Position numbers and translations under genes: made by a program. This document shows positions 1-64,000 of a DNA stretch of 64,000 nucleotides, in pieces. The notes under the pieces were generated by a model. It ran no database searches. It was not told the DNA's origin and saw only the letters and a list, made by a program, of their open reading frames with translations. The first letter of the stretch is position 1. Every line of letters starts with the position of its first letter. Source of the stretch: an uncultured Gemmatimonadaceae bacterium (GTDB taxonomy: Bacteria; Gemmatimonadota; Gemmatimonadetes; Gemmatimonadales; Gemmatimonadaceae); assembly GCA_963829055.1 (NCBI GenBank), contig CAWHHI010000016.1, forward strand, positions 96,001 through 160,000. Reading direction: 5' to 3'.

Positions 1-929
1 CAGAAGTCCGACGGACTCGCGATGAGTCGCTGCTGCCCCTGCGCGAGTGTGAACGGCGTTGCACTCGGCGTGAATGGCTGCGACTTGGGGAGGCTGCCGT
101 TGCCGCCGACCGTGACGTCCACGTTGATGTTCTGCGCCGGCTTGCAGTTCTGGTTAGGCACGACGATCTGGAGCGACGTCGGTGTGGCCGCTGTGACTGA
201 CGCGGTCACGCCGCCAATGCGGACGACATTCGCGTCGGCGGTCGCGCCGAACTTCGTGCCCGTGATCGTCGCGGGCTGTCCTTCGACCAGAGTGCTTGGC
301 GTTATGGTAGCGATCTGAGGAGCGTCGGCCGGATTTCCCGCGATGACCGTGACCTGGACCGTCCCGGTCTTGGCTTCAGACGTCGCTGTGATCGTGGCGG
401 TTCCCCCAGCAACGGCGGTAACGACTCCGGCGCCCGACACGGTTGCGATGGCCTGATCGCTCGTGCTCCACGTGACGGTGCGGCCAGTGACCACCGTGTT
501 GCTGGCATCGCGTGTCACCGCGGTCGCCTGTGTGGTCTGGCCGGCCTGCAAGGTCGTCGCGGTAGCGGTCACCGTTACGGTCGCCACCGGAGGCGCCACG
601 ATGGTGACCGTCGCGGTGCCGGTTTTTCCTTCGATAGTCGCGGTGATCGTCGCGCCGCCCGGCGACACGCCGGTCACTACGCCCGCGTTGCTCACGGTGG
701 CGATAGCCTGGCTCGACGTGGTCCAAGCGACTTTGCGATTCGTGAGCGTGTTGCCCTTCGCGTCCTTCGCGGTCGCCGTGAGCTGCGCGGTTTGCCCAAC
801 GATGACATTTCCAGCGGGCGCCGGGACGTTCACCGTGGCGACCGCGGGAGGTCCGGACGAATCACCGCTGCAGGCGACGAACGCGACCGTAAGCAGCGAG
901 ACGAGCGCGAGCCGGGTGCGAGTAGTCAT
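1..929 (-). CDS. Surface lipoprotein with two bacterial Ig-like (Big_2) repeats and an IPT/TIG-like domain; 3' end runs off the window
   Basis: Manual minus-strand translation from ATG 929: MTTRTRLALVSLLTVAFVAC (lipobox), then two Thr/Val-rich repeats with W(T/S)TSxQAIATVSxAGVVTxVxxGxATITAT. Absent from the ORF track because there is no stop in the window. Confidence 0.85.
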   Translation of the reverse strand, partial: MTTRTRLALVSLLTVAFVACSGDSSGPPAVATVNVPAPAGNVIVGQTAQLTATAKDAKGNTLTNRKVAWTTSSQAIATVSNAGVVTGVSPGGATITATIEGKTGTATVTIVAPPVATVTVTATATTLQAGQTTQATAVTRDASNTVVTGRTVTWSTSDQAIATVSGAGVVTAVAGGTATITATSEAKTGTVQVTVIAGNPADAPQIATITPSTLVEGQPATITGTKFGATADANVVRIGGVTASVTAATPTSLQIVVPNQNCKPAQNINVDVTVGGNGSLPKSQPFTPSATPFTLAQGQQRLIASPSDF

Positions 930-1096
930 GATTTTCCTGCGAAGGCGGTGCGAACCGCGCCACCCCTGCGGCAGCGCTCGTCGAACATATGGATCGACGC
1001 GCAGTCGGCAAAGGGTACGAACGGTGAACTACCTTGGTCGTGCGGTGTGAGGCGCGTTCGCGACCGCCGAGTGCGCCGCCGACCGCCGCCGATGCG

Positions 1097-1102
1097 TATA
1101 AT
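1097..1102 (+). promoter_or_regulatory. Putative sigma70 -10 box (TATAAT) for the aminotransferase
   Basis: Exact TATAAT about 35 nt upstream of GTG 1137, with a GGAGG RBS between them. Confidence 0.5.
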
Positions 1103-1136
1103 TCCAGACCCACTCCACCCGACCCGGAGGACGCAC

Positions 1137-2339
1137 GTGCCCCAGCTGACCGACCGCTTCAAGGCGTTTCCCGTCTACCCGCTCGCCCATGTTCCCGCGA
1201 AGAAGCGCGAGCTCCTGCAGCGCGGCGTGGACGTGATCGACCTTGGCGCGGGTGATGCGGATCTCGCGCCTCCGCCGGCGGCCGTCGAGGCACTCGTGAA
1301 GGCTGCGCACACGCCGTCGATGAGCCGGTACGGGTTCGGACTGGGGCACGTCCCGTTTCGTGAGGCCATTTCCGAGTGGATGGCGATGCGGTTCGGACAG
1401 CGCTTCGACCCCATCAGCGAGGTCGTGCCGCTCATTGGATCGAAGGAAGGCATCGCGCACGTGGCGTTCGCGTATCTCGGGCGCGGCGACGTCGCGATCA
1501 TTCCCGAGCCGGCGTATCAAGCCTACCTCGGCGGTACGTTGCTGAGCGACGCCACGCCGTACGTGTATCCGCTCAGGCCGCGCACGCGCTTCCTCGTCGA
1601 GCTCGATGAGATTCCGCGCGATGTGTTGTCGCGGACGCGCGTGCTCTATCTCAACTACCCGAACAACCCGACCGCCGCCGTCGCCCCGCGCGACTACCTC
1701 GAGCGCGTCGTGCGCACGTGTCGTGAGCGCGACATCCTGCTCGTGTACGACAACGCGTACTCCGAGCTGGCGTTCGACGACTACGTGCCGCCGAGCATCT
1801 TCGAGATCGATGGCGCGCGCGACGTGGCGATCGAATTTCATTCGCTCTCGAAGACGTACAACATGACCGGCTGGCGCTGCGGCTGGTCTGTCGCGAAGCC
1901 AGAGATCTCGGCCGCGCTCGCGAAGGTGAAGACGTTCATCGACACCGGCACGTTCATGGGCATCCAGGCGGCCGGCGTCGCGGCGATCCAGAGCTGGAAG
2001 GAGTTCGTGCCGCCGAACGTCGCGATCTTCAAGGAACGTCGTGACGCCGCGGTCGCCGCGTTCCGCTCGGCCGGCTTCTCGTGCGAGACGCCGGAAGCGA
2101 CGATGTATCTGTGGATCGCACTCCCCGAGGGCATGCCGAGTCGTCCGTTCGCCGATCGGCTGATGGAGGAGGAAGGGGTGATCGTTCTCCCAGGCGCCGG
2201 TTTCGGCGCGGGCGGCGAAGGCTTCTTCCGCGTGTCGTTCATCGTACCGCCGGCGCGCATGGCTGTGGCAGCCGAGCGGGCGGGTCGCATTCTGGCGTCA
2301 ATGCAGGCGGAAGCCGGGGCGGAGGTCGCGGCTCTGTAG
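1137..2339 (+). CDS. PLP-dependent class I/II aminotransferase (LL-diaminopimelate aminotransferase-like)
   Basis: Motifs IDLGAGDAD, GSKEG, YLNYPNNPT, DNAY, SLSKTYNMTGWRCG (PLP Lys). GTG 1137 follows GGAGG. Confidence 0.85.
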   Translation: MPQLTDRFKAFPVYPLAHVPAKKRELLQRGVDVIDLGAGDADLAPPPAAVEALVKAAHTPSMSRYGFGLGHVPFREAISEWMAMRFGQRFDPISEVVPLIGSKEGIAHVAFAYLGRGDVAIIPEPAYQAYLGGTLLSDATPYVYPLRPRTRFLVELDEIPRDVLSRTRVLYLNYPNNPTAAVAPRDYLERVVRTCRERDILLVYDNAYSELAFDDYVPPSIFEIDGARDVAIEFHSLSKTYNMTGWRCGWSVAKPEISAALAKVKTFIDTGTFMGIQAAGVAAIQSWKEFVPPNVAIFKERRDAAVAAFRSAGFSCETPEATMYLWIALPEGMPSRPFADRLMEEEGVIVLPGAGFGAGGEGFFRVSFIVPPARMAVAAERAGRILASMQAEAGAEVAAL

Positions 2340-2412
2340 CGGAGGGCCGTAGGAAGGAGGCCATAGGAAGGAGGCCTTCGGATGGCGGAAGACGGAGGGC
2401 GGACGGCGGGGC
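2340..2412. repeat. Purine-rich short tandem repeats (TAGGAAGGAGGCC x2; GGCGGAA/GGCGGAC-like units)
   Basis: Visible directly after the stop codon; related units flank the hairpin at 63069-63244. Confidence 0.55.
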
Positions 2413-2530
2413 TTGCGTTCCAATTGCATGGCTCCATTCTCAGGCTGGTCACCAAGCCACCAACGAGTCGGGTCGAGCACGATACTCGTCGACGGCCGCG
2501 ATTGGCTCATCCACGACTAAGGATCCCGAG

Positions 2531-5459
2531 ATGTCTCAGCACGTGACGCGAACTGCACGCACGCTGGCGACCATGCTCCTCGTCGGCGCCGGGGCGGCGT
2601 CGCTCGGAGCGCAGACCGCGACCGTCAGCGATGCGAATCGTCCCGCGGTGACGGCGACGTCGCCCGCAGCACTCAAGCAACTCGATCCGGCCGACCTCGC
2701 GTTCTGGAAGAACGTGCGGTTCACGGCGCTGTCGAACGACGGAAAGTGGTTCGCGTACCAGCTGACGCCTAACGAAGGTGACGCCGAGGTCGTGGTGCGG
2801 CCGACCGCTGAAGGCGAAGAGCGTCGCTTCAAGATCGGGGAGCCGCCTCCGCCGGCTGGCGGGTTCGGCGGCGGCGGGAACACATCCGTCGTGATCTCCG
2901 ACGATGGCAAGTGGCTCGGCTTCTTCAAGTACCCGACCGCAGCCGACGCGAAGAAGCTGCGCAAGGATAAGAAACCGGTGCAGAGTGGCGTCGTCGTGGT
3001 GAATCTCGCGACGGGCGAGACGCGCGAGTTCGACAAGATGCGCCGCTTCTCGTTCGCGCCGAAGCAGTCGAACTGGCTCGCGATCCAGCGTTATGCGGCC
3101 GAAGGTGCGCCGGCGGGTGCGGGCGCGGATCTCCTGCTCGTTGACGTACGTACCGGAACCGTGACGAGTATCGGCAACGTCGGCGAGTTCGCGTTCGACG
3201 ACGCCGGAACGCGCCTCGCCTGGACCATCGAGGGGCGTGATCTGGTCGGCAACGGCGTGCAGGTGCGCGATCTCAAAACCGATGTCGTCCGCGTGCTGGA
3301 CAGCGACAAGGCGCTCTACCGTCGCCTCACGTGGGCCGACAGCGGCCTCGCGCTCGCCGTTCTTCGCGGTCGCCCCGACAGCGCCGCCGCCGACACCGCG
3401 TACTCGGTGCTCGGCTACGCTGGTTTCACGCCGGCGATGAAGGCAGTCGTCTTCACGCCGACCGACACCGGCGGCTTTCCGAGCGGCCTTCGCATTGCCC
3501 CGGATCGTGCGCCGCGCTGGGCGGGGGATCGGTCGGCCATCTACTTCGGCATTGCCCCGCGTCGTACGGCGCCCGAGAGCAAGACACCTCGTCCGGACGT
3601 TAAGCCGGTGGCGGGGATTCCAGGTGCCATGCAGGCGACGGGACGTGGCGTCGGAGAGGAAGACGAGCTCCCGTCGCTCGTCATCTGGCACGGGAAGGAT
3701 CCGCGCCTCCAGTCGCAGCAGCAGGTGGAGGAGACGCGGGACAAGCAGTTCAGCTTCCTCGCGGAGTATCGCGTCGCCGATCGCAAATTCGTGCGCCTCG
3801 GCACCGACGAGATGCGTGACGTCACGCTCGCACCTAACGAGCGCTGGGCGATCGCGTCCGACGTGCGTGGTTACGAGCGCGCCGGAAACATCGACGGCAT
3901 GCGCTACCACGACGTCTACGCCATCGATACGCGCACGGGTGAGCGCAAGCTGGCCGTGAAGAAAACGCCCAACCGTGAATTCCCGTCGCCGGACGGATCG
4001 CGCTTCCTCTATTTCGATGACGGGCAGTACCGCGTCTACGATATGGCCGCGGGAACATCGCGAGTCATCACAGCGGGCGTCGCCCGTGTCGTTCGTCGAC
4101 ACAGAGGACGATCATAACGTCGATCGCCCACCCGTCGCGCCGATGGGCTGGTCCAGGGACGGGAGCGCGGTGCTGCTCTCCGATAACTGGGACGTGTGGC
4201 GCGTTCCGGTGAACGGGTCGGGCAAGGCCGTGAACCTGACGGGGAACGGCCGCGCGACCGGCGTTCGCTACCAGCGTCGCGTCGTCATCGATCCGCAGGA
4301 ACGCGGCGTCGATCTCTCGAAGCCGTTCTACATCTCGACGTACGGCGAGCGCACGAAGAAGGAAGGTCTCGCGCTCGTGAATCCCGCGAAGCCAGGCGCG
4401 ACGTCGCTCGTGTGGGACGACGCGAAGTACGCGTTCGCGCGTGCCCGTGACGCGGACACGTGGGTGTTCACGCGCCAGACCGTGAAGGACTACCCGGACT
4501 ACTGGGTCACGAACGCGACGTTCGGTTCACCGCGTCGCCTGACGACGGCGAACCCGCAGCAGAGCCAGTACGCGTGGTCGAGCGGCGCGCGGCTCGTGGA
4601 CTACGTGACGGACAAGGGCGACTCGCTGCAGGGCGCGCTGTACCTGCCGGCGAACTACGAGCCGGGCAAGAAGTACCCGACCGTCGTCTACATCTACGAG
4701 AAGCGCTCCCAGTTCCTGCACAGCTACAGTCAGCCTAACGAGACGCAGGCGTTCAACGCCAGCGTGTACACGAGCCGAGGGTATGCGGTGTTCCAGCCGG
4801 ACATCGTGTACAAGGTGAACGACCCGGGCATGTCGGCCGTGTGGGCCGTCGTACCGGCGGTGAAGGCCGCGATCAAGACGGGTATCGTGGACTCGGCGAA
4901 CGTGGCGCTGCACGGCCACTCGTGGGGCGGCTACCAGACGGCGTTCCTCGTCACGCAGACGAACATCTTCAAGAGCGCCATTGCCGGCGCCGCGCTCACC
5001 GACATGGTGAGCATGTACAGCTCCGTGTACTGGAACACGGGGAGCGGCAACGCGCCGATCTTCGAGAGCAGCCAGGGACGATTCAAGGGCAACTTCCTCG
5101 AGAACTACGACGCCTACATCCGGAACTCGCCCGCGTTCCACGCCGACAAGATCAAGACGCCGCTGCTCCTGCTGCATAACGAGCACGACGGCGCCGTCGA
5201 CTTCAACCAGGGCATCACGTTCTTCAACACGCTGCGCGAGCTCGGCAAGGATGTCGTGCTGCTGCAGTACGTCGGCGAGAACCACGGCCTCGCGCAGCCG
5301 AAGAACATGAAGGACTACACGATTCGCATGCGTGAGTACTTCGACTACTATCTCAAGGGCGAGCCCGCGCCCGAGTGGCTCAAGGACGGTATTCCACGTC
5401 TCAAGATGGAGGAGCATCTCAAGTCGCGGCAGAAGAAAGTGGAGAAGATAGCGTCTTGA
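2531..5459 (+). CDS. Secreted S9 (prolyl oligopeptidase family) peptidase; one frameshift near 4085
   Basis: Signal peptide, beta-propeller-like N-terminal region, GHSWGG nucleophile motif, DGAV and ENHG catalytic motifs. Joins ORFs 2081..4117 and 3975..5459. Confidence 0.9.
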
Positions 5460-6645
5460 GATCGCGCACTTACGGTTCAGGTATTTGCGTTGGCGTGGCG
5501 CTAATGGCCGTCGTGATGGCTGGTACGGATGCGGGCGCGCAGGCGCCTAACGGCCGGGCGCGGGCGCGCGACCTGGGTGTCGCGCCCGGCATCTTCAAGC
5601 CGGGCGCGAACAACGCGATCACCGACGTGTCCGGTGTGCTCGTCGGCCAGACGACGGTGACCGACGGCGACTCCGTCCACACGGGCATCACCGCGATCCG
5701 CGCGCACGGGGGCAATCAGTATCTCGATCGCGTGCCGGCGGCCGTGCACGTCGGCAACGCGTTCGGGAAGCTCGTTGGCAGCACCCAGGTGAAGGAGCTC
5801 GGCGAGCTCGAGACGCCGATCCTGCTCACGTGTACGCTGTGCGTGTGGAAGGCGGCCGACGCGATGGTCGAATGGATGATCGCGCAGCCGGGCATGGAGC
5901 GTGTCGGCTCGCTCAATCCCGTGGTCGGCGAGACGAATGACGGCGGACTGAACGCGATTCGCTCGCGGCCGATTCGCCCGAGCACGTGCGCGCGGCGCTC
6001 GATGGCGCGAAGAGCGGCCCAGTCGCCGAGGGTAGCGTTGGTGCTGGGGCAGGGACGCAGGCGTTCGGCTGGAAGGGCGGCATCGGCACGTCGTCACGCG
6101 TCGTGCCGAAGTCGCTCGGCGGCTACACGGTCGGCGTGCTCGTGCAGTCGAACTTCGGTGGGATTCTGCAAGTGCTCGGCGCCCCGGTCGGAAAGGAGCT
6201 CGGGCGGTACGCGTTCAAGAACGAGATGGACCGCGAGCGCGGCGACGGCTCGATCATGATGGTGGTCGCCACGGATGCGCCGATCTCCGACCGGAATCTC
6301 GAACGACTCGCGGCGCGAGCGATGATGGGACTGGGTCGCACGGGGTCCTCGGCGTCGAACGGGTCGGGCGACTTCGTGATCGCATTCTCGACGGCGGCGT
6401 CGGTGCGTCGTCGCCTAACGCCAGCCGCCCCGGGCACGCCTGAGCCGTTGACGCGGCAGACCGAGGACCTCACGAACGACGCGATGTCGGGCTTGTTCGA
6501 GGCCGTCGTCGAGGCGACGGAGGAGTCGATCTACAACTCGCTGTTCATGGCGACGCCGGTGACCGCCCGCGGCCGCACGGTGGACGCGATTCCGCTGGAT
6601 CGCGTGCGAGACGTGCTGAAGAAATACAACGTCGGCAGTCGCTGA
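5456..6645 (+). CDS. P1/S58 family DmpA-like L-aminopeptidase/D-esterase; frameshift near 5980
   Basis: RARDLG, NAITDV, GNAFGK, EGSVGAGAG, KGGIGTSSR, DGSI autocleavage site, NGSGD. TTG start overlaps the upstream TGA. Confidence 0.9.
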
Positions 6646-6699
6646 GTCGTGCCGCTCGGTCTGCGCACGCGGTTGCTCAACGGCGAACAGCGCCGGGCG

Positions 6700-6912
6700 A
6701 CCATCTGAACACTGATGGGGCGAGCGGAGCAGCCGAATCGAAGCGGATTGATTCCTGATGCGGTGGCATGTGAGCTACAGCCAGCGGAATTTCGAGGGGC
6801 ATTGCTGCGCGGCATAAGTGTCGTCCCTCGTCGCTAGCGCTCCTCGGGATGACAACGGAGTCAATCCGCTTGAATCCGAGCGAATCCGTTCGCCCGCGTT
6901 CGTCTGAGGATG
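6700..6912. repeat. Imperfect ~55-bp inverted repeat pair (6700-6755, 6857-6912) enclosing a REP half-site (6823-6853)
   Basis: AAGCGGATTGATTCC pairs with GGAGTCAATCCGCTT. A third copy lies at 25039-25092. Confidence 0.7.
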
Positions 6913-6941
6913 CCGGTACGGTTGTCGCATAGCCAGATAGC

Positions 6942-7586
6942 ATGAAGAAACATCAGATGCTGCCAATGGCACTCATTGGCGCGGGGCTCGGTGCCGCCGC
7001 GGGATTCGCGCTGCTCTCGCGCTCCGTGAAGAAGCACAACACCCGTCAGATCGACGGACGCGCGCGCAAGAAGGCCCTCGAGCGGCGCCGCCGCTCCACG
7101 AAGATGCTCGCGAAAGGCATCGGGCCACTCGGCAAGTGGTGGGGGCAGACGCCGATCGCCGCGCTGGTCACGGCCCTCGTGTGGCGCCGGCGCGGACGCT
7201 ATGCCGCGTTGCCGATCGCCGGAGCGTCGGCCAGCGCCGCCGCCCTCGCCTGGGTGCTCGAGCGCGCCATGTTCCAGCGGCGACCGCCTCCGGGGCGTCA
7301 TTCGCCGACCGAGCCCGCGTTCCCGAGTGGACACGCATTGCAAACCTCGGCTGTCGCGTGGACGGCCGCGTACGTGCTGCTGCGCGAGCGCGCCGTTCCG
7401 AGATCCGCGATGCTACCGCTCGCCGTGCTGCTGCCCGCCGCCAGTGGTCTCGCGAAATTGCACCTCGATGGCCACTGGCTCACGGATGTCCTCGGTGGAT
7501 ATTTGGTGGGCGCCGCGATCGCGGCTCCAGCCGCCGCGGGGTACGAGATGGCACGACCGCGCCGGCGTCGTTTCGCCACTCACTGA
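6942..7586 (+). CDS. PAP2 family membrane phosphatase
   Basis: RRP, FPSGHA and HWLTDVLGG motifs with hydrophobic segments. Confidence 0.85.
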   Translation: MKKHQMLPMALIGAGLGAAAGFALLSRSVKKHNTRQIDGRARKKALERRRRSTKMLAKGIGPLGKWWGQTPIAALVTALVWRRRGRYAALPIAGASASAAALAWVLERAMFQRRPPPGRHSPTEPAFPSGHALQTSAVAWTAAYVLLRERAVPRSAMLPLAVLLPAASGLAKLHLDGHWLTDVLGGYLVGAAIAAPAAAGYEMARPRRRRFATH

Positions 7587-7593
7587 GGTCTCC

Positions 7594-8978
7594 ATGCACG
7601 TTCGCTCGTCCATATCGGCGGTCCTCCTGACCGCCGCCGTTCTCGCACGTCCGCTCGCCGCGCAGACCGTCGCCGACCGGTATCGCGCCGACGCCAATCG
7701 CATCATCGACGCAGCCCTCAAGGACAGCACGGCCTGGAACCGGTTGGGCGAGATGACCGAGAAATTCGGCAATCGCCTGAGCGGGACGCCGGCGCTCGAG
7801 CAGACGATCGATTGGGTGATCGCGAAGATGAAGGCCGACGGGCTTCAGAACGTCCGCGGCGAGCGCGTGATGGTGCCGGTCTGGGTTCGTGGCGCCGAGT
7901 CGGCTCAGCTCGTGAGCCCACGCGTGCAGAACATGCCCATGCTGGGACTCGGTGGAAGCATCGCGACCCCGCCCGGTGGCGTCACCGCGGACGTGTTCGT
8001 CGTCAGCAGCTTCAGCGAGCTGACGGCGAAGGCGTCGCAGGCCGCCGGCAAGATCGTGCTCTTCGACGTCCCGTTCACCAGCTACGGAGAGACGGTCCAG
8101 TATCGCGCGCGTGGCGCGGTCGCCGCGGCGCAGGCCGGCGCAGTCGCCGCGCTCGTCCGCTCCGTCACGCCGTTCTCGATGCGTACGCCGCACACCGGCG
8201 GCATGTTCTACGACTCGACCGTTAGGCGCATCCCCACGGCCGCGATCACGGTCGAGGATGCGCGAGATGCTGCATCGCATGCAGGATCGCGGCGAGCGCA
8301 TCCGCGTGAAGCTCCTCATGTCCGCGCACACACTGCCTGACGCGCCGTCACGCAACGTGATGGGCGAGATCGTCGGGTCCGAGAAGCCCGACGAGGTCGT
8401 GGTGTTCGGCGGCCACATCGACTCGTGGGACGTCGGTCGCGGCGCGATGGACGACGGTGGCGGCGTCGTGGTCGCGTGGGAGGCGGTGAAGCTCCTCCAG
8501 CGTCTTGGCCTCAAGCCGCGTCGCACGATCCGCGTCGTCGGATGGACGAACGAGGAGAATGGCGGACGTGGTGGGCAGGGGTACCGGGACGCGCACAAGG
8601 CCGACATCGACAAGCACATGCTGGCCATCGAGTCCGACGGCGGCGTGTTCAAGCCGCAGGGCTTCAGCTTCTCTGGTTCGGATGCGGCGCTCGAGATCGT
8701 GAAGCAGATCGCGACGCTGCTCGATCGTATCGAAGCCGGCGCGATCGTGAAGGGCGGCGCCGGATCGGACGTTGCGCCCGATCAACGCGCTCGGGGTGCC
8801 CGGCCTGGGGCTCAACGTCGACGGCACCAAGTATTTCTGGTATCACCACACCGAAGCCGACACGATCGAGAAGCTCGACGCGCACGAGATGGCGCTCTGC
8901 GTGGCGACAATGGCCGTCATGGCGTACGTCGTGGCGGACATGCCGGAGCCACTGCCGCGCGCAGCCGCGACGCCGTGA
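7594..8978 (+). CDS. Secreted M28 peptidase (carboxypeptidase Q-like); frameshifts near 8260 and 8775
   Basis: Signal peptide, GGHIDSWDVGRGAMDDGGG, NEENG, ESDGG, YHHTEADT, spread across three frames. Confidence 0.9.
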
Positions 8979-9161
8979 CGCTCGGGACCGCCGCGCCGCG
9001 AGCCCATCGCTTGCGGCGCGGCTGGCGTCGGTTCAGCTTCTACCCAGGGAACGGTTGCGCCGCCAAGCATTGGCGCACACGCCGCAGTGCAAGGGAACGA
9101 GGCGATTATCACGGACGGCGAGCGGGTGCCTGGATGGCAACACTGCCGCTGCGGAGGACAC

Positions 9162-9380
9162 ATGTCGAAGCAAGGTGCTATCGAGATGGAGGGGAAGGTC
9201 GCGGAAGTGCTGCCGAACGCGACGTTCCGGGTGACGGTGAATGGCGGCCACGACGTGCTCACGACGCTCGGCGGTAAGATGCGGCAGAACCGCATTCGTG
9301 TCCTCGCCGGCGATCACGTGACCATCGAGGTCTCGCCGTACGATCTCTCGCGCGGTCGCATCACGTACCGCCACAAGTAG
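9162..9380 (+). CDS. infA: Translation initiation factor IF-1
   Basis: [24 protein letters not shown]...[41 protein letters not shown]. Confidence 0.97.
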
Positions 9381-9427
9381 ACGTCGCCTAACGCCGGTCC
9401 GGATGCGTCAGTGCGCGTCGGCACGTC

Positions 9428-9577
9428 TCAGCGGCGTTGCACGCGCCCGGCGACGAGGATGAGCGTCGCCACGAGCGACACCAGTGCGATGACGCTCGTG
9501 AGCACGAGCGCCGTGATGCGCACCGCGAGCTGCCCGCGACCGCTGCGCGCGATCACCACGCGGACGCGGCTGAACAT
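9428..9577 (-). CDS. Small 49-aa single-TM protein
   Basis: Manual translation MFSRVRVVIARSGRGQLAVRITALVLTSVIALVSLVATLILVAGRVQRR*. High-GC3 codons; lies just downstream of the hydrolase on the same strand. Confidence 0.55.
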   Translation of the reverse strand: MFSRVRVVIARSGRGQLAVRITALVLTSVIALVSLVATLILVAGRVQRR

Positions 9578-9603
9578 CACGGCAGCCGATTCCTGCCCGG
9601 GCG

Positions 9604-10608
9604 TCAATTTCGAGGAGCGGCCGGCGCGGCCAATGGCACCGTGACGCTCGCGAAGCTCCGCTGGCCCGGACCTGCATAACGCGCATCGTCCAGACGCACC
9701 GTCGTCGAATCACCAACGGTGAGATCCGCGAACGGAAAGCGCGACCACGACAGGAACCGACGACCATCAGGCGTCGCTCGCGCGGCCGCTGTGATCTCGG
9801 GGGTGATCTTCGGAATTCGCTCCGGCAATGCTTCGTATCGCGGACCTGGCCACCACGTAAGCCGGCCCCGTTCGTAGGAACCGCCCACATCGCGGACGAC
9901 GCTGCGAGTGAACGGCGTCACCGCATCCGGCGCGACCATCACGCGGTCGGCGGCCGAACCACCAGCGGCGACTGCCTGTCGCTCGACGAGCACTCGCCCG
10001 ATCCAGCTCGACCCCGCCATGATCGCGATGTACGTGGCGACCGCGAACACCGCAATGCGCGCGGGGCGGTGCACTCTCGCCATTACCGTCGGCGATGCGG
10101 CGCCTACAGGAACCGCGCGCGCGCGTTGGAGCGAAACGAACGAGCCGACGCCGAGTACGACCCAGACCGACGGGTCGACGATGAAGAGCGTGTCGCCGTA
10201 GAACCAGCGCGACGAGAACGGCATGAGGAGTCGCACGCCGTACGTATTGAGGAGATCGAACAGCGGGTGCGTCCAGATGGAGATGGCCGCCAGCACCAGG
10301 AGTTGTGATGGAATGACCGGCGTACCGACTGGTCGACGCCTTCGCGCGCGACGCGCGTCGCGCGCCTGACCGACCCAGATCATCATGACCGTCAGCAGCA
10401 CCGGCAGGACCACCATCGCGACGACGCCGTGCGTCCACCCGCGGCGGAACTCGAGCGCCGCTGCTCCGCCGCGCACGACGTAGACGATCGCGTCGACATC
10501 GGGCAGATTCGCGCCGATGATCATCGTCGCGGTCGCGAGCCCGGTGCGACGGCGGAATCCCGCGCCCGACAGTGCGGCACCAACGAGCGAGTGGCAGAGG
10601 TTGTCCAC
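9604..10608 (-). CDS. Membrane-bound metal-dependent hydrolase (YdjM-like)
   Basis: MDNLCHSLVG, ANLPDVD, RGWTHG, HPLFDLLNTYG motifs. Confidence 0.85.
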   Translation of the reverse strand: MDNLCHSLVGAALSGAGFRRRTGLATATMIIGANLPDVDAIVYVVRGGAAALEFRRGWTHGVVAMVVLPVLLTVMMIWVGQARDARRARRRRPVGTPVIPSQLLVLAAISIWTHPLFDLLNTYGVRLLMPFSSRWFYGDTLFIVDPSVWVVLGVGSFVSLQRARAVPVGAASPTVMARVHRPARIAVFAVATYIAIMAGSSWIGRVLVERQAVAAGGSAADRVMVAPDAVTPFTRSVVRDVGGSYERGRLTWWPGPRYEALPERIPKITPEITAAARATPDGRRFLSWSRFPFADLTVGDSTTVRLDDARYAGPGQRSFASVTVPLAAPAAPRN

Positions 10609-10782
10609 GAAGTCGGGTTGAAGTGAGCGAACAACCTATGCACCTCGGCGAGCGGCGGCAAACGTCGTCGTCGCGCGGCTGTCGACCGCGGTGGCCCGCG
10701 GTCCTAACGTTCGCCTGTGATGGGTCGGCGGACTCCTCCGGCGCGCACGTTAGGCCTTCATGTCAGGCAAGCGACGTGATGA

Positions 10783-12108
<1,326 letters not shown>

Positions 12109-12192
12109 GCGGGGCGGAGTAGATGTGAGGGTCAGCAGACGATCCTTCCGAGCCCCATTCTATCGACAGAGCGCCCGTGGCGCACGCCAGTT

Positions 12193-12372
12193 GTCATTCC
12201 GAGCGGGGGTGTCATTCCGAGCGAGGCCGCAGGCCGCAGGTGCCCTCTGGGCGCATGAGGAATCGCGATCGTCCCGATAGTGGGCCGTCTTCACGGACGA
12301 CAGTCGCGATTCCTCGACTCCGCCGCTCCGCGGCTCCGCTCGGAATGACAGTGACACCCCGCTCGGAATGAC
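12193..12372. repeat. REP-like nested palindrome, GTCATTCCGAGCG ... CGCTCGGAATGAC family
   Basis: Left arms at 12193 and 12211, right arms at 12337 and 12360; inner GAGGAATCGCGA/TCGCGATTCCTC stem. Confidence 0.85.
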
Positions 12373-12376
12373 AGCC

Positions 12377-13267
12377 TTACCCTGGTCTGATCACCCGGTA
12401 GCGCGCCTGCACGACCTCGTAGGCGCCGTACGCGATCAGTCCAACCGCCACAGCCGCGAGCAGCCACTTCCCAAACGGCTGCTGACCGATCGCGCTCAAC
12501 GCCTCGCCCGTGTCCGCCGCCTTGTTCGCGTTGTGCGCCATGCCCGCGCGCACGAGGTACGCGCCGATTACCGCGAACACGACACCACGTGCGCCGATGC
12601 CGACGCGACAGATCTTGATGGCCCACGATCCCGCCTCGCGCGACAGACGCGATAGATCGAGCTGCTTACTGAGCTTGGCGGCCCACGCGCGGTACACCTG
12701 ATACAACCCGTAACCCGCAACCACGAGCCCGCCGCCCATCACGAGCCAGGGTCCGAACGGCGCGTCGAGCACTCGGCCAGTCCACTCCTCGACCGCTTGT
12801 CCACTGCCACCGCCGCGCGCACTGCCCATCGCGAGTCGAACCGCCTGCACGCCAAGCACCGCGTGCACGATCCCGCGCACCACGTTGCTCGCGCGAAGCG
12901 CGATACCCTTCGCGGAATTGCCGCGTCGCTCAGGGTCGAGGATCCCGTCGATGATGCGCCACGCCGCATAGCCGAACAGTCCGGCCGCGATCACCACGAG
13001 AATGATCGCGCCGTAGCGATGCCTGACGAGTGTCGCCAATGCGCCGCGTGAGCCCGTGGTGCGTCCGCCGTCTCCGAGCGCCGCCTGGAGCGCGAGCACG
13101 CCGACGATCGAGTACAGGATCGCCTTGCCGGCATAGCCGACGCGCGCGAGTCGCTCGATCCATGGCGCCGCCGGCGCGATTGCCTCACGCGCGGCCGCCG
13201 ATGTCGCCGCGGCGGCGCTCGGTTGGAACTTCGGGACGGACGCTGCGGGACGGCTCATGGTCGCCAC
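12377..13267 (-). CDS. DUF1206 domain membrane protein
   Basis: LARVGYAGKAILY motif with three repeated hydrophobic modules, e.g. QQPFGKWLL. Confidence 0.8.
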   Translation of the reverse strand: MATMSRPAASVPKFQPSAAAATSAAAREAIAPAAPWIERLARVGYAGKAILYSIVGVLALQAALGDGGRTTGSRGALATLVRHRYGAIILVVIAAGLFGYAAWRIIDGILDPERRGNSAKGIALRASNVVRGIVHAVLGVQAVRLAMGSARGGGSGQAVEEWTGRVLDAPFGPWLVMGGGLVVAGYGLYQVYRAWAAKLSKQLDLSRLSREAGSWAIKICRVGIGARGVVFAVIGAYLVRAGMAHNANKAADTGEALSAIGQQPFGKWLLAAVAVGLIAYGAYEVVQARYRVIRPG

Positions 13268-13334
13268 ATGTGGCAGGCGGCGTGCCGCGAGCGCGGCTGA
13301 CGCGAGCCGACACGCCGCGGCCGGCGCTATCGCG

Positions 13335-13914
13335 TTATGTGCGCGGCGTTATGGATGGCGCGCGCGCTGCGGGAACGCCGGTCACGCCGCCCGAGACGAT
13401 GAACGCCATGACGTCCGCGCTCGCGGCATTGAGCGGTTCGAGCGCCGTCGACGGAAATACGACGAGGTTTCCCGCGAAGTTGTACGACTGCGGGAAGTAC
13501 ACCGATGAGTATCCCGGCAGACCAAGTCGGTCGAGCGATTCCTGCGTCACGAAGCCGACCATGCGCGCGTCGGTGTGTGCGCTCATGCGTACGAGCACCG
13601 GCTTGTCGAAGCGCCGCTTCTCGCCGACGAACGCGTTGAGCAGATCCTTCGTCGACGTGTAGAGCAGGCGCACGAACGGGAGTCGCCCCAGCACCTGGTC
13701 CACGACGGCGACCAGGCCGCGCGTGATGAGGTTGGAGCCGAGTCCCCCGACGAGCGTGATGATCACGATCGTGAGGAGGAACCCCAGCCCAGGCACCGGA
13801 AGGCCGAGCCATCCGTCGATGCGCTCGAAGATCACCCAGCAGACGTAGAGGGTGATCGCGAGCGGCGCGACGAGCACGAGCCCGCGCAGAAAGTAGTTGA
13901 GCAGCCTGACGCAT
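13335..13914 (-). CDS. DUF502 domain membrane protein; the ATG at 13914 is out of frame by a probable indel
   Basis: FLRGLVLVAPLAIT, RLPFVRLLYTSTKD, VYFPQSYNFAG, IVSGG. Confidence 0.85.
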
Positions 13915-14015
13915 GGTCCCAATGATAATCGAGCGAGTCATCACGCGACCGGCGTGTGGCGTTCGTCACCGGAGGCCGCCTTCCTCAGGCCTCGACTCGC
14001 CATACATTTGCCGCC

Positions 14016-15041
14016 ATGACTTCGGCAATCCAGACGCGCGCGCTGAGAAAGGAGTATCCTGCGCCCACCGCGCGACGCGGGCGCGGGTCTTCAGTTGGCC
14101 CGCCACCCGCGCCCACGCCGGGAGTGCGCCCCGGAGGTGCGCGCGGCGGGCCCATCGTCGCGCTCGATGCTCTCGACCTCGATGTCGAGCAGGGCGAGTT
14201 CTTCGGACTGCTCGGACCGAACGGCGCGGGAAAGACCACGACCATCGGAATCCTAACGACGCGAGTACGCGCCACGTCCGGCATGGCGAGCGTCGCCGGC
14301 GCGGACGTCATCCGGGACGACGTCCGCGTTCGTCAGCGCATCGGCGTCGTTCCCCAGCGACCGAATCCCGATCGCAGTCTCAACGCCATCGAGAATCTCG
14401 AATTCCACGCCGCGTACTTCGGCATTCCGCTCGGCACCGCGTCGCGTCGTGCGCACGAGCTGCTCGAGAAGTTAGGCATCGGCGAGAAGCAGAACGCGAA
14501 GGTGGACGAGCTCTCCGGGGGACAACAGCAGCGGCTGATGATCGCGCGTGCGCTCATCCACGAGCCGCGCGTGTTGTTTCTCGACGAGCCGACTGTGGGG
14601 CTCGACCCGCAGGCGCGACTCGCGTTATGGGATATCCTCCGTGACCTGCACGCGCAGGGCCGCACGATCGTGATGACGACGCACTACATGGAGGAAGCGG
14701 ATCAGCTCTGCGATCGTCTCGCGATCATCGATCAGGGCCGGCTGCTCGCGTGCGATACGCCGGATCACCTGCGGGCGCAGGCGCCGGGTGGGACGCTCGT
14801 CGAGCTTACGCTCGATGGCGACGCGGAAGCGGCGGCGCAGGCCGCTCGAAGTATTCCTGGTGTTCAGCGCGCTGAAGGACGGCAGGCGGCGCTCCGCGCG
14901 TACAGCGATCGCGGCGGCGAGCTGATTCCAGCGCTCATCCGTGTCGCGGAAGCACAGGGCCGAACGGTGAAGAACATCAATCTCGCCACACCGAGTCTCG
15001 AGACGCTGTTCATCTCGCTCACGGGGAGGAAACTCGATTGA
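14016..15041 (+). CDS. ABC-2 type exporter ATP-binding protein
   Basis: GPNGAGKTT, LSGGQ, LFLDEPT, TTHYMEEA. Confidence 0.92.
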   Translation: MTSAIQTRALRKEYPAPTARRGRGSSVGPPPAPTPGVRPGGARGGPIVALDALDLDVEQGEFFGLLGPNGAGKTTTIGILTTRVRATSGMASVAGADVIRDDVRVRQRIGVVPQRPNPDRSLNAIENLEFHAAYFGIPLGTASRRAHELLEKLGIGEKQNAKVDELSGGQQQRLMIARALIHEPRVLFLDEPTVGLDPQARLALWDILRDLHAQGRTIVMTTHYMEEADQLCDRLAIIDQGRLLACDTPDHLRAQAPGGTLVELTLDGDAEAAAQAARSIPGVQRAEGRQAALRAYSDRGGELIPALIRVAEAQGRTVKNINLATPSLETLFISLTGRKLD

Positions 15042-15880
15042 CGGTGACTGCATCGACGGCGCCTCGCGACGCCACTCTCGCACCCGATGACGCGAGCGAT
15101 CGCGCAGTATCATCGGCTGCCGTGTTCGGCGCGCTCTTTCGCCGCGATCTTCGCGTCGCACGGCGCGAGCTCCCGTACTTTCTCGTCCGCACGCTGATGC
15201 AGCCCGTGCTGTTCATCATCGTGTTCGGCTATCTGCTGCCGAAGATGGGCTTCGTGCGCGGCGGCTATACGACGGCGCTGCTCCCCGGCATTCTTGCGGT
15301 AAGCCTCGCGCTGTCGGCGGTGCAGGCGGTCTCGCTGCCGATGGTGCAGGATTTCGGCTGGACGCGCGAGATCGAGGATCGCCTGCTCGCGCCAGTCGCG
15401 ACGCCACTGATCGCGAACGAGAAAGTCGTCGCCGGCGCGGTGCAGGGAATCATCTCGGCCATCGTCGTGTTTCCGATCGCGCGGCTCATCATGGGTCCGA
15501 TCCCCGGCCTGACGCTCGCGCACGTCTTGCCATTCGTCGCGATCACCGCGCTCGGTGCGCTGACGTTCTCGGCGATGGGCCTGCTCATGGGCACCGCGAT
15601 CGCGCCACAGCAGATCGGTCTCATGTTCAGCATCATCATCGCGCCGATGCTGATGTTCGGCTGTGCGTACTACCCGTGGCGCGGTCTCGATCGTGTGCCC
15701 GTGATCAAGTACCTGGTGCTGGTGAACCCACTCGTGTATGTGGCCGAAGGAATGCGGGGCGCGATCACGCCGGAGGTGCCACACATGCCGCTGCTCGCGT
15801 CGTCGGGGGCGCTGGTGCTGCTCGCGGGCGTGTTCTGGTACTGGGGTCGCCGCACGTTCCTGAAGAAAGCGCTCGGCTAG
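15038..15880 (+). CDS. ABC-2 type exporter permease
   Basis: Six hydrophobic segments, NPLVYVAEGMR; start overlaps the ATPase stop. Confidence 0.9.
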   Translation: MTVTASTAPRDATLAPDDASDRAVSSAAVFGALFRRDLRVARRELPYFLVRTLMQPVLFIIVFGYLLPKMGFVRGGYTTALLPGILAVSLALSAVQAVSLPMVQDFGWTREIEDRLLAPVATPLIANEKVVAGAVQGIISAIVVFPIARLIMGPIPGLTLAHVLPFVAITALGALTFSAMGLLMGTAIAPQQIGLMFSIIIAPMLMFGCAYYPWRGLDRVPVIKYLVLVNPLVYVAEGMRGAITPEVPHMPLLASSGALVLLAGVFWYWGRRTFLKKALG

Positions 15881-15883
15881 GCT

Positions 15884-16069
15884 GTCATTCCGAGCGAAGG
15901 CCCGAAGGGCCGCAGTCGAGGATCCCTGTCATTCCGAGCGGAGGCCGCAGGCCGGAGTCGAGGAATCGTGCGGTTCCCGGTAGAGGGCACTCTACCCGCA
16001 CGATCGCGATTCCTCGACTCGCTTCGCTCGCTCGGAATGACACGGCTCTGCCGCTCCGCTCGGAATGAC
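15884..16069. repeat. REP-like nested palindrome, second copy of the GTCATTCCGAGCG family
   Basis: Left arms 15884 and 15928, right arms 16029 and 16057. Confidence 0.85.
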
Positions 16070-16113
16070 GACCGCATTGGTGCAGGGGTGAGCGGGATAT
16101 AGAATTCCGCACT

Positions 16114-18075
16114 ATGGCGACGACACAGATTCCTCCGACGACCAGCGACGACAAGCCCGCTCCTGCCTGGTCGATCGACTCCGCGCGCGAGCTCTACAAC
16201 ATCGAGGGCTGGGGCGCCGGCTACTTCGACATCAACGACGTCGGACACGTCGTCGTGCGGCCCGACCGCGATCGACCAAACCGCGCGCTCGATCTGCACG
16301 ATCTCGCGCGCGATCTGGAAGAGCAGGGCGTCGCGTTGCCCGTGTTGCTCCGCTTCTCGGACATTCTCCAGTCGCGCATCGAGTCGCTGAGCGAGCGATT
16401 CCAGTCGGCGATCAAGGAGTTCGAGTACCAGGGCGAATACACGTCGGTCTACCCGATCAAGGTCAACCAGCAGCGCCACGTCGTCGAGGAGATCGTCGAG
16501 TTCGGCAAGGCGCACGGCGTCGGCCTCGAATGCGGATCCAAGCCCGAGCTGCAGGCGGTGCTCGCCCTGAGCGAGTCGACCGACCACATCATCGTCTGCA
16601 ACGGCTACAAGGACGAGGAGTTCATGCGCCTCGCCATGATGGGCCAGAAGCTCGGCCACAAGGTCTTCATCGTGCTCGAGCAGCTGAGCGAGCTGGATGT
16701 GCTCCTGCAGGCCGCCGACGACCTCGGCGTGACGCCGGTCGCCGGCGTGCGGATCAAGCTCGTCGCCGAAGGCGCGGGCCGGTGGGCGCAGAGCGGCGGC
16801 GAGAAGTCGAAGTTCGGGCTCAACGCGGCGCAGCTCATGAAGCTCATCGAGCGACTTCGCTCGTTAGGCCGCATCGACATCCTGAAGCTCATTCACTTCC
16901 ATATCGGGAGTCAGGTCACCGACATCCGCTACATCAAGAGCGCGCTGCAGGAAGTGTCGCGCTACTACGCGGAGATCCGGAAAGCGGGCGTGGACATCAC
17001 GCACGTGGACGTCGGCGGCGGACTCGGCGTCGACTACGATGGCACGGCGTCGACGTCGCACGCGAGCGTCAACTACTCGCTGCAGGAATACGCGAACGAC
17101 GTCATCTACACCATCGCCGAGATGTGCCGGGATCAGGAGCTTCCGATGCCGCACATCATCAGCGAGTCGGGGCGTGCGCTCACGGCGCATCACGCGCTGC
17201 TGTTGCTCAAGGTGATCGACGTCGAGTCACAGGCCGAGCCGCCGCTTCCGGACATTACGGAAGACGATCACTCGCTGCTGCACGAGATGCTCGCGGACTG
17301 TCAGACGCTCGCGAAGAAGAACGTGCGCTCGCGGAAGATTCTCGAGGTCTATCACGACGCGACGTTCGACAAGGAGCGCGCGCAGCAGCTGTTCAACAGC
17401 GGTGTGCTGTCGCTGCGCGAGCGGGCAATGGCGGAGACGATCTACTTCGCCACGATCAACCGGATCGCGCGTTATGCGGAGAGCGACCGGGACAAGTTCG
17501 AGGAGATCATCAAGGAGCTCGACGCCGCGCTGGTCGATCGGTACTTCTGCAACTTCTCGCTGTTCCAGTCGCTCCCGGACAGCTGGGCAATCGATCAGCT
17601 GTTCCCGATCATGCCGATTCACCGGCTGGACGAGGAGCCGACGCGCCGCGGCACCCTGCAGGACGTGACGTGCGACTCGGATGGCAAGATCGACCGCTTC
17701 GTCGGCGACAAGAACGGTCGTCCGAGCATGGAGCTCCACGACTTCCGCGACGAGGATGACTACATGTTAGGCATCTTCCTCACGGGGGCGTACCAGGAGA
17801 TCCTGGGCGACCTGCACAACCTGTTCGGGGACACGAACGCGGTGCACATCAAGATCACGGACTCGGGCTACGAGATCACGGACCTCGTGCACGGCGACAC
17901 GGTGACGGAGGTCCTGAACTACGTGCAGTTCGGCGCGTCGAACCTGCTCGCGACGTTTCGCCGCAAGGTGAGCGCGGCAAAGAACATCTCCAGGCAAGAG
18001 GCCAACACGTTCATCGCCGAGTACGTCGCAGGACTGGAAGGCTATACGTATCTCGAAGGCGAGGCCGCGCGTTAG
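16114..18075 (+). CDS. speA: Biosynthetic arginine decarboxylase
   Basis: YPIKVNQ (PLP Lys), GLECGSKPEL, HFHIGSQ, DVGGGLGVDYDG, SESGRA, TCDSDG, GAYQEILGDLHNLFG. Confidence 0.96.
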   Translation: MATTQIPPTTSDDKPAPAWSIDSARELYNIEGWGAGYFDINDVGHVVVRPDRDRPNRALDLHDLARDLEEQGVALPVLLRFSDILQSRIESLSERFQSAIKEFEYQGEYTSVYPIKVNQQRHVVEEIVEFGKAHGVGLECGSKPELQAVLALSESTDHIIVCNGYKDEEFMRLAMMGQKLGHKVFIVLEQLSELDVLLQAADDLGVTPVAGVRIKLVAEGAGRWAQSGGEKSKFGLNAAQLMKLIERLRSLGRIDILKLIHFHIGSQVTDIRYIKSALQEVSRYYAEIRKAGVDITHVDVGGGLGVDYDGTASTSHASVNYSLQEYANDVIYTIAEMCRDQELPMPHIISESGRALTAHHALLLLKVIDVESQAEPPLPDITEDDHSLLHEMLADCQTLAKKNVRSRKILEVYHDATFDKERAQQLFNSGVLSLRERAMAETIYFATINRIARYAESDRDKFEEIIKELDAALVDRYFCNFSLFQSLPDSWAIDQLFPIMPIHRLDEEPTRRGTLQDVTCDSDGKIDRFVGDKNGRPSMELHDFRDEDDYMLGIFLTGAYQEILGDLHNLFGDTNAVHIKITDSGYEITDLVHGDTVTEVLNYVQFGASNLLATFRRKVSAAKNISRQEANTFIAEYVAGLEGYTYLEGEAAR

Positions 18076-18261
18076 CAACTGCAGCAGCTGGTTGCTGGGT
18101 GCTCGTGCTTGTTGCTGGGTGACGCTGGTGAAGTGCGAAGGGCGCGAACGGACAGCAACGGGGTCCGAGTCGATTCGACTCGGACCCCGTTCGTCGTTCG
18201 CGCGTTGCACTTCAGCGTCACCCAGCAACAAGCACACGCACCCAGCAACCAGCTGGCAGTT
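18076..18261. repeat. ~185-bp long hairpin between convergent speA and sodA; likely bidirectional terminator / REP element
   Basis: CAGCTGGTTGCTGGGTG...TGTTGCTGGGTGACGCTG pairs with CAGCGTCACCCAGCAACA...CACCCAGCAACCAGCTG; core GGGGTCCGAGTCGA-T-TCGACTCGGACCCC. Confidence 0.85.
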
Positions 18262-18872
18262 TACCTGCCGAAGCGTTGTTCGACTTCACGCCAGTTGACG
18301 ACGTTCCACCATGCATTGAGATAGTCTGGCCGACGGTTCTGATACTTGAGGTAGTACGCGTGCTCCCACACGTCGCAGCCGAGGAGCACATCGCCCGCCT
18401 TTTTGCCGTCCATCAGCGGGTTGTCCTGGTTAGGCGAGCTCGTGATGGCGAGGTTGGCGCCGTCGCGCACCAGCCACGCCCAGCCTGAGCCGAAGCGGCC
18501 AACGCCCGCCGCGTTGAACTGCTCCTTGAGCTTCGCGAAGCCGCCGAACGCGCGGTCGATCGCCGCCGCCAGCGCACCGGACGGCTCGCCGCCGGCGTTA
18601 GGCGCCATGATCTGCCAGAAGAACGAGTGGTTCCAGTGTCCGCCACCGTTGTTGCGCACCGCGCCGCGCACCGCTTCCGGCACCGCGTTGAGATTCGACA
18701 GCAGCTCCTCGAGGCTCTTGTTCGCGAGCTCGGGCGCCTTCTCGAGCGCGGCATTCAGGTTGTTGACGTACGCCTGATGATGCTTGCCGTGGTGGATCTG
18801 CATCGTCTGCGCGTCGATGCTGGGCTCGAGCGCGTCGGGGGCGTACGGAAGCGGCGGTAAAGTATGAGCCAT
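18261..18872 (-). CDS. sodA: Superoxide dismutase, Mn-type signature
   Basis: [33 protein letters not shown]. Confidence 0.95.
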
Positions 18873-18911
18873 CGTGCTTGGTCTCCGTGACAAGGACGTG
18901 CCGAAAGCGAT

Positions 18912-19016
18912 AGCTGGTGGCTGGGTGGTCGTGCTGGTGGCTGGGTGACGCTGGATGCCGGCTGGGTGCTCCACTCAGCGTCACCCAGCAACAAGCATCG
19001 CTACAAGCTACCAGCC
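18912..19016. repeat. Second, shorter copy of the GCTGGGTGACGCTG / CAGCGTCACCCAGC hairpin family
   Basis: Same arms as 18076-18261 with a different loop. Confidence 0.8.
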
Positions 19017-19651
19017 TCGGGCTGGCTTGGCGCTGCTTTCCGCTCGCTCAACCAGGAGATGATGCCGGGCAGAATCGAGAGGAAGATAACGACGATGATG
19101 ACTTTCTCTATGTGCTTGTCGATCCCCGGCACCATCCGGCCCAGGAAGTAGCCGATGAACAACATGCTCCAGATCCAGACAGTACCGCCGAGCACGCTGT
19201 AGGTCAGGAACGTGCGGTAAGACATTCGTGCGACTCCAGCCACGAGTGGCGCGAACGTCCGGATGATCGGCATGAATCGCGCAAGCACGATCGTCTTGGC
19301 GCCGTGCTTCTCGTAAAACTCATGGGCTCGCTCCACGTGACGGCGCCGGAAGAACAGCGACTCCTCACGCGTGAACACCTTGGGACCCATGAACCTGCCG
19401 ATCCAATAGTTCGTGTTATCGCCGACCACCGCTGCGATGTTGAGCAGCAGACCGAGCAGGTATACGTCGAGGCTGAATCCTTGCGAGGCCAGCAGGCCAG
19501 CCGTCACGAGCAGCGAATCGCCAGGCAGAAAAAAACCGAAAAACAACCCCGTTTCGACAAAGATGATCGCGGTGAGTCCAACGTATCCGGCCCATTGGAT
19601 GAGCGCAGGAAGATCGCCAAGGCGGTGGATCAGGTCTGACAGCGTGTCCAT
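19001..19651 (-). CDS. DedA family membrane protein
   Basis: ETGLFFGFFLPGDSLL, GDNTNYWIGR, ARFMPIIRTFAP. Confidence 0.93.
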   Translation of the reverse strand: MDTLSDLIHRLGDLPALIQWAGYVGLTAIIFVETGLFFGFFLPGDSLLVTAGLLASQGFSLDVYLLGLLLNIAAVVGDNTNYWIGRFMGPKVFTREESLFFRRRHVERAHEFYEKHGAKTIVLARFMPIIRTFAPLVAGVARMSYRTFLTYSVLGGTVWIWSMLFIGYFLGRMVPGIDKHIEKVIIVVIFLSILPGIISWLSERKAAPSQPEAGSL

Positions 19652-19765
19652 GTGGGCGCAGGAGAGAGTGAACGAGCCGGTGGAAGTTCAGCGGCTCGGT
19701 GCTGTGGGTCAACGCCAATGCGGGATTGATACCGGCGAGCGCGCAAATCGCGGAGGCGCGGCCAC

Positions 19766-21076
19766 ATGAAGCGTGACGACGGAAGCCTGACGACAGGCAC
19801 GAAACAGCGCGGTGGCGTCTCAGGCGAGCACGACATCGCGCACCTCTGGCAGGCGTTCTCCCACGCCGTCGAGCATGCACTGCAACTGCCCGCACCGGCC
19901 CGCAGCCGCTGGCATCGCGCCGGCGTCGGCACGCGCACCGAGCGTGCGCTCGACGTCCTGTTCGGCGCCGTCCTCCTCACATTCGCCGCCGGGTGGACGT
20001 GGTCGATCGCCGACGCGCGCGCCGCAGGAGGCCCGCTCGATGACACCACGACCGCTGCCACGGCGTCGATCGGAGCGGCGCTGACGGACCCGGACGCGCC
20101 CACGATCGCCTACCTCACGGACGCGACGGTCGATCTCGTCACGCCACTCCGCGGTGAGAGCGGCCGCCTCAAGGCCGTCGTCGGCAAGGCAGGGCAGCCG
20201 ATTGTCGAGGACACGCTCCCCGCGGGCGCCACGATCACGTATTCGACCGCCGGGGACGTTCGCGACTCCACCCGAGCCACCGCGCCATCCTCGGCCCCGT
20301 TAGGCACCACCGCGCCGAGCACGAAGCCGGATTCGATGCTCGCGACCGACTCGACCCGCGTGCCGCTCGCGCCGGCGGAATCGGGCGTCTGGACGACGGC
20401 GCTGCGCGTCGGCAGTGTGCTCAAGCAGGTCACCGACTTCAGCGTGATCACCCTAACGCCGCTCTCCGAGCGCCGGCGCGGACGCATTGGCCTCTATTAC
20501 ATCGGCACGTGGCCAACCGAGCGTGGACGTCGCCGCTCCGGCTACACGACGCCGTCCGGCTTCATCGAGGTCACCGCCGAGAACCAGGACACCCCGCTGT
20601 CCGACCACTTCGCGCTCGGCGATTTCCTCACACACGATCAACAGAACGTGTGGCCGAAGTACCTCGTGCTCGACCTCCGACTCGTCGACAAGCTCGAGCT
20701 GGTGCTGCTCGACCTCGAGCAGCACGGCTACGCGACGAACGGCGTGACCGTCATGAGCGGCTTTCGCACGCCGCAGTACAACGTGAGCGGCGGTGACCCG
20801 AGCGGCCGCGCGACGCTCAGCCGCCATATGTACGGCGACGCGTCCGACATCCTCATCGACAACGACGGCAACGGATGGATGGATGATCTCAATCACGACG
20901 GAAAGCTGAACATCAAGGACGCGGAAGTGGTGCTCGCGGCGGTGGATCGCGTGGAGCGCGAACATCCGGGGCTGATCGGCGGCGCAGGCGTCTACCCGGC
21001 CGAAAGCGGCCACGGACCTTTCATTCACATCGACGTGCGGGGCTATCGCGCCCGCTGGATCGGAACGGGAGAATGA
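19766..21076 (+). CDS. Membrane-anchored protein with a C-terminal peptidase M15 / YcbK-like (LAS-type Zn) domain
   Basis: SGFRTPQYN, SRHMYGDASD, FIHIDVRG; N-terminal hydrophobic segment. Confidence 0.75.
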   Translation: MKRDDGSLTTGTKQRGGVSGEHDIAHLWQAFSHAVEHALQLPAPARSRWHRAGVGTRTERALDVLFGAVLLTFAAGWTWSIADARAAGGPLDDTTTAATASIGAALTDPDAPTIAYLTDATVDLVTPLRGESGRLKAVVGKAGQPIVEDTLPAGATITYSTAGDVRDSTRATAPSSAPLGTTAPSTKPDSMLATDSTRVPLAPAESGVWTTALRVGSVLKQVTDFSVITLTPLSERRRGRIGLYYIGTWPTERGRRRSGYTTPSGFIEVTAENQDTPLSDHFALGDFLTHDQQNVWPKYLVLDLRLVDKLELVLLDLEQHGYATNGVTVMSGFRTPQYNVSGGDPSGRATLSRHMYGDASDILIDNDGNGWMDDLNHDGKLNIKDAEVVLAAVDRVEREHPGLIGGAGVYPAESGHGPFIHIDVRGYRARWIGTGE

Positions 21077-21546
21077 CCATGAGCCCAGACACTGCGGAAC
21101 TTGCGCCGGGCGACGGCGTCGACACGGCGCGCGAAGACAATGTCGCGCGCCGTCACCACGACCCGGATGCGCGAACTCACGTCCGAGCGAGCGACATCGA
21201 GCCGTACATCGGCCTGCGCTACCTCTCGAAGCTGTTTCGCTTCATGGCGATCATCCTCGTGCTGCTGTTGCTCGCCGAGGTGGTCACGGGCCTGATGAAG
21301 CAGGGGCGTACGGCGATTCCAACGCTCCTGGGCGAGATGAGTCGCCTCATCGTCCTCGCGGGACTGCTCTGGGGCACAGGTGATCTCGCGATCCTGCTGA
21401 TCGACGTTGGCCACGACGTGCGCGCCGCGCGCATCCTGCTCGGACGGCAGATCGCGCATCAAGGGCTCGATCAGCCACACGCGGAGCCGCCCGATCAGCG
21501 GCCGGATTCGTCGCCTCGACGGAATCCCGAGATTACGAGACGGTAG
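21073..21546 (+). CDS. Hypothetical two-TM membrane protein
   Basis: ATGA overlap with the upstream gene; two hydrophobic segments; typical codon usage. Confidence 0.7.
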   Translation: MTMSPDTAELAPGDGVDTAREDNVARRHHDPDARTHVRASDIEPYIGLRYLSKLFRFMAIILVLLLLAEVVTGLMKQGRTAIPTLLGEMSRLIVLAGLLWGTGDLAILLIDVGHDVRAARILLGRQIAHQGLDQPHAEPPDQRPDSSPRRNPEITRR

Positions 21547-21625
21547 GCGACAGAGCGGCCGCGCTCGATTGCGGTACGACAGTTGCTTTGGATGAGCTGT
21601 ACAACACTCCCCACGAGGGCCGACG

Positions 21626-21778
21626 ATGATCTGGACACTTGCGGTAATCCTGTTCGTGCTGTGGTTGCTCGGTGGATTCGTATTCCACGTTGGCGGTGGG
21701 CTCATTCATATCCTGCTCGTCCTCGCGGTGATCGTGATCCTGTATCGCGTCATCACGGGTCGACGACCCATCGCCTAA
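21626..21778 (+). CDS. lmo0937 / DUF5670-like 50-aa membrane protein
   Basis: Manual translation MIWTLAVILFVLWLLGGFVFHVGGGLIHILLVLAVIVILYRVITGRRPIA*; GAGGG RBS. Confidence 0.85.
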   Translation: MIWTLAVILFVLWLLGGFVFHVGGGLIHILLVLAVIVILYRVITGRRPIA

Positions 21779-21949
21779 CGAAGAAGCTTCGCGGGTGTGG
21801 CCCGGCGCGAACGCGCGCGGGCCACGCCTGTCATCTTCCTCCCCGGCCTGACGCGGCCGGAACGCTGCAGCGCGGCGTGCCGGCGCTTGCCGGTCGCGAT
21901 CGCGCGTGCCCCTTGCCGGGCCCGTCATCCCGTCACAGACTCCTCGCGC

Positions 21950-24658
21950 ATGACGAGAGAGGAGCGCGTCGACGACGCTGACGGCACTGCTGACGGCACC
22001 GAGGTGGTTCACGTCCTCGCGCACACGCACTGGGACCGTGAGTGGTATCTCCCGGCTGGCCGCTTCCGCCAGCGACTCGTAGCACTCGTCGACGAACTGC
22101 TCGACGACGCGACGCCGTCGGCCCCGTTCCTCCTCGACGGCCAGGCGGTCATCCTCGACGACTACGCGGAGCTGCGTCCGGATCGGGTGCCGCGCCTGGC
22201 GGCGGCGCTCCAGAGCGGCGCACTCGAGGCCGGACCGTGGTACGTGCTCGCCGACGAGCTGATTCCGAGCGGCGAGGCGCTGGTCAGAAACCTTCACGCG
22301 GGTCGGCGCACGCTCCATCGCTTCGGAGCCGAGCCGCCGCGCGTGCTCTACTCGCCGGACGCGTTCGGGCACGCCGCGGCGCTGCCGTGCATTGCGGTTG
22401 GATTCGGGATGGACGTTGTCGTCGCCTGGCGCGGATTCGGTGGCCGACGTTGGCCGTCGACCGACACCGTGCGGTGGCAGTCCGCCGACGGATCTGCCGT
22501 CACGCTGTTCCACCTCCCCCCAGACGGCTACGAGTTCGGCTCCAGCCTTCCGACGGAGTCGGCGGCCGCGGCTGCCCGTTGGCGAACGATGCACGATGTT
22601 CTCGCGCGTCGATCGAGAACCGGCGTGCTGCTCGTACAGAACGGCGCGGATCATCACGCGCGGCAGTCTGCACAGGACGATGCTGTGCGCGCGCTCGCCG
22701 TAGCTGCTGCCCCAACACCCGTCGAGCGCGTGTCGCTCGGCAGGTTCGCTGCAGAGTTGCTGCAACGATCGACGCGTGCGTCGTTGCCGACGGTGCGCGG
22801 CGAGTTGCGCGATTCGTACGGCTACACCTGGACGCTCCAGGGGACGTTCGGCACGCGCGCTCGGCAGAAGCGGCGCAATGCGCACGCCGAGCGCCTGCTG
22901 GTGCGTGATGCCGAGCCGTGGGCCGCGCTCGCCGCGCGAGCCGGCGGTGTGTCCCGACGCCATCTGACGGACGCCGCCTGGCGCACGGTGTTGCTCTCGC
23001 ACCCACACGACACGCTGTGCGGCTGCTCCATCGACGACGTCGCGCGCGCCATGGACGCGCGGCTCGATGACGCGATCGCGCAGGGCAACGGCATTCGGGA
23101 CGATGCCGTGCTCGACGTGATCGGCCACGACGCGGTCGGCGCGCGCACGCAGAAACCAAAATGGCGGTCGCTCATGCTCGTGCGGAATCGGGCACCGCGA
23201 GCGCGCGGAGGCATCGCCGACCTGGAGATCGAGACGTTCCTCGCGGACGTGTCGGTCGGCCCTGGCTCCGCACCACCGGAGCGCGTTAGGCACGTGGTGT
23301 CGCCGCGGCTCCTGTACGGCGACGCTCCCGTGCAGTTGCTCGCGACGCGGCGGACGAACCGGCGCATCGAGTCGCCGCAGCACTATCCCGACAACGATCT
23401 CGTCGAGGTACGCCGGGTCGTCGCCTGGATACCGGCGGTGCCCGGCTACTCGGTTACGCCGCTCCACCTCGATGAAGGGAAGAGCACACTGCCGCTCGCT
23501 GACCCGTCGGTGGTCGCGACGTCCGAGTCGCTCGACAATGGAATCCTTCGCGTTCAGCTCGAGACCGACGGCACGATCTCTCTGTCGTCCGCCGACGGCA
23601 CGTGGTCGATCAAGCGAGCCGTCGCCATCGAGGACGTTGGAGATCGCGGAGACCTGTACACCCATTCGCCGTTCGGATCGGTGAGGATCGAGGACCGCTT
23701 TCTCCGCGCGCGCCTGATCCACACGGGGCCGCTCCGCGCCGAGATCGAGACGCGGTGGCGCATCGTCGTGCCGTCCGCTGTCGACCGTCGCCTCGCCGGC
23801 GCTCGGCGCGAAGGCACGAGTGCGGGCTTCATCGACATGCGCATCCGGCTTCGGCTCGATGCCGGCGCACCGTATCTGTCGCTATTCGTCGACGGCATCA
23901 ATGGCGCCGCTGGACACCGACTGCGGCTTCGCATGCGCACGGGGGTCGCGAACCCGCGCGTGTGGGCTGACGCGGCGTTTGGTCCCGTCGAGCGCGTCCC
24001 GGTTGTGGTGAGTGAGCGCGAGCGCGCGATCGAGGCCCCGCCGCCGACTGCGCCGCTGCATCGCTACGTGTCCGTCTTCGATGCGGCGCGGGGTGTCACC
24101 GTGTACAGCGATGGCCTGGCCGAGTACGAGGCGGACGCGGAGGGGGACGTCGCGGTGACGCTCGTGAGGGCAGTGGGCGATCTATCGCGAAACGATCTTC
24201 CGGAGCGACCCGGCCACGCGGGCTGGCCGGTGCCGACCCCGGAGGCGCAGATGTTCGGCCCCTTCGCCGCCGAGCTCGCGGTCTTCCCCCATGGCCCGCG
24301 CGACGCGGACACGATCGATCTGATCGAGCGCACCGCGGACGACGTCCTGCTGCCGCTCGTCGGCACCACGTTGCGGTCGGCGCTCGCGGACTATCCCGCG
24401 ACCGCGGGCCTGGAGCTCGAGGGCCGCGGCCTCGCGTTCTCGACCGCGACGGAAAGCCAGGACGGCGAGTGGCTCGTGCTCCGGTGTGTGAACCTGACGG
24501 ACGAGCCGACCGCGGGCCTCTGGCGTCTCCCGTTCACGCCGCGTGAGGCAAGCCTCGCGCGACTCGATGAGACCCCGTTAGGCGCCGCGCCGGTGAACGA
24601 GTCGTCCGTCGCGTTTACCGCGGGCCCGCATGCGGTGGTGACGCTGCTGGTGCGCTGA
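21950..24658 (+). CDS. Glycoside hydrolase family 38 (alpha-mannosidase / mannosylglycerate hydrolase-like), no signal peptide
   Basis: HTHWDREWY, LDGQ, GPWYVLADE, SGEALVRNL, PDAFGH, HDTLCGCSID, TLVRAVG. Confidence 0.9.
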   Translation: MTREERVDDADGTADGTEVVHVLAHTHWDREWYLPAGRFRQRLVALVDELLDDATPSAPFLLDGQAVILDDYAELRPDRVPRLAAALQSGALEAGPWYVLADELIPSGEALVRNLHAGRRTLHRFGAEPPRVLYSPDAFGHAAALPCIAVGFGMDVVVAWRGFGGRRWPSTDTVRWQSADGSAVTLFHLPPDGYEFGSSLPTESAAAAARWRTMHDVLARRSRTGVLLVQNGADHHARQSAQDDAVRALAVAAAPTPVERVSLGRFAAELLQRSTRASLPTVRGELRDSYGYTWTLQGTFGTRARQKRRNAHAERLLVRDAEPWAALAARAGGVSRRHLTDAAWRTVLLSHPHDTLCGCSIDDVARAMDARLDDAIAQGNGIRDDAVLDVIGHDAVGARTQKPKWRSLMLVRNRAPRARGGIADLEIETFLADVSVGPGSAPPERVRHVVSPRLLYGDAPVQLLATRRTNRRIESPQHYPDNDLVEVRRVVAWIPAVPGYSVTPLHLDEGKSTLPLADPSVVATSESLDNGILRVQLETDGTISLSSADGTWSIKRAVAIEDVGDRGDLYTHSPFGSVRIEDRFLRARLIHTGPLRAEIETRWRIVVPSAVDRRLAGARREGTSAGFIDMRIRLRLDAGAPYLSLFVDGINGAAGHRLRLRMRTGVANPRVWADAAFGPVERVPVVVSERERAIEAPPPTAPLHRYVSVFDAARGVTVYSDGLAEYEADAEGDVAVTLVRAVGDLSRNDLPERPGHAGWPVPTPEAQMFGPFAAELAVFPHGPRDADTIDLIERTADDVLLPLVGTTLRSALADYPATAGLELEGRGLAFSTATESQDGEWLVLRCVNLTDEPTAGLWRLPFTPREASLARLDETPLGAAPVNESSVAFTAGPHAVVTLLVR

Positions 24659-24677
24659 CCGGCGAGCGGACGGCGTT

Positions 24678-24757
24678 GTCGATCCCGAGCGACAGGGTTG
24701 TCATCCCGAGCGACAGGGTTGTCATCCCGAGCGTCAGCGAGCGTCAGCGAGGGATCT
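24678..24757. repeat. Three tandem ~21-bp GTCATCCCGAGCG-type REP left arms
   Basis: GTC(G)ATCCCGAGCGACAGGGTT at 24678 and 24700; GTCATCCCGAGCGTCAGCGAG at 24721. Confidence 0.8.
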
Positions 24758-24819
24758 TCTCGACGGTCATCGTGGCCGTTGTGCTGGCCTCGATTCCATT
24801 GACGCTGGCTGCACTACGC

Positions 24820-24921
24820 AACGCAGATGGCTCAGAGCGCGCAGATCACGCAGAAACGGCAATTGCAATGTGTTCATATTTCTTTTCTGCGTCGTTCTGC
24901 GCGTTCAGAGCGCTCTGCGTT
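24820..24921. repeat. Imperfect hairpin of ACGCAGA / TCTGCGT units
   Basis: AACGCAGATGGCTCAGAGCGCGCAGATCACGCAGAAA pairs with TTTCTGCGTCGTTCTGCGCGTTCAGAGCGCTCTGCGTT. Confidence 0.7.
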
Positions 24922-25177
24922 CCGCCGTCCCGAGTCGCGCACACTCGGCGCATCGCCGGCAACGATGACATCACCGAAGGTCGGCCCCTCCGTCGTTGCA
25001 CCGCCTCGGGGCAGGCTCTGCCGCTCCTCGGCTGACATGGAGTCAATCCGGCCGATCCGGCGCATCCGTTCGCTCCATTCGTCTGAGATGGTTGTCGAAG
25101 CAGGCCTCGGCGTCCTCTGCCGTAAACAGCAGGTGCCGTCGCCGTCGTTAGGTCCATCCGAATGGTGACTGGTCCGA

Positions 25178-26024
25178 CTAGGTTCGCTCCGCGAGGTCCC
25201 GTGGCTTCTCGCCCGCCAGTCGATCTCGCAACGAGTCTCCGAGCAGCGTGCACGCCAGCACCGTGATGATCAGCGCGATCCCCGGCGCGATCGCGACCCA
25301 CGGTGCTGTGACGATCAGGTCGCGACCTCCAGCGATCATGTTCCCCCAACTCGGCGCCGGCGGCTGGATGCCCAGTCCGAGGAACGACAGGCCGCTCTCG
25401 AGGAGGATGGCGTTGCCGACGCCGAGCGTCGTCGCCACGATCGCCGGCCCGAGTGCGTTTGGCACCACATGGCGCCACAGCACTCGGCGCGACGACGCGC
25501 CTAACGCCTGGGCCGCCGACACGTACGGCTGCGCCCGCACGCCGAGCACTTCGCCGCGCACCAGCCGCGCGACGCCCATCCAGCCCGTCGCGCCGAGCAC
25601 GACCAGCACCGTCGCGGCACCCGGCTGCCACAGCGCCGCGCAGAGGAGAAGGAGGATCAATCTCGGTATCGAGAGCAGCGCGTCGGAGATCGCCATGGCG
25701 ACGCGGTCCACCACGCCGCCGCTCCACGCCGCCACGGCGCCGATCGCGGTGCCCACAATGCCCGCGAGCAGCGAGCCCGCAATGCCGACCGCCAGCGAGA
25801 TTCTGCCCGCGACCATCATCCGCACGAACAGGTCTCGGCCGAACCGATCGGTGCCCAGGATGTGGAAGCGGCCGAGCGCGTCGGAGTATCCGGGCGGAAT
25901 CGAGCCGCGTCGCCAGCACGTCGCCGATCGCGAGCGGGTCCGTGACCGCGAGCCACGGCACGAAGACGACCGCCGCGATGAGCGCGACGAGCACGACGGC
26001 TGAGAATCGCGCGAGCCGACTCAC
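25178..26024 (-). CDS. Peptide/nickel-type ABC transporter permease (DppC-like); frameshift near 25895
   Basis: ILGTDRFGRD, AAQALGAS, HVVPNA, ESGLSFLGLG, PSWG. Confidence 0.88.
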
Positions 26025-26045
26025 GTCTCGCCTACCGCACGCGGG

Positions 26046-27026
26046 CTACGCGTCACGTCGGGGATCGATCAGCGGCAACACGAGATCGGCCGCGAGGTTC
26101 GCAAGAATCACCAGGCCCGCGTAGAGCACCGTCGCTCCCATCACGACCGGATAGTCGCGCGACGAGATCGCCATGACCATGACGCGTCCCATGCCGGGCC
26201 ATGCGAAGACGCTCTCGACGAATACCGACCCGGCAACCACGCCCGGCAACGAGAGCGCGAGCAGTACGACGAGCGGCGGCAGCGCGTTCGCGAGCACGTG
26301 GCGGCCGTACACCGCCCGTGGTGTGAGTCCTTTCGCGCGTGCCGTGCGCACCCAGTCCGCGCCGGCGAGATCTGCCACGGTGCTCCGTGCATAACGCGCG
26401 ATGCCCGCGGCACCGACGGCCGCGAGCACCGTGACCGGCAGCACCGCGTGACGGACGATGTCCGCGATCGCGGCCCATCCGGTCTCGGTTCCGCCGGGAT
26501 CACGTATCCCGAACGCCGGTAGCCGAAGCGCGGCAGGGAAGCCCCACACCGTGGCGCCGTAGGTGAAGACTGCGATGAGCGAGAGCGCCAACCAGAAGCT
26601 TGGTGCCGCGTAGATCGCCGTCGTCAGGAACGTCAGCGCCGGGTCGACTGCGGTGCCACGCCGCGCCGCCTGGAGAGTCCCGATGGCGACGCCGACGACG
26701 AACGTCAGCACCAGCGACGCCAGACCGAGGCCGAGCGATACCGGCAGGGCCTCGCGCAGCACGGAAGCGACAGGACGTCGCTGCGCGAAACTCTCTCCGA
26801 GGTCGCCGCGAAGCAGCGCGCCCATCCACTTTGCATATTGCACCGCGATCGGCGCATCGAGCGCCAACTCGTTCCGCAGTCGAGCAGCGTCTTCGGGCGT
26901 CGCTGTCGGCGGGACGAGAATCGCCGCAGCATCGCCCGGAGCCAGCCTGACGAGAACGAACGTGAGCGTGACGACGAGCCAGACCAGCACGAGTGCCGCC
27001 GCGAGCCGATGCATGAGAGTTCGCAC
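26046..27026 (-). CDS. Peptide/nickel-type ABC transporter permease (DppB-like)
   Basis: LAPGD, GDLGES, TARAKGL, ESVFAWPGMG, RDYP, NLAAD. Confidence 0.92.
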   Translation of the reverse strand: MRTLMHRLAAALVLVWLVVTLTFVLVRLAPGDAAAILVPPTATPEDAARLRNELALDAPIAVQYAKWMGALLRGDLGESFAQRRPVASVLREALPVSLGLGLASLVLTFVVGVAIGTLQAARRGTAVDPALTFLTTAIYAAPSFWLALSLIAVFTYGATVWGFPAALRLPAFGIRDPGGTETGWAAIADIVRHAVLPVTVLAAVGAAGIARYARSTVADLAGADWVRTARAKGLTPRAVYGRHVLANALPPLVVLLALSLPGVVAGSVFVESVFAWPGMGRVMVMAISSRDYPVVMGATVLYAGLVILANLAADLVLPLIDPRRDA

Positions 27027-27032
27027 CCGGGG

Positions 27033-28634
27033 ATGATGCGCCCCGACCGACGCGCGTCAACGTGCGCCGCCCTCTTCGTGTTCTTCGCGTTCCTCGGCGC
27101 CATCACGGCGTGCGACGCTCCTGCGCGATCGAGCGATACCGTGGTGTACGCCACAGGCGTCGACCTCGAGTCAGCGAATCCGCTGGTGACCATGCATCCG
27201 CTGTCGCGACAGATGCAGCGGTTCGCGCTGCTCGTCACGCTCGCCCGCTACGACTCCGCGCTCGTGCCGCAGCCGTATCTCGCGACGCGCTGGGAGTGGA
27301 ACGCCTCGGGCGACGAGCTGACCCTGCACCTCTACTCCGGCCTCACCTGGCACGACGGCGCTCCGACAACCGCGCGCGATGTCGCGTTCACGCTGGACGC
27401 CGCGCGCGATCGATCCACCGGCTTCGCGCGCTACGGCGAGCTCGCATCCATCACGCGTACGCAAGCTGTCGACGACTCTACCGTTCGCATCCACTTCTCG
27501 TCGCCACCGCCGGGCTTCCCGCCAATCTTCGCCGAGTTGCCGATCGTCCCCGCGCACCTGCTCGCGAACGTTCCACGGTCCGAGATGCGGCGTGCGCCAT
27601 ACAACCTGAACCCGGTGGGCAACGGCCCATTTCGATTTCTGTCGCGGGAAGCCGGCCGCCGCTGGGTCCTCGAGCGCGTCCCGAACTTTCCGGCAGCGCT
27701 CGGCGGCCCGCCGACGATTCCGCGACTGGTGATCGCAGTCGTGGATGAGCCGACGACGAAGTTCGCGGGCCTTGTCAGTGGCGAGCTCGCCGTTGCGGGC
27801 ATCGCGCCGACGATGGCGTCGCTCGTGGCGCGCGATCCCTCGCTGCGCGTGATCTCGTATCCGGTGCTGCTCGCGAACGCCGTCGTGTTCAACCCGTCGC
27901 GCCCGCCGTTCGACGACGTCCGCGTCCGCCGCGCGATCTCGGCCGCCATCGATCGGCGCCGCATCATCGACGCGGCGCTCGCCGGGTACGCGACACCCGC
28001 GTACGGACCGGCGTCGCCGGACAATCCGCTCGCGCTCACCGTGCCCGCGCCGAACGTTGCGACCGCGGACTCGTTGTTCGATGCCGCCGGTTGGGTACGC
28101 GCCTCGGACGGGCGTCGCATGCGGGCAGGGAAGCCGCTCGCGTTCACGCTGCTTACCGTTGGCAGTGGCGACAACGCGGTCGAGCAGTTGCTGCAAGCGG
28201 ACATGCGCGCGCATGGCGTTACGGTCGAGATCCGTCAGCTCGAGTTCGGAGCGTTTCTCGCCGAAGCGCGCGCGAACCCCAAACGCTTCGACGCGCTGTT
28301 CACGGGAATCCCGGGCGACCTGTCACTCTCGTATCTTGCGGCGATGTTCGACTCGAGGCTCTCCGGCGGTCCGCTCGACTACGCCGGGTTTCACACGCCG
28401 GCGCTCGACAGCGCGTTTGCTCGCGTGTCCGCGGCAAGAAGCCACGCCGATCTGGTGGAAGGCTGGCGCGCTGTCCAGCGTGTGCTCGACGACGCGACGC
28501 CGGTCGCCTGGGTGTATCACTCCCGCGGCGTTCAGGGCGTGACCGCTCGACTCGGTGGCGTGCGCATGGATCTCCGGGGCGAGATGCCGACACTCGCGCG
28601 GTGGACTCTCTCGGACGCGGGCGCCAAACCGTGA
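27033..28634 (+). CDS. Family 5 ABC substrate-binding lipoprotein
   Basis: Lipobox ITAC, WHDGAPTTARDVAFT, PVGNGPF, PFDDVRVRRAI. Confidence 0.9.
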   Translation: MMRPDRRASTCAALFVFFAFLGAITACDAPARSSDTVVYATGVDLESANPLVTMHPLSRQMQRFALLVTLARYDSALVPQPYLATRWEWNASGDELTLHLYSGLTWHDGAPTTARDVAFTLDAARDRSTGFARYGELASITRTQAVDDSTVRIHFSSPPPGFPPIFAELPIVPAHLLANVPRSEMRRAPYNLNPVGNGPFRFLSREAGRRWVLERVPNFPAALGGPPTIPRLVIAVVDEPTTKFAGLVSGELAVAGIAPTMASLVARDPSLRVISYPVLLANAVVFNPSRPPFDDVRVRRAISAAIDRRRIIDAALAGYATPAYGPASPDNPLALTVPAPNVATADSLFDAAGWVRASDGRRMRAGKPLAFTLLTVGSGDNAVEQLLQADMRAHGVTVEIRQLEFGAFLAEARANPKRFDALFTGIPGDLSLSYLAAMFDSRLSGGPLDYAGFHTPALDSAFARVSAARSHADLVEGWRAVQRVLDDATPVAWVYHSRGVQGVTARLGGVRMDLRGEMPTLARWTLSDAGAKP

Positions 28635-31407
28635 CGGTACTGCTTCACACGGCTGGGGTTGATGCGCGTCGCGGGGCGATTCATGGATCGTTGGCCGAGC
28701 TTGCGGACTCACTCGCGAACGACCTCGACCCGGTACTCTCGCGACCGCTGTTCATCCCTTCAGAGAAGGCGCGCATGACGCGCCGCGGCGGCCGCTGCGA
28801 GGCGGACGGCACGCTGCTCGAGTTCGACCCCTTCTCGCCACGCGTGCACCGCTGCCCGAAATGCGGATCGACGTTCGACGACGATACGCACTATCGCTGG
28901 TGGGTCATGGGGTATCAGCTCTGGCTGGCGGAGCGCGCGGTGCACGCGTCGACGCTGTATGCGCTCCGTGGAGACGCACGACATCTCCGATTTTGCGCGC
29001 GCGTGTGCTCGATGGCTACGCCGAGCGCTATCTCCAGTACCCGAACAAGGACAACGTCCTCGGGCCGACGCGGCTCTTCTTCAGCACATACCTCGAATCG
29101 ATCTGGCTGCTGCAGATCATCGTCGCGCTGGACCTGCTGGAGCTCTCGGCGCCCACATCATCGCTCGCCACGTTAGGTGGTCGGGTGCGTGACCGCATCA
29201 TCGATCCGAGCTCCGCGCTCATCGCGAGCTATGACGAGGGACTGTCCAACCGGCAGGTGTGGAACAACGCCGCGCTGCTCGGCGCGAGACGCCTGCTCGG
29301 CAGGGGTATCGACCAGGCTGCGCTGCACGGCGCATTGGGGCTGACGGCGCACCTCACGCACGGCTTGTTAGGCGACGGGACGTGGTACGAGGGCGAGAAC
29401 TACCATTTGTTCGCGCACCGCGGGCTCTGGTATGGCGTGATGATCACGGAAACGGCGGGCGTCGAGCTGGATCCAGCGCTCGTGATGCGGTTCGAGGAGG
29501 CGTTCGCCACGCCGTTCGTCAGCGCGCTGCCGGACTTCACATTTCCGTCGCGCCGGGACTCACAGTACCGCGTGTCGCTGCGTCAGTGGCGCTTCGCCGA
29601 GCTGGCCGAGCTGGGACTCGTCAGGCGGCCAACGGACACGCGCCTCACTGCTGCGCTGGCGACGTTGTACGACAATGCTACGCCGCGCCACGACACCGGC
29701 CGCGCACGCTCGACTGCGGAAGCGGAACGGAACACTCCCAGCACCGCGCTGACCCGTGCGGACCTCGGCTGGCGATCGCTGCTGTTCGCGTTGCCGACGT
29801 TACCGCCTGTCGCGCACGCGTCCCAGCCTTCTGCGCTGCTCGCCGACCAGGGTCTCGCCATCCTGCGGCGTGACGGCGGCAACGTGTACGCGGCGCTGGA
29901 CTATGGGCACTCGGGGGCTGGGCACGGGCATCCCGATCGATTGAACGTGATCCTCGTCCGCGGCAACGATCGTTGGCTCGATGACGTCGGCACCGGCTCG
30001 TACGTCGATCCGTCGCTCCACTGGTATCGGAGCACGCTCGCGCATAACGCGCCGCTCGTGGACGGACGCTCGCAGCGTCGAGTGCACGGCTCGCTCGACG
30101 CGTACGAGGATCGAGGTGCGGCAGGGTGGGTACGCGCGTTCGTGGATGGTGTCGCGCCAGGCGTTAGGCTGGAGCGGACGCTGGTCGCTATGCCCAACTA
30201 CGTCATCGACGAGCTGACGTGGGTGAGCGACCACGACGCCACGGTCGACCTCCCCATGCACGTGGACGGCGATCTCGTCGGCGTCGGCGAATGGACGCGA
30301 GCAACACCCGACGGCGGCACAGAGGCAGAGGATGGATTCGGGTTTCTCACTGCGGCCGAGACCGCGACGTCCGATGGCGACGTTAGGCTTCACGCCAGGC
30401 TTGGCACCTCGACGGCGGACGCGCGCGTGTTCGTCGACGCGCCGCACGCGTGGTGGCGCGCCGTATCCTTCGGCGCACCGGGCGCTGGCCCCACGCGCTT
30501 TCACTTCGTGCGTGCGCGCGGCCGGCGCGGGTCGATCACGACCGTGTGGGATCTCGAAGCGGTCGTCGCCGATGCAGCGCGGGTCGATGCCAGCGTATCG
30601 GTTTCACTGCACGATGGTGCGCGGCATGAACACCGCGCGGATGCCGACGGCTGGCACATTGCCATGACCGTCGGTCGCGCGACGAGTAGCATCGACCTTG
30701 GTGGCGTGGTGCGAGGACGTGACGGTCGACCCGCCGGTGCCACTACGGCGGACGCGCGGCCCACGCCGATCACGATTCCTTCCCGGCAGCGCGCGCACGG
30801 TCCGGCCGCCCTGTCGCAGCCACTCGTGTTCACTCTCGAGGACGCGCAATACCGGCGTTCGGAGGACTCGTGGATCGAAGCCGGCAAGCCGACCGCAACC
30901 GTCTCGATCGCCGTCGAGCGCAGTGATATCGTGCTGACCATCGATGTCGCCAAGCCAGACGTACATTTCGCGCCGGTCTGCGACTCGAATCCGCTGGACA
31001 ACGAAAATCCTGATACCAACAGCGACGGCGTCCAATTGCACCTCGCCACTCCTGCCGACGACGGCGTTGCGCCCGACCGTGAGACCACCTGGCTCCTCGT
31101 GCCCGAGCTCGCGAGCAACCGTGTGCGCATCTCCGCTCGGCCCGAAGCGAGCGCGCAAATCGTGTCTGCCCAGTGGCAGCCGACAGGCCGCGGATATTCC
31201 GTGCGCTGCGTTCTTCCTACAGGAGCGCTCGGGATTGTAGCCCAAGTGCCGTTCCTGCTCGGCGTGGTGGTGAACGAAACCTCCCCCGATCGCGAGCGCA
31301 GGCGAGGCCAACTCGTGCTCGGCGGCCCGCCCGGTGAGTTCGTCTACCTTCGTGGGGACCGTCTCCCCCGAGATCGCCACCTCGCGTTCGTGATCGGCGA
31401 TGCCTGA
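28631..31407 (+). CDS. Heparinase II/III-domain polysaccharide lyase-like protein with N-terminal Cys motif and C-terminal beta-domain; frameshift near 28990
   Basis: WYEGENYH, DYGHSGAGHGHPDRL, DVGTGSY, WYRSTLAHN. N-terminal CEAD...HRCPKC. GTG overlaps the SBP stop. Confidence 0.75.
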
Positions 31408-32194
31408 GTCCATACTTTCGCAGGTGCACGTCGTTCTGTTCGAGCCCCAGGACCAGGTCAACATCGCTGCTGTAATCAGGGCGATGAAGAACATGGGCGT
31501 TTCCTCGCTGCGGCTCGTGCGCCCGGTCGAGTACGACGCGTATCGACTGGAGGGCATCGCGCACGACACGGCGGACATCATCGAGCGCATCCAGCACTAC
31601 GACGACCTGGACTCCGCCATCGCCGACTGCGTGTACGTTGCGGCGTACACGGCACGGCGGCGCGCCGCGAAACGCGTCGTCACCGATCCGCGCCAGTCCG
31701 CCCTCGATGTGCTCGCGGCGGTGAATCACGGGCCCGCGGCGCTGCTGTTCGGGCGCGAGGATAAAGGGCTGCCGAACGAGGCATTGGATCGGGCGCGCGT
31801 CGTCGTCAACATCCCGACCACGGCGCACGCGTCGCTGAATCTCGCGCAGGCCGTTCTCGTCGCGCTGTACGAGTTGCACGTCGCCGCGGGTGATGCGACG
31901 CGCAAAATCGCGCCGCCCCGCGACGATGCGCCGCTCGCCACGGCAGAGCAGTACGAGCGCCTGTTCGACAACGCCGCGCAGGCGCTCGAGATCATCGCGT
32001 TCTTCAAGACTCGCTTTCCTGAGCACATCATGCGTAGTGTTCGGTCGTTGGCGTACCGCGCCAATCCCGACGCCCGTGAGATCGAGCTGATGCGAGCGAT
32101 GGCCATCGAAGTCGTGCGAGCGACCGAGCGAGAGCGCAAGAAGACGCAGGCCGCAATCGATCGCGGCGGCGCTCCGTCCACGCCGGATGCCTAA
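31400..32194 (+). CDS. TrmJ/LasT-type SPOUT RNA methyltransferase
   Basis: VVLFEPQDQVNI, RAMKNMG, FGREDKGL, SLNLAQAV. Confidence 0.9.
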   Translation: MPESILSQVHVVLFEPQDQVNIAAVIRAMKNMGVSSLRLVRPVEYDAYRLEGIAHDTADIIERIQHYDDLDSAIADCVYVAAYTARRRAAKRVVTDPRQSALDVLAAVNHGPAALLFGREDKGLPNEALDRARVVVNIPTTAHASLNLAQAVLVALYELHVAAGDATRKIAPPRDDAPLATAEQYERLFDNAAQALEIIAFFKTRFPEHIMRSVRSLAYRANPDAREIELMRAMAIEVVRATERERKKTQAAIDRGGAPSTPDA

Positions 32195-32231
32195 CGGGGC
32201 GCGGGCGCACAGCAGCTAGCGCGCGCAGCCG

Positions 32232-32262
32232 CGATTCCCGATTCCCCATTCCCGATTCCCGA
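32232..32262. repeat. GATTCCC heptamer tandem repeat
   Basis: CGATTCCCGATTCCCCATTCCCGATTCCCG; near-identical arm at about 34492-34521. Confidence 0.75.
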
Positions 32263-32265
32263 GCA

Positions 32266-33618
32266 ATGCGTCTCTCCAGACTTTTCGGCGGTGGCAAACC
32301 GGACGAGCCCCAGGAACCCGAGCCGCCCGAGGTGCCTGAAGAAGTCGAAGCGACGGCCGAGGACGATGGGGCCGAGGCCGATGAGTTCGAGGGCGTCCCT
32401 GAAGGCGATCCGGACGTCGATCTGGACGCTCAGTGGCGCGCGCGTGCCGCCGACGTCATTCCCGGCGGCGCATCGACCGGCAGCAAGCGCGTTGCCGCGC
32501 TGTACGGTGAGGGGACCGAGTTCGGCCCGACGCACTACTCCCGGGCATCGGGGTGCCACGTCACGACTGCCGGCGGACGGACGCTCATTGACTGCACGAT
32601 GGCGTTAGGCAGCGTCGCCATCGGCTACGCCGACGAGACCGTCACGCGCGCCGTGCTGAACGCCGCCGCGCTCGGACACGTCGCCGGTCTGTCGCACACG
32701 AGCGAGGTCGACATCGCCGACAAGCTCTCCGACATCATCCCCTGCGCCGAGCAGGTGCGGTTTCTCAAGAGCGGCGCGGAGGCGGTGGCTGCAGCCGTCC
32801 GCATTGCTCGGACCTACACGGGCAAGGACCGCATCGTCGCGTCCGGGTATTTCGGATGGCTCGACTGGGCGAGCGATGCGCGGGGCGTCCCCGAGAAGGT
32901 GCGCGCCGACGTGACCCATGTCCCGTTCGACGATATCGCCGCCATCGAGCAGGCGTGTGCGCAGGCGGGCAGCGGCCTCGCGGCCATTGTCATCGAGCCG
33001 GTCGTCGAGCGATTGCCATCAGCGGAGTGGCTCGCCGCCGCGCGACGGTTGTGCGATGCGGCCGGAGCGGTGCTGATCTTCGACGAGATCAAAACCGGAT
33101 TCCGGCTCCGACCCGGAGGCTATCAGGAGTACGGGAAGTTCGAGCCGGACCTCGCCACGTTCGGGAAGGCGATGGCGAACGGTTTCCCCATCTCCGCCGT
33201 CGTCGGCCGAGCGGCGGTCATGGAGGCGGCGACGGACACCTGGATCTCCTCGACGCTTGCCGGCGAGGCGACGGCCCTCGCGGCGGTCGGCGGCGTTCTC
33301 GAGTGGCACGATAAGACCGACGTGTGCGACACGCTCTGGCGCACGGGCGAGGAGATGATCGGTGCGGTGAAGCGCGCGATCGCCGCCAGCGGCGTCGACG
33401 GCGTGACGGTCGACGGCATCGCGCCCATGTGGTTTCTGCGCTTCGACGATCCGGCGCGGGAATCGCGCTTCCTCGAGCTCGCGCTCGAGCAGGACGTGCT
33501 GTTCAAGCGTGGCGCGTACAACTATGCCTCGATCGCCCACGACGAGCAGACGCTCATCGACATCGAGCGTGCGGCGAGCACCGCGTTCGTACAACTGGCT
33601 GAGGAGATCGAAGGCTGA
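32266..33618 (+). CDS. Class III aminotransferase (glutamate-1-semialdehyde aminomutase-like) with acidic N-terminal extension
   Basis: FLKSGAEA, IEP, IFDEIKTGFR, DLATFGKAMANGFP. Confidence 0.85.
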   Translation: MRLSRLFGGGKPDEPQEPEPPEVPEEVEATAEDDGAEADEFEGVPEGDPDVDLDAQWRARAADVIPGGASTGSKRVAALYGEGTEFGPTHYSRASGCHVTTAGGRTLIDCTMALGSVAIGYADETVTRAVLNAAALGHVAGLSHTSEVDIADKLSDIIPCAEQVRFLKSGAEAVAAAVRIARTYTGKDRIVASGYFGWLDWASDARGVPEKVRADVTHVPFDDIAAIEQACAQAGSGLAAIVIEPVVERLPSAEWLAAARRLCDAAGAVLIFDEIKTGFRLRPGGYQEYGKFEPDLATFGKAMANGFPISAVVGRAAVMEAATDTWISSTLAGEATALAAVGGVLEWHDKTDVCDTLWRTGEEMIGAVKRAIAASGVDGVTVDGIAPMWFLRFDDPARESRFLELALEQDVLFKRGAYNYASIAHDEQTLIDIERAASTAFVQLAEEIEG

Positions 33619-34529
33619 TGGCGTCAGCGGCACCGCTCGCGGGGGCAGGACCGCTCATCGACGTGCACGCGCATTTCTTCTTCGCCGGCTGCGGCCGCGC
33701 GGAGTGGAGCGCGCTCAACGATGCACGGTTTCGTGCCGGAGACCGCATCGGCATCACCACCCACATCGCCTCCATCCTCGGCTCCTGGGGCCGCTGGTCG
33801 CCGACCTACTTTCAGTCGCCGGCCGACACGCGGCTCGGCAACGACGCGATGATCGCGATTGCGAAAGCGAACCCCGATCGGGTGCGGTGGTACGTCGCCG
33901 TCAACCCTAACGACACGCGGGATGCGCTCGCCGAGATCGACCGTTGTGTTGCGGCCGGCGCGATCGGCGTGAAGCTGGCGGCGGCGCGGCGCGCGGATGA
34001 TCCACTGCTGGACCCGATCGCCGAGCGGGCGGCGGCCGGAGGACTTCCGGTGCTGCACCACATCTGGCAGCACCGCCGGCGCCACTGGCCGTCGCAGGAC
34101 GCGAGCGACGGCGTGGACCTCGTTCGGCTCGCGCGCCGGCATCCGGGCGCGAACTTCATTCTCGCCCACATTGGTGGGGGAGGGGACTACCAGCACACGT
34201 TCGCCGCGGTGCGTGACGTGCCTAACGTGTACCTCGACCTGTCGGGAAGCGGTGTGGACCGCGGGATGCTCGACAACGCGTACGCCGCGGTCGGTGCCGG
34301 CCGTCTCCTGTGGGGCGCGGATATCACGTTGTGCACGGGCCTCGCCAAGCTCTGGGCGCTCGAGGTCATCGGCCTGACGAGCGACGAGATGGCGGACGTG
34401 AAGTGGCGGAATGCTCGGAGAATCTTCGCTTCGCTCGATCGGGAGCCGGGAACCGGGAACAGGGAACCGAGCAGCACGCAGCGATCAGCACCGATTCCCG
34501 ATTCCCCAGTCCCGATTCCCGACCAATGA
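33618..34529 (+). CDS. Amidohydrolase_2 family metallohydrolase
   Basis: IDVHAH, GVKL, PVLHH, LAHIGGG, NVYLDLSGS, WGAD. Confidence 0.85.
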   Translation: MASAAPLAGAGPLIDVHAHFFFAGCGRAEWSALNDARFRAGDRIGITTHIASILGSWGRWSPTYFQSPADTRLGNDAMIAIAKANPDRVRWYVAVNPNDTRDALAEIDRCVAAGAIGVKLAAARRADDPLLDPIAERAAAGGLPVLHHIWQHRRRHWPSQDASDGVDLVRLARRHPGANFILAHIGGGGDYQHTFAAVRDVPNVYLDLSGSGVDRGMLDNAYAAVGAGRLLWGADITLCTGLAKLWALEVIGLTSDEMADVKWRNARRIFASLDREPGTGNREPSSTQRSAPIPDSPVPIPDQ

Positions 34530-35284
34530 TCGATCTCAACGCCTACATCGGCCCATATCCCTTTCGCCATCTCCCGCATCCCGACCCCGCCATTCTCGTT
34601 GGTGTGCTCGAGCGCGAGGGGCTGAGTGGCGCGTGGGTCGGGCATCTGCCGTCTGCGTTCTACCGCGACCCCGCCGCGGGCAACGACGATCTGTTCGCGT
34701 CGCTTGCGCCGCACGCCGATCGTCTGCGTGCCGTTCCCTGCATCCGACCCGACTGGCCGAACTGGGAGCGCGCGCTGGCATCCGTCGTCGATCGCGGCGT
34801 GCCTGCCGTTCGCGCGTACCCGCCGCAGTGGGGACTTGGCGCCGATGACCCGGGCCTGCGCGCGTTATGTGGCGCGTGCGGGGAGGCCGGCATCGCGCTC
34901 GTGCTGACCGCGCGCTTCGAGGATCTGCGTCAGCGCCACTGGATGGATCAGGCCGGCGACCTCAGCGCCGCGACGATTCGTGGTATTGCGCGGGGCAACT
35001 CGCGCACGCGCATCGTCGTCTGCTCTGCCGGACGCGGGACCATCGAGGAAACGCACTGGGGTCTCACTCCGGCAGAGCGCGAGCAGGTCTTCTGGGACAT
35101 CTCGTGGATCTGGGGTCCGCCCGAAGACGAGTTGGCGACGTTGTTTCGGACGATCGGACCCGGTCGATTCGTCTACGGCACGGCGTGGCCTTTGCGGCTG
35201 GCGCAGACTCCGCGGGCGAGTCTCGCGCTTCTGCCTGACGAGTGGTCGAACGTCGTGCTCGCCGACCCATCGATGTGGGAGTAA
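34526..35284 (+). CDS. Amidohydrolase_2-fold protein with degenerate metal site
   Basis: MIDLNAYIGPYPFR in place of DxHxH, WDIS, FVYGTAWP; ATGA overlap. Confidence 0.7.
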   Translation: MIDLNAYIGPYPFRHLPHPDPAILVGVLEREGLSGAWVGHLPSAFYRDPAAGNDDLFASLAPHADRLRAVPCIRPDWPNWERALASVVDRGVPAVRAYPPQWGLGADDPGLRALCGACGEAGIALVLTARFEDLRQRHWMDQAGDLSAATIRGIARGNSRTRIVVCSAGRGTIEETHWGLTPAEREQVFWDISWIWGPPEDELATLFRTIGPGRFVYGTAWPLRLAQTPRASLALLPDEWSNVVLADPSMWE

Positions 35285-35391
35285 CGAAAAAATCGTGTGA
35301 TCATCTACGTGGCTCGAAGTGGCGCAAAAAGCCTGTGCGTCGGTGCTTGCGCGCCTCTCCAGGGGTCGTCATACTTCGCGAACTTGCAGCG

Positions 35392-35415
35392 GCCTTGTGA
35401 ACATTTTCACAAGGC
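35392..35415. promoter_or_regulatory. Rex-type operator (also fits CRP spacing) upstream of actA
   Basis: GCC-TTGTGAA-CATT-TTCACAA-GGC matches TTGTGAA-N4-TTCACAA exactly; ends about 40 nt before the actA ATG. Confidence 0.75.
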
Positions 35416-35454
35416 AGACCGGCTCGCATCGGAATTCCACCCTCGGTCTCCCCG

Positions 35455-36099
35455 ATGACCAGTAGGCGAAAGTGGGCGCTCGTTCCGGGGTTCGTAGCGC
35501 TGGCAACCGCCGTCGCTCTCCTCTCCGCGTACAGCGGCGCGTCCTCCTCACAGAACTTCGCGCCAGAACAGCCGATCGCGTTTCCGCACCCGACGCACGT
35601 GCAGAAGCTCGGCATGAACTGTCTGTACTGCCACTACGCCGCGAACAAGTCACCGGATCCAGGAATGCCCGCCGTCGGCACGTGCCTCGGTTGCCATAAC
35701 CAGATCATGGTCGGGCCCAATCGCCCGAAGGTCGACAGCACGCCCGCGCGTCAGAGCGCCGAGATCAAGAAACTCCTCGACAACTACGCCGACCCGACAG
35801 GCAAACCGAAGAAGGCCATCGAGTGGGTGCGCATCCACAAGGTGCCCGAGTACGTGCGCTTCCCGCACATGCGCCACGTGAATGCCGGCGTGGCCTGCCA
35901 GAGCTGTCACGGCCAGGTGCAGCGCATGGGCCGGGTCTACCAGTTTTCGTCGCTGAACATGGGCTGGTGCGTGAACTGTCACGTCAACGGCTACAAGCCG
36001 GCCGACGCGGTCAAGAACACCGAGGGGTATCCAACGCAGCAGGACCTCGCGGCTCCGCCCAAGAAAGCACGGTACGACTGCAGCGCTTGTCACTATTGA
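35455..36099 (+). CDS. actA: Alternative complex III pentaheme cytochrome c
   Basis: Five CxxCH motifs (CLYCH, CLGCH, CQSCH, CVNCH, CSACH); EQPIAFPH; N-terminal TM. Confidence 0.9.
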   Translation: MTSRRKWALVPGFVALATAVALLSAYSGASSSQNFAPEQPIAFPHPTHVQKLGMNCLYCHYAANKSPDPGMPAVGTCLGCHNQIMVGPNRPKVDSTPARQSAEIKKLLDNYADPTGKPKKAIEWVRIHKVPEYVRFPHMRHVNAGVACQSCHGQVQRMGRVYQFSSLNMGWCVNCHVNGYKPADAVKNTEGYPTQQDLAAPPKKARYDCSACHY

Positions 36100-36150
36100 T
36101 GCGGCGGTCGACCGCCTCGATGCACCGTCCCTCCGTCTAGACCTTCTCAC

Positions 36151-39100
36151 ATGACCCAACCCTCGGGGCCCGCGGGCGTCAAGCGCCGCGACTTCCTCAA
36201 GGTCCTGGGCGCCGCGGGCGCCGCCACGACCGCCGTCGGATGCAGTCAGGAGCGAGTCGAGAAGCTCATTCCTTATCTCGTCTCACCCGACGAAACGGTC
36301 CCGGGTGTCTCCACCTATTACGCGACGACCTGTCGCGAGTGCGCTGCCGGTTGCGGGTTGATCGCGGAAACTCGCGATGGCCGCGTGATCAAGCTGGAGG
36401 GGAATCCCTCGCATCCGGTGAACCACGGCGCGTTATGCGCGCGTGGCCAGGCCGCGCTGCAGGGGCTCTACAATCCGGATCGCTATCGCGAGCCGATGGT
36501 GCGGCGCAACGGGAAGTTCGAGCGGATCAGCTGGGACGACGCCCAGAAGATGCTCCGCGACCGCATCGCCGGACTCGGCGCCGGCGCGGCGAACGCGGTG
36601 TTCGTCAACCAGCACGAGACCGGAAGCTTTCCCGCGTTCCTCGATCAATGGCTCGCGGGATACGGAATGCCGGCGCACATCGCGTACGACGGCGAAGCGC
36701 CGCACGCGGTGCTGCAGGCGAATCGTCAATCGTTCGGCGGCGTCTCCTGGCCAGCGCTCGACTTCTCGGCCGCTCGTCTCGTCGTCGCGATCGGCGCCGA
36801 CTTCCTGGACATGTGGGGCGCGTCCGTCCCGCAGCAGCTCGCGTTTGCCGACGCGCGCGCCAAGCTCGCGGATGCCCCGCGCTTCGTGTACGTCGGCCCG
36901 CGCCGCTCGCTCACCGGCCTCAACGCCGACGAGTGGATTGCGTGCAAGCCGGGAAGTGAGCTCGCCATCGTGAACGCACTCGCTGGTCGCGGCGGATCGA
37001 TTGCCGACGCGGCGACCGCGAGCGGCGTCGATCAGGCAGTGCTCCAGCGTCTCGCGAACGAGCTCTCGGCCACCAAGCCGAGCCTCGTGCTCTCCGGCGT
37101 CACCACCGGGAACGCGCTCGACGTCGCGCTCGCCGTGAACGCACTGAACCAGGCCGCGGGGAACGTCGGCGTCACGATCAAGCCGGCCGAGGGTCTCGTG
37201 GCGTTCGACCGGGCGGGGTCGCCTAACGAGCTCCGCGACGCGGTCCAGCGTATGGCGAGTGGCGCCGTTCCGCTCGTGATGTTCCGTGGCGTGAATCCGG
37301 TGCACTCGCTGCCCAAGGCGTTGCAGGCGGCGCAGGCGATCGGGAAGGTGCCGTTCAAGGTGTCCTTCTCCAGCTATCCGGACGAGACGACAGAACTGTG
37401 CGATCTCGTCCTGCCGGACAATCACTCGCTCGAGTCGTGGGGCGACGCCGAATCCGTGCGCGGCTCGATCTCGCTGCAGCAGCCGGCCATGGAGCGCGTG
37501 TTCAACACGCGCGCGACGGCCGACGTGCTCATCGGCATCACCAGGGGCGATCCAGCGACGGCCGGCCGCTATCCGGTCGCCGACTATCGAAGCTGGCTCA
37601 CCGGCCGCTTCCCGGGCGGTGCGCAGGCGTTAGGCGGCGCGCTCGCGCGAGGGATGGCGCCCGGCTCGCCACTTCAGAGCACGGCGCCGGCACGCACGGT
37701 CGCCGCGGCCCCGGTCGCTGCGCCGCTCGAGGGACAGCAGGGCGACTTCTACTTCATGGTCTATCCGTCGCCCGTGCTGGGAGACGGTCGCGGCGGGAAT
37801 AAGCCGTGGCTGCAGGAGCTCGCGGATCCCGTCACGAAGATCGCGTGGCAGTCATGGATCGAGATTCACCCCATGACCGCGCGCCGGCTCGGCATTGAGA
37901 ACGGCGATCACCTCAAGGTCGATACGTCCGCGGGGTCCGTCACCGCGCCGGCGTACCTCTACCTTGGCGTTAGGCCCGACGTCGTTGCCATGGCAACCGG
38001 GCGCGGGCACACCAGCTACGGACGTTACGCCAAGAACATCGGCGTCAACGCACTGGATGCGCTGCCGGTCGCGCACGACGCGGCCGGTGGTCTCGCGCTC
38101 ACGACCGTCAAAGCGCGCGTGTCGAAGGCGGCCGAGAACTCGCCGCTCGTTACGACCGAGGGCTCGGCGCGCCAGCACGGTCGAGGCATCGGACAGGCCA
38201 TCACCGTCGCGCAGCTGAACGGGCCGGAGCACGAGGAACACCAGTTCGCGGGAGACAAAGAGCACGCGTTCCTTCCAGGACTGCGCTCTCCGGTCGCGAA
38301 CGATGCGCAGGGCGTGTTAGGCGGCGACAAGTCGAAGGAAAAGGGGATGTACGACCCCGAGCATTGGAGCGGGATGGCCAGGCGCCGCTGGGCGATGACC
38401 ATCGACCTCGCGCGATGCACGGGCTGCTCGGCCTGCGTGACGGCGTGCTACGCCGAGAACAACATCCCGACGGTCGGCGCGCCGTGGCAGGGTCGTTCGC
38501 TTCGCCCGTTCCATTCGAGCGACGGCAGCGGCTGGGATACGCGTCCCGGCGCGAACATCCTGAAGGGCCGCGAGATGACGTGGATCCGCATCGAGCGCTA
38601 CTTCGAGGGCGGGGAAGACGGCTCCACGGACTTCGACACGCGCTTCGTGCCGATGCTCTGCCAGCACTGCGGCAACGCGCCATGCGAGCCGGTGTGCCCC
38701 GTGTACGCGACGTACCACTCGCCGGACGGGCTCAACGTCCAGGTCTACAATCGCTGCGTCGGCACGCGGTATTGCTCGAACGGCTGTCCCTACAAGGTTC
38801 GCTACTTCAACTGGCACGGGTACGGCGAACCGGAGCGTCGTCAGTACGCGTTCCCGGAGCCGCTCAACTGGCAGTTGAATCCCGACGTCACGGTGCGCGG
38901 CAAGGGCGTCATGGAGAAGTGCACGTTCTGCGTGCAGCGCATCCGTGAGTCCGAGCACCGCGCCAAGCTCGAGGGACGCGACGTCGCGCCCGATGAGTTC
39001 ACGACGGCGTGCGCGCAGGCGTGCCCGTCGCGCGCGATCACGTTCGGTGACGCGGCGGACGAGAACTGGACGGTGGCGAAGCTCGCCGAGGATCGACGCG

Positions 39101-39207
39101 CATACCACGTGTTCGAGGAGCTGAACACCTTCACGGCGGTCGTCTACTTGAAGAAGGTCAATCACCCAACCGCTGCCGCGGCACAACCGGCGGGAGGTGC
39201 GCGCTAA
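36151..39207 (+). CDS. actB: Alternative complex III subunit B (molybdopterin-oxidoreductase-like fold fused to an Fe-S domain)
   Basis: Tat motif KRRDFLK, KLEGNPSHP, PWLQEL.DP, CTGCSAC, CQHCGNAPCEPVCP, CVGTRYCSNGCPY, EKCTFCVQRI. Confidence 0.92.
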   Translation: MTQPSGPAGVKRRDFLKVLGAAGAATTAVGCSQERVEKLIPYLVSPDETVPGVSTYYATTCRECAAGCGLIAETRDGRVIKLEGNPSHPVNHGALCARGQAALQGLYNPDRYREPMVRRNGKFERISWDDAQKMLRDRIAGLGAGAANAVFVNQHETGSFPAFLDQWLAGYGMPAHIAYDGEAPHAVLQANRQSFGGVSWPALDFSAARLVVAIGADFLDMWGASVPQQLAFADARAKLADAPRFVYVGPRRSLTGLNADEWIACKPGSELAIVNALAGRGGSIADAATASGVDQAVLQRLANELSATKPSLVLSGVTTGNALDVALAVNALNQAAGNVGVTIKPAEGLVAFDRAGSPNELRDAVQRMASGAVPLVMFRGVNPVHSLPKALQAAQAIGKVPFKVSFSSYPDETTELCDLVLPDNHSLESWGDAESVRGSISLQQPAMERVFNTRATADVLIGITRGDPATAGRYPVADYRSWLTGRFPGGAQALGGALARGMAPGSPLQSTAPARTVAAAPVAAPLEGQQGDFYFMVYPSPVLGDGRGGNKPWLQELADPVTKIAWQSWIEIHPMTARRLGIENGDHLKVDTSAGSVTAPAYLYLGVRPDVVAMATGRGHTSYGRYAKNIGVNALDALPVAHDAAGGLALTTVKARVSKAAENSPLVTTEGSARQHGRGIGQAITVAQLNGPEHEEHQFAGDKEHAFLPGLRSPVANDAQGVLGGDKSKEKGMYDPEHWSGMARRRWAMTIDLARCTGCSACVTACYAENNIPTVGAPWQGRSLRPFHSSDGSGWDTRPGANILKGREMTWIRIERYFEGGEDGSTDFDTRFVPMLCQHCGNAPCEPVCPVYATYHSPDGLNVQVYNRCVGTRYCSNGCPYKVRYFNWHGYGEPERRQYAFPEPLNWQLNPDVTVRGKGVMEKCTFCVQRIRESEHRAKLEGRDVAPDEFTTACAQACPSRAITFGDAADENWTVAKLAEDRRAYHVFEELNTFTAVVYLKKVNHPTAAAAQPAGGAR

Positions 39208-40673
39208 TGGCCACCGTAGCCCGTCCAGGACCAGCCACCGATCTCGTCCCCAGGCCTAACGTCGCCTCGGCGAACGTTCAGCTGCCGGGAGTTCGCGATT
39301 ACGAGCAGGTCGACAACGACATCATCAGCACGCTGCGTCCCACCGGCGGATGGTTCGCCGCGCTCGGCCTCTCCATCGCGCTGTTCCTGTGGGGTGCCGG
39401 CACGTGGGTCTATCAGATCTACTGGGGGCTCGGCAACGCCGGTTACAACCCGCCGGTGATGTGGGGCGTCTACATCATCACGTTCGTATTCTGGGTCGGT
39501 ATCGGTCACGCAGGCACGCTGATCTCGGCCATTCTGTATCTGTTCCGCGCTGGCTTCCGCACGACGATCTACCGATGCGCCGAAGCGATGACGGTGTTCG
39601 CCGTCATGACCGCGGGGTTGTTCCCGATCATTCACATCGGGCGCCCGTGGAAGTTCTTCTGGCTCATTCCGTATCCGAACTGGCGGCTCATCTGGCCGAA
39701 CTTCAAGAGCCCGCTCGTGTGGGACGTGTTCGCGATCTCCACGTACCTCACGGTCTCGAGCACGTTCCTGTACGTCGGACTCATTCCCGACATCGCCGTC
39801 CTGCGTGACCGCGAGACGAATCCGGTTCGCAAGCGGATTCTCGCCGTGCTCTCGTTAGGGTGGCGGAACTCGGAGAGCGAGTGGCGGCACTTCGCGCGGA
39901 TGTATCTGTTCCTCGCCGCGTTCTCGACGCCGCTCGTGCTGTCGGTGCACTCCGTCGTGTCGTTCGACTTCGCGATGGCGCTGACGCCCGGTTGGCACGC
40001 GACGATCTTCCCGCCCTACTTCGTTGCCGGCGCCATCTTCTCCGGCATCGGGATGGTGTTCACGATCATCATCCCCATCCGGAAGTTCTTCAAGCTCGAG
40101 CACTACGTCACGATCAACCACCTCGACGCAGCCGCGAAGCTGTGTCTGTTCACCAGCCAGGTCGTGGGCTGCGCGTACCTCATCGAGTTCTGGGTCGCGT
40201 GGTACTCGGCCAACGCGTTCGAGCAGCAGTACTTCTGGAACCGCGTGTTCGGGCAATGGTGGTGGGCCGCGTGGATCATGCTCACGTGCAACGTGATCTT
40301 CCCACTCTCGCTGTTCTCCCAGAAGCTGCGGCGAAATCCCGGCTGGCTCTTCATCCTGAGCATCTTCATCAACCTCGGCATGTGGTTCGAGCGGTTCGTG
40401 ATCATCGTGCCGTCGTTGTCGCACGAGTTCGAGCCGTGGCAGTGGTCCGCGTACATGCCGAGCTGGGTGGACGTCTCGATCCTCACCGGATCCTTCGGCT
40501 GGTTCTTCATGTGGTTCCTGCTGTTCATCAAGCAGCTGCCAGTCATCGCGATCGCCGAGGTGAAGGAGATTGTGCCGCCGAAGCTCAGGCGCGCGCATCC
40601 ACACGCGGACGCGATCGATACGTCCGGCCGACATCAGGAGTACGAAGCCGACACGCCAGGGGAGTTCGCCTGA
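39207..40673 (+). CDS. actC: Alternative complex III NrfD/PsrC-type quinol-binding subunit
   Basis: FVFWVGIGHAGTLISAIL, HIGRPW, SPLVWD, SVHSVVSFDFA, GMWFERF. Confidence 0.93.
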   Translation: MATVARPGPATDLVPRPNVASANVQLPGVRDYEQVDNDIISTLRPTGGWFAALGLSIALFLWGAGTWVYQIYWGLGNAGYNPPVMWGVYIITFVFWVGIGHAGTLISAILYLFRAGFRTTIYRCAEAMTVFAVMTAGLFPIIHIGRPWKFFWLIPYPNWRLIWPNFKSPLVWDVFAISTYLTVSSTFLYVGLIPDIAVLRDRETNPVRKRILAVLSLGWRNSESEWRHFARMYLFLAAFSTPLVLSVHSVVSFDFAMALTPGWHATIFPPYFVAGAIFSGIGMVFTIIIPIRKFFKLEHYVTINHLDAAAKLCLFTSQVVGCAYLIEFWVAWYSANAFEQQYFWNRVFGQWWWAAWIMLTCNVIFPLSLFSQKLRRNPGWLFILSIFINLGMWFERFVIIVPSLSHEFEPWQWSAYMPSWVDVSILTGSFGWFFMWFLLFIKQLPVIAIAEVKEIVPPKLRRAHPHADAIDTSGRHQEYEADTPGEFA

Positions 40674-41170
40674 TGGGAGTTCTTGCTGCATTTCGCGAGC
40701 TGGACGCGACGGTGGACGCCATCGAAGATCTGAGAAGCCAGAAGATCAATGACTTCACGGTCTACACACCGACGCCGCGCCACGAGATCGAACACGCCGT
40801 GAACCCACCCACGAGTCCGGTGCGCAAGTTCACGCTCATCGGTGGGCTCGCGGGCGTTTGCTTCGGCTACTGGATCGCGATCTGGACGTCCGACTACTGG
40901 CCGCTCGTCGTGGGCGGAAAGCCCGTGGCGAGCTGGGTGCCGTACACGATCATCGGCTTTGAGGTGATGGTGCTGATCGGCGCGCTCTCGACCGTCGCCG
41001 GCATGTTCATCAACTCACGCGTTCCGAAGATCACGATGACGGTGGGCTTCGACCCACGCTTCACGCACGGTGACTACGGAATCTGGGTCCCGGCCGCGCC
41101 GGACCGCGCTCGTGCCGTCGAAGACACGTTCCGCCGCAACGGGGCCGTGGAGGTGCGCCATGAGCGCTAG
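40673..41170 (+). CDS. actD: Alternative complex III subunit D (DUF3341)
   Basis: YTPTP, WPLVVGGKP, FEVMVL; TGATG coupling to actC. Confidence 0.88.
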   Translation: MGVLAAFRELDATVDAIEDLRSQKINDFTVYTPTPRHEIEHAVNPPTSPVRKFTLIGGLAGVCFGYWIAIWTSDYWPLVVGGKPVASWVPYTIIGFEVMVLIGALSTVAGMFINSRVPKITMTVGFDPRFTHGDYGIWVPAAPDRARAVEDTFRRNGAVEVRHER

Positions 41171-41949
41171 CGTTAGGCGCGTCGCGGTCCGCCGCGCACT
41201 GGCCGGCGTCGTTGCGCGCCGTGGTGTTGGTAGCCGCGCTGGCGCCACTCGGCGCGTGCGAGTGGTTCACCGACTTCAAGCGGCAGCCGAAGATCGACCC
41301 GTGGGAACGGTTGGACTCCGCAGGCGTCCGCGGTAATCCACAGACGTCGGTGCCCATCACGGGCTCCGTCGTGCCAGGGTTCGCCGTGTCGTACGCGAAC
41401 ATGCCGGCGACCATCGACTCGATGTCCACGCTGCGCAATCCGACACCGCCCGATTCCGCGTCGTTGCTGAACGGTCGGAAGTACTACACGATCAACTGTG
41501 CCGTCTGCCACGGTATGGCCGGCAAGGGCGACGGACTCGCGGTCAAGTACGGCGTGTTTCCGTTCCCGCTCGTTGGCGATCGCGGTCGTGGCCTGAGCGA
41601 CGGCTACATCTTCGGCATGATCCGGAACGGTCGCGGCAACATGCCGCCGTACAACCGCATCGAAGAGAAGGATCGTTGGGATGTCGTGAACTACGTCCGC
41701 GGGCTTCAGGGCACGCTGCCTTCCGGTGCCGTGGCGACCGGCCCGCTCGCGGTGCCGGGCTTCACCGGCGCCTCGCTTCCCGGCGCAACCACAATGGGAC
41801 CCACGCGCCCCGTTCCGCACACGGCCGCCGAGATGGACAAGTACGGTGGCGTGCGTGACAGCGCCTCGCGTGATACCACCAATCGCGCCGCCACCGATTC
41901 GACCCGCGCCCCAGCACGTGGTGCCCCGCGCCCGGGAGAGAGGGAATGA
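41160..41949 (+). CDS. actE: Alternative complex III monoheme cytochrome c lipoprotein; probable indel near 41200
   Basis: Lipobox LGAC, CAVCHG, GRGNMPPY, RWDVVNYVR. Confidence 0.85.
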
Positions 41950-43328
41950 GCGACCACGACGCACACATTCCGTCGCGCGAGGAAGTCGTCGCGATCATAA
42001 CGCGGCCGATTCCGAAGCGACTCGGCACGCTCAGCCTGATCCTCGCGATCGTCGGCTTCGCGATCTTCTTGATCGGCGTGTTCACCGGCAACCCGCGCGC
42101 GTGGCAGGCGTACCATGTGAACTGGCTGTTCTTCACCACGTTCTCGTCGGCCGCGGTGGCGTTCGCCGCCGCACAGCGCATAACGACGGCGCGCTGGTCG
42201 CGACCGACGATCCGGTTCATGGAAGGCTTCGTCGCGTGGCTCCCCATCGCGTTCGTGCTCCTGCTGTTCACGATCGTCGCCGGTAAGCGCGCGATCTTCC
42301 CGTGGATCACGAACCCACCGACGATTCACGAAAAGGCACTCTGGCTCGAGCCGACGTTCTTCTCGATCCGTGTCCTCGCGGTCTTCGCGCTGATCACGTT
42401 GCTCAGCCTGTGGTTCGTGTATCGCACGGTGCGCCTCGACGTCGGCATCATGCCGGAGTGGGGCACGTCGTGGGCGAAGGGCATTCGCGATCGCATGCGT
42501 GCCGGTTTTGGCGACGAACGACGCGAGTTGCACTCCACGCACTCGATGCTCGGCAAGCTATCCGTGGTGCTGTGCCTGGTCTTCGGCTTCGGCTGGACGG
42601 TGCTCGCGTGGGACCTGTCGATGTCGCTCGACTATCACTTCCAGAGCACGATGTACGGCTGGCAGGTCTTCATGGGCGGCTGGGTGGTCGCGCTCATGAT
42701 CCAGTCCATCCTCGTCCGGCTGTGGCGGAACTCGCTGGGCGCGGAAGAACTAATTGTCGACAGGCACTTCCACGACATCGGGAAGCTGTGCTTCGCGTTC
42801 ACGGCGTTCTGGGGCTATCTGACGTTCAGCCAGTACCTCGTCATCTGGTACGGCAACATGCCGGAAGAGTCGCACTTCTTCTTCCTGCGCATGAGCTATC
42901 CGTGGGTGCGGTTCACGGTCAGCGTCGGCATGCTCATGTTCGTCGTGCCGTTCTTCGGCCTGTTGTCGAAGGCGGCGAAGTCGTACACGCCGACGATGAC
43001 GCTGTTCGCGCTGTGCTCCATCGTCGGACTCTGGCTGCAGCGTTACGTCGAGATCTATCCCTCGATCTACGCGGCCGGCCCGGGCGGGGGCGCCGAGGGA
43101 GCCGCCGAAGGCGCCGCGGCAGCGACACGTGCCGCGTTCAGCGCGCCGTTCGGCCTCTACGAGGTGGGCGTCACGTTAGGCTTCCTCGGTCTGTGGGGGC
43201 TCTGCTACCTGGCGTTCATGAACGCGTTCCCGCGCATGCGCGTGTTCATGCTGACGTCGCCCTACCGCGACGAGGTCCAGGTACCGGTCGACCCGAAGAC
43301 GATGGAGCCGCTGCCAGCACACGAGTGA
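41946..43328 (+). CDS. actF: Alternative complex III subunit F
   Basis: Multi-TM; WDLSMSLDYHFQSTMYG, HDIGKL, FSQYLVIWYGNMPEE. Confidence 0.9.
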   Translation: MSDHDAHIPSREEVVAIITRPIPKRLGTLSLILAIVGFAIFLIGVFTGNPRAWQAYHVNWLFFTTFSSAAVAFAAAQRITTARWSRPTIRFMEGFVAWLPIAFVLLLFTIVAGKRAIFPWITNPPTIHEKALWLEPTFFSIRVLAVFALITLLSLWFVYRTVRLDVGIMPEWGTSWAKGIRDRMRAGFGDERRELHSTHSMLGKLSVVLCLVFGFGWTVLAWDLSMSLDYHFQSTMYGWQVFMGGWVVALMIQSILVRLWRNSLGAEELIVDRHFHDIGKLCFAFTAFWGYLTFSQYLVIWYGNMPEESHFFFLRMSYPWVRFTVSVGMLMFVVPFFGLLSKAAKSYTPTMTLFALCSIVGLWLQRYVEIYPSIYAAGPGGGAEGAAEGAAAATRAAFSAPFGLYEVGVTLGFLGLWGLCYLAFMNAFPRMRVFMLTSPYRDEVQVPVDPKTMEPLPAHE

Positions 43329-43338
43329 GCAAGCAACG

Positions 43339-43443
43339 GCTATCAGCTATCAGCTCAACCAAAACCCTCGGGATGCTTCTCTGGCCAGAGAAGCGTCCCG
43401 AGGGTTCTGGTTTGAGCTGATAGCTGATAGCTGATAGCTGTTG
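43339..43443. terminator. Long hairpin with GCTGATA heptamer arms between convergent actF and trxC
   Basis: CTATCAGCTATCAGCTCAACC-AAAACCCTCGGGATGCTTCTCTGG / CCAGAGAAGCGTCCCGAGGGTT-CTGGTTTGAGCTGATAGCTGATAG. Confidence 0.75.
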
Positions 43444-43911
43444 CTATTTCTTCACCAACTGCTGCAGCGCCTTGAGCGGCATGGCGCCGGACGATCGCCG
43501 AGCTTCTTTCCCGCCCTCGAACACGACGACCGTGGGGATGCTGCGAATCGCGAAGGACTGCGACGTGCGCGGCGAGCGGTCCGTGTCGAGCTTCGCGACC
43601 AGCACCTTCCCCTGGTTCTCGGCCGCAAGTTGATCGACGGCCGGCGCCATGATCTTGCAGGGGCCACACCAGTCGGCGTAGAAGTCCACCACGACCGGCA
43701 CATCACTCTCGGCAATCGTTCGGGCGAACGTATCGTCGTTCAGCGCGATCGGGCGGTCGATCAGCATGGGCTTGCCGCACTTGCCGCATTTCGGTCGATC
43801 GCTCGCACGGTCGGCGAGCACGCGGTTCCATGTGTCGCAGAACTGACACCGCACGGTGATGCGATGACCCGCCTGAGTCTGCGCCGCGTCGGGTTGGGCT
43901 GTCCCTGTCAT
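43444..43911 (-). CDS. trxC: Thioredoxin 2 with N-terminal zinc finger
   Basis: CQFC...CGKC plus WCGPC. Confidence 0.9.
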   Translation of the reverse strand: MTGTAQPDAAQTQAGHRITVRCQFCDTWNRVLADRASDRPKCGKCGKPMLIDRPIALNDDTFARTIAESDVPVVVDFYADWCGPCKIMAPAVDQLAAENQGKVLVAKLDTDRSPRTSQSFAIRSIPTVVVFEGGKEARRSSGAMPLKALQQLVKK

Positions 43912-44097
43912 TCGGCTCCCCTGAGGATGGGTCCCTGGATATATTTACCGCGGTTCGAAACCGCCGGACGGTGTTGCTGATTCAGTAATATCGCTGGAGG
44001 CGTGCCAACCGCGGTGGATGGCATTGAAAGCAGGACGGAATCACAGTCCACGTGGCGCGGCGAGTCGGCCGGTGCCACATGGGCGCGGTACAAATCC

Positions 44098-44170
44098 GGG
44101 GCGTTAGCTCAGCTGGGAGAGCGCCGCACTTGCACTGCGGAGGTCATCGGTTCGAGCCCGATACGCTCCA
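44098..44170 (+). tRNA. tRNA-Ala(TGC); CCA not encoded
   Basis: Acceptor GGGGCGT/ACGCTCC with G3:U70, D arm TAGCTCAGCTGGGAGAGC, anticodon stem CCGCA-CTTGCAC-TGCGG, T loop GGTTCGAGCCC. Confidence 0.96.
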
Positions 44171-44258
44171 TGTCCCGGGAACGTTAGGCAGGCAGGAGAC
44201 ACCACAGAACGCGCTCGCGACATTCCGGTCGCGAGCGCGTTCGTGCGATGGTGAATAC

Positions 44259-44864
44259 TCAGCGTTCCGTGCGATTGTTCGCACGCGCGCGGCCGGCGTT
44301 CGCGGACTCTCCACCATTGGCGTCCACCTCGCCGGAAGCTGCCGACCCTCTGGATCCGCTGGACCCACGCGACGCGTTCTGACTCTTGCTCTGATCGTTG
44401 GTCGCTGAGCCCTGAATGGCGGGCTGATTCCCGCTGTTGCGGATCTCGATTTTCCGCGGCTGCGCCAGCGCGGCTTTCGGGATATGCACCATCAGGAGGC
44501 CGTCCTGGAATTCCGCCTCAATGCGCTGCTCGTCGACGGCGCTCGGTAGCTGGAACGAGCGCGTGAAGCTGCCGTAGCTCCGCTCGACTACGTGGTACCG
44601 GCCCTCGGTGTTCTCGCTGGAGGTACTCTGCTTCTCTCCACGAATCGTGAGCACGCCGTTTTCTGCGGTCACCTCGACGTCGCTTGGCTTGATGCCCGGA
44701 AGCTCCACCTCGAGCACGATCTCCTTGTTGTCCTCGCGAACGTCGACGGCCGGCGCCCAACCGGAGGAACGGCGCGAGTCACCACCGAACGTGTCCTCGA
44801 ACAGGCGATCTATCTCTCGTCGCAGACCGAACACCGGTCCAGTGAGCGATCCTCTGTACACCAT
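44259..44864 (-). CDS. Hsp20/alpha-crystallin small heat shock protein
   Basis: WAPAVDVRE, ELPG, LTIRGEK, ERSYGSFTRSF, DGLLMVHIPK; AGGAGG RBS before ATG 44864. Confidence 0.93.
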   Translation of the reverse strand: MVYRGSLTGPVFGLRREIDRLFEDTFGGDSRRSSGWAPAVDVREDNKEIVLEVELPGIKPSDVEVTAENGVLTIRGEKQSTSSENTEGRYHVVERSYGSFTRSFQLPSAVDEQRIEAEFQDGLLMVHIPKAALAQPRKIEIRNSGNQPAIQGSATNDQSKSQNASRGSSGSRGSAASGEVDANGGESANAGRARANNRTER

Positions 44865-45182
44865 CCTGTACCTCCTGTCAGTAAGTCCTTGTGCTGTTAC
44901 CGCCCAACGTGAGGTATTCGTCGCAACCTCCATTCCCGTAGTCGGTTGTGACGCGAAAACACGCGCCGAATTGGCCGCGTTCAGCCTGTGCCCGGGCGAT
45001 TCGTAGCGAGCCCAGCGTGACCTCCGGTCGCCGTCGCCGGTCATCCTGTCCGAGGGCACGCTGCGGGACGGTACCGTGAGCCAGCACCTCCCAACTTCGA
45101 GGATTCTTGGCTCCACCTGCCTTCGCCGCCACCACTGCGGATTCCATCGCCCTGTCGCCGCGGTCTCGCCGGCGTCGCCGCC

Positions 45183-46679
45183 GTGGCTTCACGCTTGGCG
45201 TTGTGCGACGGCGATCCCGATCAGCTTGGCTCCGTCATCGATGCTGCGCGCGAGGCGTTGCGCGCCCACGAGTGCGTGCTCTGGTCGTTCACGCCAGGCG
45301 GGCTCGAGCCGATCGCGTCGTCTGGCGTCCGCGGTATGACCGTGGAGCAGGTGAGTGCGCTACTCGCCGGCCCTGAGCCAGGTCGGAGCGGTGTTGTCGT
45401 CCGCGCGCTGGTCGCGGACGAGCGTGAACGCGTCGGAGCCATCTCGTTTCGCCTCGCGATGTCCCTGAGTGCCGAGGGGCACGTCGTGCTTCAGGTGATC
45501 GCCGACATGCTGGTTCCGTGGCTGGCTCACGCAGAGCGAGCGCGGCAGCTCGAGGTCGAAGTCGCCTTACGGACCCGTCAGAACGACGAACAGCGATGGT
45601 TCATCGAGCGCATCATCGACTCGCTCCCCGTCGGCCTCTACGTCGTCGACAGGCAGTACCGCATCCAGGCGTGGAATCGGAAGCGGGAAACGGGCATGCA
45701 GGGCGTGTCGCGCGACGAGGCGATTGGCCGCACCATCTTCGAGGTGCTCCATCGCCAGCCGGCGGACAGTCTGCGCAGCGAGTTCGATGAAGTGTTCCGG
45801 ACCGGGCGAATGCAGACGCTCCACATGGAGTCGACCGCGAGCGGAGATCCGCGAACGTTCCGCATTTCGAAGATCCCGATGCGGCTCACTGACAGCGGCA
45901 TCACGCACGTCATCGCGATCGGTGAAGACGTCACCGAGTGGCGAGAGGCGCAGGACAGATTCGCGCACGCTGAGAAGCTGGCCGCGATAGGCCAGCTTGC
46001 CGCCGGCGTTATGCACGAGATCAATAACCCGCTCGCCACGATTGCGGCCTGCGCGGAGAGTCTCTCGTTGCGGCTCGATGACGTGCGGCGCGATGGCGGC
46101 ACGCCGCCCAGGGATGGCGACGAGTACCTCAGGATCATCGACAACGAAGTCCATCGCTGCAAACGCATCATCGACAGCCTGCTCGAGTTCAGCCGCCCGA
46201 AGGCAGTGACGAAGGCGGCGACCGATATCAACGAGGTGGTGCAGCACACGCTGTTTCTCGTCAAGCACCATGCGCGGTTCAAGAAGATGCATGTCGAGAC
46301 GCTGCTCAACGACCAGGTGCAGCGCGTGCACGCGAACCGCGAGCAGCTCGTGCAGGTGTTCATGGCGCTGATGATCAACGCCGTCGACGCGATGGACGAG
46401 CGGGGTACGATCACGATCCGCACGCGTCGAGGGCGTGGGCCGCGTGAGGCGGTGGTCGCTGAGGTGGTCGATGAGGGGATTGGGATCCCGCGCGGTGACG
46501 CGTCCAAGATTTTCGAGCCGTTCTTCACGACGAAAGCGCCCGGTCGCGGTACGGGGCTCGGGCTATCGATCTGTTACGGAATCATCGCCGAACACGGCGG
46601 ACGCATCGAGGTGGATTCGACACCCGGTGCGGGCAGCACCTTCCGAATTCTATTGCCGGCCGAGGAGGCCTCTTCATGA
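45183..46679 (+). CDS. PAS-domain sensor histidine kinase (NtrB-like); true start may be near 45107
   Basis: EKLAAIGQLAAGVMHEINNPL, QVFMALMINAVDA, DEGIGI, FEPFFTTK, GTGLGL. Confidence 0.92.
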   Translation: MASRLALCDGDPDQLGSVIDAAREALRAHECVLWSFTPGGLEPIASSGVRGMTVEQVSALLAGPEPGRSGVVVRALVADERERVGAISFRLAMSLSAEGHVVLQVIADMLVPWLAHAERARQLEVEVALRTRQNDEQRWFIERIIDSLPVGLYVVDRQYRIQAWNRKRETGMQGVSRDEAIGRTIFEVLHRQPADSLRSEFDEVFRTGRMQTLHMESTASGDPRTFRISKIPMRLTDSGITHVIAIGEDVTEWREAQDRFAHAEKLAAIGQLAAGVMHEINNPLATIAACAESLSLRLDDVRRDGGTPPRDGDEYLRIIDNEVHRCKRIIDSLLEFSRPKAVTKAATDINEVVQHTLFLVKHHARFKKMHVETLLNDQVQRVHANREQLVQVFMALMINAVDAMDERGTITIRTRRGRGPREAVVAEVVDEGIGIPRGDASKIFEPFFTTKAPGRGTGLGLSICYGIIAEHGGRIEVDSTPGAGSTFRILLPAEEASS

Positions 46680-48055
46680 CCGCGCCGACGACCGGACCGC
46701 GTATCAAGGTACTCATTGCCGAGGATGAGGAGCACCTCGGCACCATTCTCGAGCAGTTCCTCGTCGGGCGCGGCTACCACGTGACCGTGACTCGCGACGG
46801 CAAGGCGGCGCTCGCCGCACTGCGCAGCGAAGCCTACGACGTCGCGCTGCTCGACATCGTCATGCCCGAGCTCGACGGACTCGAGGTCCTTCGCAGCATC
46901 CGCGAGGATGCCGCGCATCCCGAAGTCATCATCATCACCGGCAACGGAACGATCGAGACCGCGATCACCGCGATTCGGCTCGGCGCCTATGACTACCTGT
47001 CGAAGCCGTACCGGATGGCGGAGATCGACGTGCTCGTTAGGCGCGCGTGGGAGCGGCGGCAGCTGACGCGTGAGAATGCGTTGCTGCACAAGCGCCTGTC
47101 TCGCGTGGATGCCGTGCCTGAGATCGTCACGCAGTACGCGCCGATGGAAGCGGTCCTGCAGCTCGTCGGCCGCGTCGCGAAGAGCGATTCGCCCGTGCTC
47201 ATCTCCGGCGAGTCCGGGACGGGGAAGGAGCTCATCGCTCGTGCGCTGCATCGCTTGTCCGGCCGTGGAGCAGGCCCGCTCGTCGACATCAACTGCGAAG
47301 CGATCGCCGACGGGTTGATCGAGACGGAGCTGTTCGGGTACGAGAAGGGCGCGTTCGTCGGCGCCGAGGCGCGCAAGGTTGGTCTCTTCGAGCTCGCCGG
47401 CGGCGGCACGTTGTTCATGGACGAGATCGTGGGTCTCGAGCCGAAGGTGCAGGGGAAGCTGCTGCGTGCTCTCGAGCAGGGCTCGTTCTTCCGCGTGGGC
47501 GGCACGCAGAAAGTCGAGGTCAACGCGCGCATCGTGACGGCCACGAACAAGGATCTCTCATCCGCCGTCGCCGATGGTCGTTTCCGGAGCGACCTGTTTT
47601 ACCGCGTGAACACCATCAGCATCGTGCTACCGCCGCTGCGTGAACGGGCGGTCGACATTCCACTGCTCGCGAACGCCTTTCTCGCGCACTTCGCGGGCAC
47701 GCATCCGCCGCGCCTCTCCGATGAGGCGATGCGCGCCCTGCAGCAGTACCGCTGGCCGGGCAACGTGCGCGAGCTCCGGAACGTCATCGAGCGCGCCGTG
47801 CTGCTCGCGAATGGCGGCGTGATCCAGGCGCGTGACCTCCCACTCACCGACACCAACGGTGCTGCTCGTCCGTCGGAGAATGCGGAGGACGTGTCGCTCG
47901 CTGAGCTCGAGCGAAGGCACATCGAGACCGTGCTCTCCCGAACGAATTGGCACCAGGGTCGCGCCGCGTCCGTTCTCGGCATATCCTCCAAGACGTTGTA
48001 CCGGAAGATTCGCGAGTATGGATTCCACCGCCCACGGGCGGCTAATGGCGGATAA
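46676..48055 (+). CDS. NtrC-family response regulator (REC-AAA+-HTH)
   Basis: GESGTGKE, ELFGYEKGAFVGA, LFMDEI, FRSDLFYR, WPGNVREL, Fis-type HTH. Confidence 0.93.
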   Translation: MTAPTTGPRIKVLIAEDEEHLGTILEQFLVGRGYHVTVTRDGKAALAALRSEAYDVALLDIVMPELDGLEVLRSIREDAAHPEVIIITGNGTIETAITAIRLGAYDYLSKPYRMAEIDVLVRRAWERRQLTRENALLHKRLSRVDAVPEIVTQYAPMEAVLQLVGRVAKSDSPVLISGESGTGKELIARALHRLSGRGAGPLVDINCEAIADGLIETELFGYEKGAFVGAEARKVGLFELAGGGTLFMDEIVGLEPKVQGKLLRALEQGSFFRVGGTQKVEVNARIVTATNKDLSSAVADGRFRSDLFYRVNTISIVLPPLRERAVDIPLLANAFLAHFAGTHPPRLSDEAMRALQQYRWPGNVRELRNVIERAVLLANGGVIQARDLPLTDTNGAARPSENAEDVSLAELERRHIETVLSRTNWHQGRAASVLGISSKTLYRKIREYGFHRPRAANGG

Positions 48056-48723
48056 TGAAAGTACTGGTCATCGAGGACGATCCCACCGTCGGTAACTTCG
48101 TGCGGCGGGGATTGGAGGAGCAGCGTTGGGGAGTACAACTGGTCGCAGATGGTGAAGAGGGTGAGCGCCTCGCGACGTCGGATGCATTCGACATCGTGAT
48201 CCTCGACATGCGACTGCCGGGAAAATCGGGAATGGACGTGTTGAACTCGCTCCGCGCACGCGGGTTCGAGCGGCCTGTGCTCGTGCTCACGGCGCAGGAC
48301 GCGGTGGACGCGAAGGTGAATGCGCTGCGTGCCGGCGCGGACGACTACGTCACGAAGCCGTTCGCGTTCGAGGAGCTGCTTGCCCGCGTCGAGGCACTCG
48401 CGCGGCGTCCGCGCGCCATGGCGTCACCCGCGCTGCGCGTTGGGGACCTCGAGCTCAATCGCGACACGCGCGAGGTGACGCGTGCCGGTGAGCTCATCGA
48501 GCTCACGCCCAAGGAATACGCGGTGCTCGAGTACCTCATGCGTCATCAGGGCCGAGTCATGAGCAGAACCCTGATCACCGAGTATGCTTGGGGGTATCAC
48601 TTCGATCCCGGCACGAACATCGTGGACGTGGTGATCAACCATCTGCGCAAGAAGATCGACGCCAAGCACGACCGGAAGTTGATCACGACGGTCCGGGGAG
48701 TCGGGTACGTCGTAAAGGGGTGA
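48055..48723 (+). CDS. OmpR-family response regulator (CusR-like)
   Basis: LVIEDD, ILDMRLPG, GADDYVTKPF, LTPKEY, TVRGVGY. Confidence 0.93.
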   Translation: MKVLVIEDDPTVGNFVRRGLEEQRWGVQLVADGEEGERLATSDAFDIVILDMRLPGKSGMDVLNSLRARGFERPVLVLTAQDAVDAKVNALRAGADDYVTKPFAFEELLARVEALARRPRAMASPALRVGDLELNRDTREVTRAGELIELTPKEYAVLEYLMRHQGRVMSRTLITEYAWGYHFDPGTNIVDVVINHLRKKIDAKHDRKLITTVRGVGYVVKG

Positions 48724-48726
48724 CGC

Positions 48727-50414
48727 ATGGCGACAATTCGCGCGAAGCTCACCGTTGCGTACACAGGTGCGCTCCTCGGCAGCATTGCGGTGTTTTCCGT
48801 TGCGCTGTACGCGGCGCGCCGTTCGAACGCTGGTAAAGAGGCTCAAACGAGACGTTGCAGTGCAGGCGGACCAGGCGCTTCGCGTGCTCCGCTTCGCGGC
48901 GACGGCGAACGAGCCCGTCACGGTGACGCGTGATTCACTCGTCGGCTCGCAGATCACGCCCCGCATCGCGGCGATTCTCGATGGATTGCCCGATTACGTG
49001 GTCCTGCTCGACAAGGACGACCGCACGTTGTACGTGTCGCCATCGGTGCGCGCGCTGCGGGCGCGCGACGGGCAAGGGGGTGACGTCGGTGCCGATGGCG
49101 GAAGCGACTATGATCGGCTCATGCGCGAGGCGATCGCGCTCGCGCCTGGGTTTTCTGCGTATCCGATCGACGTTGCCAACAACGACGTCATGCTTGTCGT
49201 CCCTGCCGGAGACCGACGCATCAACGGTGGTGACGCGCGTCGTCGTTGGCCGCGACGTCGACCTCGCCGCAGGCTGGTTCCGTGAGTTCCTTGCGACCAT
49301 TCTCGTGGTCGCGCCGCTCATTATCGTAGCGTCTGTCGGCGGCGCGTATCTCATCGCCGGGAGAGCGGTGGAGCCGGTCGGTCGAATGATCAACGAGGTC
49401 GAGGCGATCACCGACGGCCGCAGTCTCCACCGGCGATTGCCCGTGGAGATGACGGGCGACGAGCTGTCGCGTCTGGGCGCCACGTTGAACGCGATGATCG
49501 CGCGACTCGAGACGTCGTTCAGTGCGCTGCGCCGTTTCACGGCCGACGCGAGTCACGAGTTGAAGACACCGCTCGCGGTGCTGCGAGCAGATGTCGAGCG
49601 TGCAATGCACTCCGCGCCGACGTCTGACCGAGCATCTCGTCGCGCTCGAGGAGGCCTTGCAGGAAACGACGCGCATGGCCGATCTCGTGGACAGTCTGCT
49701 GACGCTGGCGCGCGCGGACGAGGGACGGTTCGACCTGTATCGCCAGCCGTTCCAGCTCGAGCCGCTCGTGCATGACGTGTTCGAGACCGCCGTCATCCTC
49801 GGCGAGGACGCCGGCCTTACGGTCACGCTGCCCGGTGGTCGAGAATGCCGACGATCCTCGGCGATCGGCTTCGATTGCGGCAGCTGTTCCTCAACCTCGT
49901 GACGAACGCGATCAAGTACACATCGCGCGGCGGCACCGTGGAGCTCACGGTAAAGCGGAAGGATGGGGAAGTGCTGTTCTCCGTGCGCGACACCGGGATC
50001 GGCATCGCGGCGGGCGACTTGCCGTACATCTTCGAGCGATTCTGGCGAGCCGATCGCGCTCGCTCGAGGCTATCGGAGCGCGGCGGATTTGGTCTTGGGC
50101 TGGCGATCAGCCAGTGGATCGCGCAGGCACACGGCGGCACGCTCACGGTCCAGTCACGCCTGCACCGCGGCTCGACGTTCACGGTGTCGCTGCCCATCGC
50201 GCCTGACGATGCGGTCGCTGATGTCTACTACGACCGGACGTCGGCGATGGCACCGGACGAGCCCGCGTCCGGGCACGACGCGCCGTCGCGCCACACGCGT
50301 CGGCGACTGAATTTTGCCGCCTCGGCGGTACGCATAATCATGCGGTCCGTCGGCTTCGCGCCGTGGCAGGTTAATGATCCGTTGACGGGGCTGACGCGCT
50401 CTGTCCGGACATGA
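48727..50414 (+). CDS. HAMP sensor histidine kinase; about four frameshifts (near 48840, 49205, 49625, 49835)
   Basis: Two TMs, DELSRL, FTADASHELKTPL, NLVTNAIKY, DTGIGI, IFERFWRAD, GFGLGL across successive frames. Confidence 0.85.
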
Positions 50415-50421
50415 ACCACAT

Positions 50422-50437
50422 TGGCGCTTCTATTGCA
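50422..50437 (+). promoter_or_regulatory. Putative sigma54 (-24/-12) promoter for the tonB-exbB-exbD operon
   Basis: TGGCGCTTCTATTGCA = TGGC-N7-TTGCA with exact GG-N10-GC spacing. Confidence 0.55.
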
Positions 50438-50648
50438 TAAGCGCATCGGCACACATGCGGGTTACGCCGGGTTGATCGCCTCGATTTCGGCACCTGGTTA
50501 CGGGCCCGACCATGTGACCGAGCACACAAGCAAATTGTAATTTCGGCTTCACCATTTCTTAATCTTTTTTCCATACCAGCGATAACTCTCCCGGCTAGAA
50601 TCCCGCTCAGAGACCTCGGGTACTCTCGTCCAGCGTTAGGGAGAATGC

Positions 50649-51364
50649 ATGTTCAACAACCTGCTCGAGTCGAAACCCAAGAAGCAGAAACAGACCGGCG
50701 GGACGGTCGCGAGTATCGTCATGCACTCGCTCCTGGTCGGCTTGGCCGTGTACGCGACGGCCAACGCGGCGATCAAGAACGAGAAGCCGAAACAGGAGAA
50801 GATCGACTTCGTCGAGACTCCGAAGGACGAGCCGCCGCCGCCGAAGGACGAGCCACCCCCACCACCGCCGCCCGACGTCGTGGCCGCGCCGCCCCCACCG
50901 AAGGGGTTCCAGGTGCTCACTGCTCCGGTCGAGATCCCGGACGTCATTCCGGACATCGACCTGAGCAAGAAGGTCACTGACGAGAACGACTTCTCGGGTA
51001 AGGGTGTCGCGGGTGGTACGTCAAAGGGCGTCGAAGGCGGCAAGGCGGTCGTGCAGAGCGACCAGCCGTACTTCGAGTTCCAGGTCGAAAAGCCGGTCGT
51101 CCCGGCGCCTGGATCCACGCGCCGCGCTATCCGGACATGCTGCGTCAGGCAGGCGTCGAGGGCGAAGTCCTCGCACAGTTCGTCGTCGACACGACGGGCC
51201 GCGCCGAGCCGAACTCGCTCAAGATCCTGAAGTCGTCGCACGACCTGTTCATCCAGTCGGTGAAGAACGCGCTGCCGCAGATGAAGTTCATCCCCGCCGA
51301 AGTCGGCGGACGCAAGGTGAAACAGCTCGTACAGCAGCCCTTCTCGTTCAGCATCTCGAAGTAA
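50649..51364 (+). CDS. tonB: TonB family energy transducer; frameshift near 51120
   Basis: SxxxH TM box (SIVMH), Pro-rich linker, C-terminal YPDMLRQAGVEGEVLAQFVVD...F.PA. Confidence 0.88.
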
Positions 51365-51386
51365 GCTCACCTGGAGACCAACAATT

Positions 51387-52124
51387 ATGAATCTGTCGCT
51401 GCTCGATCTCTGGCACTCGATGGGCTACTTCGCGAAGGGCATCGTGTACGTCCTCGCGATCATGTCCGTGTACTCGCTCACCATCATGATCCAGAAGTGG
51501 TGGGGGCTCCGGAAGGCACAGCAGGAAACCCGCAAGTTCGCGCCCGAGTTCTCGCAGTTCCTCGAGGAAGACAACCTCACGGAAGCGATCAAGCTCGCCG
51601 AAGGCTACAAGAAGTCGCACGTCGCCCGCGTGCTCGGCGGCGCCCTGAGCGAGATCAAGCCGCTCATTCTCGACGGCTCCGTCACGGTCGCCGACATCAA
51701 CTCGGCCGAGCGTGCGGTCGAGCGTGAAATGCTCATGACGATCGTGCAGCTCAAGCGCGGTCTCGGCGTGCTCGCGACGGTCGGTGCAACGGCGCCGTTC
51801 GTCGGTCTGCTCGGCACGACGATGGGAATCGTCAACGCCTTCACCGGCATGGCCGCGTCGGGCTCCGGCGGTCTGTCCGCGATCTCGGCCGGTGTCGCCG
51901 AGGCGCTCATCACGACGGCGTTCGGTCTCCTCGTCGCCATTCCGGCGGTGTGGGCGTACAACTACTTCCAGACCAAGATCGACAACCTCACGGCCGAGAT
52001 GACGTACTCGTCGAAGGAAATGATCGACTACCTCATCAAGGGCGTGTCCGGAGAGTTCGGCCGCTCGCGCTTCACGCGTGAGTTCAACACCGCCGCCGGC
52101 GGCCAGTCGCCGATCTCGCAGTAA
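51387..52124 (+). CDS. exbB: MotA/TolQ/ExbB proton channel protein
   Basis: LATVGATAPFVGLLGTTMGI, GVAEALITTAFGLLVAIPA. Confidence 0.92.
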   Translation: MNLSLLDLWHSMGYFAKGIVYVLAIMSVYSLTIMIQKWWGLRKAQQETRKFAPEFSQFLEEDNLTEAIKLAEGYKKSHVARVLGGALSEIKPLILDGSVTVADINSAERAVEREMLMTIVQLKRGLGVLATVGATAPFVGLLGTTMGIVNAFTGMAASGSGGLSAISAGVAEALITTAFGLLVAIPAVWAYNYFQTKIDNLTAEMTYSSKEMIDYLIKGVSGEFGRSRFTREFNTAAGGQSPISQ

Positions 52125-52152
52125 TCACTTCGCCCTCGAAGGAGGTATCACG

Positions 52153-52632
52153 ATGGCAATGTCCACATCGATCAGGGGGCGGCGTAAAAGCCGAACCGAA
52201 CGTGACGCCGATGATCGACGTCATGCTCGTCCTCCTGATCATCTTCATGATCGTGATTCCGACCATCAGCGCCGGCTTCAATGCGCAGCCGCCGCAGGGG
52301 GTCAACCTGAAGCCGCATCCTGAAGAGGACCAGGATCAGGTCCTCGGCATCGCGGCCGACGGCCAGTACTACCTCAACAAGTCGCCGATCAAGAACGAGA
52401 CGTTGGCCGAGAAGCTCAAGGCGATCTACGACGCCCGCACGGTCGACAAGATCCTGTACGTCAAGGCCGACAAGAATCTCGAGTACGTCAAGGTCATCGA
52501 CGCCCTCGACATCGCGGCCACAGCACGGCGTTCGCGTGACCGGTCTCATCTCCGATCAGCGGCCAGGGACGATGTCCACCGTGGCTGGTGATAACCTGAT
52601 GGCGCCGGCCAAAGAAGGAGGGAAAGCCCTAA
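52153..52632 (+). CDS. exbD: ExbD/TolR protein 1; indels near 52170, 52525 and the 3' end
   Basis: EPNVTPMIDVMLVLLIIFM, VKADKNLEY; GGAGG RBS. Confidence 0.82.
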
Positions 52633-53064
52633 TGGCCATGTCTCCTGGCAGCGGCGGCGGTGGTCTGACGAACGACATCAACGTCACGCCCATGATCGAC
52701 GTGCTCCTCGTGCTCCTGATCATCTTCATGATGGTCGTGCCGATGGCGCGCAAGGCAATCGACATTCAGTTGCCGGATCCGAACCCGGCGGTCGCTCCGG
52801 CGAACGCCGTGTCGCAACAGATCGTGCTCGAAGTCCTGCCTAACGGCGTGTACCAGATCAACAAGCAGGAGCCGTTGACGAAAGACAACCTCATGGGCCG
52901 GCTCAAGGAGCTGTACGATCCGCGCCCCGAGAAGCTGATCTTCATCAAGGGCGATCCGGCCGTGAAGTATCAGGACGTGATCTTCGCGATGGACATGGCG
53001 CGGCAGGCAGGCGTCAAGGTCATTGGTGTGCCGCCAAAGGATAAGTCGGCCCCGAGCGAAGTAA
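52632..53064 (+). CDS. exbD: ExbD/TolR protein 2; stop shifted by a probable indel near 53055
   Basis: INVTPMIDVLLVLLIIFM, IKGDPAVKY; TAA at 53062 followed by a terminator. Confidence 0.82.
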
Positions 53065-53099
53065 GCGGCAAGCCGGCTCAGCCGGGCGAAAGAATTCGG

Positions 53100-53143
53100 T
53101 ACGGCGGAAGAACCCTTTTGGGTGCTTCCGCCGTATTAATTTC
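53100..53143 (+). terminator. Rho-independent terminator-like hairpin
   Basis: TACGGCGGAAGAACCC-TTTT-GGGTGCTTCCGCCGTA followed by TTAATTT. Confidence 0.65.
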
Positions 53144-53150
53144 ACCCGTG

Positions 53151-54009
53151 ATGTACCCCCCGATGAACGAGCCACTCGCCGAATCGAAGCCCAGGCGGCC
53201 TCGCTACCGTCCTCCGATCGGAATCCCGATCCGCGAGGAGGGGAAGACGACTGGTGCCCTGGTTTCCATAGCGCTTCACGCGCTCATTCTCCTGCTGCTG
53301 CTCGCGCCGCCGTTCCTCCTCGCGCGCGAGATGCAGGTACGCAATGAGGGCGCGGGTGGCCCGGGCCCCGCTGGCGGCGGTGGAGGCGGATCGCGTGGCA
53401 CTGGCGGCGATCAGAAGGTGCAGGAGCGCGTGCGCTTCATTCAGGTGGCACCGGCGCCGGCCCCTGCTGTCGTCACGCCCAAGGTCGAGCCCAAGCCCGT
53501 CCCAGTCGTTCCGAAGGTCGAGCCGCCAAAGCCGAAGCCGCCCGAACCGGTGACGCCGGCGCCTGAGATCAAGCCAGAGCCAGCACCGGCCGGCGAGTGC
53601 GGTTCCAAGCAAGGTTGCTGGTGTGGGCGGCGGCACTGGCAACGATGGCACCGCGGGCAGCGGCTCTGGAAGCGGCGGCGGCATCGGTTCCGGGATCGGT
53701 ACCGGGAAAGGATCCGGCAACGGTCCGGGCACAGGCGGGGGCGACGCGCAGATCTTCCCGCCTACGGTCATCGCGCTGACGATCCTTCCGATTCCCGTTC
53801 CCTCGAAGGTTCGGCCCTACACGCTCGTGGCTACCTTCGATGTCGACACGCTCGGAAACGCGACGCTGCTGGCGTTCAATCCGTCCAAGGACGGCGGCTA
53901 CAACAAGCGTATTCGCGAGATGCTGTCGGAGATCCGCTTCCGGCCCGCTGTTCGCGGCGATGGCCGGCCGGTTCGAGACACCGCGCAGATCTCTGCCGCC
54001 GCGCCGTAG
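53151..54009 (+). CDS. TonB/TolA-like membrane-anchored Pro/Gly-rich protein; frameshift near 53595
   Basis: SIALH TM box, Pro/Lys- and Gly-rich linker, C-terminal FDVD...FRPAV. Confidence 0.7.
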
Positions 54010-54251
54010 CACGCTAGCACGAGCTGCTGCGTAGATGTGTTGATAGCAGCCGAGGCAGGCCCTATAGCAAGAATCGCCTGCTATCGACATCTCGAACGCG
54101 TTCAGCCAGTCGAGGCGTAACTTGGCCTCCCGCCTACGTCTGGCTATAGCGGGCCCGCGCGGATACATTTTGCGCGGCAAACCGCTCCGATCGTCCCGGC
54201 TCGTCCTCCTCGCCGGCGACTCGTTCATTCCGCGCCGCCTGAGGTCAGTTG

Positions 54252-55744
54252 ATGAGCACTGTGGCCGCCGAGACCACTGCGCCCAAGGCGCAGCCAGAAC
54301 AATCTGGTTTCGTGAAGGCCATGACGTTGACCGATGCGACGATGCTCGTCGCCGGTTCAATGATTGGCTCCGGCATCTTCATCGTTTCCGCCGACATCGC
54401 GCGGTCGCTGCCGTCGCCGTTCTGGCTTCTCGTTGCATGGCTCGTCACCGGCGTTATGACGTTGCTCGGGGCGCTCGCCTATGGTGAGCTCGCGGCCATG
54501 TTTCCGCGAGCTGGCGGTCAGTACGTGTTCTTGCGCGAGTCGATGGGTCCTCTCATGGGTTTCCTCTATGGGTGGACCCTTTTTCTGGTCATCCAGACGG
54601 GAACCATCGCCGCCGTCGCCGTCGCGTTCGGCCGCTTTCTTGGCGTGTCTGATTCCGGCGATCGGACCGGATCGGTACGCGTGGTTTCCGCACTTCGACT
54701 TCGCGATCTCGGGTGGTACCGCGGAGCTCGGACTCTCGCCGCAACGGCTCGTTGCGCTCGTCTCGATCTGGGTGCTGACCTGGATCAATCTTCGCGGCGT
54801 TCGCGAAGGCAAGATGGTGCAGACGACGCTCACGGTCGTGAAGACCGCGGCGTTGGCGTTGCTCATTCTGCTCGGCATCACGATCGGCCGAAACGCCGAC
54901 GCGATCGCGGCGAACTTCGGCGCCCGGTCGCTTCGTCGGGTCGATCCCGCTCGACTCCGTGCTCGTGCTGACGTTCGGCGCGGCGCTCGTCGGTTCGCTC
55001 TTCTCGAGCGACGCCTGGAACAACGTCACGTTCGCTGCGGCCGAGGTGAAGAACCCGCAACGCAACCTGCCGCTCGCGCTGCTTCTCGGCACAGGGCTCG
55101 TGAGCCTGCTCTACGTGCTCGCGAATGTGGCGTACCTGAATACGCTGCCACTCGCCGGAACGGCGGATGGCGCGACCGTCATCGCGCGCGGCATGCAGCA
55201 CGCGACGCAGGACCGTGTCGGCACGGCCGCGGCTGAGGTGATCTTCGGCTCGAGTGGGACGATCCTCATGGCGTGCGCGATTCTCATCTCGACGTTCGGC
55301 TGCAACAACGGGCTGATCCTCGCCGGTGCCCGTGTCTACTGGGCCATGGCGCGCGACGGACTGTTCTTCCGGCGCGTAGGAACGCTGAACGCGAAGTCCG
55401 TCCCCTCGGCGGGGCTGATCGTGCAGTCCGTGTGGGTGTCGCTGCTCTGCCTAACGGGCACGTACAATCAGCTGCTGAACTACGTCATCTTCGCGGCGCT
55501 CGTGTTCTACGTCCTGACGACGCTCGGGCTGTTCCTGTTGCGGGCGCAGCGCCCGAACGCCGAGCGGCCGTATCGCGCGGTCGGGTATCCCGTGCTGCCC
55601 GCGCTCTACATCGTGCTCGCCGCCGTGACGGCCGTGATTCTGTTGATCGCGCCGAAGACGCGCACCGAGGCGCTGTCCGGTCTCGTGCTCGTGCTCATTG
55701 GTATCCCCGTGTACTTCATCTGGCGCCGCGTGGAAGCGTCGTAG
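54252..55744 (+). CDS. APC family amino acid permease; frameshifts near 54645 and 54925
   Basis: GSMIGSGIF, YGELAAMFPRAGGQY, AEVKNPQRNLP, ARVYWAMARDG, RPYRAVGYP. Confidence 0.88.
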
Positions 55745-55866
55745 TCGCGCCAGCACACCGATCGCGTCACCCGGATGTGCGGGCGGCGTGTTCGTCTCGA
55801 GGTCGGCCATTCGGGTGCATCGACCGCGCCCACGCCGTCCCGCAACCCCCCAGGAGATCGTTATCG

Positions 55867-58405
55867 ATGAACCGGAAGGACACCCTGTTCCGCAATCTGC
55901 TCCCCGTCGGACTCGCCATGCTTCTCGCCCTCGTGGCGGGACCGCTTGCGCGCCCTCTCTTCGCGCAGGCTGCGCCCGCTGCCCAGGGTGAGTCTCGCCC
56001 GGGTGGTGAGGCCAACCTGCTGATCCCCGATCTCGGAAGCGTGCAGTTCTTCGGCCTTCCCGGGAACACGCTGCTGACCTTCGGACTCATCGTCTGCGCG
56101 CTCGGATTGTTGTTCGGTCTCGTGATCTACAGCCGCCTCAAGCGCCTGCCGGTTCACGAGTCCATGCGCGACATCTCCGAGCTGATCTACGAGACGTGCA
56201 AGACGTATCTCACGACGCAGGGGAAGTTCATTCTCGTGCTCTGGGTGTTCATCGGGTCGATCGTCGCGGTGTACTTCGGTACGTTGGCCGAGACGACCGA
56301 CGCGACGGGAGCAGCGGTGCGCGGATTCCCGCCGGTGAAGGTCGCGGTAATTCTGCTGTTCAGCCTCGTCGGCATCGCGGGCAGCTACGGTGTCGCCTGG
56401 TTCGGCATTCGCGTGAACACGTTCGCGAACTCGCGGACGGCGTTCGCCAGTCTCCGCGGAAAGCCGTTCCCGTGCTACGAGATTCCGCTCAGCGCCGGAA
56501 TGAGCATCGGCATGCTGCTGATCAGCGTCGAGCTCGTGCTCATGTTGATCATCCTGCTGTTCATTCCGCGTGACTATGCGGGCCCGTGCTTCATCGGCTT
56601 CGCGATCGGCGAATCGTTAGGTGCGGCCGCCCTGCGAGTCGCGGGTGGTATCTTCACGAAGATCGCCGACATCGGCGCCGACCTCATGAAGATCGTCTTC
56701 AAGATCAAGGAAGACGATGCCCGAAACCCTGGCGTCATCGCGGACTGCGTCGGCGACAATGCCGGTGACTCGGTCGGCCCGAGCGCGGACGGCTTCGAGA
56801 CCTACGGCGTGACGGGCGTCGCGCTCATCTCGTTCATCCTGCTCGCGGTCAATCCCGCGTCGGCGGGTCCGAACTTCGAGACGATCCAGGTACAGTTGCT
56901 CGTCTGGATCTTCATCATGCGCATCATGATGGTGATCGCGAGCGGCGCGTCGTATCTCATTAACGCCGCGATCGCCAAGGGTCGCTACGCGAACGCCGAC
57001 AAGATGAACTTCGAGGCGCCGCTCACGGTGCTCGTGTGGCTGACGTCGATCGTGTCCGTCGTGTTCACGTACATCGTGTCGTACTACACGATCCCGACGT
57101 TAGGTGACGGCTCGCTCTGGTGGAAGCTGTCGACGGTGATCACGTGCGGTACGCTCGCCGGCGCGATCATCCCGGAGTTCGTGAAGGTCTTCACGTCGAC
57201 CGAGAGCGCGCACACGCGCGAAGTCGTCACGTCGTCCCGTGAAGGCGGCCCGTCGCTCAACATTCTCTCCGGCCTCGTCGCCGGAAACTTCAGCGCGTTC
57301 TGGCTCGGCATGACGATCATGGCGCTCATGGCCATCGCGTACATCGTCAGCACGTTCGGCCTCTCTCAACTGATGGTCGCGCCGGCGGTGTTCGCGTTCG
57401 GACTCGTTGCGTTCGGCTTCCTCGGTATGGGTCCGGTGACGATCGCCGTCGACTCGTACGGCCCGGTGACGGACAACGCACAGTCGGTCTACGAGCTCTC
57501 GACGATCGAGCAGATCCCGGGTGCGCGCGAGCAGGTGAAGAAGGAATTCGGCTTCGACGTGGACTTCGAGAAGGCGAAGCACTTCCTCGAGGAGAACGAC
57601 GGAGCGGGCAACACGTTCAAGGCGACCGCGAAGCCGGTGCTCATCGGTACCGCCGTCGTCGGCGCCACGACCATGATCTTCTCGATCATCGTCGGTCTGA
57701 CACAGGGACTCAAGCCCGAGTTCCTCCCGAACCTGTCGATCCTTCACCCGCCGTTCCTGCTCGGTCTCATCACCGGCGGGTCGATCATCTACTGGTTCAC
57801 CGGCGCGTCGATCCAGGCCGTGACCACCGGTGCGTACCGCGCGGTGGAGTTCATCAAGGCGAACATCCGACTCGCAGGATACGAACAAGGCCTCCGTCGA
57901 GGACTCGAAGAAGGTCGTCGCGATCTGCACGCAGTACGCGCAGAAGGGCATGTTCAACATCTTCCTCGTCGTGTTCTTCGCGACGCTCGCGTTCGCATTC
58001 GTGGAACCCTACTTCTTCATCGGGTATCTCGTCTCGATCGCCGTGTTCGGACTGTACCAGGCGGTGTTCATGGCCAACGCCGGCGGTGCCTGGGACAACG
58101 CCAAGAAGATCGTCGAGGTGGAGCTCAAGGAGAAAGGGACGCCCCTGCACGACGCAACCGTGGTCGGTGACACGGTCGGCGACCCATTCAAGGACACGTC
58201 CTCTGTCGCGCTGAATCCGATCATCAAGTTCACGACGCTGTTCGGACTGCTCGCCGTGGAATTGGCGGTCTCGCTCAGGGCGGAACGCGGACCGATGCTG
58301 GGCCACATTCTCGCTGGGGTCTTCCTCCTCGCGGCGCTGATCTTCGTGCACCGGTCGTTCTACGGCATGCGCATTCAGTCTCAGGCGAAGGTGTCCGCCC
58401 GTTGA
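55867..58405 (+). CDS. hppA: Membrane-bound ion-translocating pyrophosphatase; frameshift near 57875
   Basis: GGIFTKIADIGADLMK, EDDARNPGVIADCVGDNAGD, YGPVTDNA, GNTFKA, GGAWDNAKK, GDTVGDPFKDTS. Confidence 0.92.
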
Positions 58406-58435
58406 TGACGTCCCACTCCTCACTCTGATCAGCGA

Positions 58436-59993
58436 ATGGCGACGTCCATTTTCGCTCGCAAATCGGTAGCCGATGCCGAACGCGAGATGTCGCATGCCGG
58501 TACGGGCCTCAAGCGCTCGCTCGGCAAGTGGCATCTCACCGCGCTCGGTGTCGGCGCGACGATCGGTGCCGGGATCTTCGCGACAACCGGCACCGCTATC
58601 GTCGGTGATCCCGCGCGGCCCGGCGCTGGTCCGGCGATCGTGTTCTCGTTCCTGCTCACTGCCGTTGCGTGCGGCTTCGCGGCGCTGTGCTACGCGGAGT
58701 TCGCGGCGATGGTGCCGATCGCCGGGTCTGCGTACACGTACGCCTACACGTCGATCGGCGAGTTCGTCGCGTGGATCATCGGATGGGATCTCATCGTCGA
58801 GTACGCGGTCGGCAACATTGGTGTCGCCATCGGATGGGCCGCGTACTTCCGTGAGTTGCTGACGCACTTCGGAATCAGCATGCCGGCGTGGCTCTCGACG
58901 GACTATCGCTCCGCCCACGACGCGTTTGTCGCCCTCGCCGGGGGCGCGAACGATCCAACAACACAGTATCTCGCGTCCGCGTGGTCCGCGGCGCCGCATC
59001 TCGGAAGCATTCCGGTCATCTTCAATCTGCCGGCGTTTGCCGTCGTTGCGCTGCTCACGGTCATCCTGGTGATTGGCATCAAGGAATCGGCGAACTCGAA
59101 CAACGCGATGGTGCTCCTCAAGATCGGGATCATCATCTTCTTCCTGTGCGTTGGCGCATTCCTGATCAAGCCGGGCAATTACACGAATCCTGCAACGGGC
59201 GGCTTCGCGCCTAACGGGTTCAAGGGCATCAGCGCCGCGCGCCGCGATCATCTTCTTCAGTTACATCGGATTCGACGCCGTATCGACAGCCGCCGAGGAA
59301 GCGAAGGATCCGGCGCGCGACATGCCGTTCGGCATCATCATGAGTCTCATCATCTGTACGGTGCTGTACATCCTGCTGTCTATTGTCATGACGGGTATCG
59401 CCCCGTGGCAGCAGCTTGGAACACCGGAGCCGATGATCACGGCGTTGCAGTTCGCGCAGGGGCCACCGGCACTCCTGAAATTCTCCCGGTTCATCATCGC
59501 GCTCGGTGCCGTGGCCGCCATGGGCAGCGTGCTGCTTGTGTTCCAGATGGGCCAGCCGCGCATCTTCTTCTCGATGGCGCGCGACGGTCTGCTTCCCAAG
59601 GTGTTCGCGAAGGTGCACCCGAAGTACCAGACGCCGTACGTGGGAACGATCCTTACCGGACTGTTCGTCGCGACGTTTGCCGCGTTCGCGAACATCGCCG
59701 AAGTGGTCGATCTCACGAACATCGGAACGCTGTTCGCGTTCGTGTTGGTGTCGGCGGGTGTGATCTTCCTTCGTCGGTCAGAGCCGGACCGGGTGCGGCC
59801 GTTCCGGGTACCTGGTGTACCGTTCACGCCGCTGATCTCCATTGCCGCGTGTCTGTACTTGATGGCTCAGTTGCCGACGGTCACGTGGATCCGGTTCGGG
59901 ATCTGGCTCGCGGTCGGGCTCGTATTTTATTTCGCGTATGGGTACAAGAACTCGGTGCTACGGCATCGGCGGTCGCGCAGCCCTTCTGCGTGA
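58436..59993 (+). CDS. APC (cationic amino acid transporter-like) permease; frameshift near 59240
   Basis: GATIGAGIF, CYAEFA, GSAYTY, YIGFDAV, EEAKDP, PRIFFSMARDGLLP. Confidence 0.9.
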
Positions 59994-60069
59994 TCATGCG
60001 TAGTGTGCGTAGCGCGTCCAGTTAGGGTGTTCGTCGCACGTTCCTGCCGTCCTCTCGCCTGACAGTTCC

Positions 60070-61353
60070 ATGGCCAACTCGGTTCGTCGAATTTCGCTGA
60101 CGCAGTGGATCATCATCTCGATGATCGTCGGCGTGCTGCTCGGATGGCTGGCTCCCGGCTTGGCAGTGAGCCTCAAGCCGCTGTCGACGATCTTCCTCAA
60201 CATGATCAAGTCGTTGATCGCGCCGCTGCTCTTCGCCACACTCGTGGTGGGGATCGCCGGCCATGGCGACGACATGAAGAAGGTGGGGAAGCTGGCGTTC
60301 CGCTCGATCGTCTACTTCGAGGTCGTGACGACCCTCGCGCTGGTCGTAGGACTCGTCGCCGTGAACGTCATCCGGCCTGGGGATGGCGTCGGCCTCTCCG
60401 CGGAACCTGTATCCGCGACGATCACGGAGGCATCGCAGCGATCCGTCACGTTCGGTGGCGTCCTCGAGCACATCGTGCCGTCGAGCTTCGTGGATGCCGC
60501 GGCCAAGAACGAAGTCCTTCAGGTCGTGTTCTGGTCCATCATCTTCGCCGTGGCGCTCGCGCGCACACCAGCGAATCCCAAGCGCATCATGCTCGGCTTC
60601 GCGGAGAGCCTGAGCGAGGTGATGTTCAAGTTCGTTGCGATCGTCATGGCGTTCGCGCCGTTCGGTATCGGCGCGGCTATCGCCGTCACGGTAGGGCAGA
60701 GCGGTATCGGCGTCCTGAAGAATCTGGGCATTCTCGTGCTGTCGCTCTACGGCGCGCTCATCGTCTTCGTACTCGTCGTGCTGCTCCCGATCGCGATGCT
60801 GTTCCGCATTCCGGTTGCGCAGTTCTGGAAGGCAGTGCGAGAGCCGTGGCTCATTGCGTTCTCGACCGCATCGTCGGAAGCCGCGCTCCCGCGCGCCATG
60901 CAGGCGATGGAGAACTTCGGCGTTCCGCGACGCATTGTCGCGTTCGTGATGCCGACGGGCTACTCGTTCAATCTCGACGGCAGCACGCTCTATCTCGCGC
61001 TGGCGTCGGTTTTCGTCGCGCAGGCGGCGGGCATCGACATGCCGCTGTCGCAGCAGATTCTCATGATGCTCACGCTCATGGTGACGAGTAAGGGCGTGGC
61101 CGCGGTGCCGCGCGCGTCGCTCGTGATCCTGTCCGGGGCGCTCACGCAGTTCGGGTTGCCGTTGTCCGGTGTCGCGCTGATTCTCGGCGTCGACGCCGTG
61201 ATGGACATGGCGCGCACGTCGATCAATCTCGTGGGCAACTGTCTGGCGACGGCCGTGATGGCGCGCTGGGAGGGTGAGCTCGGTACGCCGCGCGATCCCT
61301 TGCTCGACGCGCGAGCGGTCGGTCAGGTCCCCACCATGGAGAACGCGCAGTGA
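60070..61353 (+). CDS. Dicarboxylate/amino acid:cation symporter (GltP/DctA family)
   Basis: FSTASSEAALP, GYSFNLDG, SKGVAAVP, MDMARTSIN. Confidence 0.93.
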   Translation: MANSVRRISLTQWIIISMIVGVLLGWLAPGLAVSLKPLSTIFLNMIKSLIAPLLFATLVVGIAGHGDDMKKVGKLAFRSIVYFEVVTTLALVVGLVAVNVIRPGDGVGLSAEPVSATITEASQRSVTFGGVLEHIVPSSFVDAAAKNEVLQVVFWSIIFAVALARTPANPKRIMLGFAESLSEVMFKFVAIVMAFAPFGIGAAIAVTVGQSGIGVLKNLGILVLSLYGALIVFVLVVLLPIAMLFRIPVAQFWKAVREPWLIAFSTASSEAALPRAMQAMENFGVPRRIVAFVMPTGYSFNLDGSTLYLALASVFVAQAAGIDMPLSQQILMMLTLMVTSKGVAAVPRASLVILSGALTQFGLPLSGVALILGVDAVMDMARTSINLVGNCLATAVMARWEGELGTPRDPLLDARAVGQVPTMENAQ

Positions 61354-61673
61354 ACTTGACGACGCTCATGCAGCTGTACGTGTTCGTGCTCGCTGGCTTC
61401 GTGGGGATGCTCGTCATCGCTCGCGTCCCGCCACTGCTGCACACGCCGCTCATGTCGGCGACGAACGCCATCTCGGGGATCTCGCTCGTCGGGTCGCTGG
61501 TCGCCGCGGGCGCCGGCCGCAGCATGGTGAGCACCATTCTGGGCACGGTCGCCGTGACCACCGCGACCATCAACGTCGTCGGCGGGTTCATCATCACCAA
61601 GCGCATGCTGGCGATGTTCAAGCGTAGCGATCGCCGTCCCAGCGACGCTCCGAGCAACGCTCCGAAAGTCTGA
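61350..61673 (+). CDS. pntA: NAD(P) transhydrogenase alpha-2 (membrane) subunit
   Basis: LHTPLMSATNAISG, INVVGGF..T.RML.MF; only 107 aa, so a split alpha subunit. Confidence 0.92.
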   Translation: MNLTTLMQLYVFVLAGFVGMLVIARVPPLLHTPLMSATNAISGISLVGSLVAAGAGRSMVSTILGTVAVTTATINVVGGFIITKRMLAMFKRSDRRPSDAPSNAPKV

Positions 61674-61682
61674 CGCTCGTTC

Positions 61683-63068
61683 ATGCGTGAGCTCTTCGTC
61701 CAGGCGAGCTACCTCCTCGCCTCTGTCTTTTTCATACTCGGCCTCAAGAGCCTGAGTCGCGCCGAGACGGCCTCGCGTGGCGTTACGCTCGCCGCGATCG
61801 GGATGCTGATCGCGATCGTCGGTACGCTGATGCAGCAGGTGATCATCGACTACCGCTGGATCGCGTTAGGCCTCACCGTCGGTACCGTGATCGGCGTTCC
61901 GCTGGGTACGCGCGTGCCGATGACCGCGATGCCGCAGCGTATCGCGATCGCGCTCACGTTCGGTGCGCTCGCGGCGACGCTCGTCGGCATCGCTGAGTTT
62001 CATGATCATGCCGACACGATGGCGTTCGGGCAGCGGATCGCTGTCGCGTTCGAGGTGGTGCTTGGCGCACTCACGGTGGCGGGCAGCTTCGTCGCGTTCG
62101 GCAAGCTGCAGGAAATCTTGCCAGGGCGTCCGCTGACGTATCGCGGTCAGAACGCCGTGAACTTCGTCCTGCTCGGCGTGCTCGTGTTGATGCTGGGCGC
62201 GGTCGTCGCCGGCGTCGGCGGTCTGACGCTGTTCTATGGGCTCATCGCACTGGCGTTCCTCGCCGGCGTGATGCTCGTGATGCCCATCGGCGGCGCGGAC
62301 ATGCCCGTGGTGGTCGCGTTGCTCAACTCGTACTCCGGACTCGCGTCGGCGGCCACCGGTTTCGCGATCTCGAACAACGTGCTCATCGTGTCGGGTGCTC
62401 TCGACGGCACGTCGGGATTCCTGCTCTCGATGCTCATGAGCAAGGCGATGAACCGCTCGTTCGCGAACGTGTTGTTCGGTGCGTTCGGATCGCAGGCGCC
62501 AGCTGGCGCGGCGGCCGCCGGCGGCAGTGATCTGGTCGCGACCGCCATCTCCGCGGAGGACGCGGCGGTCCAACTCGCGTACGCGAGCAACGTCGTGGTC
62601 GTCCCGGGCTACGGGATGGCGGTAGCGCAGGCGCAGCATCAGGTGCGCGAGCTCGCGGAGCTCATCGAGAAGCGAGGCGGAGAAGTTCGCTACGCGATTC
62701 ATCCAGTGGCCGGGCGAATGCCTGGTCACATGAACGTGCTGCTCGCGGAAGCGAACATCCCGTACGACAAGCTCTATGACATGGACGAGATCAACGGCGA
62801 CCTGTCGCGCGCAGACGTCGCGTTGATCATCGGCGCGAACGACGTGGTGAATCCAGCGGCGCGAACGGATCCTACGTCACCGATCTACGGGATGCCGATC
62901 CTCAACGTCGATGAAGCGAAGAGCGTGATCGTGCTCAAGCGCGGCATGAGCGTCGGATTCGCGGGCATCGACAACATGCTGTTCTACCAGCCGCGAACGC
63001 GGATGCTCTTCGGCGATGCGAAGGCGTCACTCGTGAAGCTCGTGACGGAGATCAAGGCGCTGTCCTGA
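61683..63068 (+). CDS. pntB: NAD(P) transhydrogenase beta subunit
   Basis: MTAMPQ, IGGADMPVV, NSYSG, AMNRS, VPGYGMAVAQAQH, HPVAGRMPGHMNVLLAEA, GANDVVNP. Confidence 0.96.
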   Translation: MRELFVQASYLLASVFFILGLKSLSRAETASRGVTLAAIGMLIAIVGTLMQQVIIDYRWIALGLTVGTVIGVPLGTRVPMTAMPQRIAIALTFGALAATLVGIAEFHDHADTMAFGQRIAVAFEVVLGALTVAGSFVAFGKLQEILPGRPLTYRGQNAVNFVLLGVLVLMLGAVVAGVGGLTLFYGLIALAFLAGVMLVMPIGGADMPVVVALLNSYSGLASAATGFAISNNVLIVSGALDGTSGFLLSMLMSKAMNRSFANVLFGAFGSQAPAGAAAAGGSDLVATAISAEDAAVQLAYASNVVVVPGYGMAVAQAQHQVRELAELIEKRGGEVRYAIHPVAGRMPGHMNVLLAEANIPYDKLYDMDEINGDLSRADVALIIGANDVVNPAARTDPTSPIYGMPILNVDEAKSVIVLKRGMSVGFAGIDNMLFYQPRTRMLFGDAKASLVKLVTEIKALS

Positions 63069-63244
63069 CGGACGCGGAAGGCGGCGGGCGGACGGCGGAC
63101 GGCGATTTGTCATCCCGAGTGACAGCGAGGGACCTTCCGTGAGGTATTGTGGCCAGCCTGGCCACGATACTTCACGCAAGGTCCCTCGCTGTCCTCGGGA
63201 TGACACGGCTCGCCGTCCGCCTTCCTCCCTCCGCCTTCCGCGGC
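63069..63244. repeat. Long REP-type hairpin (GTCATCCCGAG...CTCGGGATGAC) with GGCGGAC/GGCGGAA-like flanks between convergent genes
   Basis: Arms 63109-63119 and 63194-63204; inner GACAGCGAGGGACCTT / AAGGTCCCTCGCTGTC stem. Confidence 0.85.
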
Positions 63245-63245
63245 G

Positions 63246-64000
63246 TTAGGCTGAGGCCACCCCCAGGAACCGCAACGCGCCGCGGACCGCCCCGCGAACC
63301 GGCACGACTTCCTCGGCGCGAATCTGCGCGCCCGGGACAGCCGACTTGAGGCGGTGCTCCAACCGCTTTCGGAGCGCGGAGCCGCGAATCATCAACCCGC
63401 CCGCGAGTGCCACCGGAACCGCCGCGCGCTCGTCCACGAAGAGCTGACGGGCAAGCGTGCGAAGGTGGAGCATGAGCTCCTCCACCGAGAGCGTCAGCAG
63501 TGCGTTGGCTCGCAGGTCGCCTGAATCGGCCACGCTCATCACCACCGGTGCGAGCGTCGCCAGCGTGCTCGGTGTCGCGGCCGCAGCCCACGCGACGAGC
63601 TCGGACACGTCGTTCACTTCGGCCGCGGTCAGGACTGCGCCAGTGAGCGCCGTTTCGGGTTCTCGGCCGTCCGCCGCCGCTGTCACGACGCTCAGCGCCT
63701 TTCGTCCGATCCACGCCCCGCTGCCTTCGTCACCGAAGAACGGGCCCCACCCGCCGCAGCGCGCGAAGTTGCCGGTCGGGCCACGCCCGAACGCGACTGA
63801 TCCCGTGCCGGCGATCAGCAACACGCCAGGCCCTTCGCCGAACGCGTCGTCGAGCGCGACCGTCGCGTCGGCGTGAACCACCACCTCTTCGGCGACGTCG
63901 CGGCTCGCCAGTGCGCGCCAGAGCGCCTGACGCTCCGTGTCGCGACCGACGCCCGCCACGCCGATGCAGACGACTTTCGGTGTGACGTGATTCATGTCGC
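63246..64000 (-). CDS. BadF/BadG/BcrA/BcrD-type N-acetylglucosamine/N-acetylmuramate kinase; 5' end outside the window
   Basis: GVAG, DA, LIAGTGS, GGWGPFFGDEGSGAWIG, LAGGL. Confidence 0.85.
   Translation of the reverse strand, partial: DMNHVTPKVVCIGVAGVGRDTERQALWRALASRDVAEEVVVHADATVALDDAFGEGPGVLLIAGTGSVAFGRGPTGNFARCGGWGPFFGDEGSGAWIGRKALSVVTAAADGREPETALTGAVLTAAEVNDVSELVAWAAAATPSTLATLAPVVMSVADSGDLRANALLTLSVEELMLHLRTLARQLFVDERAAVPVALAGGLMIRGSALRKRLEHRLKSAVPGAQIRAEEVVPVRGAVRGALRFLGVASA

What the first reader, a model, noticed from the sequence alone, without database searches (positions are those of the whole stretch)
153..63250. Dispersed non-palindromic motif (C)GTTAGG / CCTAAC(G) written into genes about every 1.3 kb: candidate undescribed DNA-recognition or modification system
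Seen: by eye I count 51 copies. GTTAGG on + (32): 153, 8221, 10749, 11401, 14471, 16863, 17766, 18429, 18597, 20299, 23285, 24577, 25147, 29172, 29367, 30163, 30382, 32604, 37629, 37969, 38316, 39854, 41172, 43175, 44183, 47036, 50635, 56616, 57099, 60021, 61865, 63245. CCTAAC (19): 2768, 3833, 4734, 5546, 6414, 9387, 10703, 14252, 20452, 21774, 25500, 32190, 33906, 34221, 37222, 39255, 52839, 55450, 59210. 44 of these are the heptamer CGTTAGG/CCTAACG. A rough zero-order expectation at an eyeballed ~67% GC is ~7 for the heptamer, and lower given TA depletion. The motif sits in several frames and forces codons that look rare here: TTA-GGN (Leu-Gly; speA, hppA, actC), GTT-AGG (Val-Arg; 8221, 23285, 30163), CTA-ACG (Leu-Thr; 6414, 14252, 55450), CCT-AAC (Pro-Asn; sodA) and GCC-TAA stops (21774, 32190, 63245). 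Conserved residues are preserved, so the pressure acts on the DNA rather than the protein. Known analogues are DNA uptake sequences, cyanobacterial HIP1 and Chi/KOPS, none of which I recognise as this sequence. Both orientations are interleaved, arguing against a polar Chi/KOPS role. Inference: a genome-wide site for a DNA uptake receptor, a nucleoid protein, or a methylation/repair-driven process. No gene responsible is identifiable in this window.
Basis: partly seen in the sequence, partly recalled or inferred. Interest (0 to 1): 0.85.

Follow-up and report, generated by a model that had tools for sequence, protein, structure and literature searches.

The report
Genome-wide eight-letter tag in Gemmatimonadales
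This soil bacterium and some of its relatives have written one eight-letter DNA word into their genes and spacers thousands of times, much like the DNA-uptake tags of Neisseria and Haemophilus, but what reads the word is not yet known.

Summary
Real and genome-wide. The Gemmatimonadaceae genome G000 holds 7,103 hexamers and 5,004 CGTTAGGC octamers; in genes the hexamer is 57-fold over a codon-aware null and takes 70% of TTA codons. It is non-polar, gained by point substitution, kept nearly twice as often as matched words, and close pairs are depleted below about 400 bp. The same word is enriched in 15 of 40 relatives and 11 of 200 phylum genomes, all in one order, so it is no artefact. In low-count relatives it clusters at integron attC ends. 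No reader gene was found: competence genes, IntI, AddAB, FtsK and an order-wide type IIG-like methyltransferase plus SNF2 helicase do not track the motif. Best reading (0.45): an uptake-type tag spread by biased transformation. Rivals: chromosome-protein site, methylation, integrase. The scan noted this before on another genome (e1-8062223); my literature searches found no description.

The parts
153..63250 (+). 32 dispersed copies of the hexamer core on +, starting at 153, 8221, 10749, 11401, 14471, 16863, 17766, 18429, 18597, 20299, 23285, 24577, 25147, 29172, 29367, 30163, 30382, 32604, 37629, 37969, 38316, 39854, 41172, 43175, 44183, 47036, 50635, 56616, 57099, 60021, 61865, 63245
   Evidence: host gene and frame
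2768..59215 (-). 19 dispersed copies on the - strand, starting (+ coordinates) at 2768, 3833, 4734, 5546, 6414, 9387, 10703, 14252, 20452, 21774, 25500, 32190, 33906, 34221, 37222, 39255, 52839, 55450, 59210
   Evidence: host gene and frame
30381..30388 (+). octamer in a Val-Arg frame, kept in all three congeners aligned (G001, G003, G005; about 78% nucleotide identity)
39853..39859 (+). site in the putative actC gene (Ser-Leu-Gly through TTA), kept in G001, G003, G005 and G014, absent from motif-poor G007
32603..32610 (+). site private to G000 among the six genomes compared: Ala-Leu-Gly, where four relatives use CTC and one CTG for Leu; gained by substitution without indel
21773..21780 (-). 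site overlapping the TAA stop of the 50-aa ORF 21626-21778
32189..32196 (-). site overlapping the stop of the TrmJ-family gene 31400-32194; kept in G001, G003, G005
16114..18075 (+). speA (arginine decarboxylase), an ordinary host gene holding two sites as TTA-GGC (16863, 17766)
55867..58170 (+). membrane pyrophosphatase gene (PRK00733), a host gene holding two sites (56616, 57099)

Best explanation
CGTTAGGC is a double-stranded DNA recognition tag read by a sequence-specific protein in some Gemmatimonadales. Most likely it works like a DNA uptake sequence: fragments bearing it are taken up or recombined preferentially in natural transformation, so point mutations that create the word spread until protein coding limits them (molecular drive). 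A second copy close to an existing one adds little, which thins out close pairs. SHOWN here: enrichment, consensus, origin by point mutation along several paths, raised conservation, no polarity, short-range exclusion, and a competence gene set in the host. INFERRED: that a protein reads the word, that reading happens at uptake or recombination, and that these bacteria are transformable at all.
For: Density 0.91 per kb, similar to the USS spacing of about 1 kb (PMC7811141 summary). Sharp consensus under a codon-aware null: octamer 2,983 against 19.5; core positions strict except G-to-T at core position 5 (10-fold) and T-to-C at position 3 (2.7-fold); both flanks graded. Orthologous sites differ by substitution along several routes, some needing two changes, as described for USS (PMC7811141 section 8). 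Kept 46 of 86, 28 of 74 and 15 of 44 times against 0.28, 0.23 and 0.19 for matched hexamers. Lower where sequence is constrained: 10 in 15.3 kb of the ribosomal-protein cluster, 0 in 3 kb of 23S, 0.43 per kb in divergent spacers against 1.96 in convergent ones. Pair correlation 0.30 at 10-50 bp rising to 1 by 500 bp; 25 control hexamers never fall below 0.90. Two USS within 100 bp give no extra uptake, which predicts such saturation. Type IV pilus genes, comEA and comEC are in G000, with DprA and ComM.
Against: No receptor found. Competence genes are in motif-poor genomes too: ComEC 49 of 51, DprA 20 of 20, ComM 40 of 41. The orphan pilin tested widely is confined to the genus. USS cluster (23% within 100 bp, many as terminator pairs), whereas here only 214 of 7,083 gaps are under 100 bp against 623 expected and inverted pairs are depleted. 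An exclusion scale of 300-400 bp is short for usual transforming fragments (own knowledge). comEA and comM frames are broken in the G000 assembly, as are several other genes there; comM is whole in congeners. All features shown also fit selection for a chromosome-binding protein.
Confidence: 0.45

Rival explanations
1. The word is the binding or loading site of an intracellular chromosome protein (nucleoid organiser, topoisomerase loader or repair factor). Selection favours a site every kilobase or so and none too close together or in promoters.
For: Orientation-independent exclusion below about 400 bp, counts less variable than Poisson (variance/mean 0.76-0.87), avoidance of divergent promoter spacers, presence even in ribosomal-protein genes. 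A structural role was proposed for HIP1 on similar grounds (PMC5861425 passages).
Against: No kb-scale periodicity. Density runs continuously from about 40 to 1,250 octamers per Mb, and most of the order lacks the enrichment, which is odd for a needed architectural site. No marked concentration near the terminus. No candidate protein identified.
Confidence: 0.25
2. HIP1-like: the word is an adenine-methylation target, read as CCTAAC with the fifth base modified, of the order-wide type IIG/DrmMI-like methyltransferase and its SNF2 partner; methylation biases repair or integration of incoming DNA.
For: A 1,020-1,085 aa Eco57I/MmeI-like methyltransferase with an intact NPPW motif, followed by a DrmD-like helicase, occurs in 5 of 5 motif-rich genomes first tested. 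Such enzymes read asymmetric 6-7-mers with a penultimate A (recalled). HIP1 raises transformation in a methylation-dependent way (PMC13756078 introduction).
Against: The gene is found in 78 of 80 genomes, rich and poor alike. No residue separates 7 rich representatives from 44 poor loci, and the putative specificity motifs are invariant. The one methylome I found for the phylum (Gemmatirosa, PMC3974934) lists three m6A motifs and none is this word; its motif density and its copy of the gene were not checked. No PF01555, PF02384 or PF00145 match in G000 (86% complete). The D12 methyltransferase was not found in the densest genome, G014.
Confidence: 0.15
3. Integron-linked: IntI, or a factor that serves attC sites, reads the word. 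Either it recombines incoming single strands at it, or uptake is tuned to cassette ends, and drive then spreads the attC end word over the chromosome.
For: In motif-poor relatives the copies cluster as the two ends of attC hairpins in cassette arrays (fold z -6.6 and -5.5). The octamer ends 32, and its T-flanked variant 13, of 69 hairpin candidates. G000 has intI and attC-like sites with the word at both ends on contig C20. IntI acts on transforming single strands in Vibrio (PMC12614218 abstract and introduction).
Against: Those loci were picked by their motif clusters, so the tally is biased toward the word. IntI does not track the trait: over cut-off in 24 of 41 genomes, many of them poor; motif-rich G004 shows only two tyrosine recombinases. 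Dispersed sites have no partner box or flank information. The attC variant with A at core position 6 is not enriched genome-wide (0.46-fold). C at -2, common in those attC ends, is disfavoured genome-wide. Sites are substitutions, not insertion scars.
Confidence: 0.1
4. A Chi-like or KOPS-like polar signal, or an artefact of sequencing or codon bias.
For: 54% of copies on contig C16 lie on the leading strand (518 against 439). G000 has many frameshifts.
Against: The small skew follows gene direction, while a KOPS-type control word is strongly polar on the same contig (42 to 3, then 10 to 62). AddAB-type nucleases match in 18 of 41 genomes and not in G014, G120, G192 or G130. The dif arms lack the word. 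The closest relatives carry short-read assembler contig names and hold 2-6 heptamers per 10 kb. Codon-aware nulls leave a 10- to 57-fold excess.
Confidence: 0.03

Closest known systems
DNA uptake sequences: USS of Pasteurellaceae and DUS of Neisseriaceae (receptor ComP, recalled)
   Same: Short non-palindromic word at about 1 per kb on both strands; arises by point mutation; fitted into codons; thinner in constrained DNA; host has type IV pilus and Com genes.
   Different: Unrelated sequence, other phylum, soil habitat; no terminator pairs, and close pairs depleted rather than clustered; one consensus across three families; no receptor or uptake assay.
HIP1 of cyanobacteria
   Same: Abundant octamer spread by substitution, conserved above controls, patchy across the lineage, function open.
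   Different: Not a palindrome; no methyltransferase that tracks it; short-range exclusion instead of 10-100 kb periodicity.
Integron attC R boxes (GTTRRRY consensus, recalled)
   Same: The last seven letters fit the R box, and the octamer closes attC hairpins in relatives and in G000's array.
   Different: The 7,000 dispersed copies are solitary, inside genes, without an inverted partner, L box or hairpin.
Chi (RecBCD/AddAB) and KOPS (FtsK)
   Same: Eight-base, non-palindromic, over-represented, genome-wide.
   Different: No replichore polarity; 0.9 per kb; AddAB not found in several motif-rich genomes.

Membership tests
DUS/USS | Short non-palindromic word over-represented genome-wide on both strands, beyond codon effects | tested here: met
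DUS/USS | Gained and lost by point mutation; conserved above background | tested here: met
DUS/USS | Under-represented in rRNA, constrained genes and new DNA | tested here: inconclusive
   0 in 3 kb of 23S (chance about 0.07); 0.65 per kb in the ribosomal-protein cluster; void contig ends look like foreign assembly joins, not transfers
DUS/USS | Close inverted pairs acting as terminators | tested here: not met
   close pairs depleted in all four orientations
DUS/USS | Competence machinery present | tested here: met
   also present in motif-poor genomes
DUS/USS | Sequence-specific receptor such as a ComP-like pilin | tested here: inconclusive
   7 pilin-type genes in G000; two orphans searched, neither tracks the motif beyond the genus
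DUS/USS | Preferential uptake of tagged DNA | not testable with these tools
   needs a competent culture
HIP1 | Palindromic octamer | tested here: not met
HIP1 | Cognate methyltransferase that tracks the motif | tested here: inconclusive
   the candidate is order-wide and invariant; its target is unknown
HIP1 | Kilobase-scale periodicity | tested here: not met
   flat or decaying autocorrelation to 20 kb and 100 kb; a simpler test than the published one
Chi / KOPS | Polarity with replication | tested here: not met
   518 against 439 on C16; control word polar
Chi | RecBCD or AddAB present | tested here: not met
   PF12705 not found in G014, G120, G192, G130 (92-100% complete)
attC site | Two inverted boxes 45-150 bp apart that fold into a hairpin | tested here: not met
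   depleted genome-wide; met only in cassette arrays
DISARM (for the methyltransferase-helicase pair) | drmA, drmB and drmC beside drmMI and drmD | not tested
   neighbours read by eye look like housekeeping genes; DrmD hit far below its cut-off

The most novel reading that the evidence does not exclude
Some Gemmatimonadales have tuned DNA uptake or recombination to the end word of integron cassettes, so that they harvest cassette-bearing DNA from soil; as a side effect, drive has written the attC end word over the whole chromosome. This would be a third independent uptake-tag system and the first derived from a site-specific recombination site.
Probability: 0.12. Interest if true: 0.92.

Novelty: new variant of a known kind. 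Interest (0 to 1): 0.75.

Why it matters
Uptake tags are established in two host-associated proteobacterial families, and the function of HIP1 has been open for three decades. If it is an uptake tag, it shows self-biased gene exchange in soil and offers a way to transform a phylum with few genetic tools.

Tried and rejected
Other dialects in motif-poor genomes: 80 kb from each of five poor genomes gave none. The strong words in G035 are intergenic tandem heptamer arrays; the word in G021 was not found as an array in the one locus scanned and stays unexplained. Extra FtsK/TraB-like translocase: single copy in 39 of 41 genomes' listings apart from G000 and G111; G000's second copy lies in a foreign-looking contig end. 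Phage packaging: Terminase_6N matched 1 of 5 rich genomes. XerCD: the dif arms lack the word. Methylation motifs of the phylum: no signature among the 64 hexamers listed. Reads: public contigs at 98-99% identity span several sites and none of the 40 listed differences falls in one, but 556 differences were not shown, so this counts for little. Maximum-likelihood tree of the methyltransferase did not finish; a FastTree version, supports not examined, puts rich genomes in several places. Supplements of PMC4752239 held no Gemmatimonas entry. The Gemmatirosa plasmid record was not in the collections. The rRNA genome search gave no answer. A comparison against a list of general attC end variants was left undone; the attC link therefore rests on sites found in these genomes only.
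Full report
44 of 51 are the heptamer (order-2 expectation 1.9) and 39 of 51 have C at +6, so the consensus is the octamer CGTTAGGC. In the whole assembly G000 (7.78 Mb, 20 contigs, 86% complete) there are 7,103 hexamers and 5,004 octamers against order-2 expectations of 512 and 102, at 0.75-1.22 per kb on every contig. Relatives of a G001 protein are titled Gemmatimonadaceae or Gemmatimonadota.

Codon-aware tests. Genes were called with my own dicodon model (it misses some genes and splits frameshifted ones). In 5,335 confident genes the hexamer occurs 4,180 times, against 393-437 in three synonymous shuffles and 73 in a null built from codons outside the motif. It holds 1,772 of 2,529 TTA, 718 of 3,342 CTA and 488 of 5,011 AGG codons, and overlaps 247 of 683 TAA and 178 of 1,389 TAG stops. 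Sense and antisense copies are both enriched (2,260 and 1,920). In the null the core is strict except for G-to-T at core position 5 (10-fold) and T-to-C at position 3 (2.7-fold); the -1 flank ranks C, T, A, G and the +6 flank C, T, G, A. The same preferences hold in 275 intergenic sites, where C at -2 is disfavoured. Beyond about four bases the flanks carry no information.

Placement. With the terminus fixed by GC skew and a dif-like site on C16 (560.8-560.9 kb), 518 copies lie on the leading strand and 439 on the lagging strand, in line with gene direction; a KOPS-type control word (recalled) is strongly polar there. Close pairs are depleted in all four orientations: 214 of 7,083 gaps are under 100 bp against 623 expected; pair correlation is 0.30 at 10-50 bp, 0.56 at 150-200 bp and 1.0 from 500 bp, while 25 abundance-matched hexamers stay at 0.90 or above. 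G014 repeats this (25 against 50 of 266 gaps). There is no longer periodicity. Density is 1.96 per kb between convergent genes, 1.4 between tandem genes and 0.43 between divergent genes. The ribosomal-protein cluster has 10 in 15.3 kb.

Evolution. Orthologous sites differ by substitution, through several one- and two-step routes. G000 sites are kept in 46 of 86 (G001), 28 of 74 (G004) and 15 of 44 (G014) aligned cases against 0.28, 0.23 and 0.19 for matched hexamers; the word ranks in the top 4-9% of hexamers, not first. Motif-poor G007 has none of 9. Among 40 relatives, 6 of 6 congeners hold 2,501-5,112 octamers, G014 holds 6,360, eight others 173-605, and 25 hold 65 or fewer. Among 200 phylum genomes, 11 hold 170 or more (6 of 38 in f1, 5 of 97 in f2, 0 of 3 in f3, 0 of 62 outside the order); the rest hold 96 or fewer. 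The two samples overlap and kin are not independent. Unpublished genomes G013, G084, G123 and G202 enter only as low-count rows of these tallies and. The consensus is the same in all three families. The closest relatives have short-read assembler contig names and 2-6 heptamers per 10 kb, which removes the base-calling explanation.

Integron link. In poor genomes the listed copies cluster near contig ends at about 550 bp spacing. They are the two ends of hairpins between single ORFs, that is attC cassette arrays (fold z -6.6 and -5.5). Of 69 hairpin candidates in 11 loci, some of them false, 32 end in the octamer and 13 in its T-flanked variant; eight of the loci were chosen by the motif, so this is biased. 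G000 has intI at C20:208041 and weaker attC-like sites upstream with the word at both ends (z -0.4 to -2.8). IntI does not track enrichment, and the dispersed sites are not attC.

Not discriminating: ComEC 49 of 51, DprA 20 of 20, ComM 40 of 41, ComEA 5 of 5, FtsK 40 of 41, AddAB-type 18 of 41, PF01555 methyltransferases 19 of 29 and not found in G000, G001, G004, D12 methyltransferase 4 of 5 and not found in G014, two of G000's seven pilin-type genes. These handle sets were my own choice of rich and poor genomes. The best lead, an Eco57I/MmeI-like methyltransferase with a DrmD-like SNF2 gene behind it, proved to be in 78 of 80 genomes. After dropping 8 duplicate and 2 mis-extracted rows and setting aside 16 loci that could not be classed and 1 intermediate, no column separated 7 rich representatives from 44 poor loci. 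The Gemmatirosa methylome lists three m6A motifs, none this word.

Mechanism. The data show a word under positive pressure as double-stranded DNA, whatever its strand, with diminishing returns at short range, switched on to different degrees in scattered lineages. Uptake-type drive explains this with the fewest new parts: USS also evolve by point mutation and are limited by coding, and a second USS within 100 bp adds no uptake. It does not explain the lack of terminator pairs, and no receptor is in hand. I give it 0.45, a chromosome-protein site 0.25, methylation 0.15, an integrase link 0.10, polar signal or artefact 0.03. It works like DUS/USS or HIP1 but fails a defining feature of each, so it is filed as a new variant, not a member.

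Literature. Searches (open-licence PMC and bioRxiv only) returned no description of this motif in the listings; the whole-word search would miss it inside longer strings. Seen: PMC3974934 whole text; PMC7811141 passages and sections 8 and 19; PMC13756078 abstract and introduction; PMC12614218 abstract and introduction; PMC5861425, PMC4390886 and PMC8618304 passages; PMC4752239 supplement search only. Subscription papers, REBASE and bioRxiv supplements were not seen and may hold methylation motifs for this phylum. ComP, the attC R-box consensus, KOPS, dif, parS and type IIG target rules are recalled.

Noticed in passing
G000:C8:73512-78317 (L120); L121:8099-13593: A type IIG/DrmMI-like adenine methyltransferase followed by a DrmD-like SNF2 helicase matches in 78 of 80 genomes tested, mostly as one copy, in conserved housekeeping context with invariant putative specificity motifs. 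It looks like a domesticated defence module; target unknown. The G000 copy is split by frameshifts.
   Followed up: partly
G000:C6:6854-55038, C6:600000-623330, C11:7377-44055: Motif-void contig ends carry housekeeping genes that look foreign, with shifted GC and a second ftsK: probably joins from other organisms. Motif density could serve as a binning check for this lineage.
   Followed up: partly
G000:C4:804933-820719, 458374-471329, 606307-618892: Three gaps of 12-16 kb without the motif in native-looking genes; recent transfer from a motif-poor relative or a chimera.
   Followed up: no
G000:C20:119000-209000 (L087-L090); C4:2853-3239 (L091): Chromosomal integron: a divergent intI with weakly folding attC-like sites on its 3' side, and a second partial intI on C4.
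   Followed up: partly
L001:1-20000, L003:1-8000, L005:1-7200: Large homogeneous attC cassette arrays in motif-poor relatives G027 and G025.
   Followed up: partly
G000:C16:560790-560820; C3:501482: A dif-like site at the GC-skew maximum, near xerD, and a single parS-like site on C3.
   Followed up: partly
window 2379-2409, 32232-32262, 34491-34522, 43415-43440, 63069-63104, 63211-63241; L063: Short tandem arrays of 7-base units in spacers, abundant in G035; unrelated to the motif.
   Followed up: partly
L044-L047 (G021): A purine-rich word of 10-12 bases is about sevenfold enriched in 80 kb and was not found as a tandem array in L045; possibly another repeat or tag.
   Followed up: no
window 43340-43445: A roughly 100-bp intergenic element that matches dozens of places on both strands in congener G003; a REP- or MITE-like repeat.
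   Followed up: no
window 58436-60025: An amino-acid permease gene split by a frameshift (frames 58436-60025 and 59322-59993), probably an assembly error.
   Followed up: no
G000:C11:105383-105809 (L224): An orphan type IV pilin kept at 63-76% identity in all 6 congeners, with no close match in the other 48 genomes searched.
   Followed up: partly
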